A stretch of 64,000 nucleotides of DNA from a virus (lineage: Duplodnaviria > Heunggongvirae > Uroviricota > Caudoviricetes): positions 17,384-81,383 of IMG/VR virus record IMGVR_UViG_3300031087_000527. One strand, written 5' to 3'. The translations under genes were made by a program, and so were the position numbers. Below, piece after piece: positions 1 through 64,000 of the stretch (the first letter of the stretch is position 1; each line of letters opens with the position of its first letter). A model generated the notes under the pieces. The model was not told the origin of the DNA. It worked only from the letters and a program-made list of their open reading frames with translations, and did no database searches.

Positions 1-15
1 TACTGGAGTAGTGAA

Positions 16-573
16 ATGACTAAGAATGCAATTGAAATAAGCGATACTAAAGTATTTTTTGTAGTGGGTTTGAATAAAAAGCCTGATATTTTTTTAAAGG
101 AGGAAGAGTGGGTCGGCCATCAGTTTGGCAGGGGATATTTTGATGAAGATAATGGCCTTTGGGATCTGGTTGAACGAGCGATTAGCGATTATGAGAATGA
201 GCATGGCGTTCTGCGTTTTAAATCAGTTGTTGAAGCAGAGAAAGCGTTGTATGACCTTCTGAGTCGTCTTGATTTGAATGGTCAAGGCTCATTTGATAAA
301 GATGTCTTTGAGATTATCCGCGTTGAAGTCGTGATGACACATAAAGTGGAAAAATCCTTTGATGGCGTTAAGGCTGTTTTGAGTCTTGCTGATGATTACG
401 CAAGTAACATGCGTAAGTTTGAAGATTTCTTCGTTGGCACACCGTTGGGATATAAGCTAAATGCGACAAAGGCGGACATGGAAAATGCGCGTAAGAAAGA
501 CTTTGAAGGTTATGAGATTGAAAGCTATGATAAACATTATCAGAGCTGGTTAGAGCTTAACGACGAAGCTTAA
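16..573 (+). CDS. hypothetical protein
   Basis: GGAG RBS, 185 aa, followed by terminator. Confidence 0.85.
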   Translation: MTKNAIEISDTKVFFVVGLNKKPDIFLKEEEWVGHQFGRGYFDEDNGLWDLVERAISDYENEHGVLRFKSVVEAEKALYDLLSRLDLNGQGSFDKDVFEIIRVEVVMTHKVEKSFDGVKAVLSLADDYASNMRKFEDFFVGTPLGYKLNATKADMENARKKDFEGYEIESYDKHYQSWLELNDEA

Positions 574-580
574 AAAACAA

Positions 581-600
581 GCCGCCTTCGGGCGGTTTTT
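581..600 (+). terminator. Rho-independent terminator (example copy)
   Basis: GCCGCC TTCG GGCGG TTTTT directly after the 16..573 stop. Confidence 0.9.
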
Positions 601-667
601 TCATATAAAGGTTGTGACAATAAAGGCGTTCTGCTATAATCAATGGTATTGAAAACAGGAGAACGCG

Positions 668-1021
668 ATGAAAGAGCTTGATATTTTCACTATGGACTAC
701 CTCTTTGAGAATGGTTTTAACGAAGATGGTGGTAAAGTGGTAGAAACGTCAGTTATTGTTGTTGCTGAGGATGTTGAAGGTCGTCGTTTTGCTCTGAACG
801 ATTCGGATTTAACAACGGTAATGATGAGCCTGGAAGAGATTTGGGAGATTCAGAAAAAGCGTATTGATAGGATAACGACGCATCTGGATAACGGTGGGGC
901 ATTGAGTTTGACACACTGGAACGAGATTGATCCTGCGTATGGCTCAGAGGCTTATCAGAAGCTTGACCGGACAGGTTATTTCAAAGAGCTTGAAATCAGA
1001 GCTGAAAACGAATCTTTTTAA
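668..1021 (+). CDS. hypothetical acidic protein
   Basis: Own promoter, AGGAG RBS. Confidence 0.85.
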   Translation: MKELDIFTMDYLFENGFNEDGGKVVETSVIVVAEDVEGRRFALNDSDLTTVMMSLEEIWEIQKKRIDRITTHLDNGGALSLTHWNEIDPAYGSEAYQKLDRTGYFKELEIRAENESF

Positions 1022-1074
1022 CGAAACATCTGATGCCTCATATTCATGGGGCAGCTTAAATTAAGGCTTGAAAA

Positions 1075-1428
1075 ATGAAAAACAAAGTTATGCTGTTCTC
1101 AAGTAATGGTCTGATGTTAAAAGAGATTTCCCATGATAATATTGATGTTATCAATAGCAGGAATATAAAGATCGGTGATAAAGGTGAGATTAGCTGCTGT
1201 CATAATATTTCATTCATAAAAAAAGATCGTAAGCCATTAAATAAGGAAGATCTTCAATATCTGGAAGTTTACGCATATAGCACATTAGTTTTCAAAGGAT
1301 ATGGTATTTATTGTAGCAGTAGGCATAGTGCGCCTTATATCTTTGCAGAGATTGAGGGAGAATTATTTAAGATTGATATTCAAGGAAGTCTTGAGGAGCA
1401 CTTAACCGTTCTGAAGGACTGCGAATAA
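1075..1428 (+). CDS. hypothetical protein
   Basis: ORF co-oriented with neighbours. Confidence 0.75.
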   Translation: MKNKVMLFSSNGLMLKEISHDNIDVINSRNIKIGDKGEISCCHNISFIKKDRKPLNKEDLQYLEVYAYSTLVFKGYGIYCSSRHSAPYIFAEIEGELFKIDIQGSLEEHLTVLKDCE

Positions 1429-1562
1429 AGACAAGAAAGGCTCTCGCTTTGTATTTTAAAGGAGAGCTTTTTTCATTTAAGTTGAGTTTAAAAAGGCTTG
1501 CTTTTATTGTCATAAAAATCTATACTGTCTGTATTGAAACTGAGAATGCTGAGGAAGTGGTT

Positions 1563-2006
1563 ATGATGAGTCCTTTGTTTTTTGTGCTGAAAAATACGCA
1601 GATTCACTCTTATTTTCCAGATAGCGACACTATCACTTTATCTTCCGAGAAGGTAAAGGTGTCGGAAGAAAAGATTGAGATTGATTCAGGCATTTATCCG
1701 GTGTTTGGCTCAGTAGAGGCGGCTATGGAGAGTATTGCTGAACATCTTAAGGGCAAGTATGTCTTTGTTGATGATAATGGTGTGATTCATAACGTAGATA
1801 AAGAAGGTCGTTCAAGCACCTATCTACCAGAATCGGGCAGAATGAAAATCCGCTTTGAGGATGTAGTTGATGCGGGATTCCCCGGTTATAAATCGGTGAG
1901 CTTTGTTGATCCAGAAGGGATTATCGAAGACCAGGGCGACCATGTTGCTTGGGAGCCGGAAGAGTTGGCTGGTCAGCTTGATTGGGCATATAGCGAACGA
2001 GATTAA
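1563..2006 (+). CDS. hypothetical protein (start corrected from 1449)
   Basis: Promoter -10 at 1521, GAGG RBS before ATG 1563. Confidence 0.8.
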   Translation: MMSPLFFVLKNTQIHSYFPDSDTITLSSEKVKVSEEKIEIDSGIYPVFGSVEAAMESIAEHLKGKYVFVDDNGVIHNVDKEGRSSTYLPESGRMKIRFEDVVDAGFPGYKSVSFVDPEGIIEDQGDHVAWEPEELAGQLDWAYSERD

Positions 2007-2109
2007 TAAAAAGAAGCCGCCTCCGGGCGGTTTTTTATTGTTGAAGAATATTGTACTGCATGCTGAAAAAAACTATAATAAAAAAACTTATATTAATGAG
2101 GTATCAGTT

Positions 2110-2688
2110 ATGCATTATTTGCTATCACCATCAGGTTGCAATTCATTTCAACATGATTTTTCCGCCTGTGATCTTCTTTTTGCTGTTAAAGACGTAGAAG
2201 ATTTCAAGAAGCGTTTATTTTACGCGATGGACGATTATGTTGATAAACTTAATAAAAATCAACATGATTGTTCTGGGTTTGTTTTTGAGGGTAAGGAATT
2301 TCCTGAGAAGAGTTTTTTCTTTTACGACAAATTTAATGATTTGTGGTCATGCTATAAGCCAATATTAGTTGAGTTGGTGTCGAAAGATGATTTGGAGTGC
2401 TTCGTAGTAGAGGCTTCTATAGGGACGCGACGTTCTTATTTACCGCCTGGTTACAGAATAGTGTGGGGTGAGAACAAAGCGGTAGTTGAGGCTGAACTGC
2501 AGAAAGCTTATGAGCTATTAAGCGCAGATAGGAAAATTCCTTTTTATTCAATGCTAGGGGCGTATTTTAAAGCAGATGAGATAGTTGGGTATGAGTTTAA
2601 TTCAGGGAATGAGCCTAAGCTAAAACCTTTTAATGCTTTAGGAAGAGTGTTTTCATTAGAGGAATTTTTCTCAAAAGAAGCTGAATGA
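2110..2688 (+). CDS. hypothetical protein, paralog of 2784..3359 (start corrected)
   Basis: MHYLL start; DVEDFK.RLF.AMDDYV shared with the next gene. Confidence 0.85.
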   Translation: MHYLLSPSGCNSFQHDFSACDLLFAVKDVEDFKKRLFYAMDDYVDKLNKNQHDCSGFVFEGKEFPEKSFFFYDKFNDLWSCYKPILVELVSKDDLECFVVEASIGTRRSYLPPGYRIVWGENKAVVEAELQKAYELLSADRKIPFYSMLGAYFKADEIVGYEFNSGNEPKLKPFNALGRVFSLEEFFSKEAE

Positions 2689-2783
2689 TAAGCCGCCTCC
2701 GGGCGGTTTTTGTTTTAATAAACTGTTGTAATCTACGTTGAAAAACCATATAATGACAACAGTTTATTAATGAGGTAGAAACC

Positions 2784-3359
2784 ATGCATTATTTACTGTT
2801 GCCATTTATGGTAGGTTCGATTTATGAAGGCTCTTCAACTGAGTATCTTCGTTTCATTGCTCAAGACGTTGAGGATTTCAAGACGCGCTTATTTTGTGCG
2901 ATGGATGATTACGTTCAGGATCTCAATCAGAAGCGGTGTGGTTATTCGCAGTTTAGCTTTGAGGGTCAGGAATTTCCTGAGCAAGGCTTTTTCTTTTATG
3001 ACATCATTGATGATTTATGGTCGTGTCATGAGCCTGAGTTGATTGAGCTTGCCTCAAAGGAATCTCTGGATTGTTTTATTGTAGAGACAACCATAGGTGA
3101 TGGATGCTCTTATTCGTTCCCATGTTATAAGATGGTTTGGGCTGAGAGCAAAGCTGTGGTAGAGGCTGAGCTGGAGAAAGCTTATGCTGCTTTCCGATCA
3201 GATAAAAGGTTGCGTTCTTATTCAGTGCTGGGAACGGATTTTGAGGCTGATGAGATGGTAGGCTCTGATTATCAAGAAGGTAGTCTAACTAAGTATTATA
3301 ATACTGTAGAGTCAGTATCATCATTAGAAGATTTTTTCTCAAAAAAAGCTACTCTATAG
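2784..3359 (+). CDS. hypothetical protein, paralog of 2110..2688
   Basis: Full-length similarity to the upstream gene. Confidence 0.85.
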   Translation: MHYLLLPFMVGSIYEGSSTEYLRFIAQDVEDFKTRLFCAMDDYVQDLNQKRCGYSQFSFEGQEFPEQGFFFYDIIDDLWSCHEPELIELASKESLDCFIVETTIGDGCSYSFPCYKMVWAESKAVVEAELEKAYAAFRSDKRLRSYSVLGTDFEADEMVGSDYQEGSLTKYYNTVESVSSLEDFFSKKATL

Positions 3360-3409
3360 ACCGCCCCAAAAAAGCTGTTGATTAAGACAATATAAAAGAT
3401 TATACTGTT

Positions 3410-3577
3410 AATGATATTGAGTTTATTCCTCTTATTGGGAATAATCTGAATGAAACCTTCCTTCTGAGTGTTGCTGATTTTGAAGAGTTTAAAAAAGAAG
3501 ATAATACTTTTATTGTATATTCCAAGCTATCTGATAAATGGCTTAAAGACACTCTGGCAGATCTGAAAGGCTATTAA
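3410..3577 (+). pseudogene. C-terminal fragment of a paralog of 24949..25533
   Basis: Frame reads ..DIEFIPLIG..FIVYSKLSDKWLKDTLADLKGY*, matching GYEFVSLTG..YIYKRLPDSWFKDTLRTLKALHQ; no start codon or RBS; abuts a -10 box. Confidence 0.65.
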
Positions 3578-3634
3578 GAAAAGACAAGGAAAAGAGGCTC
3601 AGGCCTCTTTTTTTTTAATGTGGTAAGAAAAAGC

Positions 3635-3680
3635 TTGCCATTGTTGTCATTAAAGTCTATACTGTTTTTATTGAAACGGG
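3635..3680 (+). promoter_or_regulatory. sigma70 promoter with TTGTCATTAA in the spacer (example copy)
   Basis: TTGCCA 3635, 17 bp spacer, TATACT 3658; near-identical module at ~4398-4480. Confidence 0.85.
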
Positions 3681-3707
3681 CGGTTAAACTTTAAAGAGAA
3701 ACCAAAA

Positions 3708-3992
3708 ATGAAAACATTAAGAATTTCGCACGTAACTAATAAAAATTTTAGCTTTCGTAATAAATATTACGTTGTAGAGGAAAAGAAGGTTTTCCTTGGG
3801 ATTTTTAGTTTTTGGAAAGAATGTAAGCATCTTTTCGGGAGTTTGTATATTGAAGAGGATCGTGGTTATATTCCATATACTTTTGATAGTGTAGAAAAGG
3901 CAAAAGCTTTTATTAAAGAAAAGTATAAAGATTTTTCTTTGTGTGAAAAAGTTGTATATCGTGTTATTCCAGATGGATTTGATGAGCGTTAA
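3708..3992 (+). CDS. hypothetical protein, weakly related to the N-termini of 52015 and 52592
   Basis: Y.V..K...F..WK...A..FI pattern. Confidence 0.8.
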   Translation: MKTLRISHVTNKNFSFRNKYYVVEEKKVFLGIFSFWKECKHLFGSLYIEEDRGYIPYTFDSVEKAKAFIKEKYKDFSLCEKVVYRVIPDGFDER

Positions 3993-4065
3993 AATAACGG
4001 CTCAATTTTAAGCGAATATATTGCAAATTGTGATATAATATATACCAAATCAGAAGGGAAACATC

Positions 4066-4353
4066 ATGAATAAAGCGCCTGTAAAATATGATCTGACTTT
4101 GAGTGAACTGATTGAAAAGTTCAATGTAAACAAGAAAACCAAAGACCTGAAAGAGTTTTATTTTCAGGGGGAAAATTATAAGTCGCTTTGCGCGGGCTAT
4201 ATCAATAGCGATGGTTTTCTTGAGCTGCGCACTTTTACTGAAAAAGAAGGCGTAATGTCAGAAGTGATTTGGCACAGAGTAGCGCTCAGTCTGACGACTC
4301 GAAGCTTTGCTCAGAAATACCGAATCATTGAAAGTCTGAATGAGCTTGTTTGA
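4066..4353 (+). CDS. hypothetical protein
   Basis: RBS, terminator. Confidence 0.8.
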   Translation: MNKAPVKYDLTLSELIEKFNVNKKTKDLKEFYFQGENYKSLCAGYINSDGFLELRTFTEKEGVMSEVIWHRVALSLTTRSFAQKYRIIESLNELV

Positions 4354-4480
4354 TAAGAGATAAAAGCCGCCTCCGGGCGGTTTTGTGTTTAATAGCGTAA
4401 GAAAAAGCTTGTTTTTATTGTCATTAAAGCCTATACTGTTTTTATTGAAACGGGCAGTTAAACCTGAAAGAGAAATCAAA

Positions 4481-5116
4481 ATGCTGAATGAAAAAATCGC
4501 TGGTCTGCTGAAATCACGTGAAGAAGCTGATGTGAAATGTGATGAGGCTCGAAAAGTTCTTGCTTCTGCGGGTAAGGTTCGTTCGGGTATTCAGACGAAG
4601 ATTGCGAAGGCATTTGCTGAGGGTTTCACTGGCAGCGATGAAGAGATTCTGTTCATGCTGGATTGGGAAAACTCAAGCGATGAGATGTATGCGTTTCGCT
4701 CTAAGTTTCTGATTGAAAGAAAACTTGGAGAAGCGGGTTATAACACATCCTCTCGTCAGTATGGCGTTGGTGTAAATCTGTATAATGATGAAGCGGATCT
4801 GCGCGTAGCGGCTGAGGCATTAAAGGATTTATTCCGCGTAATCAAGCCTGTTAAGTGTGATGGATGGGCTGGCAAAGGAACGGAATACGTTAAGGTTGAA
4901 CTGAATGTCTCATCGGTTGTAGAATATGAGAAGTTCAGTGATAACGTTTATCTGGTCAAAGAAGGCGATCTGTACCAAGCTACCACTATCGAGCGCCGTC
5001 ATAATAATGTGATTGTAGGGTGGTCAGAAGATATCGCTGAGGTGATGATCAAGGCGAAAGAATATCTGGAATCACATTATGGTTATCGTGAAGATGATGA
5101 GTGTGATGAAGACTAA
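4481..5116 (+). CDS. hypothetical protein (start corrected from 4385)
   Basis: Promoter 4409-4437, ATG 4481, terminator 5124. Confidence 0.85.
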   Translation: MLNEKIAGLLKSREEADVKCDEARKVLASAGKVRSGIQTKIAKAFAEGFTGSDEEILFMLDWENSSDEMYAFRSKFLIERKLGEAGYNTSSRQYGVGVNLYNDEADLRVAAEALKDLFRVIKPVKCDGWAGKGTEYVKVELNVSSVVEYEKFSDNVYLVKEGDLYQATTIERRHNNVIVGWSEDIAEVMIKAKEYLESHYGYREDDECDED

Positions 5117-5243
5117 ATGAAAGGCCGCCTACGGGCGGTTTTTTTGTTTAGCTCATAAGAAAAAGCTTGTGCATAACTCTTTGTTGTCATATAATGTGTT
5201 TATTGAAAGCGAGTAGAAAATCCATCCGCTATGAGGCATCACA

Positions 5244-5633
5244 ATGACGAATATTAATACTACTAAGCGTGTATCTTTTTCGATTAATAGCGTAGCGATT
5301 TTATTAGTATCTATAGCGATTAGCGCGGTTGTGCATTTCAGTGGCTCTCTCTCTCTTTATCCTGTCATGTATCTGGCTGTAGGATATAGCACTGCGGTAA
5401 CAGCATGGGGTATTTTTTGCTATACTCTTTTCCTTAAGGAAGGTTGTTCTAATCCACAGACATTTTCTTTCAGCACGTCAGAAGTTTTACTTGGTATGCT
5501 TAAGCTGCCATTGCTTCTGATTATTCAAGGTCTGATGTCAAAATACTGGTTTGATATACCGCTTCACGCTGAGATGCTGTGGGTATATGCGGCTATGATT
5601 ATGGCTTATAAAATTCACTTCTGGAAAGTGTGA
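5244..5633 (+). CDS. 4-TM membrane protein, paralog of 5810..6196
   Basis: Hydrophobic; shared TFSFSTSEVLLGMLKLPL. Confidence 0.85.
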   Translation: MTNINTTKRVSFSINSVAILLVSIAISAVVHFSGSLSLYPVMYLAVGYSTAVTAWGIFCYTLFLKEGCSNPQTFSFSTSEVLLGMLKLPLLLIIQGLMSKYWFDIPLHAEMLWVYAAMIMAYKIHFWKV

Positions 5634-5809
5634 GGATTAACTGTTTAAAGCTGATAGAGAGCCGCCTCCGGGCGGTATTTCTTTTTAAGAGAGGCTTATC
5701 ATTAAAGTTTCTTTTAAGATGAAAAGTAATGCTTGTGCATGATTTATTGTTGTCGTATACTGTATTTATCGAAAGTAAGTAGCCAATCCATCCACGATGA
5801 GTCATTAAA

Positions 5810-6196
5810 ATGACAAGTATTAATAATAGCATTACGCGTATATCTTTTGGGATTAACAGCGAATTTGTTTTACTGGTGACTATAGTGATTAGCGTCTTTG
5901 CTCATTATGTTGATGTTTTTCTGCCTTTTATGGTGATTTCAGCATCATTAAGTGTTTGTTTAGCAATATGTGGAATTGTTTGTTATGCGATTTTTCTGAA
6001 CAAAAGTTTTTCTGCTCCACGGACATTTTCTTTTAGCACATCAGAGGTTTTGCTTGGTATGCTTAAGCTGCCATTAGTTCTGATGATTCAGGGGCTGATG
6101 TCGAAATACTGGTTTAATATGTCAGCTTGCTCTGCAATTTTGTGGCTTTATGCGCTTATGCTCGTTGCTTACAAGATTCGCTTTTGGAAGGTGTAA
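5810..6196 (+). CDS. 4-TM membrane protein, paralog of 5244..5633
   Basis: Tandem duplicate including promoter. Confidence 0.85.
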   Translation: MTSINNSITRISFGINSEFVLLVTIVISVFAHYVDVFLPFMVISASLSVCLAICGIVCYAIFLNKSFSAPRTFSFSTSEVLLGMLKLPLVLMIQGLMSKYWFNMSACSAILWLYALMLVAYKIRFWKV

Positions 6197-6247
6197 AAAA
6201 GCTCCATTATTATCAAAAATCAGGTTTGCTTATAAAAGAGGTGTAGG

Positions 6248-6547
6248 ATGAGTAAAAATGTTCAGATAATTGATAATTTTATAGAGTATCTGCGTAGTAT
6301 GATTTGGCGTAAAGAAAATCAGGAAAGCCAGCATAAAATCGTAGATGATATTCAGTCCGAGTTAGTTTCATTAGATGCTGCTGAGGAACTGGATTTTGAT
6401 TATGAAGAGTACCGCTCAGGCGCGAGTTATCGTTCTTTAGTTATCAATAAGCATGGTGAAAAGGTGGCTGAATATTTTGCCAGCGCGGATGACGGTATGG
6501 TGAGTGTCAACATTAAAGGCGTTTATACAGAAAATAACTTCAGCTAA
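6248..6547 (+). CDS. hypothetical protein
   Basis: GAGGTG RBS, terminator. Confidence 0.8.
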   Translation: MSKNVQIIDNFIEYLRSMIWRKENQESQHKIVDDIQSELVSLDAAEELDFDYEEYRSGASYRSLVINKHGEKVAEYFASADDGMVSVNIKGVYTENNFS

Positions 6548-6652
6548 TATTGGTAAATACATTCTGATCAGATTAAAAAGCCGCCTACGGGCGGTTTTTT
6601 ATTGTTTGGCATAAGGTGAAATGTTATACTGTGTTTTTAATCGGAGAGAGAT

Positions 6653-7363
6653 ATGGCAAGCGAAAAATCGACTAATGTAGCAAACGCAAAGCTTTATTTG
6701 GAACGTATTGGTGCGAAGATGATTGGTTCTGATAATACTCTCAGGAAGGTTATCAATCCTGTAAGCTCAAGAATTTTTATCCTATTCAATGAGAATTTTA
6801 TCTTTGAAGGCTATCAATATAATTTCGAGCACAATGAAGAAGATTTGCTGATCGATACCTATAGTGCGCTCATGTATCATGACAAACATGAATATGAGGA
6901 CGCTTATATGGAAGAATACATGAAGAGCCGCTCAGAAGATGAGAGAATACGTTATTACTATGCGAAAACGAAAGCTAATAGCGTGGATGAGTTTATCGAG
7001 CTTCTTATCGCTGCAGTGAAGAGCTTAAATAGAGCAGTAGTCTTTACTGAGGATGAGGATTTTTTACTCAGCGATGATGAGCTTGATGTGGAGTGTTATT
7101 CGGAAAAGAAAAAGATTAAAACTCGGAAAAATAATACCGTTACGATAAAGATTGACAGGTCTTGCGACATGGAGCGTGTCGAGGTTAATGGTGTAGAGAT
7201 AATGGAAGGAAACTCACATGATTTCCATCCGGGCTGTCATGGTATGGCTTTGCCGAGTTTTAATAGCTCATCCGAGCTGGCAAGACTTTTTGATGGTATG
7301 TTTAAGTCAAACGGTAAAGAATCGGAAATCGTAGTTGACCGCAACTGGAAGTATGACGGCTGA
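6653..7363 (+). CDS. hypothetical protein
   Basis: GGAGAG RBS, 236 aa. Confidence 0.8.
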   Translation: MASEKSTNVANAKLYLERIGAKMIGSDNTLRKVINPVSSRIFILFNENFIFEGYQYNFEHNEEDLLIDTYSALMYHDKHEYEDAYMEEYMKSRSEDERIRYYYAKTKANSVDEFIELLIAAVKSLNRAVVFTEDEDFLLSDDELDVECYSEKKKIKTRKNNTVTIKIDRSCDMERVEVNGVEIMEGNSHDFHPGCHGMALPSFNSSSELARLFDGMFKSNGKESEIVVDRNWKYDG

Positions 7364-7509
7364 TAAAATGCGAAAGCCTCCGAGAGGCTTGATTAAAAAA
7401 AGTGTGTAAAAGTGAAAATAATACTTGTACAAGACTAAGTGTTGTCATATACTGTATTCATTGAGAGGCGATAAGCCTGAATACAAACTGAAAATCTAAA
7501 GGTAATAAA

Positions 7510-7650
7510 ATGCACAATTCATCTGCTAATCACGTTGAGAAGTTTGGTAAATCTAAGAAAGCAGGTCGTGAGCAGCTTTCTGGAAAGCGTGATAACAAGA
7601 AGCACAATAAGATCGTTCGCGGTCGCCGTGAAGAAGTGGAATACGCATAA
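7510..7650 (+). CDS. 46-aa basic protein not in the ORF track, duplicate of 10087..10227
   Basis: MHNSSANHVEKFGKSKKAGREQLSGKRDNKKHNKIVRGRREEVEYA; own promoter, AAGGT RBS; many synonymous differences from the second copy. Confidence 0.85.
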   Translation: MHNSSANHVEKFGKSKKAGREQLSGKRDNKKHNKIVRGRREEVEYA

Positions 7651-7699
7651 TGCGAAGAGGCTGCCGAGAGGTGGCCTTGTTTTCTTGATAGAGGTGAAT

Positions 7700-7915
7700 A
7701 TGACACAAACGCTGGCGCAACAAAAGTTTAAAGAGTATCAGGATCTGCCGGAGCGCACTGGCACACTGCTGAAAATGGTTGATGGTCATGAAGTGGAGTT
7801 TGTGAGCCATTTTGACGAAATGAGATTCTCTGGCGTGAAAGACGATTCTCGCTATGATAATCATGAGTATCATTTCAAATACGAAGATATTGACCATGTA
7901 ATTATGTATGGTTAA
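7700..7915 (+). CDS. hypothetical protein (start corrected from 7535)
   Basis: GAGGTG RBS, ATG 7700. Confidence 0.8.
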   Translation: MTQTLAQQKFKEYQDLPERTGTLLKMVDGHEVEFVSHFDEMRFSGVKDDSRYDNHEYHFKYEDIDHVIMYG

Positions 7916-8109
7916 ATTACAGATAGCCGCCTTCGGGCGGTTTTTGTTTTAAGAGAGCCTTGTCATTAAGAAATTGTGTCTTGTTTTGCTTTTATTGTTG
8001 TCATATAATAATCTGATTAAACGAGACGAGGTGCGTCATGACTGAGTATGAGAAGACGATACGGAAGCTTTTAGCTGAAAATTCATTGCTGAAGCTGTTT
8101 GAAATTATA

Positions 8110-9698
8110 GCAACGAACGCAACATGTTAAACATATTTGATTTTTCTTCTTTTTTATTATAATATTCTTTTATAAATTACGGGGATATTATGACGCAGAC
8201 TTGTTTTATTAAACACGATTATGACAGAACGGTTCAGCCCTTCTGGAATGATCAGTGTCATAAAATGTCTCAAAACCTTTTTCTGCCCTACACCGAAAAT
8301 AACATTTCTAATTTTAACACTCATTACCTCTCTTCTTTGATCCGTAAACTTACTCCCGTTCATTCTTATCACTTTCCTTTATCCTTTAAATCCTGTGTTA
8401 TTTCTACGCCTGACATCATCGTTAAAGCCGTAAAGAAAGTGCGTTTTTATTTTACCTCGTCTGAGCAAAAACGTAAGTATGAGCAAATGATGATGGTGGC
8501 TCGCAGAGCCTACAATCTTGCGGTTGATATGTGTAACAACAGAGAATATATTGATGAAAATGGTAAGCCTGTTGATATCAGAATTCCTATCAGAGATAAA
8601 GTAAGGAAAGAAAGTGCTGAGAATAATCATGTTTTTGATACCAATGTTTGCGATCAGGCTGTCAGGATAGCCAAGTCTGAGTTTATTACTCTGTGTAAAA
8701 ATAACAAAAAGAAGAAGAAAAATACAACATCATTCACAGCTTTCTCACGACTAGGCTTTAAAAGCCGGAAAGACAAAAAACAGACCTTTGCTCATCCCCG
8801 GATGGGAAAAGAGGGTTCGGTCTGTATAAAATCGTTGGGAAGCATCAGGCTGACGGAAAAGCTGCCTGATGAATGTTATGGTAAGAATGTTGATGTAACA
8901 ATGGATCATGGCAGATGGTTTATCTGCGTCCAGGAAAATATAGAGATAAAACGAAACCGTTTAGATTGTTCCGAAAGCCAAGGTCCAGATAAAAAGGTTT
9001 CTGAAAAAGAAGTAAAAGTTATAGCTCTTGATCCGGGGAGCAGAACGTTTCTAACCGGATTCAGCGAGAAAGAAGTTATCGTGTATGGTAAAGATTATTC
9101 TATAAAATGCTTACTACCATTGGCGAAGAAGATGCGTAAGCTGTATTCTTTGCGTGAGAAGTTAAAGAAGCATGAGCTATACAAAAAGGAAATCTCGGAT
9201 AATCCGCAGTGGATAAACGATACGTTGAGACATATAGAAAACAGCCTGAACAGGCTGTCCTGCAGGCGTCAGGATCTTGTTAATCATCTGCATAGGACCG
9301 TGGCTCATAATATAATGATGAGCTACGATGTGATTTATCTTCCTGATTTCGAAACTAAATCGATGGTGAAGACTAAGGGAAGAAAAATAGGCCGTAAGGC
9401 GGTTCATAACATGCTTTCCCTGAGTCATTATATTTTTAAGGAATTTCTGCTGTGGACAGCGAAGAAATACGGTAAGGAAGTCATTATCGTTAACGAGAGT
9501 TATACAAGTAAAACTCAAAGCTGGAACGGAGTAGTAAATGAAAAGCTGGGTTCATCGAGGGTGATGAAAGACGGTAAAAGAATAATAGACAGAGATATCA
9601 ATGGTGCAAGGAATATTTATCTTAAGCACATATCTCAGTTAGCTAACATTTAGGTGCTTCGCCTTAGCCGGAACTGCGAATGCTGTTGCGTTCGTTGC
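8110..9698 (+). mobile_element. Non-autonomous TnpB-only element (IS607-related), 1589 bp, 15-bp terminal inverted repeats, no target duplication
   Basis: GCAACGAACGCAACA 8110-8124 / TGTTGCGTTCGTTGC 9684-9698; removal restores the host ORF (1-nt G ambiguity at the junction). Confidence 0.85.
8190..9653 (+). CDS. tnpB: TnpB-family RNA-guided nuclease, Fanzor2-like (pro-Fanzor) type
   Basis: RuvC-I ALDPGSRTF; canonical RuvC-II Glu replaced (IYLPDFET) with a shifted Glu in VNESYTSKT; RuvC-III DRDINGARNI; N-terminal PFWN..S..LFLP; no CxxC zinc finger. Confidence 0.85.
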   Translation: MTQTCFIKHDYDRTVQPFWNDQCHKMSQNLFLPYTENNISNFNTHYLSSLIRKLTPVHSYHFPLSFKSCVISTPDIIVKAVKKVRFYFTSSEQKRKYEQMMMVARRAYNLAVDMCNNREYIDENGKPVDIRIPIRDKVRKESAENNHVFDTNVCDQAVRIAKSEFITLCKNNKKKKKNTTSFTAFSRLGFKSRKDKKQTFAHPRMGKEGSVCIKSLGSIRLTEKLPDECYGKNVDVTMDHGRWFICVQENIEIKRNRLDCSESQGPDKKVSEKEVKVIALDPGSRTFLTGFSEKEVIVYGKDYSIKCLLPLAKKMRKLYSLREKLKKHELYKKEISDNPQWINDTLRHIENSLNRLSCRRQDLVNHLHRTVAHNIMMSYDVIYLPDFETKSMVKTKGRKIGRKAVHNMLSLSHYIFKEFLLWTAKKYGKEVIIVNESYTSKTQSWNGVVNEKLGSSRVMKDGKRIIDRDINGARNIYLKHISQLANI

Positions 9699-10086
9699 GG
9701 GTTTAATGAAGAGTCTGTATTGGATTGGGCGAAAGCGGTGGATGAGGCTGCTTTTAATCAACATGGTGAGATATTCACTGACAGCGTTGAGAGTGCTCAA
9801 GAAGAGCTGGCTACGTTGACGCCTGAGACTGATAAGTTGCTTGAGGATGTGCGCAAAGAAGGCGTTAGACGCTATGCTGAGCATTTAAAAGAGTCGGGTC
9901 AGCATCATGGGATGGCTGCTCAGGTGTGGGACTATCTGAATCGGCGAGTTAAAGTTGGAAAGCTGAAACGGTAATTATTTTCTGGAAATGAAAATAATGC
10001 TTGCGCAAGATTTATTGTTGTCATATACTGTATTCATTGAGAGGCGAGAAGCCTAAATACAAACTGTAACTTAAAAGGTAATAAAA

Positions 10087-10227
10087 ATGCATAACTCTTC
10101 TGCTAACCACGTTGAGAAGTTTGGTAAGTCTAAGAAAGCGGGTCGTGAGCAGCTTGCTGGAAAGCGTGATAGTAAAAAGAAAAACAAAACTGTTCGTGGT
10201 CGCCGTGAAGAGGTTGAATACGAATAA
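10087..10227 (+). CDS. 46-aa basic protein not in the ORF track, duplicate of 7510..7650
   Basis: MHNSSANHVEKFGKSKKAGREQLAGKRDSKKKNKTVRGRREEVEYE; duplicated promoter and leader. Confidence 0.85.
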   Translation: MHNSSANHVEKFGKSKKAGREQLAGKRDSKKKNKTVRGRREEVEYE

Positions 10228-10267
10228 GTAAAGATGGAAGAGCCACCTGCGGGTGGCTTTTTTGTTA

Positions 10268-10516
10268 TCAGATATTGGCGTAGAAGCAATCCAAAAGATG
10301 ACGAGGGATAGTGAAGCGCTTATCGACAATGGTGCCGTGGTCATCAGTGAAGCCTGTGACTAGGAATACATCACCAACTTTGACGTTTTTGGGGATGGTT
10401 TCGCCCATAGCAGAGATGAAATCTTCATTAACAAGTTTGAGCTTGTCGTAGTTAACACGAAGATCGGTCCAGGTGAAACAATAGTGAAAATTTTCAGACT
10501 TATTGATATTATGCAT
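10268..10516 (-). CDS. hypothetical protein
   Basis: AAGGA RBS on the minus strand; ends at a bidirectional terminator. Confidence 0.7.
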   Translation of the reverse strand: MHNINKSENFHYCFTWTDLRVNYDKLKLVNEDFISAMGETIPKNVKVGDVFLVTGFTDDHGTIVDKRFTIPRHLLDCFYANI

Positions 10517-10658
10517 ATCCTTTCCTTATTTAAAATGTGATATGTGTAGAATATATGACCAAAAGAAAAAATGCAATTCGATGATAAAAGGCGACTAAAA
10601 GCATTGCAATTGTTGTCATCAATAGCTATACTGTTTTTCTACCCCAAAGGAGCATATT

Positions 10659-10964
10659 ATGTCTAAAATTTTTCTGGTAAAATCTTTTGTCGAAGTTAAC
10701 GATCATACTTTGGAAGATATGCGTGTTGTAAGAGGCTTAACGCTATTTGACATTGAGACTTCTATCAAAGAAGGTCTTGATGAGCTTTTTGACGATTCGG
10801 GCGAGTATGAGTTTATTGACTCTTTCTATACTCAGAAAGATGATGTGAGTCTCGGCAACTTCCATATTCAGGAAATCGGAGAAGTTGAGGCGGTTGCTCT
10901 GGAGAAGTTCATTGGCACTAAATCTTTTGGTTATGGTCTGCTGTCACATATTGACATTAAGTAA
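10659..10964 (+). CDS. hypothetical acidic protein
   Basis: Promoter, AGGAG RBS, terminator. Confidence 0.85.
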   Translation: MSKIFLVKSFVEVNDHTLEDMRVVRGLTLFDIETSIKEGLDELFDDSGEYEFIDSFYTQKDDVSLGNFHIQEIGEVEAVALEKFIGTKSFGYGLLSHIDIK

Positions 10965-11110
10965 ATAAAATAACCTTAAAGGCCACCTCCGGGTGGCTTT
11001 TTTATTTTCTGGTAAAAATGAAAAAAGTGCTTGCCTCTGTTGTCATTAATGCGTATACTTCTTTTATCGAAACGAAACTGATTGTTAACTCACTTTAGAG
11101 AGAAAATAAA

Positions 11111-11962
11111 ATGCTGAATACTAACGGAAACCGTAAACCTAAAACTTCTATGGTCAAGACAGGCGTAGAGTCTAAAGTTGTTTGGGCTATGCGTTCTTTT
11201 CTGGCGAAAGGCACATCTGCTGACGTAGAAAAGCCTGCTTTTGAGAAAGAGACTGGCCTGACTAAAGTCGAGGCGCTGGCTATTCTGGCTGAAAAGCAGA
11301 GCAAAAATGCAGAAGTTTTCTCTCTGGTATGTGGTAAGAAAGAGTGCTCTGTGTCTATCTATATTGTAGAAAAGGCTGCCATTCGCAATCTGGTGCGTCA
11401 TAGCGGTAATATCTCAGATGATGTTGAGCTGAAGCCTGATTACTACTTTAAAGATGAAGTAGTTGAAAACAAGAAAGCGAAAATGTATGTGCTGAATAAA
11501 AAGGTTATTGTGATTCAGCACCGTGATGAAATTGCACTGTTTGAGCGTGCGAACCGTGATGCTGTATTTGTTGCTGAAGTCGATGTTAAAGGCTCAACTA
11601 AAAATGCGGTAACGGTAAAAATCGAAGCCGATTACCGTTCAAGCGCGGCTCACGCTGCTAAGCTGAATGCTGCGATTGAGGCTGACTTTATCCGTCTGAA
11701 AGCCTCTTCGGGATCAGATAAAGGTTCTGTAGATGTGAAAGTTTACAGTGTCATCAAAAACAAAGAGAAGTATACGACTCATCCTTTTGCGGTGGTGGAA
11801 AACATTGCTGAGCTGAAAGATGGTCTGTATAAGGCGAAAGTAGATGGCATTGAAAAAGTGCTGGCAGTATCAACAGAGGCTTTCACAGGCAAGAAAACCT
11901 TCCTGCTCTTTAGTAAAGGTGATGCACCAATCGCTGATAAAGAAGTTGCTAAAGCAGCATAA
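11111..11962 (+). CDS. hypothetical basic protein, C-terminus KAA
   Basis: Promoter 11031-11059, 283 aa, terminator. Confidence 0.9.
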   Translation: MLNTNGNRKPKTSMVKTGVESKVVWAMRSFLAKGTSADVEKPAFEKETGLTKVEALAILAEKQSKNAEVFSLVCGKKECSVSIYIVEKAAIRNLVRHSGNISDDVELKPDYYFKDEVVENKKAKMYVLNKKVIVIQHRDEIALFERANRDAVFVAEVDVKGSTKNAVTVKIEADYRSSAAHAAKLNAAIEADFIRLKASSGSDKGSVDVKVYSVIKNKEKYTTHPFAVVENIAELKDGLYKAKVDGIEKVLAVSTEAFTGKKTFLLFSKGDAPIADKEVAKAA

Positions 11963-12111
11963 ATCTTAAAGCCGCCTCCGGGCGGTTTTTTTCTTTTTAA
12001 GAGAAGCATTACAGTAAAATAGCATTAAAAAGCTTGCACTTATTGTCATTAAATCGTATACTATTTTTATCGAAACGAGAGACTCTTCTCTCTCTGTAAA
12101 AGGAAAGTAAA

Positions 12112-12339
12112 ATGACTACTTTATTCGAAATATTTGCTGCGACACTGAACTTCCTTTTCACTAATCTTGGCGGCTTTTTAGGTTTAGTTGTTTTTGGTGT
12201 TGCATTGCTGGTGTTTTCAGGCTGTGTGTTTTTCGTAGCAGAGAAGGCTGATAAATATATGTATATTCACGGTCATAAGTTCAAACCTTACATGCGTAAA
12301 AAGTTGGGCATGAAAAGAAAAGTATTGAACCTTGGCTAA
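12112..12339 (+). CDS. small membrane protein, related to 12475..12735
   Basis: FLF..LGGF.G..VFG.ALL TM segment. Confidence 0.8.
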   Translation: MTTLFEIFAATLNFLFTNLGGFLGLVVFGVALLVFSGCVFFVAEKADKYMYIHGHKFKPYMRKKLGMKRKVLNLG

Positions 12340-12474
12340 CAAGCAAAGCAGCCGCCTCCGGGCGGTTTTTCCTTTTAAGAGAGGCATTCCAGTAAAATAG
12401 CATTAAAAAGCTTGCATGTGTTGTCATTAGGTCATATACTGTCTTTATCGAAGCGAAATACTGAGGAGTTAAAA

Positions 12475-12735
12475 ATGGAAACAGTTGGTGTTATGTGTAA
12501 AAACTTTACTCTGTTTTTACTTGAAACCTTTGGTAGTTTTGGTGGTATTATTGTATTCATTATTTTTGGAACTGCTCTATTACTTGTATCTTTGGTGCTT
12601 TTATATTCATTATCGGTTTTAGAGAAGTATCTTTATATGGATAAAGAGATGCGCAGATATTCCATTCATTCAAAAAAAGTAGCAGTGAGGCATTTTTACC
12701 TAAGCCTTCGTTTTAAGCTTAAAGAGTTCTCCTGA
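12475..12735 (+). CDS. small membrane protein (start corrected)
   Basis: GAGGAG RBS, ATG 12475. Confidence 0.8.
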   Translation: METVGVMCKNFTLFLLETFGSFGGIIVFIIFGTALLLVSLVLLYSLSVLEKYLYMDKEMRRYSIHSKKVAVRHFYLSLRFKLKEFS

Positions 12736-12864
12736 TAATTTAAAGCCGCCTCCGGGCGGTTTTTCTTTTTAAGAGGGGCATTTCAGAAAAATGTATTTAA
12801 GATTTTGATTGAATATCATAGGCTAAACTATTAAAATAACAAAAATCTAAAAGGAAACTTTATT

Positions 12865-13608
12865 ATGAATTTAAACAGTGTTATTTACGTAGCAGCCAAT
12901 AACAAAGAAGCTATTTATTTTGATGGTAAACTATTTGTTGAAAAAGAGAGTTTCTCAGCAAAAGAGTTAAGCTGTGAACTGATGACGCTTTCGCCATTTG
13001 AGTTTTTCTCTTTGGTGATTGACGAAGATATTGATGAAATGCCAAAATATTTTGATACGTTCAATGAAGATGTTAAAAATCCTTATAAGATTAATAAAGG
13101 CGATATGGTAACGTTTACCACTCTGGATGGCGATCATGTTGTTTATGGTATCGGAAAAGTCATCGATGTTAAAAGAGATGAGCGAGGCTTTATTGAGGTT
13201 TATTCTCTCAAAGAGAAAAACACAGGAAAAACTTTTATTGTGGCTCCTCATGGCAAAGGAGATGCGAAAAAACTGTCAGATACTGTTATGCTTTCTCAGA
13301 ACAATGAGAAGATTGAGTATGTTGATTTGAGTTTGACCGAAGATGTGTTTGAGCAGCGTAAAGCGTTGCTAGTGCCAAAAGTAGGTCAGTCTGTAAGTTT
13401 TGAGACTAAGAAAGGTGCTGGTGCTGGCGTAGTCAAAGAAGTCTCTGTAAGGCCATACTATGCTTCAGGCTGTGAGTTGTCTTACGGTTGTAAGATTCAG
13501 TCAGAAGATGGCTCATTAACAGAGGTTTGCTTTGGAAATAAGCGTTATCCTGAAGATAAAATCACCTGGAGTAATGCTCCAGTATTCCTGAGCCAAGACA
13601 AGATTTAA
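12865..13608 (+). CDS. hypothetical protein with two SH3/Tudor-like segments
   Basis: GD.V.F...G.V..V pattern twice. Confidence 0.75.
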   Translation: MNLNSVIYVAANNKEAIYFDGKLFVEKESFSAKELSCELMTLSPFEFFSLVIDEDIDEMPKYFDTFNEDVKNPYKINKGDMVTFTTLDGDHVVYGIGKVIDVKRDERGFIEVYSLKEKNTGKTFIVAPHGKGDAKKLSDTVMLSQNNEKIEYVDLSLTEDVFEQRKALLVPKVGQSVSFETKKGAGAGVVKEVSVRPYYASGCELSYGCKIQSEDGSLTEVCFGNKRYPEDKITWSNAPVFLSQDKI

Positions 13609-13727
13609 TAATAAAAAGCCGCCTCCGGGCGGTTTTTGTTTGTAAAGCGTCTTGATTGTATTGTCATTAAATAGTATAATGTTGCTATCAAGCCAATAAT
13701 TGGTTGGCCTCTAAATAGGAAAACACT

Positions 13728-13925
13728 ATGAGCGTTGAGTTTACTAATATGACATACGAGAGCCAGTCTGGAGCGGTAGCAGGTAAGGTTCAGACGACGG
13801 CTAAAGGTGCTGATATTTTTATTCGTAGTCAGGAAGATGCGCGTTTGGATTGGGAACTTCATAGCAGTCATGAAAATGAGAGTGATGCCCGTGAGCTGTT
13901 AGGAGAACTTTTAGAGTATTGTTAA
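13728..13925 (+). CDS. hypothetical protein
   Basis: Promoter, RBS, terminator. Confidence 0.8.
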   Translation: MSVEFTNMTYESQSGAVAGKVQTTAKGADIFIRSQEDARLDWELHSSHENESDARELLGELLEYC

Positions 13926-14028
13926 TAAGCCGCCTCCGGGCGGTTTTTTATCGAATGAAGAAAATAAGTGTTGCTATGTATTGTCTTTAAAGGCTATACT
14001 GTTTGTCTTAACAGGGCTGGAGATTATC

Positions 14029-14550
14029 ATGTTTAGCAAAATACTGAGAAAGTTTGGATTTGTTCACGAATCAGAGATTCCGGTATTGCTTGAGAAAAAT
14101 CAGGCGGCTAAAGATGAGAAGCGTCTCTATGATGAACTGGCTTTTAACAATCGTGTTTTTGTTGGGATGCCTGTCATTGGTGTAAACAACTATGAGAATG
14201 CGATAGAGATTGCTATTATTCATCGTTTTGAGGTTATCGAAATGTTGAATAGTAAGAAGATCGTGCCTGTGATGAAGCTATACTATTCTAACCGGACAGA
14301 TAGTTTTCACAAAGATAAAGACAACTGCGTGCTGAGTCAATATGTAGCTTTCTCTAAGCAGCGTCTGAGAGCATATTTAAAGATGGATGGTTGCGAGAGA
14401 ACGGCGATGCTGATTAAGAGCTATCAGTTAAGCACAGAAGATATTGATGAGTTAGCAGTGCTGGCTCCTTATCAACCGAAAGCTGAAGAAGTGCTAAAAG
14501 CACTGGAAAAGACAACGTTCTTTGATGACTGTAAGGCATATGACATTTAA
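14029..14550 (+). CDS. hypothetical protein (start corrected)
   Basis: GGAG RBS, ATG 14029. Confidence 0.8.
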   Translation: MFSKILRKFGFVHESEIPVLLEKNQAAKDEKRLYDELAFNNRVFVGMPVIGVNNYENAIEIAIIHRFEVIEMLNSKKIVPVMKLYYSNRTDSFHKDKDNCVLSQYVAFSKQRLRAYLKMDGCERTAMLIKSYQLSTEDIDELAVLAPYQPKAEEVLKALEKTTFFDDCKAYDI

Positions 14551-14593
14551 CTGCATTGCTTAGTGTGATGCTGAATAACTAAGGAGATTTCCT

Positions 14594-15019
14594 ATGACTC
14601 AAGGCAAATATTCACCAACGGTAGGTAAGTCATATAAGAAAAACCAGAAATGGTTTGAAACTTATCATGATGAAAAAAGTTTTGGTATGACTGACAAGGA
14701 AGGTTATGATTCATATGGTTATGATGAAGATGGTCTTGATCGCGAAGGTAATCAGGAGGATGATTATTGGTATAATGACGCGCTTTATGAACAAGTGTCT
14801 GATAAATGGGCGGCTATTCCGGTAATCGGATCGCCAGAGTATCTGGTGTATCTGAAAGAAGATGGTGTGCGCAAGACTACGGCAGCGTTAATCAGCGAGA
14901 ATGCACATAAGGTGCCGGAAATGCTGAAAGTGCTGAAGCAGGTAGCCACAACCTTTGAAGGCAAAACAGAGTCAGAGAAAGCCTTGCTGGAAAGCGTTCG
15001 GGCGCTGCTGGCTAAATAA
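14594..15019 (+). CDS. hypothetical protein with D-x-x-G-Y repeats
   Basis: DKEGYDSYGYDEDGLDREG. Confidence 0.85.
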   Translation: MTQGKYSPTVGKSYKKNQKWFETYHDEKSFGMTDKEGYDSYGYDEDGLDREGNQEDDYWYNDALYEQVSDKWAAIPVIGSPEYLVYLKEDGVRKTTAALISENAHKVPEMLKVLKQVATTFEGKTESEKALLESVRALLAK

Positions 15020-15070
15020 TAGGGGCCGCCTGCGGGTGGCTTTTTTATTGTCAATAAAATAAGGTAATAT

Positions 15071-15259
15071 ATGAAAGTAGAAATCAAAAAATTATCAAAT
15101 GATGAAACACTAAAAGAAATGAATGTTAATGCGACATTTATTGCGCCTCGCATTAACGAGTGTGTTAAATGTGAAGGTGATGAAAAATTGTATAAAGTCA
15201 TATCAGTAGTGCATATTTATGGCAAAGATGATATTGTTATGATTATTTGGGTAGTCTAG
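15071..15259 (+). CDS. hypothetical protein
   Basis: AAGGT RBS. Confidence 0.65.
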   Translation: MKVEIKKLSNDETLKEMNVNATFIAPRINECVKCEGDEKLYKVISVVHIYGKDDIVMIIWVV

Positions 15260-15394
15260 TTAAGATATTGATTTATATCGTTTGTTTTCTATTTAAACTG
15301 TGACAAAGGTCGCTTTCTCGGATAAGTCTTAGTTGTATACTGTATTTATTGAAGCAGAGCAGTAAAACACTAACTCACACTTTCCGAGGTTAAC

Positions 15395-15535
15395 ATGACA
15401 AACACTACTGTAAACACTAAAAAAGCTCAGGATTTTCTGAATAGCCTGATTTACAATACTGCAGCGATTCGTTCACAGGTTGAAACGCGCATGGCTAACG
15501 GTGGCAAATCTCAGCCACTGCCTAAAGCGGCATAA
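15395..15535 (+). CDS. 46-aa protein not in the ORF track, C-terminus KAA
   Basis: MTNTTVNTKKAQDFLNSLIYNTAAIRSQVETRMANGGKSQPLPKAA; -10 TATACT, GAGGT RBS, terminator. Confidence 0.8.
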   Translation: MTNTTVNTKKAQDFLNSLIYNTAAIRSQVETRMANGGKSQPLPKAA

Positions 15536-15662
15536 GATACACGAATTGAAAAAGGAGGCTTCGGCCTCTTTTTTGTTTTGAAGAGTCATATCAGTAAAAA
15601 GTGTTTGCTTTTCTTTTTGTATTGTCATAAAATAGCTTTATTGAAATCAAGAGGAAAGAATA

Positions 15663-15932
15663 ATGACTAAGCCACTGTTTGAACGTTTACTGAATGAAGC
15701 CATTGTTAAGGTTGAAGCAGGTGAGGACGTGATTGATGTCGCTTATGAAGTGGTAAACTTCACTGATCGTCTGCCGGAAGTTGAAGCGTTTCTGGCTGAA
15801 GATGCGACTCTGGCAGAGCGTGTGGGTGGTGAAGGACATAACGATATTGTTTACCCTGATGATGCCTCTGAGTCGGACGTGGTTATCACCAATCTTCAGG
15901 AACGTCTGATTGCGTATTTTGACGAAAACTGA
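15663..15932 (+). CDS. small highly acidic protein
   Basis: Promoter, GAGG RBS. Confidence 0.85.
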   Translation: MTKPLFERLLNEAIVKVEAGEDVIDVAYEVVNFTDRLPEVEAFLAEDATLAERVGGEGHNDIVYPDDASESDVVITNLQERLIAYFDEN

Positions 15933-16011
15933 TTATTAATAAAAAGACGAGCCACTTAACTGTGGCTTTTGTTGTTTAAGAGAGTTTATTCAAGAAAGAT
16001 TAAGGAATAAG

Positions 16012-16530
16012 ATGAACTATTTCATGTTAGGAAAAGTGCGCGAAAGTGGTATTGATGCGGTGAATGCTGCGGGGCAGCGGCGTTGGTTCTATGATTTAGC
16101 AGAGAGAAACCATTTGTATTCATGTTGGTTTGATGATAATGCGCGTCATTGTCTGCCAGAAGCGCTGGGAAATAATTTTATTCTGATGAAGTTCTTTTTC
16201 TTTGACATTATGCGTCATGCTGAGGAAGCGAAGAAGTCGCGGGTAGATTTTGGTGAGCATTTCTCAAAAAACATTCGAGAGTCTACCTTTATTCGTTATG
16301 ATAGTGTTAAACGTGAGATTCTGGTTAGTGGTAGCCAGACATACAGCCGTCGCACTGATGGAAAGCCGCGCTATTTCCCTGCGGTAGCGATTGCTCGTCG
16401 TGTTAAGTGGTTCCTGTCAAACAGTCCCTTTGTGGAAAGTTTTAAAGAGGTGAATTATCAGAGTGGTATGTGTTCTCGCTTTGAGATCGTATTTAAAGCG
16501 CAGGCTGAGCCTGTATCGAAATCGGCATAA
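16012..16530 (+). CDS. hypothetical protein
   Basis: AAGGA RBS. Confidence 0.8.
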   Translation: MNYFMLGKVRESGIDAVNAAGQRRWFYDLAERNHLYSCWFDDNARHCLPEALGNNFILMKFFFFDIMRHAEEAKKSRVDFGEHFSKNIRESTFIRYDSVKREILVSGSQTYSRRTDGKPRYFPAVAIARRVKWFLSNSPFVESFKEVNYQSGMCSRFEIVFKAQAEPVSKSA

Positions 16531-16543
16531 GTAGAGAGGTTTT

Positions 16544-17095
16544 ATGAAAATAGATTGGAAAGCAATGACTCTTCAGATAGATAAAAATCTGGCAAGTTTG
16601 CCGGATGAAAATACGCTGGAGAAAAGTTTGGCTAAGTTTATGAATAAGATTGACGAGCGACTGCAGGATCATGCTGAAGGTAAAGATGTGCTTGATATTG
16701 GTATGAGTTTTGAGACACTGGAAGCGCTGGTAGATAAAGATGGTGTAGAAACAGGCAAGCGTGTGCTTGATGAGACACAGACATACTATTTTCTTGATGC
16801 TAACGGTATGCCATGCCTGAGCGGTAAAGTTGTTTCTGACTTATTTTATCAGTATTATGAAGAAATGATAGGCAACAGTAATAATGCGGAAAAATATAAG
16901 GATATCAATCCTGAAAATCTGTTATTTAAAGTAACTTTCCATGAAGAAGGTGCTTCGGGAGGTTTGTTGCGGCGCTTACTGGTGAAATCAACCAATACTA
17001 TTTATATAGCGTCATTTGAGTCTTTTAAGGAGTCATTTGATAGCTTAACTGGTGTTATGGAAGATGTTAAAGTAATGGAAAGTGTTGAAGCATAA
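16544..17095 (+). CDS. hypothetical protein
   Basis: GAGGT RBS. Confidence 0.8.
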   Translation: MKIDWKAMTLQIDKNLASLPDENTLEKSLAKFMNKIDERLQDHAEGKDVLDIGMSFETLEALVDKDGVETGKRVLDETQTYYFLDANGMPCLSGKVVSDLFYQYYEEMIGNSNNAEKYKDINPENLLFKVTFHEEGASGGLLRRLLVKSTNTIYIASFESFKESFDSLTGVMEDVKVMESVEA

Positions 17096-17119
17096 AAGCA
17101 AGTGTAAATAATAACAAAG

Positions 17120-17887
17120 ATGAGGTATAATATGCTTAAAAGTCCAAAAGAAGCATTTAAGGATGTGATAGAACACATGGAAGCCAATAAAGGTAATATC
17201 AGGGGCTTACGTTTATACGCTTTCAGCAAAAATGCAGGCTCTGATGATTTGTTGTTGACTGACAGAGGCGATGCGCTGTCAAAAAAACGAGGAGAGATAG
17301 AACAAGCTGAAGTTATTGAACTGCTTGAACAATATACTCAATACATCAAATATAATGATTCTCCAGAAACGAACGGTTCGAATACTATTGGCCTTGAGAT
17401 TATATTAAAAGATGAGGTTGACGAAAGTGAGACGTCTATATCATCTTTTAGGTCTAACGTTGCTGAAGAACGTTTTTTATGCGATATAAATAACACAGAT
17501 GCGCTTAAAGACGCCGTTGAATACATTGAAAGCAATAAAGATAATGTAAAAGGTTTGCGCTTTTGCGCATTCAAGAAAAGTGCTAATTCTGATGGTTTAT
17601 TAATGAATGATAGAGGTGACGTTTTATCTAAAAAAGGCGGGCCGATAGAGCGGGAAGATGTTATTGCTTTAGTTGAGGACTATACTCAATATATACAAAA
17701 CCACAATGATCCTGAAATCAAGGATTCAGACGTTATTGGATTATATTTTGTATTAAAAAGTGATGAAGCTGAAGCTGCTCCTTCACCTCTTGATATTAGT
17801 TCTCTTGAGGTTAAAGCGCCAGAAATGCAGTTTCTATGCGATTTGAACGAAACAGAGGCGTTCTGCAGAGATAGTAAAGTCGTATAA
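17120..17887 (+). CDS. hypothetical protein with an internal ~115-aa tandem duplication
   Basis: GLR..AF.K.A.SD.LL..DRGD.LSKK twice. Confidence 0.85.
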   Translation: MRYNMLKSPKEAFKDVIEHMEANKGNIRGLRLYAFSKNAGSDDLLLTDRGDALSKKRGEIEQAEVIELLEQYTQYIKYNDSPETNGSNTIGLEIILKDEVDESETSISSFRSNVAEERFLCDINNTDALKDAVEYIESNKDNVKGLRFCAFKKSANSDGLLMNDRGDVLSKKGGPIEREDVIALVEDYTQYIQNHNDPEIKDSDVIGLYFVLKSDEAEAAPSPLDISSLEVKAPEMQFLCDLNETEAFCRDSKVV

Positions 17888-17984
17888 AAAGTAGTTGTGC
17901 TCAACGGCATTCCTTTGCTATAATAGCCCTGTTGATGAGTAGCGGGGCTTTCCCATTTATAAGGCTGAAGAAGAGGATACAACT

Positions 17985-18236
17985 ATGATGAATAAAGAGA
18001 TTTTTGTTGAGAAGCAGGCTTCACTGGCGGCGCAGGAGCTGAGCTTTGAGCCGGGTGAGATCTCTTTTAACAAAGACGATATTGGTCCGCGTTCAGTCAT
18101 TTGCGTAGGTAATGACTATCTGGTTGTAGAAGAAGTCGCAGGCGAAAAGGTTCGCTGTATTGATCTGCTTGATGATGGTTTCCGTGTAGTGAAACTGTCT
18201 GATGATATCGCCGTTATCGGCTCACTGATTGTTTAA
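17985..18236 (+). CDS. hypothetical protein
   Basis: GAGG RBS. Confidence 0.8.
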   Translation: MMNKEIFVEKQASLAAQELSFEPGEISFNKDDIGPRSVICVGNDYLVVEEVAGEKVRCIDLLDDGFRVVKLSDDIAVIGSLIV

Positions 18237-18250
18237 ATAAAGGCGCTATT

Positions 18251-18481
18251 ATGACTCGAATGGTTTGTGGTGGTGGAGTTGATGTTTACGCTTCAGGATC
18301 TAAGATTCCCTCTTCTGTAAACGAAGATGATAGTATTCAAAAGAAAGTGCTGAAGCTGCCACGCGGTGTTAATGTGGGTCGAGTGATCGGTTCTGATGGT
18401 CAAATGATGTATTGGATTGACGAGAAGACGTTAGCGCAACGGCTGGATGCTGCTGGGATTGCGTGGGAATTTGAAGGCTAA
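18251..18481 (+). CDS. hypothetical protein
   Basis: Operonic with the upstream gene. Confidence 0.75.
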   Translation: MTRMVCGGGVDVYASGSKIPSSVNEDDSIQKKVLKLPRGVNVGRVIGSDGQMMYWIDEKTLAQRLDAAGIAWEFEG

Positions 18482-18528
18482 CTAACAGAAAGGGCTGCTG
18501 GTGCGGCCCTCTTTCATACAGGTGAGAT

Positions 18529-18789
18529 ATGGATAACAGAAATAGCGAAGTTTATCTGAAATATTTATCTTATGATGGTGCAGAGCGCACTATGAATATA
18601 TCAGGCTATAGCTTTGAAGGTGAGCCTACCATTACGGATTTTGGCATTAAAAAAGTGCCTGAAGGTCGGATCAGAGTGTTAAAGTGTAAGTGTGGTTCTA
18701 ATAACTGGACGGATAATGGGCGCTTCATCAATGAGTATGAATGCGGTAGCTGTGGACAGTTTATTGAAGCATACGAGAAGCAATCTTGA
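18529..18789 (+). CDS. zinc-ribbon protein, paralog of the next gene
   Basis: CKCG..W..NGRF..EYEC..CG. Confidence 0.85.
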   Translation: MDNRNSEVYLKYLSYDGAERTMNISGYSFEGEPTITDFGIKKVPEGRIRVLKCKCGSNNWTDNGRFINEYECGSCGQFIEAYEKQS

Positions 18790-19067
18790 TGAAGACGACA
18801 GAGATGCATTTCAAATATCTTTCGGTTGCCTGTGGTAAGCATTCAAATCGCATCGAGCGTCCGCGCTTTATCAAAATGAATGCCTATGTATTTGACCAAC
18901 AGCCAGAAGTATCTGATTTCGGTGAAGCTGAGGTGTCTCCAGGAAAAGTGCGTGTGCTTGCCTGCCTGTGTGGTGCGAATAACTGGACTGAGAACGGTCG
19001 TTTTATGCATGAGTATGAATGCTATAGCTGTGGGAAGTTTATTAAAGTTTATGGCGAAATTGTTTGA
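18786..19067 (+). CDS. zinc-ribbon protein, paralog of the previous gene
   Basis: CLCG..W..NGRF..EYEC..CG. Confidence 0.85.
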   Translation: MMKTTEMHFKYLSVACGKHSNRIERPRFIKMNAYVFDQQPEVSDFGEAEVSPGKVRVLACLCGANNWTENGRFMHEYECYSCGKFIKVYGEIV

Positions 19068-19131
19068 CGCTGATCTGACTTGCTGATATTATGACAACAA
19101 TTAAACTAAACAAGTAAGAGACAATAAATAA

Positions 19132-19269
19132 ATGAATGAAGTGATCACTCTGAGTCCTGTTGCTTTTGGTATGTTATGTTTCTCAGCGGGTGGTGGATTG
19201 GTGGCTATGTTTGTAGCTCTGGTTCAGTATCTCAACAAAGATATTGGTAAAAGAGGTTCGCGTGAATAA
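19132..19269 (+). CDS. 45-aa single-TM protein not in the ORF track
   Basis: MNEVITLSPVAFGMLCFSAGGGLVAMFVALVQYLNKDIGKRGSRE. Confidence 0.65.
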   Translation: MNEVITLSPVAFGMLCFSAGGGLVAMFVALVQYLNKDIGKRGSRE

Positions 19270-19468
19270 GAACGAAAAGCGAGTATTAAGCGTTGATGAG
19301 ATTAACGAGATTCGTGATAAAATGACTCGCAATCATTTCATTGATCGCTCGCTGGTTAAAGACTGGACTGAGTTTTTGATTGCCGCCTTAAGCGTAGGCG
19401 TGTCGGAGTTTGACATCGATCAGTTCGCGTTGAGTGATGATGATTTCGACACGAAATACCCGGATTAA
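19262..19468 (+). CDS. hypothetical protein (GTG start)
   Basis: GAGGT RBS; overlaps the upstream stop. Confidence 0.7.
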   Translation: MNKNEKRVLSVDEINEIRDKMTRNHFIDRSLVKDWTEFLIAALSVGVSEFDIDQFALSDDDFDTKYPD

Positions 19469-19562
19469 AAAGCCGCCTTCGGGCGGTTTTTTATTATAAA
19501 AAGCTTGTGCCATCCTCTGTGTTGTCATATAATAGCTTTATTGAAACGAGAGGAAAAACATC

Positions 19563-19982
19563 ATGGCTTTTGAGTTCAAAGGTGTCGCAAACATGTTCGA
19601 AGGTGGCTTTGCTGAGGCAGAGAAGAATGCGGTTGCTGATGCGTTGATTCAGAAAATGATGGGCAAATATGAGATGATTGGCTCTGGTCGTTGCCGTATG
19701 GCGTTTAAGCTGAGAAGTGGCAACTACGTGGTTAAAGTGCCGTTAAGTGAAAACGGTGAAGATGATAACTGCGTAGAGTCGAGCAAACAGGATTTTGGTC
19801 ATCCTGTGGCTAAAACTCGCATGGTTATGATCGATGGCTTATACTGTGCTGTTATGGAATATGTTGAGCACTATGAAGGTTTAAAGGAAGATACACCAGA
19901 ATGGACTGATTTTGTTGACTGTGGTCAGTTTGGATATACCCGAAAAGGTGAACTGGTAGCTTACGACTTTGGTTTTTATTGA
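19563..19982 (+). CDS. minimal protein-kinase-like fold protein
   Basis: IGSGRCR glycine loop, VVKVP, Glu, VMEYV hinge, Asp, terminal YDFG. Confidence 0.65.
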   Translation: MAFEFKGVANMFEGGFAEAEKNAVADALIQKMMGKYEMIGSGRCRMAFKLRSGNYVVKVPLSENGEDDNCVESSKQDFGHPVAKTRMVMIDGLYCAVMEYVEHYEGLKEDTPEWTDFVDCGQFGYTRKGELVAYDFGFY

Positions 19983-20047
19983 TTTGTGGTTGTACTTAAG
20001 TCGGCATCAGGATATAATAAGTATCTGTTTTGAATGAGGTGTTTAAC

Positions 20048-20500
20048 ATGGCAAAGTTTCTTGGTATTCCTGAAAAAATCAAAATCGACACATCACTTTT
20101 CTCTGATGAGGTAAAGGAAGTGCTATCTCGTGTTTTGGATGAAGAAGGTTATATCTATACTGAAAAACCTGTTGGCATCTCAGGAAATGATGAATATGTA
20201 AGAAGAATCCTTGCTTTTCATTTAACCAGCAGAGCCAAAATACTACCAAGTTTAGAGCATCTCTGCGCAAATATTGATGCCTATGATGAAGAAGGCAACT
20301 GGTCTAAGATGCTGGAGCGTAAGTGTATTCGTCGTCTTGATAGCTATATTCAGGCAGTGCTTGATGTGATGCCGCCAGAGTTGCGGTGGTCTAATCGCAG
20401 AGAAGTTCATGAGCAAAGAGAGCTGATTGCGACTTATTGTGAAGAAGATTACCAGTTGGATGATGATATTGAGTTAGAGACAGGTTTAAAGCTGAGCTAA
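20048..20500 (+). CDS. hypothetical protein (start corrected)
   Basis: GAGGTG RBS. Confidence 0.8.
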   Translation: MAKFLGIPEKIKIDTSLFSDEVKEVLSRVLDEEGYIYTEKPVGISGNDEYVRRILAFHLTSRAKILPSLEHLCANIDAYDEEGNWSKMLERKCIRRLDSYIQAVLDVMPPELRWSNRREVHEQRELIATYCEEDYQLDDDIELETGLKLS

Positions 20501-20569
20501 GACATAAAAGACGGAATCTCAAGGTGATATGGGATTCCTTTAAAGAGAGTTCTTACAAAAGAGGTTTTA

Positions 20570-20989
20570 ATGAAACTGAATATTTCGATTAGTTCTGATA
20601 TGCTGCTGTTTTTTGCTGCTGCGCTGCTTTGTTTAAACGGTATCTTTTTCAAGGTTGAGTTTATCCAGTCATGTCTGCATGTATTTATGTGGCTGATGCT
20701 GGCTGAGCGTCTGGTCAGTCTGGTCAGGAAATCACGGGGAGAAGTATTCAAGAAAAACAAAGACATTAAAGGTCAAACTTTTGAGTTCTCTGCGGAATGT
20801 CACGATTATTCAGATAAACTGTCCCGCCAGCAGGTCTTTTCTATTGCTGCTGCCTATATTGTTCTGGCGATCACGGTAAACTCGCGGCTTGATTGGTCAT
20901 GGATGGGGCTTGTTCTGCTGACGGTAGGTATCGGAACGCTGTATGATGCCTTAACTTACAATAAAGACAAAGCAAGTCCTGCGGTATAA
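20570..20989 (+). CDS. membrane protein
   Basis: Four hydrophobic segments. Confidence 0.8.
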   Translation: MKLNISISSDMLLFFAAALLCLNGIFFKVEFIQSCLHVFMWLMLAERLVSLVRKSRGEVFKKNKDIKGQTFEFSAECHDYSDKLSRQQVFSIAAAYIVLAITVNSRLDWSWMGLVLLTVGIGTLYDALTYNKDKASPAV

Positions 20990-21076
20990 AAATAAAGAGC
21001 CACCTTCGGGTGGTTTTTTGTTGTTATTAAAAAGTCAACGTGGTAATATATTGTCATTAAGTAAAGAGGATTATTT

Positions 21077-21301
21077 ATGTTATCACTTTTTTTGGATTTA
21101 TCAGATTGGGATGTAGCCGAGGCTCTGCATGAGCGCCAGGTTGATTTTGATGTTGAAGAAAATCCTGAGATGCCTGGATTTTTCATTGGACATATCAACT
21201 GCCGTGAGATCTCAGATTGCTTTGTGTCAGAAGGTGAAGCTCATCGGGCAATTCTGGCTGAAGTTGTGGGACACCTGCAGTATTTTGAAAATGTAGAATA
21301 A
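21077..21301 (+). CDS. small acidic protein, paralog of 25629..25844
   Basis: LF.DL....V...F..E..A.R.ILAEV.G....YF. Confidence 0.8.
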   Translation: MLSLFLDLSDWDVAEALHERQVDFDVEENPEMPGFFIGHINCREISDCFVSEGEAHRAILAEVVGHLQYFENVE

Positions 21302-21314
21302 CTGAGGATATTAT

Positions 21315-21842
21315 ATGATTACTATGATTATATTGGTTGGTATGGTGATAATGTATAAAGTTATCTCTTATTTTCATAAAATAAAAAAAGCCAAGGCGCA
21401 AATGAGAGCCTCTTTTATAAAAAATCATTTTACAGAGTTAATGAATATTGGCTTCGAATATAAGAAGCTGGCAAAATCTTTTGGAAAAACTGAAAGTGTT
21501 GCGCTTAATGATCAAGACCTGAAAGTGATTGGTGATGTGTTAAATGTAAAGCCTTTTCAAACAATGCCGGATTTTATTGGAATGACGCTTTATCCCAAAC
21601 ATATGAATATGGAAAATACCAATGTTCATCATATGGTTATGAGGCTGTATAAAAGGAAATATATGACTGCACTAGGAGAAAAAGAGTTTTTCTCGATTGT
21701 GGTTGAGTTTCATAGCGGAGGCTATGATTGGGATGGAGAGGTGATGCGATATCCTAACTTTATGGGCTTTCGTCGAATCGATGTGGTCAGGGATAACTTC
21801 GAGGCGGAATGGTCTAATCTCAAGGCTGAGTTTTGCGCTTAA
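21315..21842 (+). CDS. hypothetical protein with N-terminal TM anchor
   Basis: Hydrophobic N-terminus. Confidence 0.8.
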   Translation: MITMIILVGMVIMYKVISYFHKIKKAKAQMRASFIKNHFTELMNIGFEYKKLAKSFGKTESVALNDQDLKVIGDVLNVKPFQTMPDFIGMTLYPKHMNMENTNVHHMVMRLYKRKYMTALGEKEFFSIVVEFHSGGYDWDGEVMRYPNFMGFRRIDVVRDNFEAEWSNLKAEFCA

Positions 21843-21936
21843 GACAGGTTTTGACGTAAAACAATGCTTGCCGATGTTGTCATTAACTGATATACTGTCT
21901 TTATTGAAACGAAATCAACTTTAATGAGGCAGCATA

Positions 21937-22683
21937 ATGAATACTAAGCTTCTGGTCTCTAACTTTTTTGGCGCGATTGTTCTGATGGTTAAAAGTGGTT
22001 ATAAGGCTTTTGATTATGACGATCTGAATGCGGTTATGTCTGCTAAGCAGGATGACGAACTGGTTAAAAACGTCTTAGCAGGTCGCACACTGCTGAAGTT
22101 CATGGCGGGTTCTAAGGTCAATATTAATCAGGTTATTCCTGTGGTCAATGGTCAGAATGTGGTGCCTGATGATTTGTTTGCTGCGCTGGCGGGTGCTGAG
22201 CTGAAGTTTCTGGATGTGGCTAAGTTCACATCTGCGACGAAAAATATTGAGCTTCAGTTAGGCTGGAAAGAGAAGCAGCTTATCATGAAGTATATCAGTA
22301 TTTCCTCTCTGAATACTTACCTGTTCCATTCTAAGGGAAATCCGGTAGATGATGCGATTGAAACGGCTGTTCGTCTGAATATCGCAGAAGAAATCACGGG
22401 GCTTGGCAGTAATGCGAGCATTGCTGATTTGAATATTGCGGATGCGGGTCAGCGCGTTCAGAAGTTCAAGTTGAAAGACGGTCAGGCGGCATGTAAGAAT
22501 ATCCTGTATGTTTCTTATGATGATGTCTACAATGCTGGCGTGAATGGTATTAATAACGTTGTAAACAAGCTGAAGCAGGTGGATGTGATTGCTAAACTGA
22601 AAGCGTTTAGTATTGGCCTGGATGAAGATGTAGTGCGTAAGAAAGCGCAAACAGTGATGATGAAGGCATTAAAAGCGGCGTAA
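21937..22683 (+). CDS. hypothetical protein, C-terminus KAA
   Basis: Promoter 21868-21896. Confidence 0.85.
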   Translation: MNTKLLVSNFFGAIVLMVKSGYKAFDYDDLNAVMSAKQDDELVKNVLAGRTLLKFMAGSKVNINQVIPVVNGQNVVPDDLFAALAGAELKFLDVAKFTSATKNIELQLGWKEKQLIMKYISISSLNTYLFHSKGNPVDDAIETAVRLNIAEEITGLGSNASIADLNIADAGQRVQKFKLKDGQAACKNILYVSYDDVYNAGVNGINNVVNKLKQVDVIAKLKAFSIGLDEDVVRKKAQTVMMKALKAA

Positions 22684-22757
22684 TAAAAACAAAAGGTAGA
22701 AATCTATAGGCGATATATGTTAATATATTGCCTATATTACTTTATAGAGGGCAACAA

Positions 22758-23519
22758 ATGAGTATTTTAAATCAAGAAAATCTGGATAAGTTAAAGTGTG
22801 ATTTTATCGGGCGTTGCTCTCGTTCAAAAGGAGTTGATGGTTTTCTTGAGATCCCGAAAGCGTTGGAAATAGAACCGGAAAAGGAATGGTTAAATAAAAA
22901 GGAAATTTCTGAGGAAGATATTCAGAAGGCAATTTCTGTTTTTAATGAAGAGAAATCATTCCTGGTAGGATTTAAAGTTAATCGCAAAGATATAAGTGAA
23001 GGTAAGACTGAAAGACGCGAGTTTTTCTACAGCTTACCGGAAGATGTTTTCCCTGAGTATAGCGGTCTTATTTATCCCATTATTGTGCGCTTGACGTATC
23101 TTGTTGCGACACCGAAAGAAAGTAAATCTGTGTTACCGCCTTTTTACTTATGCCCTGAAGTAGAGTTGTTTCAAGATTTTGGTGATGGTTTGTTTGAAAG
23201 TGTCAAAGCGGAAAAAACAGAAGATTACGGTCAGCTACTGCTGATTAAGTTTGAGCGTATTTTTGGAAAAGACGGCGATGGCTATGTGGAAAAGTCAGGT
23301 GCTAAATCTGAAGAGTTTTCATATCAGGTTCGTCATAATGAAAAAGGCACAAACGTTCACAATGAGATGATCGTGCGTAAAGAGCGTGGTGAGTATCGGG
23401 CATTCATGACCATTGAGACTGATACGCATGATGACAAAGATAAGGCGATTGAGCAAATGGGGCGCTGGCTTCGCCGTTTGGGTCGTGGGATTGAGATTGG
23501 CGAAGTTATTGCTGATTAA
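22758..23519 (+). CDS. hypothetical protein (start corrected)
   Basis: GAGGG RBS. Confidence 0.8.
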   Translation: MSILNQENLDKLKCDFIGRCSRSKGVDGFLEIPKALEIEPEKEWLNKKEISEEDIQKAISVFNEEKSFLVGFKVNRKDISEGKTERREFFYSLPEDVFPEYSGLIYPIIVRLTYLVATPKESKSVLPPFYLCPEVELFQDFGDGLFESVKAEKTEDYGQLLLIKFERIFGKDGDGYVEKSGAKSEEFSYQVRHNEKGTNVHNEMIVRKERGEYRAFMTIETDTHDDKDKAIEQMGRWLRRLGRGIEIGEVIAD

Positions 23520-23565
23520 TCAGTAATAGTCTATTTCTTTTCTAAACAATAAGACAGGTGAATAA

Positions 23566-24117
23566 ATGACTATTAAGAAAAATGATGTGCTGGTTGTGAA
23601 TAAGCCCTTTAGCGTGGGTGATACTCATTTTGATAAAGGGCATGTTTTTTGGGTAGAGAAAGGCGGAAAAAATCAGAAAGTTATAACACTTGATCAGGAT
23701 GGTCTTTTTATTGGTTTTGAAGGCAACTGTGATACAGAGCGGTTTACAAAGAAAACGATTGCGGATGTTTCTCAATGTGAAAAAGAATTTGGTGCTGTTC
23801 AGATTAAAAACGTTAAGCGTTTTGATACTAATGACGGGTATGCGATGTTTGCGGATCTCTTTGTGAATGGTAAAAAAGTTGGCGTGATTCAGAATGATGG
23901 CTGGGGTGGTGAAACTTATTTGGTTGAAAGCAGCAGCGCAAGTAAAGAAGCGGTTGATAAGCTTATTGAAACAGCCAAGGGAATTGCTATACAGAGTGGC
24001 TATGATCTTAAAAATAGACATGCGGGGTATATCGAGGAAAATCTCTGGGACTATTTGAGCGAGCAGTATTATATTTTTGAAAGCTTTAGCGATTATATGC
24101 GTTGCTTTCATAAGTAA
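23566..24117 (+). CDS. hypothetical protein, mobile-element-type family
   Basis: ADL.VNGKKVG.I.NDG.GG motif. Confidence 0.8.
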   Translation: MTIKKNDVLVVNKPFSVGDTHFDKGHVFWVEKGGKNQKVITLDQDGLFIGFEGNCDTERFTKKTIADVSQCEKEFGAVQIKNVKRFDTNDGYAMFADLFVNGKKVGVIQNDGWGGETYLVESSSASKEAVDKLIETAKGIAIQSGYDLKNRHAGYIEENLWDYLSEQYYIFESFSDYMRCFHK

Positions 24118-24250
24118 GTAGAATAAATAAAGACCACCTTCGGGTGGTTTTTTGTTGATGAAAACCATGATTTGGCGTTAAGTAAAAAGAGCTTGACTCG
24201 CTCCGATGTTGTCTTTATACTCATCTCATTAAATCTGAGGAGTGAATAAC

Positions 24251-24511
24251 ATGGCGTCTTACGAAAGCTTACTGAAAGGTCTGGACATTCAGGAAAAGAT
24301 TGAAGGCCCGACAGAGAACATCACGTTATGTCGATTAGTGGTGCCATATCTGAAAACAGGTATGGATGTTCAGGCTTTTTTTGACATTCGTTTTCATCGC
24401 TACGATAAGTGCTCTTATCAGACGCATAAGTTTTTGTATGTCAAAGAAAATATCAAGGCGCTTTTTTCTGCGGTTGCTGATGCGGGAAAAGCAAACGTAA
24501 TGACTTCATAA
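24251..24511 (+). CDS. hypothetical protein
   Basis: Promoter, GAGGAG RBS. Confidence 0.75.
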   Translation: MASYESLLKGLDIQEKIEGPTENITLCRLVVPYLKTGMDVQAFFDIRFHRYDKCSYQTHKFLYVKENIKALFSAVADAGKANVMTS

Positions 24512-24520
24512 GAGGTGTTT

Positions 24521-24865
24521 ATGAATTTTCGTGATCAGTTAGAAGGCGCATTCAGCGCTCAGGCTAAAAAGTTTTCGGCAGGCGAGAAGGTGCTCCTGCG
24601 TGGGGAGGAGCGCCCTTTTGTGGTAGAAAGTGTCAATCATGTGAGTTATGATCTGGTTATGGATATTTCAGAAGATGAGATTGCTCGTCTGAGAGAGATT
24701 GTCGCCAAATCGGTTCGCCTGAAAGAGTTGAGCTTTGAGCATTGGATTGAAGTTATTGTGAAGGATGCTCCGTATTCTCATGAAGAAATCGCAGAAGCGC
24801 AGCAGATCTTAGCCTCTCTTCGCAAGTGTAATGTCGAAGAAGACGAGATGAAAAAGGTGGAATAA
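24521..24865 (+). CDS. hypothetical protein
   Basis: GAGGTG RBS. Confidence 0.8.
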   Translation: MNFRDQLEGAFSAQAKKFSAGEKVLLRGEERPFVVESVNHVSYDLVMDISEDEIARLREIVAKSVRLKELSFEHWIEVIVKDAPYSHEEIAEAQQILASLRKCNVEEDEMKKVE

Positions 24866-24948
24866 AAACAAGACCTCTGCTATAATAGAATAACGGTAAA
24901 GACTGACGAGAGTCGGTCTTTTTTATTTGACTTAGCAGCGAGGTAGCC

Positions 24949-25533
24949 GTGAAAAATATTGATGAAATCAGAAGTGAGCTTTTTGAGGGTGTGAGAGTAT
25001 TTGCCTTGTCCGACGCGATGTTGGGCTTTAAAGATCGTGAGCATATTGGTTTGGTGCCAATGGTGTATAGCTTCGATGAACACTATGGGCCTATCGAGCT
25101 GAGTGAGAAGATGCGACTTCTGCCTGGAGAATATACCTACGTCCCCGAAGAGCGTCTATACATTAATGCTTTTAGGCAGAGCATGGCAGACAATGCTAAG
25201 TTAAATCCTTATGTAGGATACTACAATCTTTCTTATGAAAAATGGGAAAAGGTCAGTGTAGGCACGATTTTTTCCTTTCAGTATGGTGGTGATTATGAAG
25301 ATCATCAAGAGTTCGTTTATATTGTTGAGAAAAGAGAGAAAGGTTATGAATTTGTTTCATTAACTGGAGCAGAGGCTGTTAGAAAAGATACAAAACCTTG
25401 GATATTTGAGGACGAAAATCTTCCTGATTTTGGAAAAAATAGTGCAGAACTAGGTATGGTTTACATCTACAAGCGTTTGCCAGATAGCTGGTTTAAAGAT
25501 ACGCTACGCACCTTAAAAGCACTACATCAATAA
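24949..25533 (+). CDS. hypothetical protein
   Basis: GAGGT RBS, GTG start; paralog fragment at 3410. Confidence 0.8.
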   Translation: MKNIDEIRSELFEGVRVFALSDAMLGFKDREHIGLVPMVYSFDEHYGPIELSEKMRLLPGEYTYVPEERLYINAFRQSMADNAKLNPYVGYYNLSYEKWEKVSVGTIFSFQYGGDYEDHQEFVYIVEKREKGYEFVSLTGAEAVRKDTKPWIFEDENLPDFGKNSAELGMVYIYKRLPDSWFKDTLRTLKALHQ

Positions 25534-25628
25534 AAACGAGGCTACGGCCTCTTTTTTTAAGATAAAGCTTGATTCTGATAAGTATTGTCTTTATAATAGC
25601 TTTATTGAAACGAGACAAGGTGAAGAAA

Positions 25629-25844
25629 ATGACGACTCTGTTTGCGGACTTAGATGAAAGCGAAGTAATGGATAAAGTTATTGAGCTGGCTGATGAGTTT
25701 GAGGTGGTTAAAGAAGGCTCGAACTACTTTGTTGCCTACGTTGATGGCGGCTGGTTGCCAAATCCTTTCCAGACAGAAGATAAAGCCTATCGTGGAATTC
25801 TGGCTGAGGTGTTGGGCGAAGAACGGAAATACTTCAATAGCTAA
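25629..25844 (+). CDS. small acidic protein, paralog of 21077..21301 (start corrected)
   Basis: AAGGTG RBS. Confidence 0.8.
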   Translation: MTTLFADLDESEVMDKVIELADEFEVVKEGSNYFVAYVDGGWLPNPFQTEDKAYRGILAEVLGEERKYFNS

Positions 25845-25931
25845 AAAAGGCCACCTTCGGGTGGTTTTTTGTTGTCTTTAATAGAGAGAGAAGCTATAAT
25901 AAGTCATTCCTGATAGGTTATTGAGGCAAGT

Positions 25932-26159
25932 ATGATTATTGAAATCGCGTTGTTGTATGTGCTGAGCAATGGTGATCCGGTAGAGCAGAAAGTGTTTAAA
26001 GGCGAAGAGTCTTCTGTGAACGTGTTACTGGAGCATTGTCAGCCTTATGAGGATGAAAGTCATATTTGCCTGATGAAAGACGTTAAAGCGAATAAAGACG
26101 TGGTTTACACGAATCTGGAAACAATGGATCAGGTGCTGGTTGCTAATCGTAAGCACTAA
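25932..26159 (+). CDS. hypothetical protein
   Basis: GAGG RBS. Confidence 0.75.
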   Translation: MIIEIALLYVLSNGDPVEQKVFKGEESSVNVLLEHCQPYEDESHICLMKDVKANKDVVYTNLETMDQVLVANRKH

Positions 26160-26208
26160 GCACTAAGCATTTTTTAACGAGAAAATCTTTCAAATAAGAG
26201 GCTTTTAA

Positions 26209-26562
26209 ATGATGAATGTATCAGATATTGTTGAGTCAAATGGTAAAACTGTGAAACAAAACAAAATGGAGCAGAGCCACGCTATCCCGCTCGGATCTCT
26301 GGTGGAAATTTTGGGCAGTGAGAACGATGAAGATACAGGCTTGCGTCTTTTTGTTGTTAATCATAGTCGTGATTGTGATGGGACGCCGCTGTATGGCTTG
26401 TCTTTCAAAAAAGATGCGCAGGAAAAAATGGATAAGCGTGAGCAACAGGTAGCGACTCTTCCTGATGGTCAGGATTATCAAATCGCAAAAATGTTTTATC
26501 ATATGGCGCGAGGCAGTATTTTGGCAAACTACGGTGAAGGCTCCCTCAAAGTTATTAAATAA
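26209..26562 (+). CDS. hypothetical protein
   Basis: H.IPLGSLVE..GLRLFVV.H.RDCDGTPLY. Confidence 0.8.
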   Translation: MMNVSDIVESNGKTVKQNKMEQSHAIPLGSLVEILGSENDEDTGLRLFVVNHSRDCDGTPLYGLSFKKDAQEKMDKREQQVATLPDGQDYQIAKMFYHMARGSILANYGEGSLKVIK

Positions 26563-26647
26563 AAAGAAGCTGCCTCCGGGCGGCTTTTTTATTGCTTTAT
26601 TGTCATCTTCTGGTTATAATAAGCGCAATAAAACAAATGAGGGCGAC

Positions 26648-26863
26648 ATGATGGAAGAAGAAATCAAAGTTGAATCACAAATCGAGCAGGCGATGAAGTG
26701 GTATCAGCGCTTAAATACTGAAGCTCTGGCGCGTGTAGTGCCTCATATTAACCAACTTGATTCACGCACTATCGTAGCTTACTGGAAGCGTGAGGTTGAT
26801 CGTGCGGGTCCATCAGAGCTGAATGCTGACTATGGTGTGCTGATGACAGGAGAGTCAAAATGA
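26648..26863 (+). CDS. hypothetical protein (start corrected)
   Basis: GAGGG RBS. Confidence 0.75.
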   Translation: MMEEEIKVESQIEQAMKWYQRLNTEALARVVPHINQLDSRTIVAYWKREVDRAGPSELNADYGVLMTGESK

Positions 26864-27048
26864 GTCAGGCTTGGATTTCTGTAAGTGAGCGTCTTCCTGA
26901 AGAGAATGGTCAATACCAGTGTTTGATTCAGCGAGATGATCGCGAGTTCGAAGCTGTGCGGTTATTCAGGAGTGGTGTTTGGTTTGGTGGATGTCGGCCT
27001 TTCTCAGATAATGACGTGGTATTAAAGTGGAAGCCCACTGAAGAATAA
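26860..27048 (+). CDS. DUF551-like phage protein
   Basis: WISVSERLPE...V..W.P. Confidence 0.75.
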   Translation: MSQAWISVSERLPEENGQYQCLIQRDDREFEAVRLFRSGVWFGGCRPFSDNDVVLKWKPTEE

Positions 27049-27086
27049 AGAAAAGCAGCCGAGGCTGCTTTTTTAATGCTTAAGTT

Positions 27087-27359
27087 TTAATGGATTTGAT
27101 ACATGGCTAAAATATCACCTTCATTGGACATAACAGAAAGAGTAATATTTTCCATTTTAACGCATTCTTCAACGATATCCACGTGCTCATCGTCAATATC
27201 AATATAGAAACCTTCAATATTAATGCGCTTTAAGTTTTTATCAAAAAATACATTATTGATATTGCCTTGATTAATATCATTTACCAGCAGAAGCATATTA
27301 GGTATTAAAATATGGTTAAACTGGTTATTATTACAGATGAGATAAGTGTTATTTTTCAT
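27087..27359 (-). CDS. hypothetical protein
   Basis: Part of a minus-strand block. Confidence 0.65.
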   Translation of the reverse strand: MKNNTYLICNNNQFNHILIPNMLLLVNDINQGNINNVFFDKNLKRINIEGFYIDIDDEHVDIVEECVKMENITLSVMSNEGDILAMYQIH

Positions 27360-27371
27360 ATAATGCCTTTA

Positions 27372-28082
27372 TTATTTAAATTTGAATCCATTATTATTTT
27401 TATTTTCCAAAGAGGTATCCGGCTCTCTTTGAGTAAGTTTATCTTTAAAATGCATCAGTCTATCTTTAAAGCTAGTCCCGCCTTCTCTGATCTGATTTAT
27501 ACTGCGTTTATTAACTGCTTCAATATGTTCAGAGGCCATTTCAACAGATTTGATTTTAGTTAATACAGCAACAAACTTTGCGCCATAATCCGGGGAGTTA
27601 CTGTCTTTAGCTTTAAGCATATCAAGCGTCATTTCATTAAGCTGACTGAAAACAGTTTTAGCACGTTCGGATTCTTCTTTTGAAAATGCTGCACCATTTT
27701 TAGCAAGTTCTCTTGCTGCATTTGGGGAAAGAGGAATACTGTTTTTAAATGATACTGCAGCCCCTATAGCTAAGGCTCCACCTACTACAGCGCCTGTGGC
27801 GATTAAAGCGGGTGCTGCAGTAGCAGCTAAGGCTGTGGCAATGGTTGCCTGAGCAACAACGGCAGCGCCAGTAGTAAAGCCTGCGCCAGCTAAGAAGCCG
27901 CCTGCTTTTTTGAAGAAGCTTTTGATGCCTTCATTTGTTGCTTTATTTTTACTTGCTTCATAGCCATAATCAGCAAGAGTTGCGCTGTTATGAAGTTTAT
28001 CAAGAGTGTTAAATAACTTCTCTTTAAATGTGTTATCCGTAAGAAGTTCGGAAAGGTTATTACGAGCTGCAGCCATATCCAT
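27372..28082 (-). CDS. protein with a central Gly/Ala-rich hydrophobic hairpin (membrane-inserting?)
   Basis: GGFLAGAGFTTGAAVVA...GAVVGGALAIGAAV; AAGGA RBS. Confidence 0.8.
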   Translation of the reverse strand: MDMAAARNNLSELLTDNTFKEKLFNTLDKLHNSATLADYGYEASKNKATNEGIKSFFKKAGGFLAGAGFTTGAAVVAQATIATALAATAAPALIATGAVVGGALAIGAAVSFKNSIPLSPNAARELAKNGAAFSKEESERAKTVFSQLNEMTLDMLKAKDSNSPDYGAKFVAVLTKIKSVEMASEHIEAVNKRSINQIREGGTSFKDRLMHFKDKLTQREPDTSLENKNNNGFKFK

Positions 28083-28165
28083 AGTTGATTCCTTTTTAAA
28101 TAATAAATATATGTTTACATGTATTATATCAGATGTATTTGAACAAACAATACAGACTTATTTTT

Positions 28166-28717
28166 TTAGGCTAATATTCGACTTCTTTCGGTATTAATCA
28201 TATCCATAACTTCTTGTTCATAGCTATCCAGTTCTTTTGTTTTACTTCTTTCGATAATATTTACACATTCTGTTATTTGCTCGCCATATTCTTCTAACTC
28301 AAACATAAGCACATCTTTAACAGTCAGGGTATTAATATCATTAAGCGTAGCTGCTTCAGGGCGCTCATTAAGCATGTTTTCAAGATAGATATTATAAGCC
28401 AGAGCCTGAGTTGTATTAATAATACGTTGATTATGTATAGGCTTCACTTTATTAGCAGGCAAATCATGAGTCCTTGCTAAAGATTTGGCAACGATATTGC
28501 TGGTTCTGAGTTCAGCAATGCGATCACCGATAACAGACATCTCATAAGCCACAACATCTTCAGAGGTCAACGCTGAAGAATCATGGTGAACGCTTGCTAA
28601 GTATTCTTTACTAATCACAATGCCTTGCTTTATGAGCTTTTTAGTGCGGTAAACAGAGATGAAATAAAAGACGGCAACGACTGCCATGATGATCAAAAAC
28701 CAGATAAGTAAGTTCAT
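28166..28717 (-). CDS. N-terminally anchored membrane protein
   Basis: TM N-terminus, AGGAG RBS. Confidence 0.8.
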   Translation of the reverse strand: MNLLIWFLIIMAVVAVFYFISVYRTKKLIKQGIVISKEYLASVHHDSSALTSEDVVAYEMSVIGDRIAELRTSNIVAKSLARTHDLPANKVKPIHNQRIINTTQALAYNIYLENMLNERPEAATLNDINTLTVKDVLMFELEEYGEQITECVNIIERSKTKELDSYEQEVMDMINTERSRILA

Positions 28718-28854
28718 AGTATTCTCCTTTAAGTTTAATAGCTAAGTTATATCTTTTTTGGGCAATAAATCAACAAGGTCGGCAAATAAAGCTTGAAAAG
28801 ACAATACTATATTGCTATAATAAACAAGTTGAAATGAAATGACTTTGGTGGCTT

Positions 28855-29820
28855 ATGTGTAAAAAAACAGAAAACTTTATAGAGCGGGCGGTTGCTGTTC
28901 ATGGTAACCTTTATAGCTATGAAGAAGCTGTTTATATAAACAGTAGAACTAAAGTTAAAATTAACTGTAAAAGTCATGGTATTTTTGAGCAGCGAGCTGA
29001 TGACCATTTGGCGGGTAGAACTTGCTATGCGTGTTCAAAAGAAAAAAGAGTGGAAACTGATTTTGTGAGGAAGGCTATTGCTGTTCATGGCTCACGTTAT
29101 TCTTATGATAATGTTGTTTATGTTAACAATAAAACCAAAATAAAAATAACATGTGATAAGCATGGTGATTTTGAGCAGCGACCTCAAGAGCATTTGATCG
29201 GGCAAGGGTGTAGAGTATGTCAGTATGATGCGATCAGGTCTGATTCTGAGGCGTTCATTAATAAAGCAAAAGCTATTCATAAAGACAAATATGATTATAG
29301 TAAAGTGGTATATGCTTCTTCAAATAAAAAAGTGATGATTATTTGTGGTGTTCATGGAAAGTTCTTACAAAAAGCAGGCAATCATCTTTGTGGTGATGGG
29401 TGTCCAAAGTGCCGGGCATCAAAAGGGGAAGTTGCGGTATCTAATGCTTTAAAGGCTTATAATCTATCATTTAAAGAGCAAGCGAAGTTTATTGGATGTC
29501 GCAGTAAAAACGGCGTTCAGCTTAAGTTTGATTTCTCTATTGAATCATTAAACCTTTTGATTGAGTTTGATGGTAAGCAGCACTTTACTAAAGTAGAGAC
29601 ATTCGGTGGTTCTGAAGGATTCCTGCGTCAGAAAAGAAATGATGAGATAAAAAATCGTTATTGTGAATCTCGTGGTATTAGCTTGTTGCGGATTAAGTTC
29701 AATGAGAATGTAGATAATGCAATTGATCACATGCTGGAAGTCATTGAAAATAATGGTTATGGCTGTGTATTTTATGGAAGAGAGATTATCCATGAAAAAT
29801 GGGCTTCTTTAGCAGCTTAA
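28855..29820 (+). CDS. homing-endonuclease-like protein: three Zn-binding repeats plus a PD-(D/E)xK-type nuclease domain
   Basis: HG..Y.Y..V.Y....K..I.C..HG.F.Q....HL.G..C..C three times; FDF..LLIEFDGKQHF..D.IKN.YC. Confidence 0.75.
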   Translation: MCKKTENFIERAVAVHGNLYSYEEAVYINSRTKVKINCKSHGIFEQRADDHLAGRTCYACSKEKRVETDFVRKAIAVHGSRYSYDNVVYVNNKTKIKITCDKHGDFEQRPQEHLIGQGCRVCQYDAIRSDSEAFINKAKAIHKDKYDYSKVVYASSNKKVMIICGVHGKFLQKAGNHLCGDGCPKCRASKGEVAVSNALKAYNLSFKEQAKFIGCRSKNGVQLKFDFSIESLNLLIEFDGKQHFTKVETFGGSEGFLRQKRNDEIKNRYCESRGISLLRIKFNENVDNAIDHMLEVIENNGYGCVFYGREIIHEKWASLAA

Positions 29821-29880
29821 TGCTTGCACTTAAAGACAACAATAGCTATAATGATGGCTCACTTAATGAGGATGTGTCAG

Positions 29881-30210
29881 ATGATTGAAGAACGTCAGGA
29901 TTTAAGCAACGAGCGTTGCTCAGTGGATTTTGAGACACTGCACTATGCGCGTGTTGAGTTTTTCTTCTCGGAAGAAATTTTATTTGGTCGCGGTAAATAT
30001 GACAAAGATAGTCGCTGGGAAGTGTCTGACAAAATGGATGCAAAGATTGCTGAACTGCAGAAGAAATATCCATTGGTAGTCAATGATAACAGATATTGCA
30101 CTCAGAGTCATGGTTATCAGTTTTTCTCTTCTGATAAAGAACAGCTTGAGTGTTATGCAAAAGAACTGTCTACTTATTTCAAGCGTTTCAAGTGTATTGA
30201 TGCAGTTTAG
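29881..30210 (+). CDS. hypothetical protein (start corrected)
   Basis: GAGG RBS. Confidence 0.8.
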   Translation: MIEERQDLSNERCSVDFETLHYARVEFFFSEEILFGRGKYDKDSRWEVSDKMDAKIAELQKKYPLVVNDNRYCTQSHGYQFFSSDKEQLECYAKELSTYFKRFKCIDAV

Positions 30211-30230
30211 CTATTAATCAAGGACAAAAA

Positions 30231-30557
30231 ATGTATAACCTTTTTACTCTTCATAGTTTGTATTCCCTACTTATGTATGTGGCCTTGTTTGCGGTAATGG
30301 GGCCTCTTTTGGGTGCTTTTGATAAAGAAGTGAGAAAGAAGAAAAATGGTGTCAGAAACAGCATCATTACACTTTTGGTGATGGCGTTAATCACTCATAC
30401 ATTTACATGGATCATGAGCGAGCACACCATTCGTTCCAATCAAGAAGCTTGTGATAGTCATGCGTCTCAGGGCTATAAAATGCTGGGAGATTATTGCTAT
30501 CGTCCTGCGTTGCCTGGTGAATACATTAAGTATGAAGTTAAGGCGACTAAACTGTAA
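30231..30557 (+). CDS. 2-TM membrane protein
   Basis: Hydrophobic segments. Confidence 0.8.
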   Translation: MYNLFTLHSLYSLLMYVALFAVMGPLLGAFDKEVRKKKNGVRNSIITLLVMALITHTFTWIMSEHTIRSNQEACDSHASQGYKMLGDYCYRPALPGEYIKYEVKATKL

Positions 30558-30620
30558 TTTCTCTGGTGCATGATGGCTAGATCTGCTATCATGCATTTTA
30601 CCTTCTGACGAGGATACATC

Positions 30621-31025
30621 ATGGCAACGCGTTCAAACATTAACGTTAAAGTAGGCGAAAAGTATCATGTGGTATACTGCCACAATAACGGTTATCTTAG
30701 TGCTAACGGCAAACTGCTTTTGGAGCATTATAACTCGCAGGAGCTTGCTGAAAATCTGGTTTTTGGTGGCGACCTGTCTTACATTGATAAAAGTTGTGAT
30801 ACGCCTGGCAGTCATCATAGCTTTGACACTCCGGTTAAAGGATACAGTGTCTATTATGCGCGTGATCGCCTGATGGATGAAGAAAGCATTAAAATGCGCA
30901 TCTCTGATGAAGTTATTGATGAGCAGGAATATCTTTATGTGTGGGATGGCGAGCAGTGGCTGGTAAGCGGTCGTGATTATGAGGATATGCCTCTCAAGAC
31001 TGCTCTGGAAGAAGAACTGATTTAA
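30621..31025 (+). CDS. conserved phage/plasmid hypothetical protein (MxTRS type)
   Basis: MATRS.I...YCH.DGY-like motif, G..LLEHY, GDLS, EYLY.W. Confidence 0.8.
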   Translation: MATRSNINVKVGEKYHVVYCHNNGYLSANGKLLLEHYNSQELAENLVFGGDLSYIDKSCDTPGSHHSFDTPVKGYSVYYARDRLMDEESIKMRISDEVIDEQEYLYVWDGEQWLVSGRDYEDMPLKTALEEELI

Positions 31026-31075
31026 AAAACGTGCTCAAGATTTAATACATATTCGGGCTGTAAGAGGATAAAGGC

Positions 31076-31228
31076 ATGAAAACACAAGATTCGCCTTGGC
31101 AGAAAGGATTTCGTGATGGATTCACCTTTAAGGACAAACAAGTGTTTGATAATGATTTTGATCAGGAAGAATACGATAAGGGATTTTTTGATGGGCGAAC
31201 CGAATATTACGATGCAAGCGGAACCTGA
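31076..31228 (+). CDS. 50-aa protein not in the ORF track, with an RMF-like W/Y-x-x-G-F-x-D-G repeat
   Basis: MKTQDSPWQKGFRDG...EYDKGFFDGRTEYYDASGT; GAGG RBS, terminator. Confidence 0.7.
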   Translation: MKTQDSPWQKGFRDGFTFKDKQVFDNDFDQEEYDKGFFDGRTEYYDASGT

Positions 31229-31325
31229 AAGAAAATGATAAAAAGCTGCCTTCGGGTGGCTTTTTTGTTGCGTGCGAGTAATTGTTGTCATATAATAAAT
31301 TCACTGCTTATAGAGGATAAAACAA

Positions 31326-31529
31326 ATGACATTTAAGATGCATGAGAAGGTTGAAGGTCGCGGCTACTTTGTTGGTTATAAATGTAAAAATTGCGGTCGT
31401 TCTGAGGATGGGCACAAGGCTACAGGTCAAAACTGCGTGAAAGATGCGCGTAAGACCATTCAGGAATACTCAGCGGAAGTCTTTGAAGCCAATGAGAAAA
31501 AACCTGAATTCGTTAAGTTTATCATTTAA
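31326..31529 (+). CDS. small Cys/His protein
   Basis: CKNCG....H......C. Confidence 0.75.
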   Translation: MTFKMHEKVEGRGYFVGYKCKNCGRSEDGHKATGQNCVKDARKTIQEYSAEVFEANEKKPEFVKFII

Positions 31530-31537
31530 GGGCGATT

Positions 31538-31735
31538 ATGAACTTTCATGAGCGTAAGCAATATCGTGCAGATTATTATCATCGCTTTGTGTATGGTTAT
31601 AAGCTGCGAGAGTGTGGTGCTTGTGCAGGAAGTGGTCATTATGACAGCAATGGATCGCCTGCTTGTGGCTCCTGTTATGGAACAGGAAAAGAACGATACA
31701 AGGCGAAATCTTACGAAAGTGAACCCCAAAAATAA
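31538..31735 (+). CDS. DnaJ-type zinc-finger small protein
   Basis: CGACAGSG and CGSCYGTG. Confidence 0.75.
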   Translation: MNFHERKQYRADYYHRFVYGYKLRECGACAGSGHYDSNGSPACGSCYGTGKERYKAKSYESEPQK

Positions 31736-31753
31736 GTTTAAACAGAGCCGCCA

Positions 31754-31993
31754 TCAAGCGGCTTTTTTAATGGCTAAGAAACGCTTAGCGATATTCTTGG
31801 TAGCTTCATCTGAGTGCATATCATAGGCTATATCTCTGAAGCTGATATTTGCCATATAGTGGAGATAGAGTGTATACATTGGCTCTGCTGATAATCTCAG
31901 GCGTCCGGTCATAAAGAGGTCTTTAAGTCTCTCAGGATCGTCCCTGAAGATGTCTATAGCGATATTAAGTTGCTTGCTTTCTGATGCGTTCAT
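31754..31993 (-). CDS. hypothetical protein, C-terminus KAA
   Basis: AGGAG RBS on the minus strand; shares a terminator with 31538. Confidence 0.75.
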   Translation of the reverse strand: MNASESKQLNIAIDIFRDDPERLKDLFMTGRLRLSAEPMYTLYLHYMANISFRDIAYDMHSDEATKNIAKRFLAIKKAA

Positions 31994-32121
31994 GGTTTCT
32001 CCTTGTGCTTTAAAATCAGTCTATCATGCAGAGTCTGAGTTTGTAAAGACATCATGTTTTTATAGTATATCGCAGTATTGTCAGTTATAATGGCTTATCT
32101 TTAAAAACTTCTGAGGCTGCT

Positions 32122-32292
32122 ATGATCTTACTGTATGTTGTTCAAGAGAAAAATGAAAAAACCGGACGTGTTGAAGAGATCGTGAGCCACGGTATTAACG
32201 CTGAGACAGGTCAGAATGTGGTGCTACCCTGGGAGTCGCTAAAATCATTAGGAGCGCACTACTCACAGGAATATGGCTATTATCTACCTTAA
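32122..32292 (+). CDS. 56-aa protein not in the ORF track
   Basis: MILLYVVQEKNEKTGRVEEIVSHGINAETGQNVVLP...; TATAAT and GAGG RBS. Confidence 0.75.
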   Translation: MILLYVVQEKNEKTGRVEEIVSHGINAETGQNVVLPWESLKSLGAHYSQEYGYYLP

Positions 32293-32362
32293 TATGTTGT
32301 CTTTATTTTAGGTGTGATGTATAATAAGTACATAAACCGGAATAAATCACTGAGAGAACGAT

Positions 32363-32695
32363 ATGCAGATCTTAAAAATGGCGTCAGAGATGGTTGAGTC
32401 TTTCAATGAGAAGACAGATGCTTACCTGCAGAAACAGGCGGATAAACATGGTGTGAGCCTGGATGAATACAAGAAGTGGCTCAACAAACGTTATAAGATT
32501 GAGATGGGCCGGAAGTATCTCAAGATCTGGTATAGCAGCAACGAAAATAAATCCATCGTGATGTTTATTGATGAAAATGGTGATATCTTCAAGCCTGCTG
32601 GCGTTAATAAGGTTGCTGCAGGTATCCGTGGAAATATTGCCGATTGGCAATCATGCCTTAATATCCAGCCAAACTCTCACCTTGTATTTCTCTGA
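32363..32695 (+). CDS. conserved phage-type hypothetical protein
   Basis: GRKYLKI...FID.NGDI.KPA......RGNI. Confidence 0.8.
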   Translation: MQILKMASEMVESFNEKTDAYLQKQADKHGVSLDEYKKWLNKRYKIEMGRKYLKIWYSSNENKSIVMFIDENGDIFKPAGVNKVAAGIRGNIADWQSCLNIQPNSHLVFL

Positions 32696-32813
32696 CAAGC
32701 CGCCTCCGGGCGGTTTTTTAATGCCTAAGTTGGCATAACATATAAAGAAATCCTATTTGTAGTGAGCGCCTGATTTTGTATAATGAAGATATAGAAATCA
32801 GAGAGGTGTAATC

Positions 32814-33119
32814 ATGAAGCTATCCATTAGTGTTTTGCTGCAGCAAGAATGTGGTGGTTGGGCTAATGTGCTCTATCAGGTTCTGGATTCTTCACAAACG
32901 GAACGATACGATATTATCAGGAAAGAGCTTGTCAAAAAAATGGCTATTAAGCTTAATCGTCGTGAAAAAAAGCTGAAAAAGACGCATGTTTTATTAAGCG
33001 GTCAAGAACTTTTTGATAAAGGGCTTTCTACATTAAATGATTATTTTTCAGATATGCAGGTAAGTCAAGGAAGTAAGATGGAGATAATATTTAACGAGTG
33101 GAGCGATAAAAGCGCTTGA
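32814..33119 (+). CDS. hypothetical protein
   Basis: GAGGTG RBS. Confidence 0.75.
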   Translation: MKLSISVLLQQECGGWANVLYQVLDSSQTERYDIIRKELVKKMAIKLNRREKKLKKTHVLLSGQELFDKGLSTLNDYFSDMQVSQGSKMEIIFNEWSDKSA

Positions 33120-33175
33120 AGTGAAAACACGTTGTTGCTATAATCCTTTTAATCTAACAAACAGGATAAAATAAA

Positions 33176-33841
33176 ATGCACTCTGTTCTGACTTTTATGC
33201 GTGAAAAACGTTCTGAATATCACTCACAAGTGAACGAAATGAGAAAATCACTTAATGAGGAAATGGATCAAAAGCTGGCGAAGAATCTGGATATCTACAT
33301 GACCGATTCGGATGCGGAAGAAGGTGAGTCTGCATCTTTGCTGGATATTTTGAATGTATTGCGTAAACGCGTTGTGGTGCCAGCATCAATGAAACAGGAT
33401 TTTGAGTCGCTGGATAAAGTGCTGGCTGCATTGGAAGTGCGTGTTCGTGTGGGTGAAGATGACCGCCGTGAAGCAGTGAAGGATTTGAATGTAAAAATCG
33501 AGAAGCTGACTCAGAAAACTGCCAAAGAGTTGGGTGATGCGGTTGATTTTAACGAGCTACGCATTGTCGCTATCAAAGTGGGCAAGCTGGATAAAGCACA
33601 AGAGAAGAAGCTGCTTGAAGTAATGGCGGATGAAGGTTTCCCGGTCACGGAATCACATGAAGGTCAGTTTTATCGTTTTGTAGGTCGCCTGCATGATAAG
33701 CGTGGCCTTAAGAGCTTGTCTCATGTGGTGTTCAGTAAACTGGAAGGCAAGGTTACTGATGATCGCAATTTTATCTCTAACATCTCCACCTCAACCGTGG
33801 GTGTGAAAACTTTCCTCGAAGGAAAGCATTATTTCCTGTAA
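33176..33841 (+). CDS. hypothetical protein, family of 38511/39289/59034
   Basis: IK.GKL...Q......F...GF motif. Confidence 0.85.
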   Translation: MHSVLTFMREKRSEYHSQVNEMRKSLNEEMDQKLAKNLDIYMTDSDAEEGESASLLDILNVLRKRVVVPASMKQDFESLDKVLAALEVRVRVGEDDRREAVKDLNVKIEKLTQKTAKELGDAVDFNELRIVAIKVGKLDKAQEKKLLEVMADEGFPVTESHEGQFYRFVGRLHDKRGLKSLSHVVFSKLEGKVTDDRNFISNISTSTVGVKTFLEGKHYFL

Positions 33842-33962
33842 AACATGTTAATAAAGAAAAGGCCGCTTTGCGGTCTTTTTTATTTGTAGAAACGTAAATC
33901 TTGTTGTCTTTTCGTTTAAGTTTCGCTATAATCACTGGACTTAAATAACTGAGGAAAAGTAA

Positions 33963-34847
33963 ATGGTTGGTGGACTGTTAATGGTTCTGGACGATATTTT
34001 GACGATGACTAAAACGGCGGCAAGTAAAACTGTAGGTGTCTTAGGTGATGACCTTGCGTTGAATGCTGAGCAGGTCTCTGGTGTCAAACCCAATCGTGAG
34101 CTTCCTGTGGTGTGGGGTGTATTCAAGGGATCGCTGATTAATAAGCTAATTCTGGTGCCTGCTGCGCTGCTGATTAGCGTTTTTGTCCCGTGGTTAATGA
34201 TTCCCCTGCTGATGGTAGGTGGTGCCTTCTTATGTTTTGAAGGTGTGGAGAATCTCAAAGAGAAGTTCTTCAACAAAGAAAAGGTTCAGGCGCATCAGGA
34301 GCAACATCTGGCAAACCTGGAGCTTTCTAAAGAAGAGATGCTCAAGCAAGAGAAGAAAAAGATTAAAGGCGCTGTCAGGACTGACTTTATTCTTTCGGCT
34401 GAGATTATTGTGATCTCGCTGAGTGCGATTAGTGCTTATCCGCTGATGCAGAAGATTATCGCCCTAAGCATCTTAGGCGTAGGTTTTACGGTATTTGTGT
34501 ATGGTATTGTGGCCCTGATTGTAAAGCTGGATGATATTGGTTTCTGGCTGGACGCTAAAAAATCAGCAGTAGCAAAGCTGGTTGGTCGTGGCTTTATTAA
34601 CGTAGTGCCGTGGTTGATGAAAGCCCTGTCGCTGATTGGTCTGGTGGCGATGTTTTTGGTGGGTGGTGGTATCATTGTTCATGGCCTTCATCCCATTGCT
34701 GAGTTTATCACGCATATTTCTCCAGCAGGTTGGGCAGGTGCTTTAGTCTCAATGGGTGGAAATGCGGTAGTTGCTTTGGTAGTGGGTATTGTGATTGTGT
34801 TGATTCATGATCTGGTGCTAAAAATGATGGGGCGAAAAGCTCACTAA
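33963..34847 (+). CDS. yedI: DUF808 / YedI-family inner membrane protein
   Basis: LDDI..MTK.A..KT.GVLGDDLALNAEQV, RELPVVW.V.KGS..NK.ILVP, GAVRTDFILSAEI, MFLVGGGI. Confidence 0.9.
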   Translation: MVGGLLMVLDDILTMTKTAASKTVGVLGDDLALNAEQVSGVKPNRELPVVWGVFKGSLINKLILVPAALLISVFVPWLMIPLLMVGGAFLCFEGVENLKEKFFNKEKVQAHQEQHLANLELSKEEMLKQEKKKIKGAVRTDFILSAEIIVISLSAISAYPLMQKIIALSILGVGFTVFVYGIVALIVKLDDIGFWLDAKKSAVAKLVGRGFINVVPWLMKALSLIGLVAMFLVGGGIIVHGLHPIAEFITHISPAGWAGALVSMGGNAVVALVVGIVIVLIHDLVLKMMGRKAH

Positions 34848-34935
34848 CACAGAAAGCCATCTTCGGGTGGCTTTTTTATTGTATGGCATAAAGAGTTGCT
34901 GTATAATGGCAACAAATAAACCATGAGGTCTGAAA

Positions 34936-35496
34936 ATGTCGCGTTCATATTTTGTTCAGGAATATCGATTAGAAGGTGAGATGCTGCTTTACTCGCCACA
35001 TGTCGTATTGTTATCTGTAGATCCTGATACCTTTATTCTTGAGCTTTATGAAAAGCTGTATGCTTTCATGGCGACAGGAAAAGATATTGAGAGCAATGAT
35101 TTCATTGAAGTGTGTGGTGTTAGCGTTCGTCTTGCTGATGTATTAGAGCAAGGGATGGGCCAGTTTAACTATGAAATCAAAGATCCTGATATTATTGATC
35201 TGGATTCGGTAGAGCCGATTAAGATTGGTGAGCGCGGTGGCAATCTCTTTATGATGGAAAAGCGGGAGTATTTGCCGGATACTGAGGATGATTTTAATAT
35301 CCGTTTTATCCCGGTTGAGATTGACAGTCAAAAGACGTTTGAGGACGAGTTCAAAAAGGCTTGTGAAAAGTATGCGCGTCGTGGAGAAATCCATGTTGAG
35401 TTTTACGATCTTTATTTCAGTATGGATGATGTTTGTGAGTTCGAAAGAAATAAGCTGACTGTGTTTTATCCGCATTTGACAGCTATACCTCAATAA
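34936..35496 (+). CDS. hypothetical acidic protein
   Basis: Promoter, GAGGT RBS. Confidence 0.8.
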   Translation: MSRSYFVQEYRLEGEMLLYSPHVVLLSVDPDTFILELYEKLYAFMATGKDIESNDFIEVCGVSVRLADVLEQGMGQFNYEIKDPDIIDLDSVEPIKIGERGGNLFMMEKREYLPDTEDDFNIRFIPVEIDSQKTFEDEFKKACEKYARRGEIHVEFYDLYFSMDDVCEFERNKLTVFYPHLTAIPQ

Positions 35497-35535
35497 GCCA
35501 CCAGCAGGTAGCTATTTCTATTTAAAGGAGTGTGA

Positions 35536-36036
35536 ATGTATACAAAAGAAGAAAGGCTTGCTTTTTTAAATGATGCTCAGAGGGCGGCGCTAATTGAGAA
35601 AAGGGCATGGCTGGAAAAACTGGCGGGCGGCACAAAAGTTGAGCGGGATATTTCTATGCTTCTTCTTAGCAGTGCGAAAAGTTTTAAATCAATGAATGAT
35701 AACTCCATGAGTATGGTTTTTGATGCTATGGGGTTGGGCTATTTTTATGGTCTTGAGCTTCAGGAGTTATTGGTTGAATATGGCTTGCCTGATAGTAACG
35801 AGCGAAATATCGATGGCTATCCTGCGATCATTGAATATATTGGAAATACGCCGGACACTCAGATGACGGAAGTGTTATATATGATTCTTTGTCACTTGCG
35901 TTTATGCGTGAACTTTGCGGAGCGGAGTGATTCAAAAGAGGCTGCTGAGATCTTGGCTCCAGCGAAGGAGATGTTTGAGAAAGTAAAAGCAATCATCGGT
36001 TCAGAAAAAATCGATGTTAACTATTTAACAAAATGA
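35536..36036 (+). CDS. hypothetical protein
   Basis: AGGAG RBS. Confidence 0.8.
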   Translation: MYTKEERLAFLNDAQRAALIEKRAWLEKLAGGTKVERDISMLLLSSAKSFKSMNDNSMSMVFDAMGLGYFYGLELQELLVEYGLPDSNERNIDGYPAIIEYIGNTPDTQMTEVLYMILCHLRLCVNFAERSDSKEAAEILAPAKEMFEKVKAIIGSEKIDVNYLTK

Positions 36037-36043
36037 GGTATAT

Positions 36044-36514
36044 ATGAAAAAAGCATTATTGCTGTGCGTAGCGTTGGTGTTGACTGCTTGTGCTCAAAAT
36101 AAAGAAGTATCAAAAGATGTTCGATTTGAAAAAGGGAAGGTGCTTTCTGAGGCCTCGAAAACATGCTCTATGGAAATCATGGTTAAATCGGGACGGGACA
36201 TTATTTTCAAAAGGAATGAAAAGTGCTTAGAGAGTTTTGTAGTTAATATTGGGAAAAATAATCAGTTAGTGTGGAGTTATCAAGGGAGTATTGCTCCATC
36301 TTCTAATTCAGATAATATCACAGCCAAGATGGTTATGCTTATGTTTGGCGAAAAAATGATAGGTTATAGTGAAATGACAACCTCAAGAGGTGATTATATT
36401 GTGATGCCACAAGTGCCTGAGAGGGATGTTATACAATATGCTAACCTAAATCCGGGTAAGACTTATAATATAAGTTTTGAAGGACTTGATTTTTCTATTA
36501 CGATGAACAAATAA
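36044..36514 (+). CDS. putative lipoprotein
   Basis: MKK, hydrophobic stretch, LTAC lipobox. Confidence 0.8.
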   Translation: MKKALLLCVALVLTACAQNKEVSKDVRFEKGKVLSEASKTCSMEIMVKSGRDIIFKRNEKCLESFVVNIGKNNQLVWSYQGSIAPSSNSDNITAKMVMLMFGEKMIGYSEMTTSRGDYIVMPQVPERDVIQYANLNPGKTYNISFEGLDFSITMNK

Positions 36515-36577
36515 AAAGATTGTGCATTCCATTTATTGGCGTTATAATGGATTATTAACTGCGAAAAGGAAAGTAAA

Positions 36578-37045
36578 ATGGAACAAAAGTCAGATGTGAT
36601 GAAAAAGCTCAACGGTAAGCTGCGCGTGTTAAAGCATAATCCGTTGTTCAAGTTCAAGGAGTTCAACACCTCAGCGGCTCGTCATGAGAGCAAAAGTGAG
36701 AAAGATGATTACGTGCTTATCCTGAACCTGCAGGATGGTAGTCGTGATAGTCTTGCGATCTCTGTTAACTATAAAGGTAAAACTGAGGAAGACGCTACGG
36801 TTGTGGTTAGTTGTGCCAAAGCTGTGCATGATCCACTTGCTGGTTTCTATGGCGCTTATCGATCAGAAAATATTGTGCGTTCAGAGCCACTATCATTTGA
36901 TGAGTTTTCTCTGTTGCTCAATGGTTTTAATTGTGTGCTTCAAGCGCCAGAGTTTGAGAAAAAGAACGTGGTCAGAGATTTTTGTGAGTTAATGGAAGTA
37001 GATGGCCCGGAAGAAATAGTAATGAGTCGTCCAAGAATGCGTTAA
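36578..37045 (+). CDS. hypothetical protein
   Basis: Promoter, RBS; ends SRPRMR. Confidence 0.8.
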   Translation: MEQKSDVMKKLNGKLRVLKHNPLFKFKEFNTSAARHESKSEKDDYVLILNLQDGSRDSLAISVNYKGKTEEDATVVVSCAKAVHDPLAGFYGAYRSENIVRSEPLSFDEFSLLLNGFNCVLQAPEFEKKNVVRDFCELMEVDGPEEIVMSRPRMR

Positions 37046-37079
37046 GCAATAAAGAAAAGCCTCTTTTGAGGCTTTTTTA

Positions 37080-37439
37080 TTAGAGGTCTAAAAGTTGGTC
37101 TAAAAGAGAGTTATCAATAGAGCATTTCCACGGTTTGAGAAAATCAGCAAGGTCATCTACTTCAATGGTTTGATAATCAAAATCATCATCCTCAGAAAAG
37201 GCTTCACACCATTTTTCATCGGCATCTTTTCCGTTAACATCATATAAGTCGCGATCTATCTGAACGACCATGTGGGAATACCAATCAAGATCATCTGAAG
37301 CATCGTGGCGTATAATGGCAATAAGTTTTCCGCCAAAACGTTTTAAGAAGGCTAAGGCAAAAGTATGGCATTGCCCATGTTCGAAAATAGTCGGGTCGAA
37401 AGTTGTATTTGCCTTTTCTAAAAAACACTGAATATTCAT
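37080..37439 (-). CDS. Cys-His-Asp triad (papain/transglutaminase-like) protein
   Basis: GQCHTFA, SHMVV, LYDVNG. Confidence 0.65.
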   Translation of the reverse strand: MNIQCFLEKANTTFDPTIFEHGQCHTFALAFLKRFGGKLIAIIRHDASDDLDWYSHMVVQIDRDLYDVNGKDADEKWCEAFSEDDDFDYQTIEVDDLADFLKPWKCSIDNSLLDQLLDL

Positions 37440-37505
37440 AGTAGCTCCTATTTTGATTGGCTGTATTATATCAAAACAGTATTTTAAAATAAACGTTTAT
37501 TTAAA

Positions 37506-38108
37506 TTAAAGTGGATAACAGGAGATTATTAGACCCTCATAATCAGCAATGGTATAGCGAGTATTATTTTCTTCATGAGAAAATGTTCTAAAAGTTATTT
37601 TCCCCAGCTTGAACTTTCTTTTTCTTTTTAATAGATGTGGTTCCACTGAAAATGTATCTGATAAATGTTTTTTCAAAAAAGCTGTATCGATTTTATTTAT
37701 TTGGTGTTCAGGGTTAGAAAGCGATTTGCCTAGAACAATACTCACGACTTCAATAAGTTGTTTTTCAGAGATTTCATCATTAGGGAGAGCGGCGCAATAA
37801 CCTTCCAGATGATAAGGATCAAATAAATCATTATCTGTTAGAGGTTTAAATAATACTTCTGCAATTAAGCCCATATTATGTGATGAGTCTAAGTATTTTC
37901 CGTTTGTTAAAAAACCAAACATAAATGCCGGACAGTCATCCTCGTATTCGAGTTCACCTAAGATTATTGACTGATAATCATTAATGGTTTCAATTTCATA
38001 CTCATCAAAGTCTGGATCATTTTCTTTTACATATTTTTTGACCCATTCAATATCATAAAGTGGGAGTGTTATATTTAGTTGTTTTTCTTTTATTTGTTTC
38101 CAGTTCAT
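37506..38108 (-). CDS. hypothetical protein
   Basis: AGGAG RBS on the minus strand. Confidence 0.75.
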   Translation of the reverse strand: MNWKQIKEKQLNITLPLYDIEWVKKYVKENDPDFDEYEIETINDYQSIILGELEYEDDCPAFMFGFLTNGKYLDSSHNMGLIAEVLFKPLTDNDLFDPYHLEGYCAALPNDEISEKQLIEVVSIVLGKSLSNPEHQINKIDTAFLKKHLSDTFSVEPHLLKRKRKFKLGKITFRTFSHEENNTRYTIADYEGLIISCYPL

Positions 38109-38217
38109 GTGCGCTCCTATTTTAAAAAAGAATAATTGAAAACTTGTGCATGATCAAGCTTTTTGCTATACTTACTTTATTGAAACGACATGATTATCTT
38201 AAAAAGAGGAAATCAAA

Positions 38218-38427
38218 ATGGGCTTTAAGCTGAACATTGTAACGATTGATGATGGTGAGATTGAAGAGATTTTGGGCAGTGCTAACGATGCGCTGGATTA
38301 CCTTTGCGACAAGGTTGATCCTGAGCTGGTTAGTCAAATGAAACTGACCACGCCATCTGGTCATGAAGTATCTGGCTACTGTGCGATTTGTGAATGGTTG
38401 GTAAAATCGGAGCGAGTTAAAGCTTAA
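38218..38427 (+). CDS. small acidic protein
   Basis: Promoter, GAGG RBS. Confidence 0.8.
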   Translation: MGFKLNIVTIDDGEIEEILGSANDALDYLCDKVDPELVSQMKLTTPSGHEVSGYCAICEWLVKSERVKA

Positions 38428-38510
38428 AGTTGATATAAGATAGCCGCCCGTATGAGCGGCAGTAAACCTATTAATGTTAGCAAATAAAAAACACAGCAAA
38501 GGTAAATAGC

Positions 38511-39185
38511 ATGTCAAAGTCTTTCGTTGAGCTTCAAGATGAGATTTTATCGGTTTTAGTAGAAGCTGAAAAAGCTAAGCGTAGTCGTCTGGTTGAACCA
38601 GATTGCCATATTAAGCCTTTGCTTAATGCTAATCTAAAGATTAGTGGAAGCCGTGATGAAGTGTCTTTGCTTCGGACTCTTGAGAGTATTGTGAGAAGTA
38701 GCAAAACAAAAGCTATTCATAAAGATTATCGTGATGAACTTGCGGCGCTTGAGCCACTTATGCAAAGGCTCAGAGCTGACGATCTGGCGGTTCAGATTTC
38801 TAATATGGATGCCAAGCAATTACGTGAAAAAATAATCAAAGATATGGATATGGCTCGTGATGAGAAAATTGCAAAACTAACTGACAATCGTCAGTTCTAT
38901 CAGGTCATGATTAAAGCTGGTAAGATTTCTCAAGAAAAGACTGACGCTGTTAATGCTTTTTTTGCTCATAAAGGTTTTACAGGTCCAGAAATCAAAGACG
39001 GATGGATTTATTTTGCAGGCTTATCGGATGAAGGCTGTTTTGAAATTCGCACTGCAGTTATGAGATTAATACAAAATACAAGCGGATACTTTATCCGTCA
39101 GGAAGTGGATGTTTGGGAAGAAGGTATTGCCAAGGCATGGTTTGATAAAGTTGAGCATATTATATCGACCTCTTGCGCGGCCTGA
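38511..39185 (+). CDS. hypothetical protein, paralog of 39289
   Basis: MSKSF/Y..L..EI.S.L..AE.A. Confidence 0.85.
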   Translation: MSKSFVELQDEILSVLVEAEKAKRSRLVEPDCHIKPLLNANLKISGSRDEVSLLRTLESIVRSSKTKAIHKDYRDELAALEPLMQRLRADDLAVQISNMDAKQLREKIIKDMDMARDEKIAKLTDNRQFYQVMIKAGKISQEKTDAVNAFFAHKGFTGPEIKDGWIYFAGLSDEGCFEIRTAVMRLIQNTSGYFIRQEVDVWEEGIAKAWFDKVEHIISTSCAA

Positions 39186-39288
39186 TAAAGCAATGAAGAA
39201 AAAGCTTGCTCTTAATGTCAACATTAGGTAAGATGCTTCTTATTGAAACGATGTTTCTCAACACACTATCTCTAAAAGGTAAAAAAAC

Positions 39289-39963
39289 ATGTCCAAGTCT
39301 TATACTGCTCTGCGTTCTGAAATTATTTCTATTTTAGCTAAGGCTGAGCTTGCTATTCGCGCTCGTGTTGCTGAATTGGATTGTGAGACTCAAGAGCCTC
39401 GAAATCTCGATCTGGATGTGATTGATGAGGATTATTGTGGTTGCTCGGTCAGCATGATTGATGCACTGGAAGATATTGTTGAAAAAAACAACAAAGGTTT
39501 AATCCATTCTGATTATCAGGCAGACATGAAAAATATCGAATCATTCCTTGCGAAACTGAAAGCTGATGAAGATCGCATTAAATCAGTTAATGGTGATGCG
39601 CTGACTGTTCGTGGTCGTGCTGTGGCTGAAATCAAGCTGGAGCGTGATACGGAGATTGCTGAGCTGGTTGGTAATCAGGTATTGTTTAACGTTCGCGTGA
39701 AAACCGGTAAGTTGTCAGAAGATCAAGTGAAAGCAGTAAATACGCTGTTTGCCGAAAAAGGTTTTGTTGGTGGTGTGGTTCAGGGAACTAACTGGAGTAA
39801 TTTTACTGGCTTGACAGAGTGCTCTGCTGATGATCTGTATGCTGAGGTTGTATCGGCAGTGCCTAACACCACGAAAAACTTCATTGGCAAAAAAGTGAAA
39901 GTTTCACAGTATGATTTAGCTAATAGCTTCCATGCTGAGGTTCGTAATATCGTAGGATATTAA
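39289..39963 (+). CDS. hypothetical protein, paralog of 38511
   Basis: Same length (224 aa), collinear similarity. Confidence 0.85.
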   Translation: MSKSYTALRSEIISILAKAELAIRARVAELDCETQEPRNLDLDVIDEDYCGCSVSMIDALEDIVEKNNKGLIHSDYQADMKNIESFLAKLKADEDRIKSVNGDALTVRGRAVAEIKLERDTEIAELVGNQVLFNVRVKTGKLSEDQVKAVNTLFAEKGFVGGVVQGTNWSNFTGLTECSADDLYAEVVSAVPNTTKNFIGKKVKVSQYDLANSFHAEVRNIVGY

Positions 39964-40094
39964 TACTCAGGATTATAAATAAGAATGTAAAGGCCATCCA
40001 GCAGGGTGGCTTTTTTGTTTTAATGAAGATAATTATTGTCATTAATGATGCCTTCCTGTTATAATGAATCACTTACTTAAAAGGAAAACTCTTT

Positions 40095-40556
40095 ATGTGT
40101 GAAAAAACGTTCAGTGCCAGCAATCTAATTGAATCTCTGAAAGGTCATAGTCTTACCGGAGAAGCAAAAGCATTCTTTGATAAGCTTGTTAAAGACAGCG
40201 AAGGTCGTCGTGCGCAGTTGGAGATGCGTCCTCGCCTGATGATTGATATTGAGATCAGTGAGTGCGCTGTTGTGCTGATTGAGCGTGATAAATATTTCAG
40301 CAAGGAAGAAGTTGAAATGCTGGAAGGGGAGACCTATTTTGATACAGTTCTTCGCCATCTGAAAACTATCCCGTTTACATCTAATGACGAAGGCGCTGTT
40401 AAAGGCGTTATAGCTGAGATTGAAAGCTATAAAGGGCTTAACTCTGCTATTGAGGCGTTAGGTGAGGATCAAATTTTTACTGGAGAGATGGATATCTTTA
40501 TCAGTAAAGTTAATACGCCTACCGCAACATTAATCCAAATCGATCTGACACGCTAA
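40095..40556 (+). CDS. hypothetical protein, related to 41936
   Basis: I.SLKG..L.G.A..F.D.L; C-terminal DL. Confidence 0.8.
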   Translation: MCEKTFSASNLIESLKGHSLTGEAKAFFDKLVKDSEGRRAQLEMRPRLMIDIEISECAVVLIERDKYFSKEEVEMLEGETYFDTVLRHLKTIPFTSNDEGAVKGVIAEIESYKGLNSAIEALGEDQIFTGEMDIFISKVNTPTATLIQIDLTR

Positions 40557-40565
40557 GAGGTCATC

Positions 40566-41204
40566 ATGATAGGTCATTTCCCGAAAGTTTCTGCTGCTTC
40601 ACTGTTTCATTGGGGAACGATGAACAGTGAAGATATTAGTAAGAAAACCGGTTCTTATGAGGGAAATAACCTATCTCTTTCAGTCTGTCCTGAGAAATGG
40701 GCAAAACTACTTAACTTAAAATCGTCTGATAAACTGTTTTCTTTTTCTAAAGAGAAGAGCGAGTTCATTAGTATTTTGCCTTTAATGAAATCAGAGCGTT
40801 ATGCTGAGACGCGCTTCAAGTTATTAGAGCTTGCAGTAGATGAAGATCTGCTGAAAAAAGATCTGGTCTATCGTGTTGAGTTCGAGGATGCTGAAACTGA
40901 AGAGTTATGTTTCATGACATTTTCCGACTATGCTAAGGCGCTAAATGAGAGCGAAAGCGAAGATCAGATTAAGGCTGAGTTTTGCTATATTGGAACACAG
41001 AAACTTTGCGAAGCATTGGGTATTTCTGAGGAGAATGCCCGGTTAAGTGGCGAGAAATATGCCTTTATTGAGCTAATAAAGCGCCATACTGATGTAGACG
41101 GGATCTATTGGGCGTATAATGATAATATCAATGCGCTGAGTTTGCCTCTGTATTGTATTTTTCCATCAAAAGTAAGTGAGTGGTCATATAAGGAAGTTAA
41201 ATGA
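40566..41204 (+). CDS. hypothetical protein, possible ADP-ribosyltransferase-like fold
   Basis: LFHWGT, SYEG..LS.S..P..W. Confidence 0.5.
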   Translation: MIGHFPKVSAASLFHWGTMNSEDISKKTGSYEGNNLSLSVCPEKWAKLLNLKSSDKLFSFSKEKSEFISILPLMKSERYAETRFKLLELAVDEDLLKKDLVYRVEFEDAETEELCFMTFSDYAKALNESESEDQIKAEFCYIGTQKLCEALGISEENARLSGEKYAFIELIKRHTDVDGIYWAYNDNINALSLPLYCIFPSKVSEWSYKEVK

Positions 41205-41920
41205 AAATATATAAAAAAGTAGTTCTTCCAATTGAAAGCCGTTTATTTTTTGTCGGTGATATTCATGGTCAATATGATGAGTTGCTGAGAAAGCTTAAAG
41301 TGGTTGGTTTTGAGTCTGGTCGGGATTATCTTATTTCTGAAGGGGATTTGGTTGATCGCGGTCCGAAGATTGCCGAGGTGATTAACTTCTTCATGGAAAC
41401 GCCGAACTGTTATGGTGTGATAGGCAATCATGATAACTTTCTGCTTGAGCATGACACTAAGCCTGAGAAATGGTTTAATGACGCTCGCAATGGCTCTGAG
41501 GCGACCGTTAAGCAGTTAGGCGAGTCTAACCTTAAGAAATATAAAAAACTGCTCCTGAGTCATTTCTCGTTGCTTTTAGAAGTTGAGCAAGCGGGAGTGA
41601 GTTTTGGTGTTGTTCATGGTGGTGTGCCATTTGATAATGATAAGCCTCAGCAATGGCATAAGATTATCAGGAAGGCTAAGCGAAATAAAGGCTACCGGGC
41701 TAATCTTATGTGGGACCGGACTGTGATTCGCAGAGTGCTTGTAGAGGACGCGGATGAGCTTCCTAGTGTATCTGGTATAGATTATCTGATTCATGGTCAT
41801 ACAACGCTTCCTGAGCCTCTACGTTTCCAAAATCGGTATTATATTGATACTTACGGAAGTAAAAATGAGTTAACGCTGCTACATTTTGATGCGGTAACAA
41901 AAGAAATGATTTATCTTTAA
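41201..41920 (+). CDS. Ser/Thr protein phosphatase (lambda NinI / PphA-like metallophosphoesterase)
   Basis: GDIHG, GDLVDRGP, GNHD, VHGG, HGHT, YIDT. Confidence 0.9.
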   Translation: MKIYKKVVLPIESRLFFVGDIHGQYDELLRKLKVVGFESGRDYLISEGDLVDRGPKIAEVINFFMETPNCYGVIGNHDNFLLEHDTKPEKWFNDARNGSEATVKQLGESNLKKYKKLLLSHFSLLLEVEQAGVSFGVVHGGVPFDNDKPQQWHKIIRKAKRNKGYRANLMWDRTVIRRVLVEDADELPSVSGIDYLIHGHTTLPEPLRFQNRYYIDTYGSKNELTLLHFDAVTKEMIYL

Positions 41921-41935
41921 CTAAAAGGAAAGCAA

Positions 41936-42421
41936 ATGAATAAAGTAGTAAAAATCAAGGATATTATTTCATCATTGAAAGGTGCTAAGCTGGAAGGCAA
42001 TGCTTCTTTATTTCTCGATGCGCTGGAGAAGAAAAAAGCGGAATATGATGCTTCGAATAATAAAGAGGTGCTATTTATTGAGGTTGATACCGACGATGAC
42101 TTTTCGATAGCGAATGTTAAGCCACTGCTTGGAACTTACAGTATTTCTGTGGCTATTCAAAATGGCGAAAGCTATCATGAAGCTTTGGTGCGTGGTGTAG
42201 AAAGCATGGGCATTAATATGGAAGATAAATACGGAGGTGAAGACAACATCAACTACCAAGCACAGCATTTTATGGATATTGTTAAGTCTGATGATTCACG
42301 CGATTGTATTAATATGACGGGATGGCTATCCGCTGGTGGAAATCAGACGATCAATGCGCAGGTTTCAGCGTGTATCCATGATTTTGAGTTTGAAGGTATT
42401 ACGGTTGATCTGAGAGATTAA
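41936..42421 (+). CDS. hypothetical protein, related to 40095
   Basis: Shared N-terminal motif. Confidence 0.8.
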   Translation: MNKVVKIKDIISSLKGAKLEGNASLFLDALEKKKAEYDASNNKEVLFIEVDTDDDFSIANVKPLLGTYSISVAIQNGESYHEALVRGVESMGINMEDKYGGEDNINYQAQHFMDIVKSDDSRDCINMTGWLSAGGNQTINAQVSACIHDFEFEGITVDLRD

Positions 42422-42524
42422 AAAGGTATCTTCCGGGGGCACCCGCCCCGGAAGTAAAAAGGTTTGCATAGAACGTCAATAACTGTTATATTGTCATTAA
42501 ATCAACGATATGGGAAATTATGAT

Positions 42525-42734
42525 ATGAAGGCTATGCTGATTAAAATGAGTGAAAGCGAGTTGAAAGGTGTAAACTTTCGCTGGAATCTGTTTTGTTTTG
42601 TGATGATGTTTATCACGGCGGCATTGCTAGGCAAGCTTCCTGTGCTAATATCGTTTTCTATTGCGTTTGTAATGACGCTTTTCATTATGACCGGAAGCTA
42701 TCTTTTGGATAAAGTTAATCCTAAAAAAGAGTAG
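42525..42734 (+). CDS. small 2-TM protein
   Basis: Hydrophobic; own promoter. Confidence 0.7.
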   Translation: MKAMLIKMSESELKGVNFRWNLFCFVMMFITAALLGKLPVLISFSIAFVMTLFIMTGSYLLDKVNPKKE

Positions 42735-42797
42735 AAAGTAGTTGCCTTTTATTGTCATTATAGGTGATAATGTTTGTATTGAAAGAGAGGCAGGAAT

Positions 42798-42989
42798 ATG
42801 AACTGTAAAGAAGGTTTTAATCCGATCATGATGGTAGGTTATATTCTGAGTTTTATCACATCATTCCTTATGGCGTATAAAAATGCGGGATTTGCTGAGG
42901 CTTTTGTTCAATCAGCGGCTGTTGTGGTTTTCGTGATGGTTGTAATGACGTTCTTTGTTATTCCTCGTATTCGCGTGTTTCAGCGGTAA
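42798..42989 (+). CDS. small 2-TM protein
   Basis: Hydrophobic; own promoter. Confidence 0.75.
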   Translation: MNCKEGFNPIMMVGYILSFITSFLMAYKNAGFAEAFVQSAAVVVFVMVVMTFFVIPRIRVFQR

Positions 42990-43103
42990 AGATAAAAACA
43001 GCCCTTTAAAAGTCTCTGTTCAGAAAGAAAAGTAAATCATTGAAAAGTTTGTTGCTTTTAGTATGGCAATCAAAGATAATCGTAAAAAATACAGGAGAGT
43101 TAG

Positions 43104-43337
43104 ATGAGTGAAGCTAAAGAAAAACTGCGTGAGTTTGTGAAGGAAGAAAGTAAAGGTATGAATCTTGTCATTAATGGTGTTATTTTTGGCTGGAATTTCC
43201 TTGATAATGTCGGACATGATGGTGTTGTAAGTGCATTTTTCGGTGCGGCTATTACCACGATTATTGTTGCTGCTATTTGCCATTTTATTGTGCATCCTTA
43301 CATTATGCCAGCTCTGAAAGATTTTTTTAAGCGTTAA
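43104..43337 (+). CDS. small membrane protein
   Basis: AGGAG RBS, TM segment. Confidence 0.8.
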   Translation: MSEAKEKLREFVKEESKGMNLVINGVIFGWNFLDNVGHDGVVSAFFGAAITTIIVAAICHFIVHPYIMPALKDFFKR

Positions 43338-43422
43338 AAGAAGCCGCCTCCGGGCGGTTTTTTGTTGCACAAGATAAAAGATGTCGCTATAATGTCAACA
43401 TACAACTTAATGGGAAAAAGAA

Positions 43423-44004
43423 ATGAATATTAAGCCTTTTGCGATGGTTATGGTTAATCTGAATGGTGAGTGGGTTCTGGAATCAGTTGAAGCTGTCCGT
43501 CTTTACAACGCTAATGAGACAGAAGCTGAAAAAGATATGCGCGAGCTGACCTGTTATGCTGACTGGAAAAGCGGTTTGCTACCATCTGATGCCGAAGTGG
43601 GCGTTTTCGTGGTAAAAGGCGCAGGCGATCTGGATAAAGTGTATAGTGTATCTGGTAAGCGTATGTCTGATAAAGATATTGATGTTAACCGTATGCTTGA
43701 ATACCAAAAAGATTTTTCTTTTATGGTGAAAGATGAAGATGTTACCTTCTCAGCGTCAGATGCTGAAGAGTTCACGGCAAATAGCAATGAGTTTAAATGC
43801 GATCAGGTTATTGTTTTAGGCAACGGTGTGTTCGGCTACATCCTTGATATTGATAACGTGTCTAATCTTGAGAAAAGAGAGGTTTGGTATGTAGAAATCA
43901 ATGAAGGCAGTAAGTACAAGCTTAAAGACGACCTCTTCTCTGTGGATGATTTGAAGAGCCTGGAAAACACTGGCGCTGTTTGTATAGGTAATATCACGCC
44001 ATAA
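43423..44004 (+). CDS. hypothetical acidic protein
   Basis: Promoter, terminator. Confidence 0.8.
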   Translation: MNIKPFAMVMVNLNGEWVLESVEAVRLYNANETEAEKDMRELTCYADWKSGLLPSDAEVGVFVVKGAGDLDKVYSVSGKRMSDKDIDVNRMLEYQKDFSFMVKDEDVTFSASDAEEFTANSNEFKCDQVIVLGNGVFGYILDIDNVSNLEKREVWYVEINEGSKYKLKDDLFSVDDLKSLENTGAVCIGNITP

Positions 44005-44110
44005 CATTAAGCCGCCTCCGGGCGGTTTTATTTTACGTAAGATGGTTGTTTTTGTTGTCATAATTTGCTATACTGTTTTTATTGAAATGGCTGAGAGAGA
44101 AGAAGATAAA

Positions 44111-44488
44111 ATGTTGAAATTATACATGGCAGCACTGAGTAAATCCGACCTTTCTGCACTTGATAATAAACACGTAACGTTATCATTTAGTGACACTAAA
44201 GCGACTGAAAAACTTTCTTTCAATGATCTAATGGGTTTCTTTCCGTGTCAGGGTTATGTAAAAGATGTGGTATATTGGGAACGCGCTGATGTTACAGTAG
44301 CATTGTTAAACGTAGAAAATATTCTTGAGGCGCAAAATTATTGTGCGAGTGTTGGCTTTGATTATGATTTGGAGTTCATCCCTCATATTACGCTTGGTCG
44401 AGGTGATTTGGTGAGTGAATCAAGAGATGTGATCTGGCGATCTCTGGAGCTTGTTGATTGCTATATCCGACTGAAAGATTTTAACTAA
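44111..44488 (+). CDS. 2H phosphoesterase, Acb1 / T4 57B-like candidate (start corrected)
   Basis: Two HxT motifs, KHVTLSFS and FIPHITL; ~125 aa. Confidence 0.7.
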   Translation: MLKLYMAALSKSDLSALDNKHVTLSFSDTKATEKLSFNDLMGFFPCQGYVKDVVYWERADVTVALLNVENILEAQNYCASVGFDYDLEFIPHITLGRGDLVSESRDVIWRSLELVDCYIRLKDFN

Positions 44489-44660
44489 GCCACTCGACAG
44501 TAGCCGCCTCCGGGCGGTTTTTCTTTTTAAATCTTTACGAAGTCTCCTATTGCTTTTGTTATAAAAATCAGCTTGCCGAAGATTCTTATCAGTATCATTA
44601 CAGTATTTTCTGCTAAGCTTTACGGCAAACGCTCTCATGCTAATAAGAAAAGCATTATGG

Positions 44661-46550
44661 CTTAATAATATATTTGATTTTGCTCAGTATTTATTGTATC
44701 GTTTTCCCATAAATAAAGGATAAACTTACTGTGGCTCAAGCTAAAGATACTCGCGTCATTACCATTAATGCTAAAGTTAATGCATCCGCTTTCACAGCGG
44801 ATGAAGCCGCTTTTCTTAATGAGTATCTCAACCACTATAATCACATCAAGTTTATCACCGCCTCTAAAATCAAAAAGAAATCCCTCACCGGGCTTTCTAT
44901 TAGCCAAATCAAATCCCTCTGCGACAGAAACGATATATTACCATACCGTATTTTCAACGCGGGATTATACCAGCAGATCCACGGACAGATTAAGTCTCAG
45001 TTATCGAATAAGGAAAACTATCTTGATAACGTCAGGGATAAAATCAAATCGGTAGAAAAGAAGCTGCAGAAGCAGCTTAATACCGTGATTTTAATCAACA
45101 GCATGACGCCTGTTCAGAGAAACTACGCTGCTAACCGCAAGCGGTTAGCTAAAGCTGTTGTTAACTCAGCAACCTACCGCAATCAGCTTCTTCGATTACG
45201 CTCGCGTGAGCAGAGGCTGAGTCATGAGATAGCCAACGGTGATTTTAAAATCTGCTACGGCTCTGCCGGGCTGCTGAGTAAACGAAACCGTATTCACGTC
45301 AATGACAAAGAAAAGCTGAGTTCATGGAGAAAACAATGGAACGCTTTACGCTACGGTCAGATGTTATTCGTTGGCTCAACCGATGAGCTGCTGGGCAACT
45401 CAAATGCCAATATCGCTCTGGATGAGAATAACCAGTTTATTCTTAACATAACCGTTCCTGTTTCAATGAAAAAACAATACGGTTTTTCTAAGGTGTCGGT
45501 TCCGGTTAAGGTTTCCTATTATACTGAAGAGCTGAAAAACCATATTGATTTCCATCTTTATTGTAAAAAGGCGTGTAAGCATACTAAAGCGGAAAAAGAA
45601 GCGGCTAAGGCCAGAGGAAAAGCGCTAAAGGTTCCCACGTCTTCGCTTTCCATCAGGCTGATGAGAAATGCGAAAGGGGACTACGATATAGGGATTGGTC
45701 TTAATACAAGTCTGGAGCGCAGGCCTGAGCTTAAGACGGTAGAGGGTTATGGTCTGATTGGTGTGGACATCAATCCAGACCACCTGGATGTAGCTGAGAC
45801 GGATGCTAAGGGGAACTACCTGAGAGGTTGGTCTGTTCCTGTGGATTTGAAAGATAAGTCAACAAAACAGCGCAAAACGATACTCAGTCAGGCGACGAAG
45901 AGCATAGTGGACTATGCTCTGAGCGTGGGAAAGAGTGTGGTGATTGAGGATCTGGATTTCACGAAGAAAAAGAAAGCATTAAAAGACAACTATAATAAGC
46001 ACTATGCGCGGATGCTGTCGGCGTTTGCGTATGGTAAGATCAGGGAGTATTTTACGGGTCAGTGCTGGCGGTTAGGTGTAGGTTTACTGGCGGTAAACCC
46101 GGCATATACGAGTTTTATCGGAAACGTGAAATACAGGTCAAAGATAACACCTGAAGCGAATAAGCATACGCCAGCGGCGTATGTGATAGCGCGAAGGTGT
46201 CAGGGATTTGGTGAGAAATTTCCTGAGTCGGTGGTAAGGTTAAGAAAGGTTAAAAAAGAAAACGTAGACGTTTTAATGGCAGAGCAGGTACTACTGAGAG
46301 AGATAGGAGCTGACGGAGGAAAAGCGAGATTTTCCAATTTAAAACGACTACAAAAGAAGGCATATGGTAATGGCAGAGACCTTGAGATATCAAGTATGCG
46401 ATTACAGAAGATGCCGGGTCTTAATGGTATTCCGTTATGCCATGAGCTATTTGTATCCAACCGCTACGCGTTTGGATGCGGGAGCTTGAAATAAGTATTT
46501 TAGACGCTGATTGCTCACGTGATCAGATTTGTATAGTTTAAAATAAACGG
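44661..46550 (+). mobile_element. Non-autonomous IS607-type TnpB element, ~1890 bp, GG at both junctions
   Basis: Left flank ..ATTATGG, right end ..AAACGG; removal restores psiE; no tnpA. Confidence 0.8.
44731..46494 (+). CDS. tnpB: TnpB-related RuvC protein (long IS607-associated type)
   Basis: IGVDINPDH, VVIEDLDF, VNPAYTS.IG..KY, H-TPAAYVIARR (His at RuvC-III); no Zn finger. Confidence 0.85.
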   Translation: MAQAKDTRVITINAKVNASAFTADEAAFLNEYLNHYNHIKFITASKIKKKSLTGLSISQIKSLCDRNDILPYRIFNAGLYQQIHGQIKSQLSNKENYLDNVRDKIKSVEKKLQKQLNTVILINSMTPVQRNYAANRKRLAKAVVNSATYRNQLLRLRSREQRLSHEIANGDFKICYGSAGLLSKRNRIHVNDKEKLSSWRKQWNALRYGQMLFVGSTDELLGNSNANIALDENNQFILNITVPVSMKKQYGFSKVSVPVKVSYYTEELKNHIDFHLYCKKACKHTKAEKEAAKARGKALKVPTSSLSIRLMRNAKGDYDIGIGLNTSLERRPELKTVEGYGLIGVDINPDHLDVAETDAKGNYLRGWSVPVDLKDKSTKQRKTILSQATKSIVDYALSVGKSVVIEDLDFTKKKKALKDNYNKHYARMLSAFAYGKIREYFTGQCWRLGVGLLAVNPAYTSFIGNVKYRSKITPEANKHTPAAYVIARRCQGFGEKFPESVVRLRKVKKENVDVLMAEQVLLREIGADGGKARFSNLKRLQKKAYGNGRDLEISSMRLQKMPGLNGIPLCHELFVSNRYAFGCGSLK

Positions 46551-46570
46551 TAGACTTTGCTGGAAATGCG
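46445..46570 (+). ncRNA. Putative omegaRNA 3' scaffold plus guide of the second TnpB element
   Basis: Hairpins GTATCCAA/TTGGATGC (46453-46479) and CTGATTGC/GTGATCAG (46507-46526) at the right end; guide would start at 46551. Boundaries are inferred. Confidence 0.5.
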
Positions 46571-47109
46571 CTGATCGGAACATTCCATTATCTCGGCTTG
46601 TTCATGATTGGTGGTGTCGTTATTTGGGCGTCTATCATTGAGTTGTGTCATGTTTTGGATATGGGCAAGCCGGGCATTGAAAACGTGCTAACGCTGTTCA
46701 TTTATCTTGAGTTAGGCGCAATGGTAGGGGTTTACTTTAAGACAAACCATTTGCCTATCCGGTTTATCATTTATATTGCTATAACGGCTATGACGCGTCA
46801 TCTGATTGGCCTGATTACCGATCATGGCGAAGATTTCAGAGTTATTGTGTTTTACTGCGTAGGCATTCTGGTATTATGTGGTTCTTTATGGCTGCTCCGA
46901 TACGCTTCATTCAAGTTTCCCTCAGAACGTGTGATAGAAGTGAAGCCGGACGGGAAAACAGTTGAGAAAGTCAAAGATGACGAAGTAAAGATGCCCTAAA
47001 CTAACAAGCCGCCTCCGGGCGGTTTTTTCATATCGCGGTAAAAAAAGATTGACGTTGTTGTCATTAAAGCCTATACTGTTTTTATCGAAACGAGAATGGG
47101 ATTGTCAAA

Positions 47110-47484
47110 ATGGGCTACGTAAGCAAAGAACTGAAAGCAGAGCTGGTAAAACGTGTTAAGGCTGTTTTACCGAAAGGCTGGAAAGCATCTTTTAAAGTTT
47201 ACAACTATTCGACGCTTCGCGTGATGATTAAGTCTGCGCCGATTGAGCTGACGGATGTTAAGCCAGAAACTCAGCGTCCTCATGTTGATGTGAACACTTT
47301 CTCACGCGCTAAGGACTTTGTTAATGTTGAAGTGGGTCAGGCGATTGAAGCTATTCTGGATGCGCTGGATAGTAAAAATCATATCATCGCTGAAGATGGT
47401 GATTATGGTAGCGTTCCTTCCTACTATACGCGCTTAAGCTTTGGTGATCACAGTAGCCCATTTGTTTCTACGAAAGCTGCATGA
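47110..47484 (+). CDS. hypothetical protein (LPD29-like N-terminus?), C-terminus KAA
   Basis: K...P.GWK.S.KV..YS.L.V.I. Confidence 0.8.
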   Translation: MGYVSKELKAELVKRVKAVLPKGWKASFKVYNYSTLRVMIKSAPIELTDVKPETQRPHVDVNTFSRAKDFVNVEVGQAIEAILDALDSKNHIIAEDGDYGSVPSYYTRLSFGDHSSPFVSTKAA

Positions 47485-47549
47485 TAGAATAAAAGAGAGC
47501 TTAGGCTCTCTTTTTCTTTTGGAGAAGATTATCATTTAAAGAGGTTTTT

Positions 47550-48056
47550 ATGAGCGAGTCGGTAATTTATGGCATCAAAGAAGGCCAGAAAACACAGTGG
47601 CTAACCAGTTTTAAAAATGGTCGTGGTTTAAGTCTGATGATATGGGCGGCCTATTTCAAGCAATATCTTGGTCTGGACTATTTTGAGCGTATGCTTGACG
47701 ATAGCGATTATGATAAGCTTTGGCCTCTGTATAAGGATTGCAGATTGCCCCATCATCACAAAACGGTATTGTTAGCCACTTATGACTACACGGTCATCCC
47801 GGTAGAAATGCTGCCTTCTTTTGTTGCTGATCTTGAGGCGTGGGATGCGGATATGAGCCGCTTTATTGATGGCTATGTTAATCATGTGCCGGATTTAGCA
47901 CGATATTTGAAAGGAAAAGACCTATCTCAGTTTGATTTCATAGGTATTCAGGTAAACAGCGGTGTTGATAATCAGTATGACGTAAACTGGAATCCGCGAG
48001 GAAGAAAGGGCGTTAAGCCGGGCGAGCTTAAAAATATCTATGATTTAATGAAGTAA
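47550..48056 (+). CDS. hypothetical protein
   Basis: GAGGT RBS. Confidence 0.8.
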   Translation: MSESVIYGIKEGQKTQWLTSFKNGRGLSLMIWAAYFKQYLGLDYFERMLDDSDYDKLWPLYKDCRLPHHHKTVLLATYDYTVIPVEMLPSFVADLEAWDADMSRFIDGYVNHVPDLARYLKGKDLSQFDFIGIQVNSGVDNQYDVNWNPRGRKGVKPGELKNIYDLMK

Positions 48057-48121
48057 TGCGCAGATAAAGCTTCTATTTCATAATTGCTTGTGATATCATA
48101 TTGTCATTAATCTGAGAGGAT

Positions 48122-48436
48122 ATGAAAATGGCGACGACTGAAAAAGTAGTTGTGAAGAAAATGAAGTTTGCGCGTAAAGATAGTTCGGGGAACACGGATA
48201 CGCTGACTTGCTTTGAGAATGGTCGTATTGTTATGGTAAATCAGTTTGGCATTGTCATGGGCTTATCCAATGTCATGTTTAACGCTGGTCTAAAAACTGG
48301 CTATCAGGGTGAAGGTGATGCTCTGAAAGCAGCTTTGCGTGATGCGATCACGGATTACGGCGATGAAAATGCGAAGCAGGTCTTAGCTGCTCTGCAGAAA
48401 ATCACAAAGTTGAATGACTGGTCTATTGTGGCGTAA
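48122..48436 (+). CDS. hypothetical protein
   Basis: GAGG RBS. Confidence 0.8.
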   Translation: MKMATTEKVVVKKMKFARKDSSGNTDTLTCFENGRIVMVNQFGIVMGLSNVMFNAGLKTGYQGEGDALKAALRDAITDYGDENAKQVLAALQKITKLNDWSIVA

Positions 48437-48471
48437 GTAGCGCCAAAATCGTTTAATATTCAGGAGAGTTT

Positions 48472-48909
48472 ATGTCTGCATCAGTAGAAGTTAATAAAGA
48501 TGGTGCCACTTTTGGTGATGAAAGTTATGGTCGTACCGAAAACGGTTATGCCATGCATAAAGAAAGTGTTTTCGCTGAAAAGGAAGAGGCAATCGATATT
48601 GCTCTTGAGATTGTTTCTTACTACAAGCTGCATGAAATCGTTGCAGTTAAAGCGGAGATTGAAGGTTTTCACGGGCGCACGGTGGTCATGAAAAACGGCG
48701 ATTTTGTAGTTTATTCTCTGCCTTTCTCTCCATCAAGTTTTGAAGGTAATCTTCTGCGCGATATTGATGATGTGGGCGTGTATAAATATCAGGATGTGGA
48801 TCTCAAGAAAACCGTTGAGATTTGGAGTGAAGCTTTGCGTAATGCTCCATGCGAAGAAATGCTTGATCTGGAAAAAGGGCATAAAGCTTCTCTGAATATT
48901 TCCGCTTAA
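48472..48909 (+). CDS. hypothetical protein
   Basis: AGGAG RBS. Confidence 0.8.
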   Translation: MSASVEVNKDGATFGDESYGRTENGYAMHKESVFAEKEEAIDIALEIVSYYKLHEIVAVKAEIEGFHGRTVVMKNGDFVVYSLPFSPSSFEGNLLRDIDDVGVYKYQDVDLKKTVEIWSEALRNAPCEEMLDLEKGHKASLNISA

Positions 48910-49006
48910 TCTATAAAATCGCAAGATTTTTCTTGCGGTTCACTTCTTGTTGTCATATAATCTTTCTATCGAAACAAAACACTCATTCCACACTATAGGT
49001 AAACAC

Positions 49007-49639
49007 ATGAACAACGTTGCTGAACAAAAACTGAATGTTATCACCATTTCTGAGCTGATGGGTGTGCATATTGTTGGTAGCTGCACGTTATTATCTTCAG
49101 ACTTTAGCAAAGCTGGTCCGCATATTGCGGAGTTTGCTAAGGCTTTGCATCCGTTAGATGGTGATGTTGATGGTGTTGTTGAGGTAAAAGAAGTGTTGTC
49201 GGGTGTTGTGGGTCTGGTAGATGGATATGAAGTGATTAAGTTCATGTTCAACCCGATGATGCTGGATTTATGGATGGTAGGTTCATCTTCCGCGCTGCCA
49301 ACTAACATTGGTAAGGCTAAAGCTTACGTTCAGGCAATGGTTGAAGCGTATGCGTTGGCAAGCGATAAGAAAGCAAAAGACGAGCAGGCTGAGAAAGCTA
49401 AAAAAGCTGAGCCTGAGTATGTTGTTAAGCTGAATGATTACATGGAGTCGGCTTACGGCGGCTCAATGAAAAAGGTGTTTAAAGCCTACATCAACAATAA
49501 AGCTGCCTATACTGCGGAGTTGTTTCAGGGTAAATGGACATTCATCATAGGTAAGCAGGAAAGCCATGATATTCAGTGGATGCTGGCCTTTAATGAGGCG
49601 GTGAAAGGCATCACCAATCAGGTTAAACTTCACAAATAA
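49007..49639 (+). CDS. hypothetical protein (start corrected)
   Basis: Promoter, AGGT RBS, terminator. Confidence 0.85.
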   Translation: MNNVAEQKLNVITISELMGVHIVGSCTLLSSDFSKAGPHIAEFAKALHPLDGDVDGVVEVKEVLSGVVGLVDGYEVIKFMFNPMMLDLWMVGSSSALPTNIGKAKAYVQAMVEAYALASDKKAKDEQAEKAKKAEPEYVVKLNDYMESAYGGSMKKVFKAYINNKAAYTAELFQGKWTFIIGKQESHDIQWMLAFNEAVKGITNQVKLHK

Positions 49640-49726
49640 TAAAGCCGCCTTCGGGCGGTTTTTTGTTGTGCAAGAATCCAAGAAAAGATATAATAGAGAC
49701 AACATAATAAACATCTTGAGGAAAAA

Positions 49727-50254
49727 ATGAAGAACAAAGAGCTTATTGAACGTGTTGTTATTGCGCTATCGCAATCTGCATCTGAGCATAAGTTTTTCCT
49801 CAATGGAGGTTGCTCAAAACTGGTCGAGTATTTCCTTCCTTTTCTCAGAGAGTGCAAAGTTATTAAGCTTGCTGTTTTTGTTTATGCCAGAAGTCCGCAA
49901 GAGCAATCAGCATTAAGAAAAACATTGAGTGAGTCTCAGGAAGAGGATTTGCTGAGGAAAATAGAAGGCTTTGATATTCTAATCGATCACATTGCTCTTT
50001 TAAATGATGGGATGATTTATGATGCGCATGGCATCACTGAAAAGGAAATATATCAGCAGGAAATCATGTTAAGTAATAACTTTATGGAAGTAATAGAGTT
50101 TGAGTCTGATGACTATCTTGATGCTTTTATGAAGGCAGTATGTGGAAGTCATATTCATGGAAAAACGAGTAAGAAAGTGATTCAAAATAAGGTGGGGCGA
50201 GCAGTTAATCGCTGGATGGAGCAGAGTGAGCGGGTTGAGGATTTTGCCATTTAA
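49727..50254 (+). CDS. Cys-His-Asp triad protein
   Basis: NGGCSKL, DHIAL, IYDAHG. Confidence 0.65.
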   Translation: MKNKELIERVVIALSQSASEHKFFLNGGCSKLVEYFLPFLRECKVIKLAVFVYARSPQEQSALRKTLSESQEEDLLRKIEGFDILIDHIALLNDGMIYDAHGITEKEIYQQEIMLSNNFMEVIEFESDDYLDAFMKAVCGSHIHGKTSKKVIQNKVGRAVNRWMEQSERVEDFAI

Positions 50255-50331
50255 GAGAGTTAATCATTAAGTGTTTTTTGTTGTTTACATTAAAAGACTA
50301 TGGTAAAATAATGCTTTAATCCTGAGAGGAA

Positions 50332-51027
50332 ATGGTTATGTTTTTTGTTCAAAAATGGCAACATGAGCTGTCTCGTTATAGTTTAGATGCGCTTTTGAAA
50401 AAGAAAAAAGCAGAAACGCTGAACGATGCTGTAAACGCTTTATATGACGGTGCCGATAAAATCAGTAGTTCATATAACATTGTGGATAAAACCCGCCGTA
50501 ATGCTCCTACAACCCTTCAGCAGCGCCTTAATCGTGTATGGTTTACATTAGTGTTTTGGATTTTTATTGCTCCAGTGCGTTATGTCATGACAGGGTATAC
50601 TGGCTTTGATGAAAGAACGCCTGCAGGTCAGTGGGTCGCACGTCTTATCGGTGAGGAGTTTGTAGCTAAAGCGAGTGGCTATAAAGGCGGCTGGCAGAAA
50701 ACCCTTAGTCGTGAAGAGTTCTTAATTGTATTGAGCGAGAATGGCATTAATACGCTGGATGGTTTATATGACTTCCTGTTTCCGAATGACTATGATGATC
50801 GCTATGCGAAGTATTATATTGTAGAAAGCAAGAGTCAGGCAGACAATGCCAGCAAGCTGCAGCGTTTTAATCGTCTGTGGTTCGTGCCACTTCTGTTTGT
50901 CTATGTGGTGATTGCACGTAAAGTCTATTACATCATTCATGGTGATAATAGCGATCAGAAATACTCCGAAAAAACACGGTCGTTTCTGGCAGCATTGCTA
51001 GGTTGGGATAAAGACGATATTTTTTAA
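50332..51027 (+). CDS. membrane protein with an internal duplication
   Basis: WQ..L...Y.IV...LQR.NR.WF twice. Confidence 0.8.
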   Translation: MVMFFVQKWQHELSRYSLDALLKKKKAETLNDAVNALYDGADKISSSYNIVDKTRRNAPTTLQQRLNRVWFTLVFWIFIAPVRYVMTGYTGFDERTPAGQWVARLIGEEFVAKASGYKGGWQKTLSREEFLIVLSENGINTLDGLYDFLFPNDYDDRYAKYYIVESKSQADNASKLQRFNRLWFVPLLFVYVVIARKVYYIIHGDNSDQKYSEKTRSFLAALLGWDKDDIF

Positions 51028-51047
51028 AAAATAACAAAGGATATTCA

Positions 51048-51530
51048 ATGAATGATGTAAAGTTAAATCCAGGCGAAAGGCTTGATAAAGGTTATCTGGT
51101 TGTGTTCACATCTTGGGAAAATGATGCTGATCACTATCGTAGTGTTCAGACGAATGTTAAGACCAAAGCAGAAGCGTTGGTGTTGATGACTATTGGTAAA
51201 ATGTTCGGTTCAAAACATGAGCGCCTCTATCCGAGTTTAGGTAATGAAGAACATGACGATTCGCAGGCGCTAAAAGAGTCAGTTATTGAGGCTCTGGATG
51301 AAACGATTACGGATGAAGACCAGAAAGTAGCTCTAAGCGGTTATGTCCATGATGTATGGGCAGATATGGATGGTGAAGAGTTTTATTACTGGCTTACCGA
51401 AAATATTCTACATGATCCAGTAGAATATGAGGGAAATTTCTGTCGAGAGATTGAAGAAATCGAGTTGTATGAGGTTCTGGAGGATTTCATAATGCCAAAC
51501 CCAACTCTTCCAATCCGCAAAGTGGATTAA
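51048..51530 (+). CDS. hypothetical acidic protein
   Basis: GY....SWENDAD.Y. Confidence 0.8.
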   Translation: MNDVKLNPGERLDKGYLVVFTSWENDADHYRSVQTNVKTKAEALVLMTIGKMFGSKHERLYPSLGNEEHDDSQALKESVIEALDETITDEDQKVALSGYVHDVWADMDGEEFYYWLTENILHDPVEYEGNFCREIEEIELYEVLEDFIMPNPTLPIRKVD

Positions 51531-51617
51531 CTTGACTGAAGAAAAAGAGGCTGATGCCTCTTTTTTGTTGTCATTAATATGGAGAGATGCTATACTCTTT
51601 TTATCTTGTAGAGAGGA

Positions 51618-51983
51618 ATGATTATGATTGAGTATACGAATCAGGGCGTGTTAGCTGAGTTCTTGCGTGAGATGGCGAAGCTTAAGCCTAGCCAGAAATA
51701 TTTTCTGGTAGGAAAAGATTATGCGCCCGTGTTTTATAGCTTACTGAAGCATGGTTTTGAGACGGGCGCTATCAGGCATTCAGTGAGTATCTGTGTTTCG
51801 TTTTTTTATGCGGATGACAGTGTTGTTGCTTTTCAAATTGAAGATAAAGATATTTTGCGCTATCCTAACGGTAAGATGCGTTTCTTTAAAGAACATGAAG
51901 ACCGTCTTACTGAGCTGCTGACGGTTATCCCTGTGCTTGAAACGCCGGAAGAAGATCGCTTAGTCTACCTGGAAAACATCTAA
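51618..51983 (+). CDS. hypothetical protein
   Basis: Promoter, RBS. Confidence 0.8.
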   Translation: MIMIEYTNQGVLAEFLREMAKLKPSQKYFLVGKDYAPVFYSLLKHGFETGAIRHSVSICVSFFYADDSVVAFQIEDKDILRYPNGKMRFFKEHEDRLTELLTVIPVLETPEEDRLVYLENI

Positions 51984-52014
51984 TCAATAGCCTCTTTAAT
52001 GAGGCTTCTTTAAG

Positions 52015-52509
52015 GTGAAAAAGATGCCATTATATAACGAACTTCGCGCAATAGAATGTAAGCACGGCTATAAAATCCAGTATTTTGGTGGATGGTTTAA
52101 ACGCTGGAAGACGCTGAGTAAATGCCAATACGGCGATCCGAGTACTTATGGCATTGATGTGTTGCCTATGACTGTAATTCTTGATACGCAAGAAGATGCT
52201 GAAGAATACGTAAGAGCGCGTGTCACCATGATGGATCTGCAAAGCGTATCCGTTCAGGTATTACAGTCGCGCCAAAACATTCGCCTCGTCAGATACACTA
52301 CGAATGATGGCGTATTTTATCATGTTGAGGAAAAGGAGAGATCTTTTGGTGAGAAATGGCTGACGGCTGAGGCATGGCGCTTAAATCATGAAGAGAATGC
52401 GTGTGTAGACTTCCGCGATAAAGTGTTAAATAAAGCGGAAGTTTACATTAAAACGATTTTGAGGCATGAGGCAAGACGTGCTGCGGTTTATGAAAATATG
52501 CCATGTTAA
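52015..52509 (+). CDS. hypothetical protein, paralog of 52592
   Basis: N.LR....GY...Y..G..FKRWK; DGVFYH.EEK. Confidence 0.8.
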   Translation: MKKMPLYNELRAIECKHGYKIQYFGGWFKRWKTLSKCQYGDPSTYGIDVLPMTVILDTQEDAEEYVRARVTMMDLQSVSVQVLQSRQNIRLVRYTTNDGVFYHVEEKERSFGEKWLTAEAWRLNHEENACVDFRDKVLNKAEVYIKTILRHEARRAAVYENMPC

Positions 52510-52591
52510 ATAAAGAGGCTTCGGCCTCTTTTTGTTGTATATTTGACCATATTTTGATATTATAGCGCATAAAATCATAGAGGTTAATATT

Positions 52592-53119
52592 ATGGCATTA
52601 TTCAATCAGCTTCGCGTAGCAAAAAGTAATGATGGTTATCATGTTGAATATATGACAGGTTCTTTGTTTAAACGCTGGAAGGTGATAAAAAGAACGCGTT
52701 ATGAGTTCACAAAAAGCCTAGATGATTCTCTTGAGCTTGTTGATGTAAAAATGACTTTTCATCATAAAGGATGGGCGGAGGATTACATTAAAAAATGCCT
52801 AACAACAACAGACATTCGAGATATAAGCATGGAAGTGTTGCTTAATCTTGGTAAGGTCAGGCTGGTAAAATATAACGCTGAGGATGGTGTTTTCTATCAT
52901 TGGGAGGAAAAGCGCAAGCAGTCACAAGAGTTTGTTGCTATGGATGTATGGCGTTTCGATGATAAAACTGCTATTCCAGATTACTTTGAGAAAAACATTA
53001 TCAATCAATGCGAGATGCGAGCTAAATATTTTTATCATACATTGGCAAAAAGGAAGAACATGGCAGCCTCTGTAAAACGCTTTCACAAAGAACTCTCTTG
53101 TATTTTTTGCTGGTTTTAA
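52592..53119 (+). CDS. hypothetical protein, paralog of 52015
   Basis: Collinear similarity. Confidence 0.8.
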   Translation: MALFNQLRVAKSNDGYHVEYMTGSLFKRWKVIKRTRYEFTKSLDDSLELVDVKMTFHHKGWAEDYIKKCLTTTDIRDISMEVLLNLGKVRLVKYNAEDGVFYHWEEKRKQSQEFVAMDVWRFDDKTAIPDYFEKNIINQCEMRAKYFYHTLAKRKNMAASVKRFHKELSCIFCWF

Positions 53120-53187
53120 CAGGAATATGTTGTCTTTAATATGACAATACTGTATAATCTCTTTATTGAAAATATGAGGAAAAGCCA

Positions 53188-53370
53188 ATGTCATTAACAT
53201 TAAGAGAAGCTGTTGAGCGTATGAATGCCTATCTGGAAGCACATCCTGATCGTGCGGATTGTCCTGTTTATGCTCATGAGTGGGATGATCCTGAGTTCTC
53301 AAGTCAAGGCTCTGAGTTAGATATAGAGTTGCCTGATGGCTTTTCGGACACCATTCTTACTTTGTCGTAA
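53188..53370 (+). CDS. 60-aa acidic protein
   Basis: Promoter with paired motif, GAGG RBS. Confidence 0.75.
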   Translation: MSLTLREAVERMNAYLEAHPDRADCPVYAHEWDDPEFSSQGSELDIELPDGFSDTILTLS

Positions 53371-53391
53371 TCGTTTAATAAGAGGTCTGTT

Positions 53392-53937
53392 ATGAAAACT
53401 GAGACAATCAAATCAGCGCGTCAGAAAAAAGTAAATCTGAAGGAAGCTACTGCGGTTTTCTTTACTGAGACGCGTCATGCGAAAATGTTGATTACACCGC
53501 TGAACGATCAGACTGTAGAAAGCATTATGGCTGGTCTAAATAGCAAAGAGTTCGCTCTAATGGATCATGAGTTTGTTGTGTTGGCAGAGACAATCGATCA
53601 TGACGAGCCAAAAGTGGTAGGTCTGGTAAATAAGCTGGACACCTATCATGGTGAAATTACTGAGACTGATTTTAGCCTGGTGGATAATAAAACGCCTAAC
53701 TATATTACTGTATATTCCGTATCAGCTATGGATCTACTGAGTGTAGTGGATAGTATTATACTCAATACAGGCGATAAAGTGGTTGCAACGAACCCTTCAG
53801 CCCTGTATTTTGATGAAGATATGTGTTCAATCACCTTTGAAACGAACCGTTCTCATGCTGAGATTTTAAAAATCGTAGAAGCAACTAATACAGAAAAAGA
53901 TTGCTATGTTTGTGAAGAGCAAGATTGGCACTGTTAA
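53392..53937 (+). CDS. hypothetical protein
   Basis: GAGGT RBS. Confidence 0.8.
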   Translation: MKTETIKSARQKKVNLKEATAVFFTETRHAKMLITPLNDQTVESIMAGLNSKEFALMDHEFVVLAETIDHDEPKVVGLVNKLDTYHGEITETDFSLVDNKTPNYITVYSVSAMDLLSVVDSIILNTGDKVVATNPSALYFDEDMCSITFETNRSHAEILKIVEATNTEKDCYVCEEQDWHC

Positions 53938-53989
53938 TTTGCTAAGGCAAGAAAGATAATTATAAAGCCGCCTTCGGGTGGCTTTTATT

Positions 53990-54403
53990 TTATTTAAAGT
54001 GGCTCATTTGATCATTTTTAATGTAGTAGATAAAGACTTTGGTATTGTTGATCATTACAGAGGCTTGTCCAATAATTTTTGCATTTGATGTCTGCGAATG
54101 TAGAGATTGTGGTGAGTTTTTCTGACCATAGAAAATGATATTGTTTTCTTTATCAAGGAAAAAATAGTGAAAAGGCCTACTACTAAAATCAATGACTTCA
54201 TTGTCCTCTGATACATAGTGGGCATGTAGATTTTGTTGTCCGCACGGCACTTCAACTGAAGCGATTACATTGGCATTTTTACCAAAATAAGGACTCAGTG
54301 AGGTAAGACGCTCTGATGTTTGAGTGGAAGAAGAGAGAAACTCCGCATCGTAAAATGTGAAATAGTGAAACGGCTTTGTAAATAACTTCTGTTTTTTGCT
54401 CAT
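53990..54403 (-). CDS. hypothetical protein with an internal PFHYF repeat
   Basis: AGGAG RBS on the minus strand. Confidence 0.75.
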   Translation of the reverse strand: MSKKQKLFTKPFHYFTFYDAEFLSSSTQTSERLTSLSPYFGKNANVIASVEVPCGQQNLHAHYVSEDNEVIDFSSRPFHYFFLDKENNIIFYGQKNSPQSLHSQTSNAKIIGQASVMINNTKVFIYYIKNDQMSHFK

Positions 54404-54518
54404 GATTTAATCTCCTTTCTTATAACAATATCATATTTAATTAGGCGCAATCAAAAAAAGATTGCATGAAATGGCTGACCATGTTATATTGTCATTAAAT
54501 AAACGTATGGAGTTAAAC

Positions 54519-55451
54519 ATGAAAAAGCTTGATGGTCAGATCAATCTGCAGCAAGAGTTCGAGGCATTATTTGAGTTTGTTGAGTTGCGTTGGGTGACTA
54601 AGCCAGGGCTTCGCGAACTGTTGGAAAAGGTGTGGTCTAAAGGCCTTGAGCTGTATGCTGATACGGCGGAAAGCGAGTATCGTGTAAGCAATAAAATCAT
54701 GAAGCTTATCGATAGTGAGGATAACTATATCAATAGTTCTCTGACGGAAGCAGAGGAGTCTGTTGCTTCTCGTTCGCATCCTTATATTATCTTTTCACGC
54801 GCTTTGTTTACATTAAGTTGTTCCGGGTTGCTTAAGCAACCTGATGGCCTACGTTATTACGATATTGAGCTTATCATGAAAGGCTTGCTAGCTGAGTATC
54901 CTGAGTGCAAGCAGGCAAAGCCTAAAGGATGGTCTGCATTCAAGAAAAACTATACTGATTATGCGGGTATGGACGAATACAATGAGAAAGAGGATAAAGC
55001 TGTTTTCAATGGAACTGACATCGAACCAGATGATCGCTCTTTTGTTCTAAAAATCTCATTGCCTCAAGTGATGTATGATGATGTTTGTCAGGGAAATAAG
55101 GCCATTGTAGTTCTGATGATGGCGGTAGCTGATCATGCGCGTAAGTGTATTAGCCACAACAATGCGCTCAACTTCCTGGAAGATCTGGAAAAAGTAGAAG
55201 CTTATTTTTTAAGTTTGAAGGACGTTTCGCCTATGCCTTTTTCAGTATCCTTTGAGAATGTAACGGATAACAAGATTTTAGTCCGGGCTTTAGAAAAGGC
55301 GGCGGATGATTTTCTTACCGAAGAAGATTTTAAAGAACGAGTCATTCAGAGAGAAGAGTATCTGGCCTTGCCTGAAAACGAAAAGCGGCAACGGAAGGCA
55401 GACGCTGCACTGCGTATGCAGGAGATTCTTAAAAAAGCAATGAATAAATAA
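54519..55451 (+). CDS. hypothetical protein (start corrected)
   Basis: GGAG RBS. Confidence 0.85.
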   Translation: MKKLDGQINLQQEFEALFEFVELRWVTKPGLRELLEKVWSKGLELYADTAESEYRVSNKIMKLIDSEDNYINSSLTEAEESVASRSHPYIIFSRALFTLSCSGLLKQPDGLRYYDIELIMKGLLAEYPECKQAKPKGWSAFKKNYTDYAGMDEYNEKEDKAVFNGTDIEPDDRSFVLKISLPQVMYDDVCQGNKAIVVLMMAVADHARKCISHNNALNFLEDLEKVEAYFLSLKDVSPMPFSVSFENVTDNKILVRALEKAADDFLTEEDFKERVIQREEYLALPENEKRQRKADAALRMQEILKKAMNK

Positions 55452-55536
55452 AAGGAGGCTTCGGCCTCTTTTTTATTGTCATTAATAGAGCATTTTGGTA
55501 AAATAATGGCATTCTGAAAAGCTTCTTACAGGTGCT

Positions 55537-56055
55537 ATGATGAGTCGAAATATCACATTACTGAAAAATCATTTCTCTACGCCGAATGGTCTGGTTGAGT
55601 ATATAAAGATGGTTTCAGATCTGAAAGGATTTTTCATGCGTGGGGCGTGCAGTCAGTTAGCGAAAATCATCTATGATCACTTCATTAGCAAGCGTGAGAA
55701 CAGCTTTAAGTTGCTCTGTTTTGTTGAGAAAGAAGAGTATAACTTTAATGCAAGATCTTTAAAGAAAATGTCAGATAGTGATTTTCTTGATGCAGTGCGC
55801 TGGATAGGTGTCGCTCATGTGGCGCTGGTTGCTGGCAATCAAATCTATGATGCGCATGGTGTATCCTATTACTTTGAAGACGAATATGAGCATCCAGTTT
55901 TATCAAGAGATACCTTCTATTACAAAGAAATTAACTTACCTACAGTGGCAAAAGCAAAAGAAATCTTTGCTGATATTATGCGTGATCACCGCTATGGTCA
56001 TAAGAAACAGGCAGAGATTGCTGAGCGGATTATGCGCAGTGTAAAGTTTCGATAA
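55537..56055 (+). CDS. Cys-His-Asp triad protein, paralog of 49727
   Basis: RGACSQLA, AHVAL, IYDAHG. Confidence 0.65.
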   Translation: MMSRNITLLKNHFSTPNGLVEYIKMVSDLKGFFMRGACSQLAKIIYDHFISKRENSFKLLCFVEKEEYNFNARSLKKMSDSDFLDAVRWIGVAHVALVAGNQIYDAHGVSYYFEDEYEHPVLSRDTFYYKEINLPTVAKAKEIFADIMRDHRYGHKKQAEIAERIMRSVKFR

Positions 56056-56133
56056 TCTATAGATTTTTCTTGCAGCAGACCGCAACGTTTGCTATTATTA
56101 AGACAACAAAATAACTGCTTAAAGGTGATGAAA

Positions 56134-56751
56134 ATGGGTACAACTTGCATGCGTAATAATGATCCTCGTTTTAAAACGAATCAGGGTTTTTATGAGGCGG
56201 AGCTGATTAATAACTGGAATGCTAACTGTAAAGTTATTGATTATGCTGTAGTTGGAAAAACTATTTATGAGCTGATTGAGAAAACCGATAAAGACGGTGA
56301 GAAGGAAGTCTTTATCAGCACAATCCTGATTAGCCGTTTCCGTGGCAATGCAGACCGTGGAGCAGAAATCTGCTATAAGTATGTAGATGAGTCAATGGGG
56401 CCAACAACGCATGATTGTCCGGTCAAGTTCCTGAACGCGTCAACCTGTCAGGGTGAATATGCGGTTGCATGGCGTGAGCGTTGCCGTGGTTATCGTAAAG
56501 CGGTTGCTAAGCACAAGAAAGATATTGACGATATCTTTAAGAAAATGCCGCGTGGCGCAGTGGTGGAAATGGTTTATGGTGATTCTGTTCGTGTGGTTGA
56601 TGCGAGCTACAACAAAAACTGTTTTACGGGTTATCGCCTGAACCGTGATGATTCAGAAACACTATACAAATGGCGCTACAAAGATATTAAAGGTTTTGCT
56701 CTGCCTGATTCAGGCGTTGGCATCGAAGAGATAGTGGCAGAAGAAGCCTAA
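56134..56751 (+). CDS. DUF6927-like plasmid/ICE protein (start corrected)
   Basis: YK..DESMGP...DCP...L......A..WRERC. Confidence 0.7.
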   Translation: MGTTCMRNNDPRFKTNQGFYEAELINNWNANCKVIDYAVVGKTIYELIEKTDKDGEKEVFISTILISRFRGNADRGAEICYKYVDESMGPTTHDCPVKFLNASTCQGEYAVAWRERCRGYRKAVAKHKKDIDDIFKKMPRGAVVEMVYGDSVRVVDASYNKNCFTGYRLNRDDSETLYKWRYKDIKGFALPDSGVGIEEIVAEEA

Positions 56752-56903
56752 ATCTACAGGCCGCCTCCGGGCGGCTTTTATTTTGATGAGAGATATTCAT
56801 TTTAAGATAAAAGAGCAATCAAAAGAAATAAAATGCTTGCATAGAAGTCAGAAATCCGTATAATGACAACATACAAACAGTCATTCACTCTTAAGGGTAA
56901 AAA

Positions 56904-57242
56904 ATGGAAACGAAATTTGATATGAAAGCAGGTCTGGCGCAACTGAAAGCTGGCGAAATCAAAGCGATTGAGCTGGGTGTTGAAGGTGAGCCGGGTGGTT
57001 ATATGAGTGCTTTTATGATTCGTTATATGGATACGATTGGCGGTCGCCAGTTTGCTATTCATCATCTGTCTCGCGGTATGACGGGTAGTGGCATGTATTT
57101 TGGTGATGATGCTGAGCTGACTGAAAGCGAGGCGCATCGTTTCGCAGATAAGTATTTTAAACCGAATGCTAATCCGGCTGTTCAGGCGTTTCTTGAGAAA
57201 CATCGTAGCAAAATGAAGCCAGTGGATTTCTTCGCGGTATAA
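56904..57242 (+). CDS. hypothetical protein
   Basis: Promoter, RBS. Confidence 0.8.
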   Translation: METKFDMKAGLAQLKAGEIKAIELGVEGEPGGYMSAFMIRYMDTIGGRQFAIHHLSRGMTGSGMYFGDDAELTESEAHRFADKYFKPNANPAVQAFLEKHRSKMKPVDFFAV

Positions 57243-57287
57243 CAAACAAAGGGCCGCTTATGCGGCCTTATGAATAAGGAAAGTGCG

Positions 57288-57584
57288 ATGATCAAGGTCA
57301 ATTACGTCGATTACTATAGTTATGATAAGTATGAGAAGCTGATTGAAGGCAATCTGCCCGAAGGTGTTAAGCGCGTAGAAGCGTCGTATGATGGTGGTCG
57401 CGGTGCGGTTTATATTGGTGATGAAACTGTACTTGATGATTTAGGTGCTGGAGATTATAGCGTAGACCATAAAGGCGTAAGTCTATCTGTTGATCGCGGT
57501 CGTTTCTACTTCGGTGCTGATGGCGTAAGTTTTCAGGATCTCAGCGCAGGCTCTGATTTTAACTTTATCTTTGAGCAGGTCTGA
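57288..57584 (+). CDS. hypothetical acidic protein
   Basis: AAGGA RBS. Confidence 0.75.
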   Translation: MIKVNYVDYYSYDKYEKLIEGNLPEGVKRVEASYDGGRGAVYIGDETVLDDLGAGDYSVDHKGVSLSVDRGRFYFGADGVSFQDLSAGSDFNFIFEQV

Positions 57585-57630
57585 TAAAACATTCTGGCTC
57601 TGAAAATGGTTTTAAGAGAGGATTTTTCAA

Positions 57631-57951
57631 ATGAGTTTTTATGCTTTGCTTGAGAAGTTTGGCACACCTGAAAAAGCTTTAGAGCACTTGCTGGATGAAG
57701 GAGAAAGATCTTATCGGAAAAGCGCCCACGTATGGCACTGCTATAAAGATATACGTGGCGGGAATGACGTTGCCGGAGCCAAAAGCGTTACGCGTGAGAT
57801 GCTAAAAGGACGCATCTATACGGTAAACTGGTGTAATGATTCAGTGTCTCTGTTCTTTCATGATTGTATATGGATGGACAGGATAACGGGAAGAGATGCC
57901 CTTGTATTACAAACAAGATGTCAGGTTGTCATATATCCCACAAATGCGTAA
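57631..57951 (+). CDS. hypothetical protein
   Basis: GAGG RBS, terminator. Confidence 0.75.
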   Translation: MSFYALLEKFGTPEKALEHLLDEGERSYRKSAHVWHCYKDIRGGNDVAGAKSVTREMLKGRIYTVNWCNDSVSLFFHDCIWMDRITGRDALVLQTRCQVVIYPTNA

Positions 57952-58048
57952 TGAAGAAAAGGCGATTGCATCGCCTTTTTTATTTGGTTGATTATGACGG
58001 GATAAATGGATATAATGTCAATAATCGAAACGTGATGAGGTTGAAAAA

Positions 58049-58915
58049 ATGAAAGCGACAGAAACTACGATTGGCGAAGTAAAAAAAGTGTTCGGCGTAT
58101 TCTACGCTCTTGAAGCTAATGATGGTTTTTTGGGTGAAAAAGCGCGACAAACATCAGTAGACTTTAGGCGTATTCTGTATACTGATTTTCTTTTAACCTT
58201 TGATGAAAAGGTTAACTTCCACTATCAGGTTTTGACAGGACAGTTTAAACAAAAAGGCGGCTACGTCAAGGCAACTGAGCGGCTCTATAACCAATATGCG
58301 CAGTGGCACGATGATAATGATCGCTACTGCAACACGCTGGATGATTTAAAGCTGTCTGTATTTAATGAATATCAGGGCATCTTCGAGCATTTCATGAAGC
58401 AAAATGAGAACTTTTTTATTTTCAGAACCCTGAAAAAAGAAGGATGGCGTAAAAATCTGCTGCTTAAAACAGATATTGGTCAGAAGGTTAACTTCCTAAT
58501 TACGCAACGCGAGGCGTTAAAAGGTAAAACCTGTGATGATCTGGTTAAGGTAAGACTGACGGCTGAGTATAGTTCGGATAATACAGCGGTTATTGTTCCT
58601 GCTGGTTTTGAGCGTTTTGCTAATGCTGCAATGGTTGATGCTTACGTCATCTATAAAGATAAGATGCTTCCTGTTCAGACTTATCTTCATAGTGTGCGTT
58701 TTGATGCCCGCGCAGAGGTGTTAAACATGAAGTTTGAGACGCCAGAAGGTTGTGGCTTCAACTTCCATACCTTTACGCTCAAAGATGGCAAGTTTGTGTT
58801 TGATGACGGCGTGCTGTTTTTTGAAAAGCAGGATGCTTACAATGTGGCGCGTATGCTGATTGAAGACGAGCAGAAACGTCTGGATGAAATGCGGTCGCAG
58901 TTAGAAGCAGTCTGA
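58049..58915 (+). CDS. hypothetical protein
   Basis: 288 aa, promoter, terminator. Confidence 0.85.
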   Translation: MKATETTIGEVKKVFGVFYALEANDGFLGEKARQTSVDFRRILYTDFLLTFDEKVNFHYQVLTGQFKQKGGYVKATERLYNQYAQWHDDNDRYCNTLDDLKLSVFNEYQGIFEHFMKQNENFFIFRTLKKEGWRKNLLLKTDIGQKVNFLITQREALKGKTCDDLVKVRLTAEYSSDNTAVIVPAGFERFANAAMVDAYVIYKDKMLPVQTYLHSVRFDARAEVLNMKFETPEGCGFNFHTFTLKDGKFVFDDGVLFFEKQDAYNVARMLIEDEQKRLDEMRSQLEAV

Positions 58916-59033
58916 TAAGCAGATCATAAAATAAAGCCGCCTCCGGGCGGTTTTTGTTTTTTTAAAAAAGACTTGCTTATGTTGTCATTAATAGGTATAC
59001 TTCTTTTATTGAAACCACTGAGAGATAAAAAGA

Positions 59034-59696
59034 ATGAAAACGCTGACTATGAACGTGCTTACTTTAACTGCAATTTGTGTTGCGGCTGCGACTAAGATGC
59101 AAAATCTGCGTGAGTCATTAGCTGCTGAAAAGTGTAAAACTGACTATGAAGATCCCCGGATCGAATTTTTTAATGGTTATGAGGAAACTTCTCTTTCTTT
59201 GACTACTGTTATTAATGAGTTAAACAGCATGAGTTTTAACGCTGTCATGAAAGAAGAAATGGCTCAGGCGTTAGCTATTTTAGATAGCGTTAAGAATAAG
59301 ATTGAAAGCCGTAATGCTTTAATGAAACAGAAAGAGTTTGATGCTTCAACACAGATTCGGAATGTGCTGAAAAAAGTCCGTGCTGATTTTGAGGCTTTCG
59401 TAAATGTTGATGATCTGATTCTTTTCCGAATGAATACCTATGCTCTTACGCCTAAAAAGCAGGAAGCTGTGGCTGAGCGTTTTGCATCTTTGGGTATTAT
59501 TACCTCTGCAAATCCGTATTACGCAGGTAAGATGTTTGCTATGCTGGCAAGTGAGCGTGATGAGCGAAAAACGTCGCATCAGATTTACGAGCTGGTAGAG
59601 GACATCGTAAATGATCGGAACGTGATTGGCACCATCGTAGTTGAAGAATATGATGTCATTTCAAGACTGGTTGAGCATTTCGCAGGCTCACATTAA
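59034..59696 (+). CDS. hypothetical protein, family of 33176/38511/39289
   Basis: Similar size; L...KQEAV...F...G and RN.IG. Confidence 0.8.
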   Translation: MKTLTMNVLTLTAICVAAATKMQNLRESLAAEKCKTDYEDPRIEFFNGYEETSLSLTTVINELNSMSFNAVMKEEMAQALAILDSVKNKIESRNALMKQKEFDASTQIRNVLKKVRADFEAFVNVDDLILFRMNTYALTPKKQEAVAERFASLGIITSANPYYAGKMFAMLASERDERKTSHQIYELVEDIVNDRNVIGTIVVEEYDVISRLVEHFAGSH

Positions 59697-59742
59697 CTGA
59701 CAGCTAAGCCGCTCTAGGGCGGCATTTTGTTTTGGAGGGATT

Positions 59743-60099
59743 ATGCGTGTAAGAGGCACTCTGCTTTTATTTTTGATTGCGGTAGTAGGCGGGCTTGCTG
59801 ACAAAGGTGTTGTGGGTCATTCAGTTGGCGAAGGTGTGCGCATTACCATGATGGTATTATCTTATATCTATGCGGGTATAATGGGTGTTGGAGCAGTATA
59901 TTATTTTTTCTCTAATCCAATACCGTTCAGCTTCGGTCGAAACTTCATGTTTGTGACAATGGATTGTGGCTTAATATTCTTAAGTGCGGTTATTTGTCAT
60001 TTTATAGGATGGAGTCCCTCAGATGGCTTGCTTCTTGCTTGTGTGGCTTTTTACGTATATCTTAGTGGAAAGCTGCCATCTGATTCTGATTGTAACTAA
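59743..60099 (+). CDS. membrane protein
   Basis: Four hydrophobic segments. Confidence 0.8.
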   Translation: MRVRGTLLLFLIAVVGGLADKGVVGHSVGEGVRITMMVLSYIYAGIMGVGAVYYFFSNPIPFSFGRNFMFVTMDCGLIFLSAVICHFIGWSPSDGLLLACVAFYVYLSGKLPSDSDCN

Positions 60100-60113
60100 A
60101 AAAAGAGGTGTTT

Positions 60114-60455
60114 ATGCAATTTGAAAATATTTTAGATGTGGTGGAAGTGGCGAGTCTTGATGAGGCGTATGCTAAGCGTTTTACTAAGCCGTGGCTGACG
60201 CAAAACTGCGAAGGTGAAACGGTAGAGTATGACACAGAAGAGCAAGCGTGTGCTGCTCAGCGTGCTGCAGGTTATCAGCTTTCAGATTTGATTATTGCGT
60301 GGCGTCTGCTGGGCGATGTGCCTGTAAATGAAGATGATGAGCTTGAAGAGGCGTTTCTTCATTTTGAAGCTGGTGCTGATCGCTCAGATGTGTGGGCATG
60401 GTTTGAATCGAAAAATCCTGAGTTTTCTGTAGCTAAAGCACAGGCATTCGTTTAA
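60114..60455 (+). CDS. acidic phage/plasmid-type protein
   Basis: W..LGDVPVN..E.LEE.FLHF.AG..R.DVW.WFE. Confidence 0.8.
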   Translation: MQFENILDVVEVASLDEAYAKRFTKPWLTQNCEGETVEYDTEEQACAAQRAAGYQLSDLIIAWRLLGDVPVNEDDELEEAFLHFEAGADRSDVWAWFESKNPEFSVAKAQAFV

Positions 60456-60507
60456 CATTACCATAACTAAAGGGCGCTCCGGCGTCTTTTTTCTTAACGG
60501 AGAATAT

Positions 60508-60885
60508 ATGGAAGACAAGCAAGATAACCAGATGGATATTTTTAAAGAGTCCATAGAAAGAGGTCTGGCCACTCTCAAGCGACTGGAAAATAATGAGGCT
60601 TTTGTCATTTATCACCTGGAGCAGGCTAAAGAAGCTTTTGAAGGAGTTTATGAGCATACATTCAGCATCTTGAGCAAAAAAGATGATTTAAGTGTTGAAC
60701 TAATTGTAAAACTTAAAGAAAAAAATGAAAAGCATGTCATCATTCGTGTTTCATTCGATGAAGACGCTATTGATAGCTTTCATTCCGATTTTAAGAAATC
60801 ACAGTATAATGCCGAGCGAGAAGGTTTGGTGGATTATATTAACAGTGTTTTAAAGGATAATTATAAGCTGTATAGTGTTTTGTAA
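60508..60885 (+). CDS. hypothetical protein
   Basis: GGAG RBS. Confidence 0.8.
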   Translation: MEDKQDNQMDIFKESIERGLATLKRLENNEAFVIYHLEQAKEAFEGVYEHTFSILSKKDDLSVELIVKLKEKNEKHVIIRVSFDEDAIDSFHSDFKKSQYNAEREGLVDYINSVLKDNYKLYSVL

Positions 60886-60952
60886 TAAATCATCTTTGCT
60901 TTTTCGGTTGATTATGTTATCATGACAACATACAAACCACAGAGAAGCTGTA

Positions 60953-61294
60953 ATGAAAAAGAAAATCGACGTAATCTTTCCTTTCGCAGAAGCAACGGGC
61001 TATATTGCTGACGTTAATGATAAAAGCTTTGATGTGTATGGCTTTGACAAAACAGGATTAGAGAAGGTCGCGTGTCTGCGTTATGTAGGCGCAACTCGTC
61101 GTGGTAATGGCGATGGTAATCGTGCTCTGGAAGCTTTCATCGCAAAATGCCGTATGATGAGTGCGGACGCTATTGTATTGTGTTATGACGTTTCTGAGCG
61201 TCAGGCGCGGGGCTTCACGTTAAAAGAATGGTATGAAAAGTATGGCTTTGACCAGATTGGAAAAAGCTATTTTATGATCAAAAAACTTAAGTGA
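60953..61294 (+). CDS. GNAT-family acetyltransferase-like protein
   Basis: RRGNGDG motif A; LKEWYEKYGF. Confidence 0.7.
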   Translation: MKKKIDVIFPFAEATGYIADVNDKSFDVYGFDKTGLEKVACLRYVGATRRGNGDGNRALEAFIAKCRMMSADAIVLCYDVSERQARGFTLKEWYEKYGFDQIGKSYFMIKKLK

Positions 61295-61301
61295 GGCCAA
61301 T

Positions 61302-61688
61302 TTGGTTGAGATTAAAAACGCAGTAGAAGTGGTGGCGACTCCACTAAAATTAGTTGAAGACCTATTTCGGTATGATGGCGCACTGCTGTTAGGCGTTTAT
61401 CAGAAAGAGGATGGTCAGAAAGTCATCGAGTCATGGTGTGATAAGGACGTTGATGAGGTTGCTGCTGTGAGCACCTATCATTACTACACCGTGCCTGTCT
61501 CTAATGAAGATCTGGAGGCATATAAGTCTCGTGAGCTGACACTTAAAGCGATAATCCAGAAAGCCGATAAAGTTGTTTTTGAAGTGATTACAGAAAGTAA
61601 TGACGAATCGAAATCTGTATTTCTTGAGGTGAAGCCAGAAGATTTCCCGGAAGAGTATATGCCTGCAGAAGATTCTTACTGTATGTAA
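61302..61688 (+). CDS. DUF6575-like protein
   Basis: YDG.LL, W.D, VPVS...L, EY.P..DS. Confidence 0.6.
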   Translation: MVEIKNAVEVVATPLKLVEDLFRYDGALLLGVYQKEDGQKVIESWCDKDVDEVAAVSTYHYYTVPVSNEDLEAYKSRELTLKAIIQKADKVVFEVITESNDESKSVFLEVKPEDFPEEYMPAEDSYCM

Positions 61689-61800
61689 AATGAAAAGGCC
61701 GCCTCCGGGCGGTTTTTTTACATAAAAATCTTGCCAATATTGTCATTAAGGCGTATACTCGCTTTATCAAATCGACGCATATCTTTTTAAGGTGAAAACC

Positions 61801-62418
61801 ATGTTTTATACAGCGAGTCTTAATGATAACAACCTGAATGCTATTGATGTTGTAAACGTCTTGTCTCATGTTGAGCATGAATATGACATAGCTTTCACGC
61901 GTGAGTCATCTGCTTGGCTTAAGAACGCTAAGGTTGATATGCGTCGTCTTTTTCTTAACGGTAAAATGACGCGTTTTTGGCTGACGGCTGGCGGTGAAAT
62001 TTTAAAAGAAGATAAGATTAAAACCGCTCCAGGCTTGATCAAATGGGATAAAGCTGAATGTAAATATGTGGTTCTTCATGGGAAGAAGGGAGATCTTCAA
62101 TCAAGCGTATCGCTTGCCGATATCATGGCAGAACATTTTCTTTTAGAAGGCGCACCTATTGGGGCTTTTGAGATTTCTTTTAAAAACGCTAAGAAATCTA
62201 AAAACATGTGCGCTTTAGAAAATCTTATTGTCGAGAAAAAAGGTATTGGCACAGTGGCTGTTAAGAAGGCGGTTAAAGTGCTGCGAAAAGGCCGTTTCTA
62301 TGCGTATTATGATAGCGTTAATGCCTGCGCCAAAGACATTGAGATTCCAAGTCGCAAGGTGAGCGAAATGGCAAAATCAGGTGAAGCCTATAAGCATTTT
62401 ATGGTAGCATACTGCTAA
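61801..62418 (+). CDS. protein with a C-terminal NUMOD1-like HTH
   Basis: YDSVNACAKDIEIP...VS...K.G..YK. Confidence 0.6.
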   Translation: MFYTASLNDNNLNAIDVVNVLSHVEHEYDIAFTRESSAWLKNAKVDMRRLFLNGKMTRFWLTAGGEILKEDKIKTAPGLIKWDKAECKYVVLHGKKGDLQSSVSLADIMAEHFLLEGAPIGAFEISFKNAKKSKNMCALENLIVEKKGIGTVAVKKAVKVLRKGRFYAYYDSVNACAKDIEIPSRKVSEMAKSGEAYKHFMVAYC

Positions 62419-62441
62419 GGTTGAATAAAAAGAGAGGCGTT

Positions 62442-62645
62442 ATGTTTAAACTAAAGGCGATTTATCAGGAAAAAGACTTATTTGGCGCTATTTGCGGCTA
62501 CTCTGGCGACAGCTTTTCCAGTGATTCAGATGAAAAGCGGAAAAAGAGTAAGCAAAAAAAAGACTCAAAGAGTGAGCCTGACAATAATAGTGATGTGATT
62601 GTTGCTGCGATTGCCGCTGGTATGATTGTATCAACACTGGAATAA
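62442..62645 (+). CDS. small hypothetical protein
   Basis: GAGG RBS, terminator. Confidence 0.65.
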   Translation: MFKLKAIYQEKDLFGAICGYSGDSFSSDSDEKRKKSKQKKDSKSEPDNNSDVIVAAIAAGMIVSTLE

Positions 62646-62724
62646 CAAAACCGCCTCCTGGCGGTTTTTTGTTGTGCATTAAGTGTAAAACTGATATAAT
62701 CATCATTCATAAACAGGAGGCGTT

Positions 62725-63096
62725 ATGTCTAAAAATATTTCAGCTGATCAGACGTTTAACTTTAAAGTTTACCTCTATGCGTCACTGGCGTTTTTCCTGC
62801 TGGCTTCACTTTTTCAAAGCGATCTTGTGATGGGCTTTAGCGTTGCGGCGGCATGGGCGTGTGTCGTATTTGGCATCATTAAGTACGGCGCTTTGCTGTA
62901 TCGGGTATTTGCTGAGAAGAAAGATTATGTTTTGAGTTTAAAAGAGTTCATTCTGACAGCAAGTGTATTCCCGTTTTTGTTGTTTGTATTAAGCGCAAGC
63001 CTAAGAGAAGCAACACATAGCCAAGCGCTCCCGGCACTGATAATGCTTCAAGGACTAATGATGTTCGCATTTACCCTAAAAGATTGGAAGCCGTAA
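62725..63096 (+). CDS. 4-TM membrane protein, distantly like 5244/5810
   Basis: Hydrophobic pattern; C-terminal WK. Confidence 0.8.
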   Translation: MSKNISADQTFNFKVYLYASLAFFLLASLFQSDLVMGFSVAAAWACVVFGIIKYGALLYRVFAEKKDYVLSLKEFILTASVFPFLLFVLSASLREATHSQALPALIMLQGLMMFAFTLKDWKP

Positions 63097-63156
63097 TGTT
63101 GTCATTATGATGGAGTCTTGCTATAATGACAGTATAGAAACCATTAGGGCTTTAAA

Positions 63157-63846
63157 ATGAACCTGAACCTGAACCTGAAGACATATAAGGCGATTTCTGG
63201 ATTAAACCGTGCTGGTGTGCTTTGGCATGGTTTATCTTCTGAGAGAGCGTTAGAGGCGCTTAAAAACGGCTTTATTAAGCCTCACTCGGTGCAGCGCTTT
63301 TGGTCTGATGGGATGTTTTACAGTGACGATCAGCCTGAGTATGATTCATCCTATTGGGCTAATGGCTGGTGCATGAGCCGGGATAAGCTGGTTGCTGAGA
63401 AGTTTGCGGCTTGCGGTGTATTGTTTGCGTTTAATATGAGAGCCATCAAAGAGACATTCAAGGTCGTTCCTTACTCATGGGCGGGTGCTATCCCACGCTC
63501 AACAGCACAGACGCGCAAAAGCGAACGTGAAGAGTATGTGTTAAGTGGTGGTATCTGTGAGTCAGAAGCCTTTTATCAGGCGAAATCAGATGAGATACAA
63601 GCTCAGATAGCACGGGTTAATGCTCAACGCAAAGTAAAAGAGATAAGCCTGGCTGAGAAGAAAAAGCGCGTAGCTGAACTTGAGGCTCTGGCTAAGGTAA
63701 GCACATTCAATCATCATTTCTATCAACCACATGGCAGGAATATGTCTTTAGCAAATGCGTTTGGTTTCTTTATCACTGAGAAACGTCCAAATGATGATGT
63801 TTGTGCCGAACTTGAGAAACATCCATTATTTTTAGGTTATCTGTAA
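63157..63846 (+). CDS. putative ADP-ribosyltransferase-fold protein
   Basis: LWHG, CMSRD..VA.KFA, EREEYV. Confidence 0.55.
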   Translation: MNLNLNLKTYKAISGLNRAGVLWHGLSSERALEALKNGFIKPHSVQRFWSDGMFYSDDQPEYDSSYWANGWCMSRDKLVAEKFAACGVLFAFNMRAIKETFKVVPYSWAGAIPRSTAQTRKSEREEYVLSGGICESEAFYQAKSDEIQAQIARVNAQRKVKEISLAEKKKRVAELEALAKVSTFNHHFYQPHGRNMSLANAFGFFITEKRPNDDVCAELEKHPLFLGYL

Positions 63847-63923
63847 AAAAGACTTGTTATTGTTGTCATTAAAACGTATACTTCTTTTATTGAAACGACA
63901 CATTAATCCTTGAGGGGATGAAC

Positions 63924-64000
63924 ATGACTAAAGATGAACTGGCTCGACTGAAAATTGAAGTAAACAGCTTTAATACCGTGAGTGTTTCTGAGCTGCCTGC
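63924..64000 (+). CDS. hypothetical protein, truncated by the window end
   Basis: Cassette promoter 63854-63882, GAGGGG RBS. Confidence 0.7.
   Translation, partial: MTKDELARLKIEVNSFNTVSVSELP

Follow-up and report, generated by a model that had tools for sequence, protein, structure and literature searches.

Repeated predicted terminators and promoters of an uncultured huge phage form a PeSL-type array and probably double as recombination substrates

Introduction

Promoter-early stem-loop (PeSL) cassettes have been described in the T4-type phages RB49/phi1, PST/T4 and nt-1/KVP40 (Arbiol et al. 2010, PMC2839356; Comeau et al. 2014, PMC4122927). RB49 and phi1 carry 51-52 PeSLs per genome, and PeSL circles are found in about 1 in 1e5 virions (PMC2839356). 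The Rak2-like jumbo phages CBB and GAP32 have RpoD-like early promoters with UP elements and an early region of short ORFs; CBB has only 18 RpoD-like promoters, no recombination role is described for them, and TGAAACG acts as the -35 element (PMC5259590).

Here we analysed a stretch of 64,000 nt (the window; positions 17,384 to 81,383 of IMG/VR record IMGVR_UViG_3300031087_000527) from an uncultured huge phage. The 259-kb record (G000, also G0) was compared with two relatives, G002 (close, 85-93% identity) and G001 (distant; GC 31%, ~50% protein identity), and G001 with two members of its clade, L045 and L046. The G000, G001 and G002 records are all incomplete, and since one relative was cut from a source contig of 368,640 bp, the 259-kb record is probably a trimmed part of a larger phage genome. 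A sequence-only reading of the window had proposed a plug-in platform in which recombination between terminator-promoter-leader modules inserts, deletes and duplicates genes. The explanation that we favour, at a probability of about 0.75, is a PeSL-type arrangement in which predicted transcription signals double as recombination substrates for whole units.

Results

The window appears to belong to the phage's early hyperplastic region, which is rich in ORFans. Only 8 Pfam families were matched among its 107 ORFs, and PHROG matches were mainly to families of unknown function. We found no DNA similarity to any cultured phage; the cultured phages that best match one G000 protein are CBB and GAP32 (35-38% identity). 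The T4 hallmarks Gp23, Terminase_6N, PolB and RecA/UvsX were not found in the incomplete records; the lack of a detected RecA/UvsX recombinase in the incomplete G000 counts against the explanation that we favour. The array, first described as window-wide, is present in the window and extends outside it, with modules concentrated at roughly 6-90 kb of the 259-kb record (table 1).

The claim of about 35 near-identical GCCGCC-TNCG-GGCGG terminators was borne out. The window contains 26 copies of the hairpin GCCGCCTNCGGGCGG at up to one mismatch, always on the + strand (0.01 expected from shuffles), and 32 at up to two mismatches. Scanning the window for any hairpin followed by a T-run returned 43 terminator-like sites, again all on the + strand and most of them 4-34 nt after a stop codon. 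The hairpins at 581, 2016, 13929, 15025 and 44503 lie directly 3' of small ORFs absent from the crude gene calls; other terminator-like sites have no called ORF end directly upstream, and one falls inside the TnpB ORF. Folding of five representative hairpins gave -15.7 to -18.4 kcal/mol (z -3.7 to -5.0). C(UNCG)G hairpin sites number 89 in G000, 84 in G001 and 66 in G002, and their stems show compensatory changes (G-C, A-T, C-G) across the three.

The repeated promoter module was likewise confirmed, with 31 profile matches in the window, all on the + strand, and ~59 in the whole 259-kb record. Matches to the motif TTGTCATTAA-N4-TATACT at up to three mismatches number 19, against 1.1 expected. 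The 60-nt module is present in 17 copies (60-87% identity to a reference copy), and a second class has 14 copies in the window. The consensus common to G000, G001 and G002 is sigma-70-like (A-tract, cTTGnnn, 17 nt, TATACT), with two extra conserved elements, a floating TgTTGTCAT box and TTTATTGAAAcg at about +1. These may tentatively be seen as binding sites through which a phage or host factor switches ~60 early promoters together, in which case shared control, not recombination, would keep the modules alike. In all three genomes, the 31%-GC one among them, no part of the module carries more information than TTGTCAT, its position relative to the -10 differs between classes A and B (in class B TTGTCA abuts the -10), and TGAAACG is a promoter element in Rak2-like phages (PMC5259590). 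However, no candidate regulator was identified, and in some promoters (e.g. the sequence at 25850) TTGTC(A/T)T is spaced 17 nt from the -10 and could be no more than the -35. Such a regulon, though the less likely account, is compatible with the PeSL-type explanation.

Both the hairpin family and the promoter consensus recur in G002 and G001. Between G000 and G002, orthologous terminators are 0.933 and promoters 0.915 identical, compared with 0.813 for third codon positions and 0.870 for the rest of the intergenic DNA; orthologous modules are under purifying selection. Because they are conserved in both relatives, and between orthologues beyond third codon positions, we regard the modules as first of all working transcription signals with predicted promoter and terminator activity. 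Their similarity, which under the platform model should exceed what convergent signals would give, is mostly explained by function, as the consensus is kept in the 31%-GC relative and selection is purifying.

Modules cut the early-gene region into mostly one- or two-gene units. The proposed division of the window into units of 1-3 genes holds for 33 of the 44 units bounded by terminators; seven others contain 4-18 genes, and no module at all is present in 72 of the 118 gaps between genes. Most terminators are not closely followed by the specific promoter module, which is found within 120 nt after only 17 of the 43; a generic promoter (any TTGnnn-N16-18-TAnnnT site) does follow 35 of the 43 within 130 nt. 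The truncated cassette near 3410 is real, and the gene truncated in it is intact in G001. The supposed paralogs at 668 and 1075 are not paralogous at E 1e-5. Tandem paralogs do not support the cassette model either, as they are old (29-54% protein identity) and equally common where modules are absent.

Table 1. Modules, cassettes and indels in the window.
Feature	Position	Strand	Remark
Terminator hairpin GCCGCC-TTCG-GGCGG + T-run	581..595	+	
Terminator hairpin, TCCG loop	2016..2030	+	
Terminator hairpin	2692..2706	+	29 nt upstream of left breakpoint of 835-bp G000-only segment
835-bp segment missing in G002	2736..3570	+	Paralog gene 2784-3359 + truncated cassette
Truncated cassette	3360..3611	+	Promoter + leader, then last ~55 codons + terminator 3590-3611
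Promoter module + leader	3617..3707	+	
Terminator hairpin	4366..4380	+	Two G000-G001 homology blocks abut at left edge
Promoter module class A + leader	4391..4481	+	
Terminator hairpin	5124..5138	+	Site of extra tandem cassette in G002
Promoter module class B (TTGTCA abuts -10)	5157..5209	+	
Terminator hairpin	5661..5675	+	Between tandem paralogs 5244-5633 and 5810-6196
Promoter module class B	5723..5775	+	
Terminator hairpin, TACG loop	6580..6594	+	
Promoter module class B	7415..7467	+	Within ~240-nt duplicate of 9986-10227
Terminator hairpin	7926..7940	+	
Promoter module class B	7971..8023	+	
TnpB (IS605 OrfB-type) element	8099..9706	+	Inserted in a gene; missing in G002
Promoter module class B	9991..10043	+	Heads truncated duplicate ending at terminator 10242
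Terminator hairpin GCCACC-TGCG-GGTGG	10242..10256	+	Left end, terminator-to-terminator replacement vs G002
Promoter module	10586..10645	+	
Terminator hairpin GCCACC-TCCG-GGTGG	10982..10996	+	Right end of replacement starting at 10242
Promoter module class A	11013..11072	+	
Terminator hairpin	11971..11985	+	
Promoter module class A	12016..12075	+	
Terminator hairpin	12351..12365	+	
Promoter module class A	12394..12453	+	
Terminator hairpin	12745..12759	+	
Terminator hairpin	13618..13632	+	Left copy, 26-nt direct repeat flanking one-gene cassette
290-bp cassette missing in G002	13638..13927	+	Promoter 13634-13693 + 65-aa ORF
Terminator hairpin	13929..13943	+	Right copy of 26-nt repeat
Promoter module	13954..14013	+	
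Terminator hairpin	15025..15039	+	
Terminator hairpin	19472..19486	+	
Promoter module class B	19495..19547	+	
Terminator hairpin, GCCACC variant	20999..21013	+	
Promoter module class A	21850..21909	+	
Terminator hairpin, GCCACC variant	25850..25864	+	
Terminator hairpin, GCTGCC variant	26569..26583	+	
Terminator hairpin	31245..31259	+	
Terminator hairpin	32699..32713	+	G002: extra gene between upstream stop codon and hairpin
Promoter module class B-like	38134..38186	+	
Promoter module	42725..42784	+	
Terminator hairpin	43343..43357	+	
Terminator hairpin	44011..44025	+	Left breakpoint of 2.5-kb G000-only segment
Promoter module	44028..44087	+	
Terminator hairpin	44503..44517	+	
Terminator hairpin	47008..47022	+	
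Promoter module class A	47031..47092	+	
Promoter module class B	48923..48975	+	
Terminator hairpin	49644..49658	+	Its T-run is the start of 603-bp G000-only cassette
Terminator hairpin	53967..53981	+	
Terminator hairpin	56760..56774	+	
Terminator hairpin	58936..58950	+	
Promoter module class A	58955..59014	+	
Terminator hairpin	61698..61712	+	
Promoter module class A	61713..61772	+	
Terminator hairpin, ACCGCC variant	62650..62664	+	
Promoter module class A	63836..63895	+	

G002 is collinear with G000, yet across 145 kb the two differ by 34 indels of at least 100 bp, and 27 of these fall in the first 90 kb, where modules are dense. Among the 24 clean indels, six have an in-register junction repeat scoring at least 11, made of terminator, promoter or T-run sequence, against 0.27 expected if intergenic pairs are drawn at random (p=4e-7) and 0.66 if both ends are placed near modules (p=7e-5). 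The 290-bp cassette at 13638 is joined in register within its terminator repeat, and the 603-bp cassette at 49670-50272 has a 12-nt direct repeat. In a further event beyond these six, the extra G002 cassette at hairpin 5124 is flanked by 113-nt terminator-plus-promoter direct repeats. The 2.5-kb segment at 44011 consists of one cassette and a TnpB element, and G002 and L047 carry an insert of ~131-135 nt between hairpin 19472 and its promoter. The 835-bp segment at 2736 has no junction repeat (3 nt only), and the TnpB element at 8099 is an indel without module involvement. Module sequence at both junction ends is absent in ~70% of indels, and the seven indels of L045 and L046 relative to G001 lack junction repeats of at least 8 nt.

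Against G001, adjacent gene pairs stayed collinear in 7 of 30 cases with a module between them and in 24 of 39 without (p=0.003), with the same direction in every sub-region tested. G000-G001 nucleotide homology blocks are almost all single genes, and some overlap or abut inside a module, at 3610-3633, 4364-4366 and 47072-47092; the last, running from the -10 into the leader, is a 21-nt overlap of two blocks that map to different places in G001. The relatives are thus not simply collinear, and the data partly support the view that some gene gains and losses among related phages arose by recombination inside modules.

Pure transcription punctuation is an unlikely alternative. Here the modules would be only promoters and terminators, their homology would have no causal part, and indels would be cassette-shaped because selection removes those that break genes or signals. 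The purifying selection on modules and their conservation in the 31%-GC relative fit this account, as does the strong bias of breakpoints to intergenic DNA (50 of 68, where 20% is expected). Raw breakpoint enrichment near modules is mostly this mere intergenic location, as selection alone would give, since non-coding breakpoints lie within 40 nt of a module in 46% of cases against 35% expected, which is not significant (p=0.07). Nor does identity mosaicism track modules, gene-by-gene G000-G002 identity jumps being no larger across them (p=0.26). However, a working terminator does not need an in-register join under selection, and it is the excess of such joins, together with the G001 block overlaps inside modules, that argues for the PeSL-type explanation. 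The refutation test set in the sequence-only reading does not overturn its recombination idea, a significant minority of indel junctions lying in register inside module repeats.

We consider it improbable that the modules are small mobile elements (mobile promoters or MITE-like) spreading independently of genes. Promoter-plus-leader blocks of 97-100 nt do stand before unrelated genes at 86% identity (3608-3707 and 4382-4481 over 100 nt; the 97-nt block 11988-12084 and the next module, 12366-12462), and sub-families have extra common sequence after the T-run. But we found neither terminal inverted repeats nor target duplications, every copy points the same way and is placed precisely where a regulatory signal belongs, and there is no sign of recent bursts, since paralogous copies are mostly 60-80% identical compared with 91-93% for orthologous ones. 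A dedicated site-specific cassette system, integron-like or novel, with a phage enzyme recognising the hairpin or the TTGTCAT box, is most improbable of all: G000 has 18 and G002 has 12 copies of one identical 16-nt hairpin, GCCGCCTCCGGGCGGT, and five junctions lie at or in hairpins, but crossovers are not confined to one site and fall in hairpin, T-run, -35, -10 or leader, the hairpins, simple UNCG stems of 5-10 bp with T-runs and compensatory variation, do not resemble attC sites, no tyrosine recombinase was found in any of the three records, and the sole serine recombinase lies beside a TnpB at record position 224,930 and is missing from G001 and G002.

Discussion

The sequence comparisons show that these signals are present and under constraint, and that a significant subset of the junctions of indels and rearrangements coincides with them. 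In the PeSL-type arrangement that we propose, Rho-independent terminators (a short G+C stem on a C(UNCG)G tetraloop, then a T-run) and host-type, sigma-70-like early promoters would make most genes self-contained one- or two-gene units that are started and stopped by signals of their own. As sequences of 15-110 nt repeated dozens of times, always in one orientation, these signals could also be substrates of homologous or short-homology recombination. Such events, taking place in replication or co-infection, would delete, insert, duplicate or re-join whole units while leaving expression unbroken; early timing, the recombination enzymes acting and any circular intermediates are parts of the process that we infer. 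Nothing favours a dedicated plug-in platform over a by-product of repeated transcription signals.

Integron cassettes, which have no promoters of their own and require IntI and attC sites, are likewise small single-gene units in one orientation, individually gained and lost. In contrast, the units described here have their own predicted signals, no integrase was found in the three records and junctions are not at one site. Tetraloop hairpins of the CUUCGG / UNCG type between T4 cistrons were reportedly described by Tuerk and colleagues in 1988. Here, too, extra-stable C(UNCG)G loops lie between genes, but one stem family is reused dozens of times, with T-runs, as predicted terminators. Rak2-like phages resemble this one in having host-type promoters, with an A/T element upstream, that cluster in an extended stretch of short hypothetical genes, in the TGAAACG motif in promoter regions, and in the best matches of the one G000 protein; TGAAACG is the -35 in CBB but follows the -10 here, and CBB has far fewer such promoters.

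The comparison with PeSLs, already drawn in the sequence-only reading, is apt. Both arrays repeat, tens of times, a stem-loop terminator, an AT-rich tract, a sigma-70-like -35/-10, a Shine-Dalgarno sequence and an ATG, and both are concentrated in hyperplastic regions of small ORFans. In both, close relatives differ by single-ORF insertion, deletion or replacement at or near modules, with crossovers scattered over the module (loop, AT-rich tract, between -10 and ATG). The array had been called far larger than its PeSL analogues; its scale is in fact similar, with ~59 promoter matches and 89 C(UNCG)G hairpins against the 51-52 PeSLs of RB49 or phi1. Differences are the near-invariant C(UNCG)G hairpin, where PeSLs have polyG/polyC or A/G-run stems, the TATACT -10, and the TTGTCAT box and conserved +1 region, which are not in the PeSL description. 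Mini-circles are a PeSL feature, while the array here is known from sequence and its activity is predicted. The lineage also differs, with no T4 hallmark in the incomplete records and a relative's contig of the size given above. We therefore see here the PeSL arrangement of T4-type phages in a different, much larger phage lineage.

Signals that make up the module array

The array of repeated modules, built from terminator hairpins, promoters (class A or B) and leaders, is real and clearly beyond chance. The hairpin sequence GCCGCCTNCGGGCGG occurred 26 times in the window at up to one mismatch, always on the + strand, against 0.01 copies expected, and 32 times at up to two mismatches. A generic scan found 43 + strand terminator-like sites in the window, and a separate predictor scan of the first 20 kb, which took in both strands, returned 33 sites where 11.6 were expected. 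The sites mostly lay 4-34 nt 3' of a stop codon and were followed by a T-run; one predicted site fell inside a TnpB ORF. Five hairpins, when folded, gave energies of -15.7 to -18.4 kcal/mol (z -3.7 to -5.0). In G000, the 259,022-bp IMG/VR record in which the window occupies 17,384-81,383, the + strand carries 89 hairpin terminators of the C(UNCG)G type. The core family numbers 57 hairpins in G000 and is concentrated at 6-90 kb.

The class A promoter forms a 60-nt block present in 17 copies, and the class B block is present in 14. A profile built from the class A copies matched G000 at 59 places, all on the + strand and mostly in the first 90 kb, with 31 of the matches in the window. The consensus (A-tract, cTTGnnn, 17 nt, TATACT) predicts a sigma-70-type promoter that has proper spacing and an UP-like tract, and A-tract, -35, -10, RBS and ATG are all visible in the module sequences. 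TTTATTGAAAcg, a further conserved element of the module (examples in the table), begins 3-4 nt past the -10, i.e. at about +1, so some 30-60 early mRNAs would start with the same AUUGAAACG. Transcripts are predicted to start about 7 nt past TATACT, at the A of ATTGAAACG, and would end in the T-runs, with early timing. The TgTTGTCAT box is the best conserved part of the module in G000, its close relative G002 and its distant relative G001, yet it is variably placed: class A copies have it 8 nt upstream of the -10, class B copies directly against the -10, and certain promoters 17 nt away, where it might serve as the -35. The idea that TTGTCA forms the -35 of an overlapping tandem promoter was rejected, since the spacing suits only some copies.

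The sequence-only reading held that terminators are usually followed within about 100 bp by a related promoter. This is true of a general sigma-70-like pattern (TTGnnn-N16-18-TAnnnT), which was present within 130 nt downstream of 35 of the 43 terminators, but the specific module was found within 120 nt of only 17; these 17 terminator-then-module composites have spacings of 3-78 nt. The proposed division of the window into units of 1-3 genes likewise describes 33 of the 44 terminator-delimited units, but units run up to 18 genes and the module is absent from 72 of 118 intergenic gaps.

Relatives and constraint on the signals

An IMG/VR pattern scan with the module identified two contigs, G001 and G002, and a second IMG/VR scan found no relatives beyond them. 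G002 (134,908 bp, GC 0.398) is collinear with G000 1,150-145,065 at 80-98% identity, and for G001 (341,648 bp, GC 0.306) 301 of 464 crude ORFs are shared, with protein identities of 23-95%. Further sequences came from a metagenome scan: short pieces close to G000 (L044, L047) and two G001-like contigs (L045, L046). Nothing relevant turned up when 12 kb (megablast) and one module (blastn) were compared with 50,697 phage records, tblastn of two large ORFs against phages gave no useful match, and a metagenome scan with alignment A1 and a scan of genome contigs gave none.

The hairpin family and the extended promoter consensus are common to all three genomes, and the signals are thus retained in G001 at 8 GC points and about 50% protein identity from G000. 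The commonest hairpin differs by lineage, being GCCGCC-TCCG in G000 (18 copies) and G002 (12) and GCCACC-TTCG in G001 (eight), and the stem pairs covary, with compensatory G-C, A-T and C-G changes at each pair. Over the first 90 kb, orthologous G000-G002 identity was 0.933 for terminators and 0.915 for promoters, compared with 0.870 for other intergenic DNA and 0.813 for third codon positions. Paralogous promoter copies are only 60-87% identical, and the similarity is therefore kept mainly by selection rather than by recent copying. The same comparison, 91-93% between orthologous against 60-87% between paralogous copies, led us to reject concerted evolution of the modules. A few sub-families have 97-113 nt in common at about 86%, more than a functional core could plausibly account for. 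Judged from these patterns, the modules appear to be functional signals first, with predicted activity.

Evidence on recombination at the modules

Comparison of G000 with G002 revealed 34 indels or replacements of at least 100 bp. The module-rich first 90 kb holds 27 of these and the next 55 kb seven; the window accounts for 18. In six of 24 clean indels, an in-register junction repeat (the same sequence aligned at both indel ends) scoring at least 11 lay exactly at the junction, and these repeats consist of terminator, promoter or post-terminator T-run sequence (table). Simulation with random, length-matched intergenic pairs predicted 0.27 such events (Poisson p=4e-7), and forcing both ends near modules raised this only to 0.66 (p=7e-5). 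With four further module-flanked events included (113-nt repeat, replacement, gene insertion and -10 repeat in the table), module sequence was present at both ends of about 10 of the 34 events.

The expectation that breakpoints between relatives map to modules was thus borne out for a minority of events, and most lack module homology. In-register homology was at most 9 nt in 18 of the 24 clean indels, and TnpB insertions account for three indel events. Breakpoints were strongly enriched in non-coding DNA (50 of 68 against 20% expected, p=3e-21), but within non-coding DNA the 46% lying within 40 nt of a module did not differ significantly from the 35% expected (p=0.07). Over the window, nucleotide identity between G000 and G002 varies from gene to gene, with extremes of 67% (16544-17095) and 99.9% (58049-58915), a mosaic that implies frequent gene-scale exchange with other lineages. 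We looked for larger identity jumps across modules and found no difference; coincidence of mosaic boundaries with modules was rejected as not significant (p=0.26). Junction repeats of at least 8 nt were sought in seven indels of the G001 clade, and none was found.

At the greater distance of G001, neighbouring G000 genes with a module between them were collinear in 7 of 30 cases, compared with 24 of 39 without a module (p=0.003). The direction was the same in every sub-region tested, including the window taken by itself (3 of 18 versus 14 of 27, p=0.03). Nucleotide homology blocks between G000 and G001 are almost always single genes, and blocks mapping to different G001 places overlap or abut in modules. 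The truncated cassette noticed from sequence was confirmed: relative to a gene that G001 carries intact, it has kept the promoter with its leader, the final ~55 codons and the terminator. A duplicate of ~240 nt, carrying a class B promoter and the 5' end of a gene, was also observed at 86-87% identity; in its second copy the gene is truncated and stops at terminator 10242. Tandem paralogs (29-54% identical in the window), which had been taken as a sign of module-driven duplication, lose that meaning, as they are equally arrayed without modules, for instance at G000 200.6-207.2 kb. There, seven ORFs of 350-368 aa follow one another with gaps of 8-15 nt and no modules between; five or more of them are paralogs of each other (27-41% identity).

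Taken together, these sequence comparisons suggest that the array is best read as PeSL-type early transcription units (PeSLs being the promoter-early stem-loop elements of T4-type phages), whose signals are constrained by function and would also act as recombination substrates in about one-quarter to one-third of gene gain and loss events. A more ambitious proposal is that a phage-encoded recognizing factor keeps the hairpin, or the TTGTCAT box and start region, identical across lineages with ~50% protein identity and 8 GC points apart. The modules would then be actively targeted joints, either for recombination or as one master switch of ~60 promoters, and would form an integrase-free cassette platform across the module-rich stretch of ~90 kb in a genome no smaller than 369 kb. 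We consider this very improbable. Crossovers are scattered over hairpin, T-run, -35, -10 and leader, which argues for general or short-homology recombination over a site-specific enzyme, and the sole serine recombinase belongs to a TnpB element distant from the array.

The phage and its gene content

G000 has a GC content of 0.387, strong positive GC skew and genes nearly all on the + strand. The standard genetic code suits its ORFs, the longest of which is 663 aa. An alternative code was rejected as the explanation for this ceiling: TGA or TAG read-through extended the longest frame to 722 aa, little gain, and only TAA read-through lengthened frames. The record carries ~21-25 tRNA genes, all outside the window, some of them duplicated (e.g. 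Arg-tct five times, Met three times). One tRNA bears a CTA anticodon, of the amber suppressor type, despite the fit of the standard code to the ORFs, and ARAGORN called one with a four-base anticodon (agaa).

In the window Rfam matched no family; its matches in the rest of the record were all tRNAs. Pfam matched eight families among 107 window ORFs, and PHROG matches were mostly to families of unknown function. Single G000 proteins are 32-38% identical to those of Rak2-like (CBB, GAP32) and KVP40-type jumbo myoviruses. Searches of the trimmed records for Gp23, Terminase_6N, DNA_pol_B and RecA (G000 and G001) and for Gp23, Terminase_6N and tyrosine integrase (G002) found none. IMG/VR labels G000, G001 and G002 (259, 342 and 135 kb) 'provirus'. 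These labels look like trimming artefacts, because the coordinates of G002 match exactly the opening 134,908 bp of a metagenome contig of 368,640 bp; the cut point corresponds in G000 to the start of a tRNA array. On this reading the window belongs to the accessory, and probably early, arm of a phage with a genome of at least 369 kb.

Six TnpB (IS605 OrfB-like) ORFs were found, one of which interrupts a window gene and is missing from G002; the serine recombinase adjoins only the TnpB at 223 kb. Also encoded in the window are DUF808, PsiE and a homing endonuclease of the HNH type (phrog_559, E 7e-69), whose relatives occur in many jumbo phages; G000 encodes an M49 peptidase. G001 carries a bacterial-type MutS of 837 aa, which shares 42% identity with the Salmonella protein, as well as a tandem pair of GtrC-like O-antigen conversion proteins.

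Positions of junctions, module parts and other features (G002rc, reverse-complemented G002; L, sub-pieces of records)
Feature	Record	Position	Remark
Terminator-terminator junction repeat	window	13637/13928	26 nt
Terminator-terminator junction repeat	G000	10631/11131	
Terminator-terminator junction repeat	G002rc	12491/12805	
Promoter-promoter junction repeat	G002rc	11371/11852	32-44 nt
Promoter-promoter junction repeat	G002rc	118013/118723	
Post-terminator T-run junction repeat	window	49669/50273	
Extra tandem cassette	G002		bounded by 113-nt terminator+promoter repeat
Terminator-to-terminator replacement	window	10227/10982	
Gene insertion	window	32699	immediately before hairpin
Promoter -10 repeat	G002rc	7343/7648	
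Block edges mapping to different G001 places		47072-47092; 3610-3633; 4364-4366	first, -10 into leader; last, hairpin left edge
Truncated cassette	window	3360-3611	
~240-nt duplicate	window	7410-7650; 9986-10227	
TgTTGTCAT box in the window, examples		4415-4424; 5185-5191; 25877-25883	
TTTATTGAAAcg in the window, examples		4440-4452; 12065-12077; 47080-47092	
Tandem ORFs	G000	200,565-207,213	
TnpB ORFs	window	8190-9653; 44731-46494	
TnpB ORFs	G000	83039-84682; 144487-146130(-); 175300-176760; 223089-224852(-)	
TnpB interrupting a gene	window	8099-9706	
Serine recombinase	G000	224930-225313	
HNH-type homing endonuclease	window	28855-29820	
tRNAs, CTA and four-base anticodons	G000	L010:8667-8740 (= G000 248,866-248,939); L005:14072-14148	
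MutS; GtrC-like proteins	G001	L034:10516-13029; L031:18409 to L032:1631	

Comparison with known systems

The PeSL idea is that phages can gain, lose and rearrange small accessory genes through repeated terminator-promoter joints while expression continues unbroken. The array extends it to an uncultured huge-phage lineage without detectable T4 core genes in the available sequence. It also adds a figure that the original PeSL papers lack, about one-quarter of clean indels with in-register module junctions against ~1% expected; most of the remaining indels between close relatives show no module involvement. The conserved promoter offers a ready handle on the early (host-takeover, anti-defence) gene set of the lineage, and the TTGTCAT box and conserved start region are concrete targets for regulation studies.

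An integron was rejected, as the Phage_integrase search gave zero matches, and hence no IntI tyrosine recombinase, across G000, G001 and G002. Integron cassettes lack promoters, end in attC sites and recombine at a single defined point; here the units have their own promoters, the hairpins are 5-10-bp UNCG terminators and the junctions scatter across the module. The sequence-only reading also named the CUP repeats of IncN plasmid leading regions; the analysis saw no plasmid features. In Rak2-like phages, RpoD-like promoters with UP elements cluster in an early short-ORF region, and in CBB and GAP32 a promoter class or element uses TGAAACG (PMC5259590). This likeness may serve as a lead rather than a test.

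PeSLs consist of a stem-loop, a sigma-70-like early promoter, an AT-rich tract, an SD and an ATG; they cluster in hyperplastic ORFan regions, are linked to indels between close relatives, and can yield mini-circles, with crossovers at various points of the element (PMC2839356, PMC4122927). The modules resemble them in placing a stem-loop beside a sigma-70-like promoter, which has an AT-rich tract upstream and an SD and ATG downstream, and in occurring in many copies in a hyperplastic region of small ORFans. The likeness in recombination is partial: six in-register indels and one 113-nt direct-repeat event stand against a majority without module homology. The modules differ from the PeSLs of T4-type phages in their near-invariant UNCG hairpin, TATACT -10, TTGTCAT box, conserved start region and lineage. 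The sequence-only reading called the array far larger than those of PeSLs, but the scale is similar: RB49 and phi1 carry 51-52 PeSLs each (PMC2839356, PMC4122927), and G000 has 59 promoter matches.
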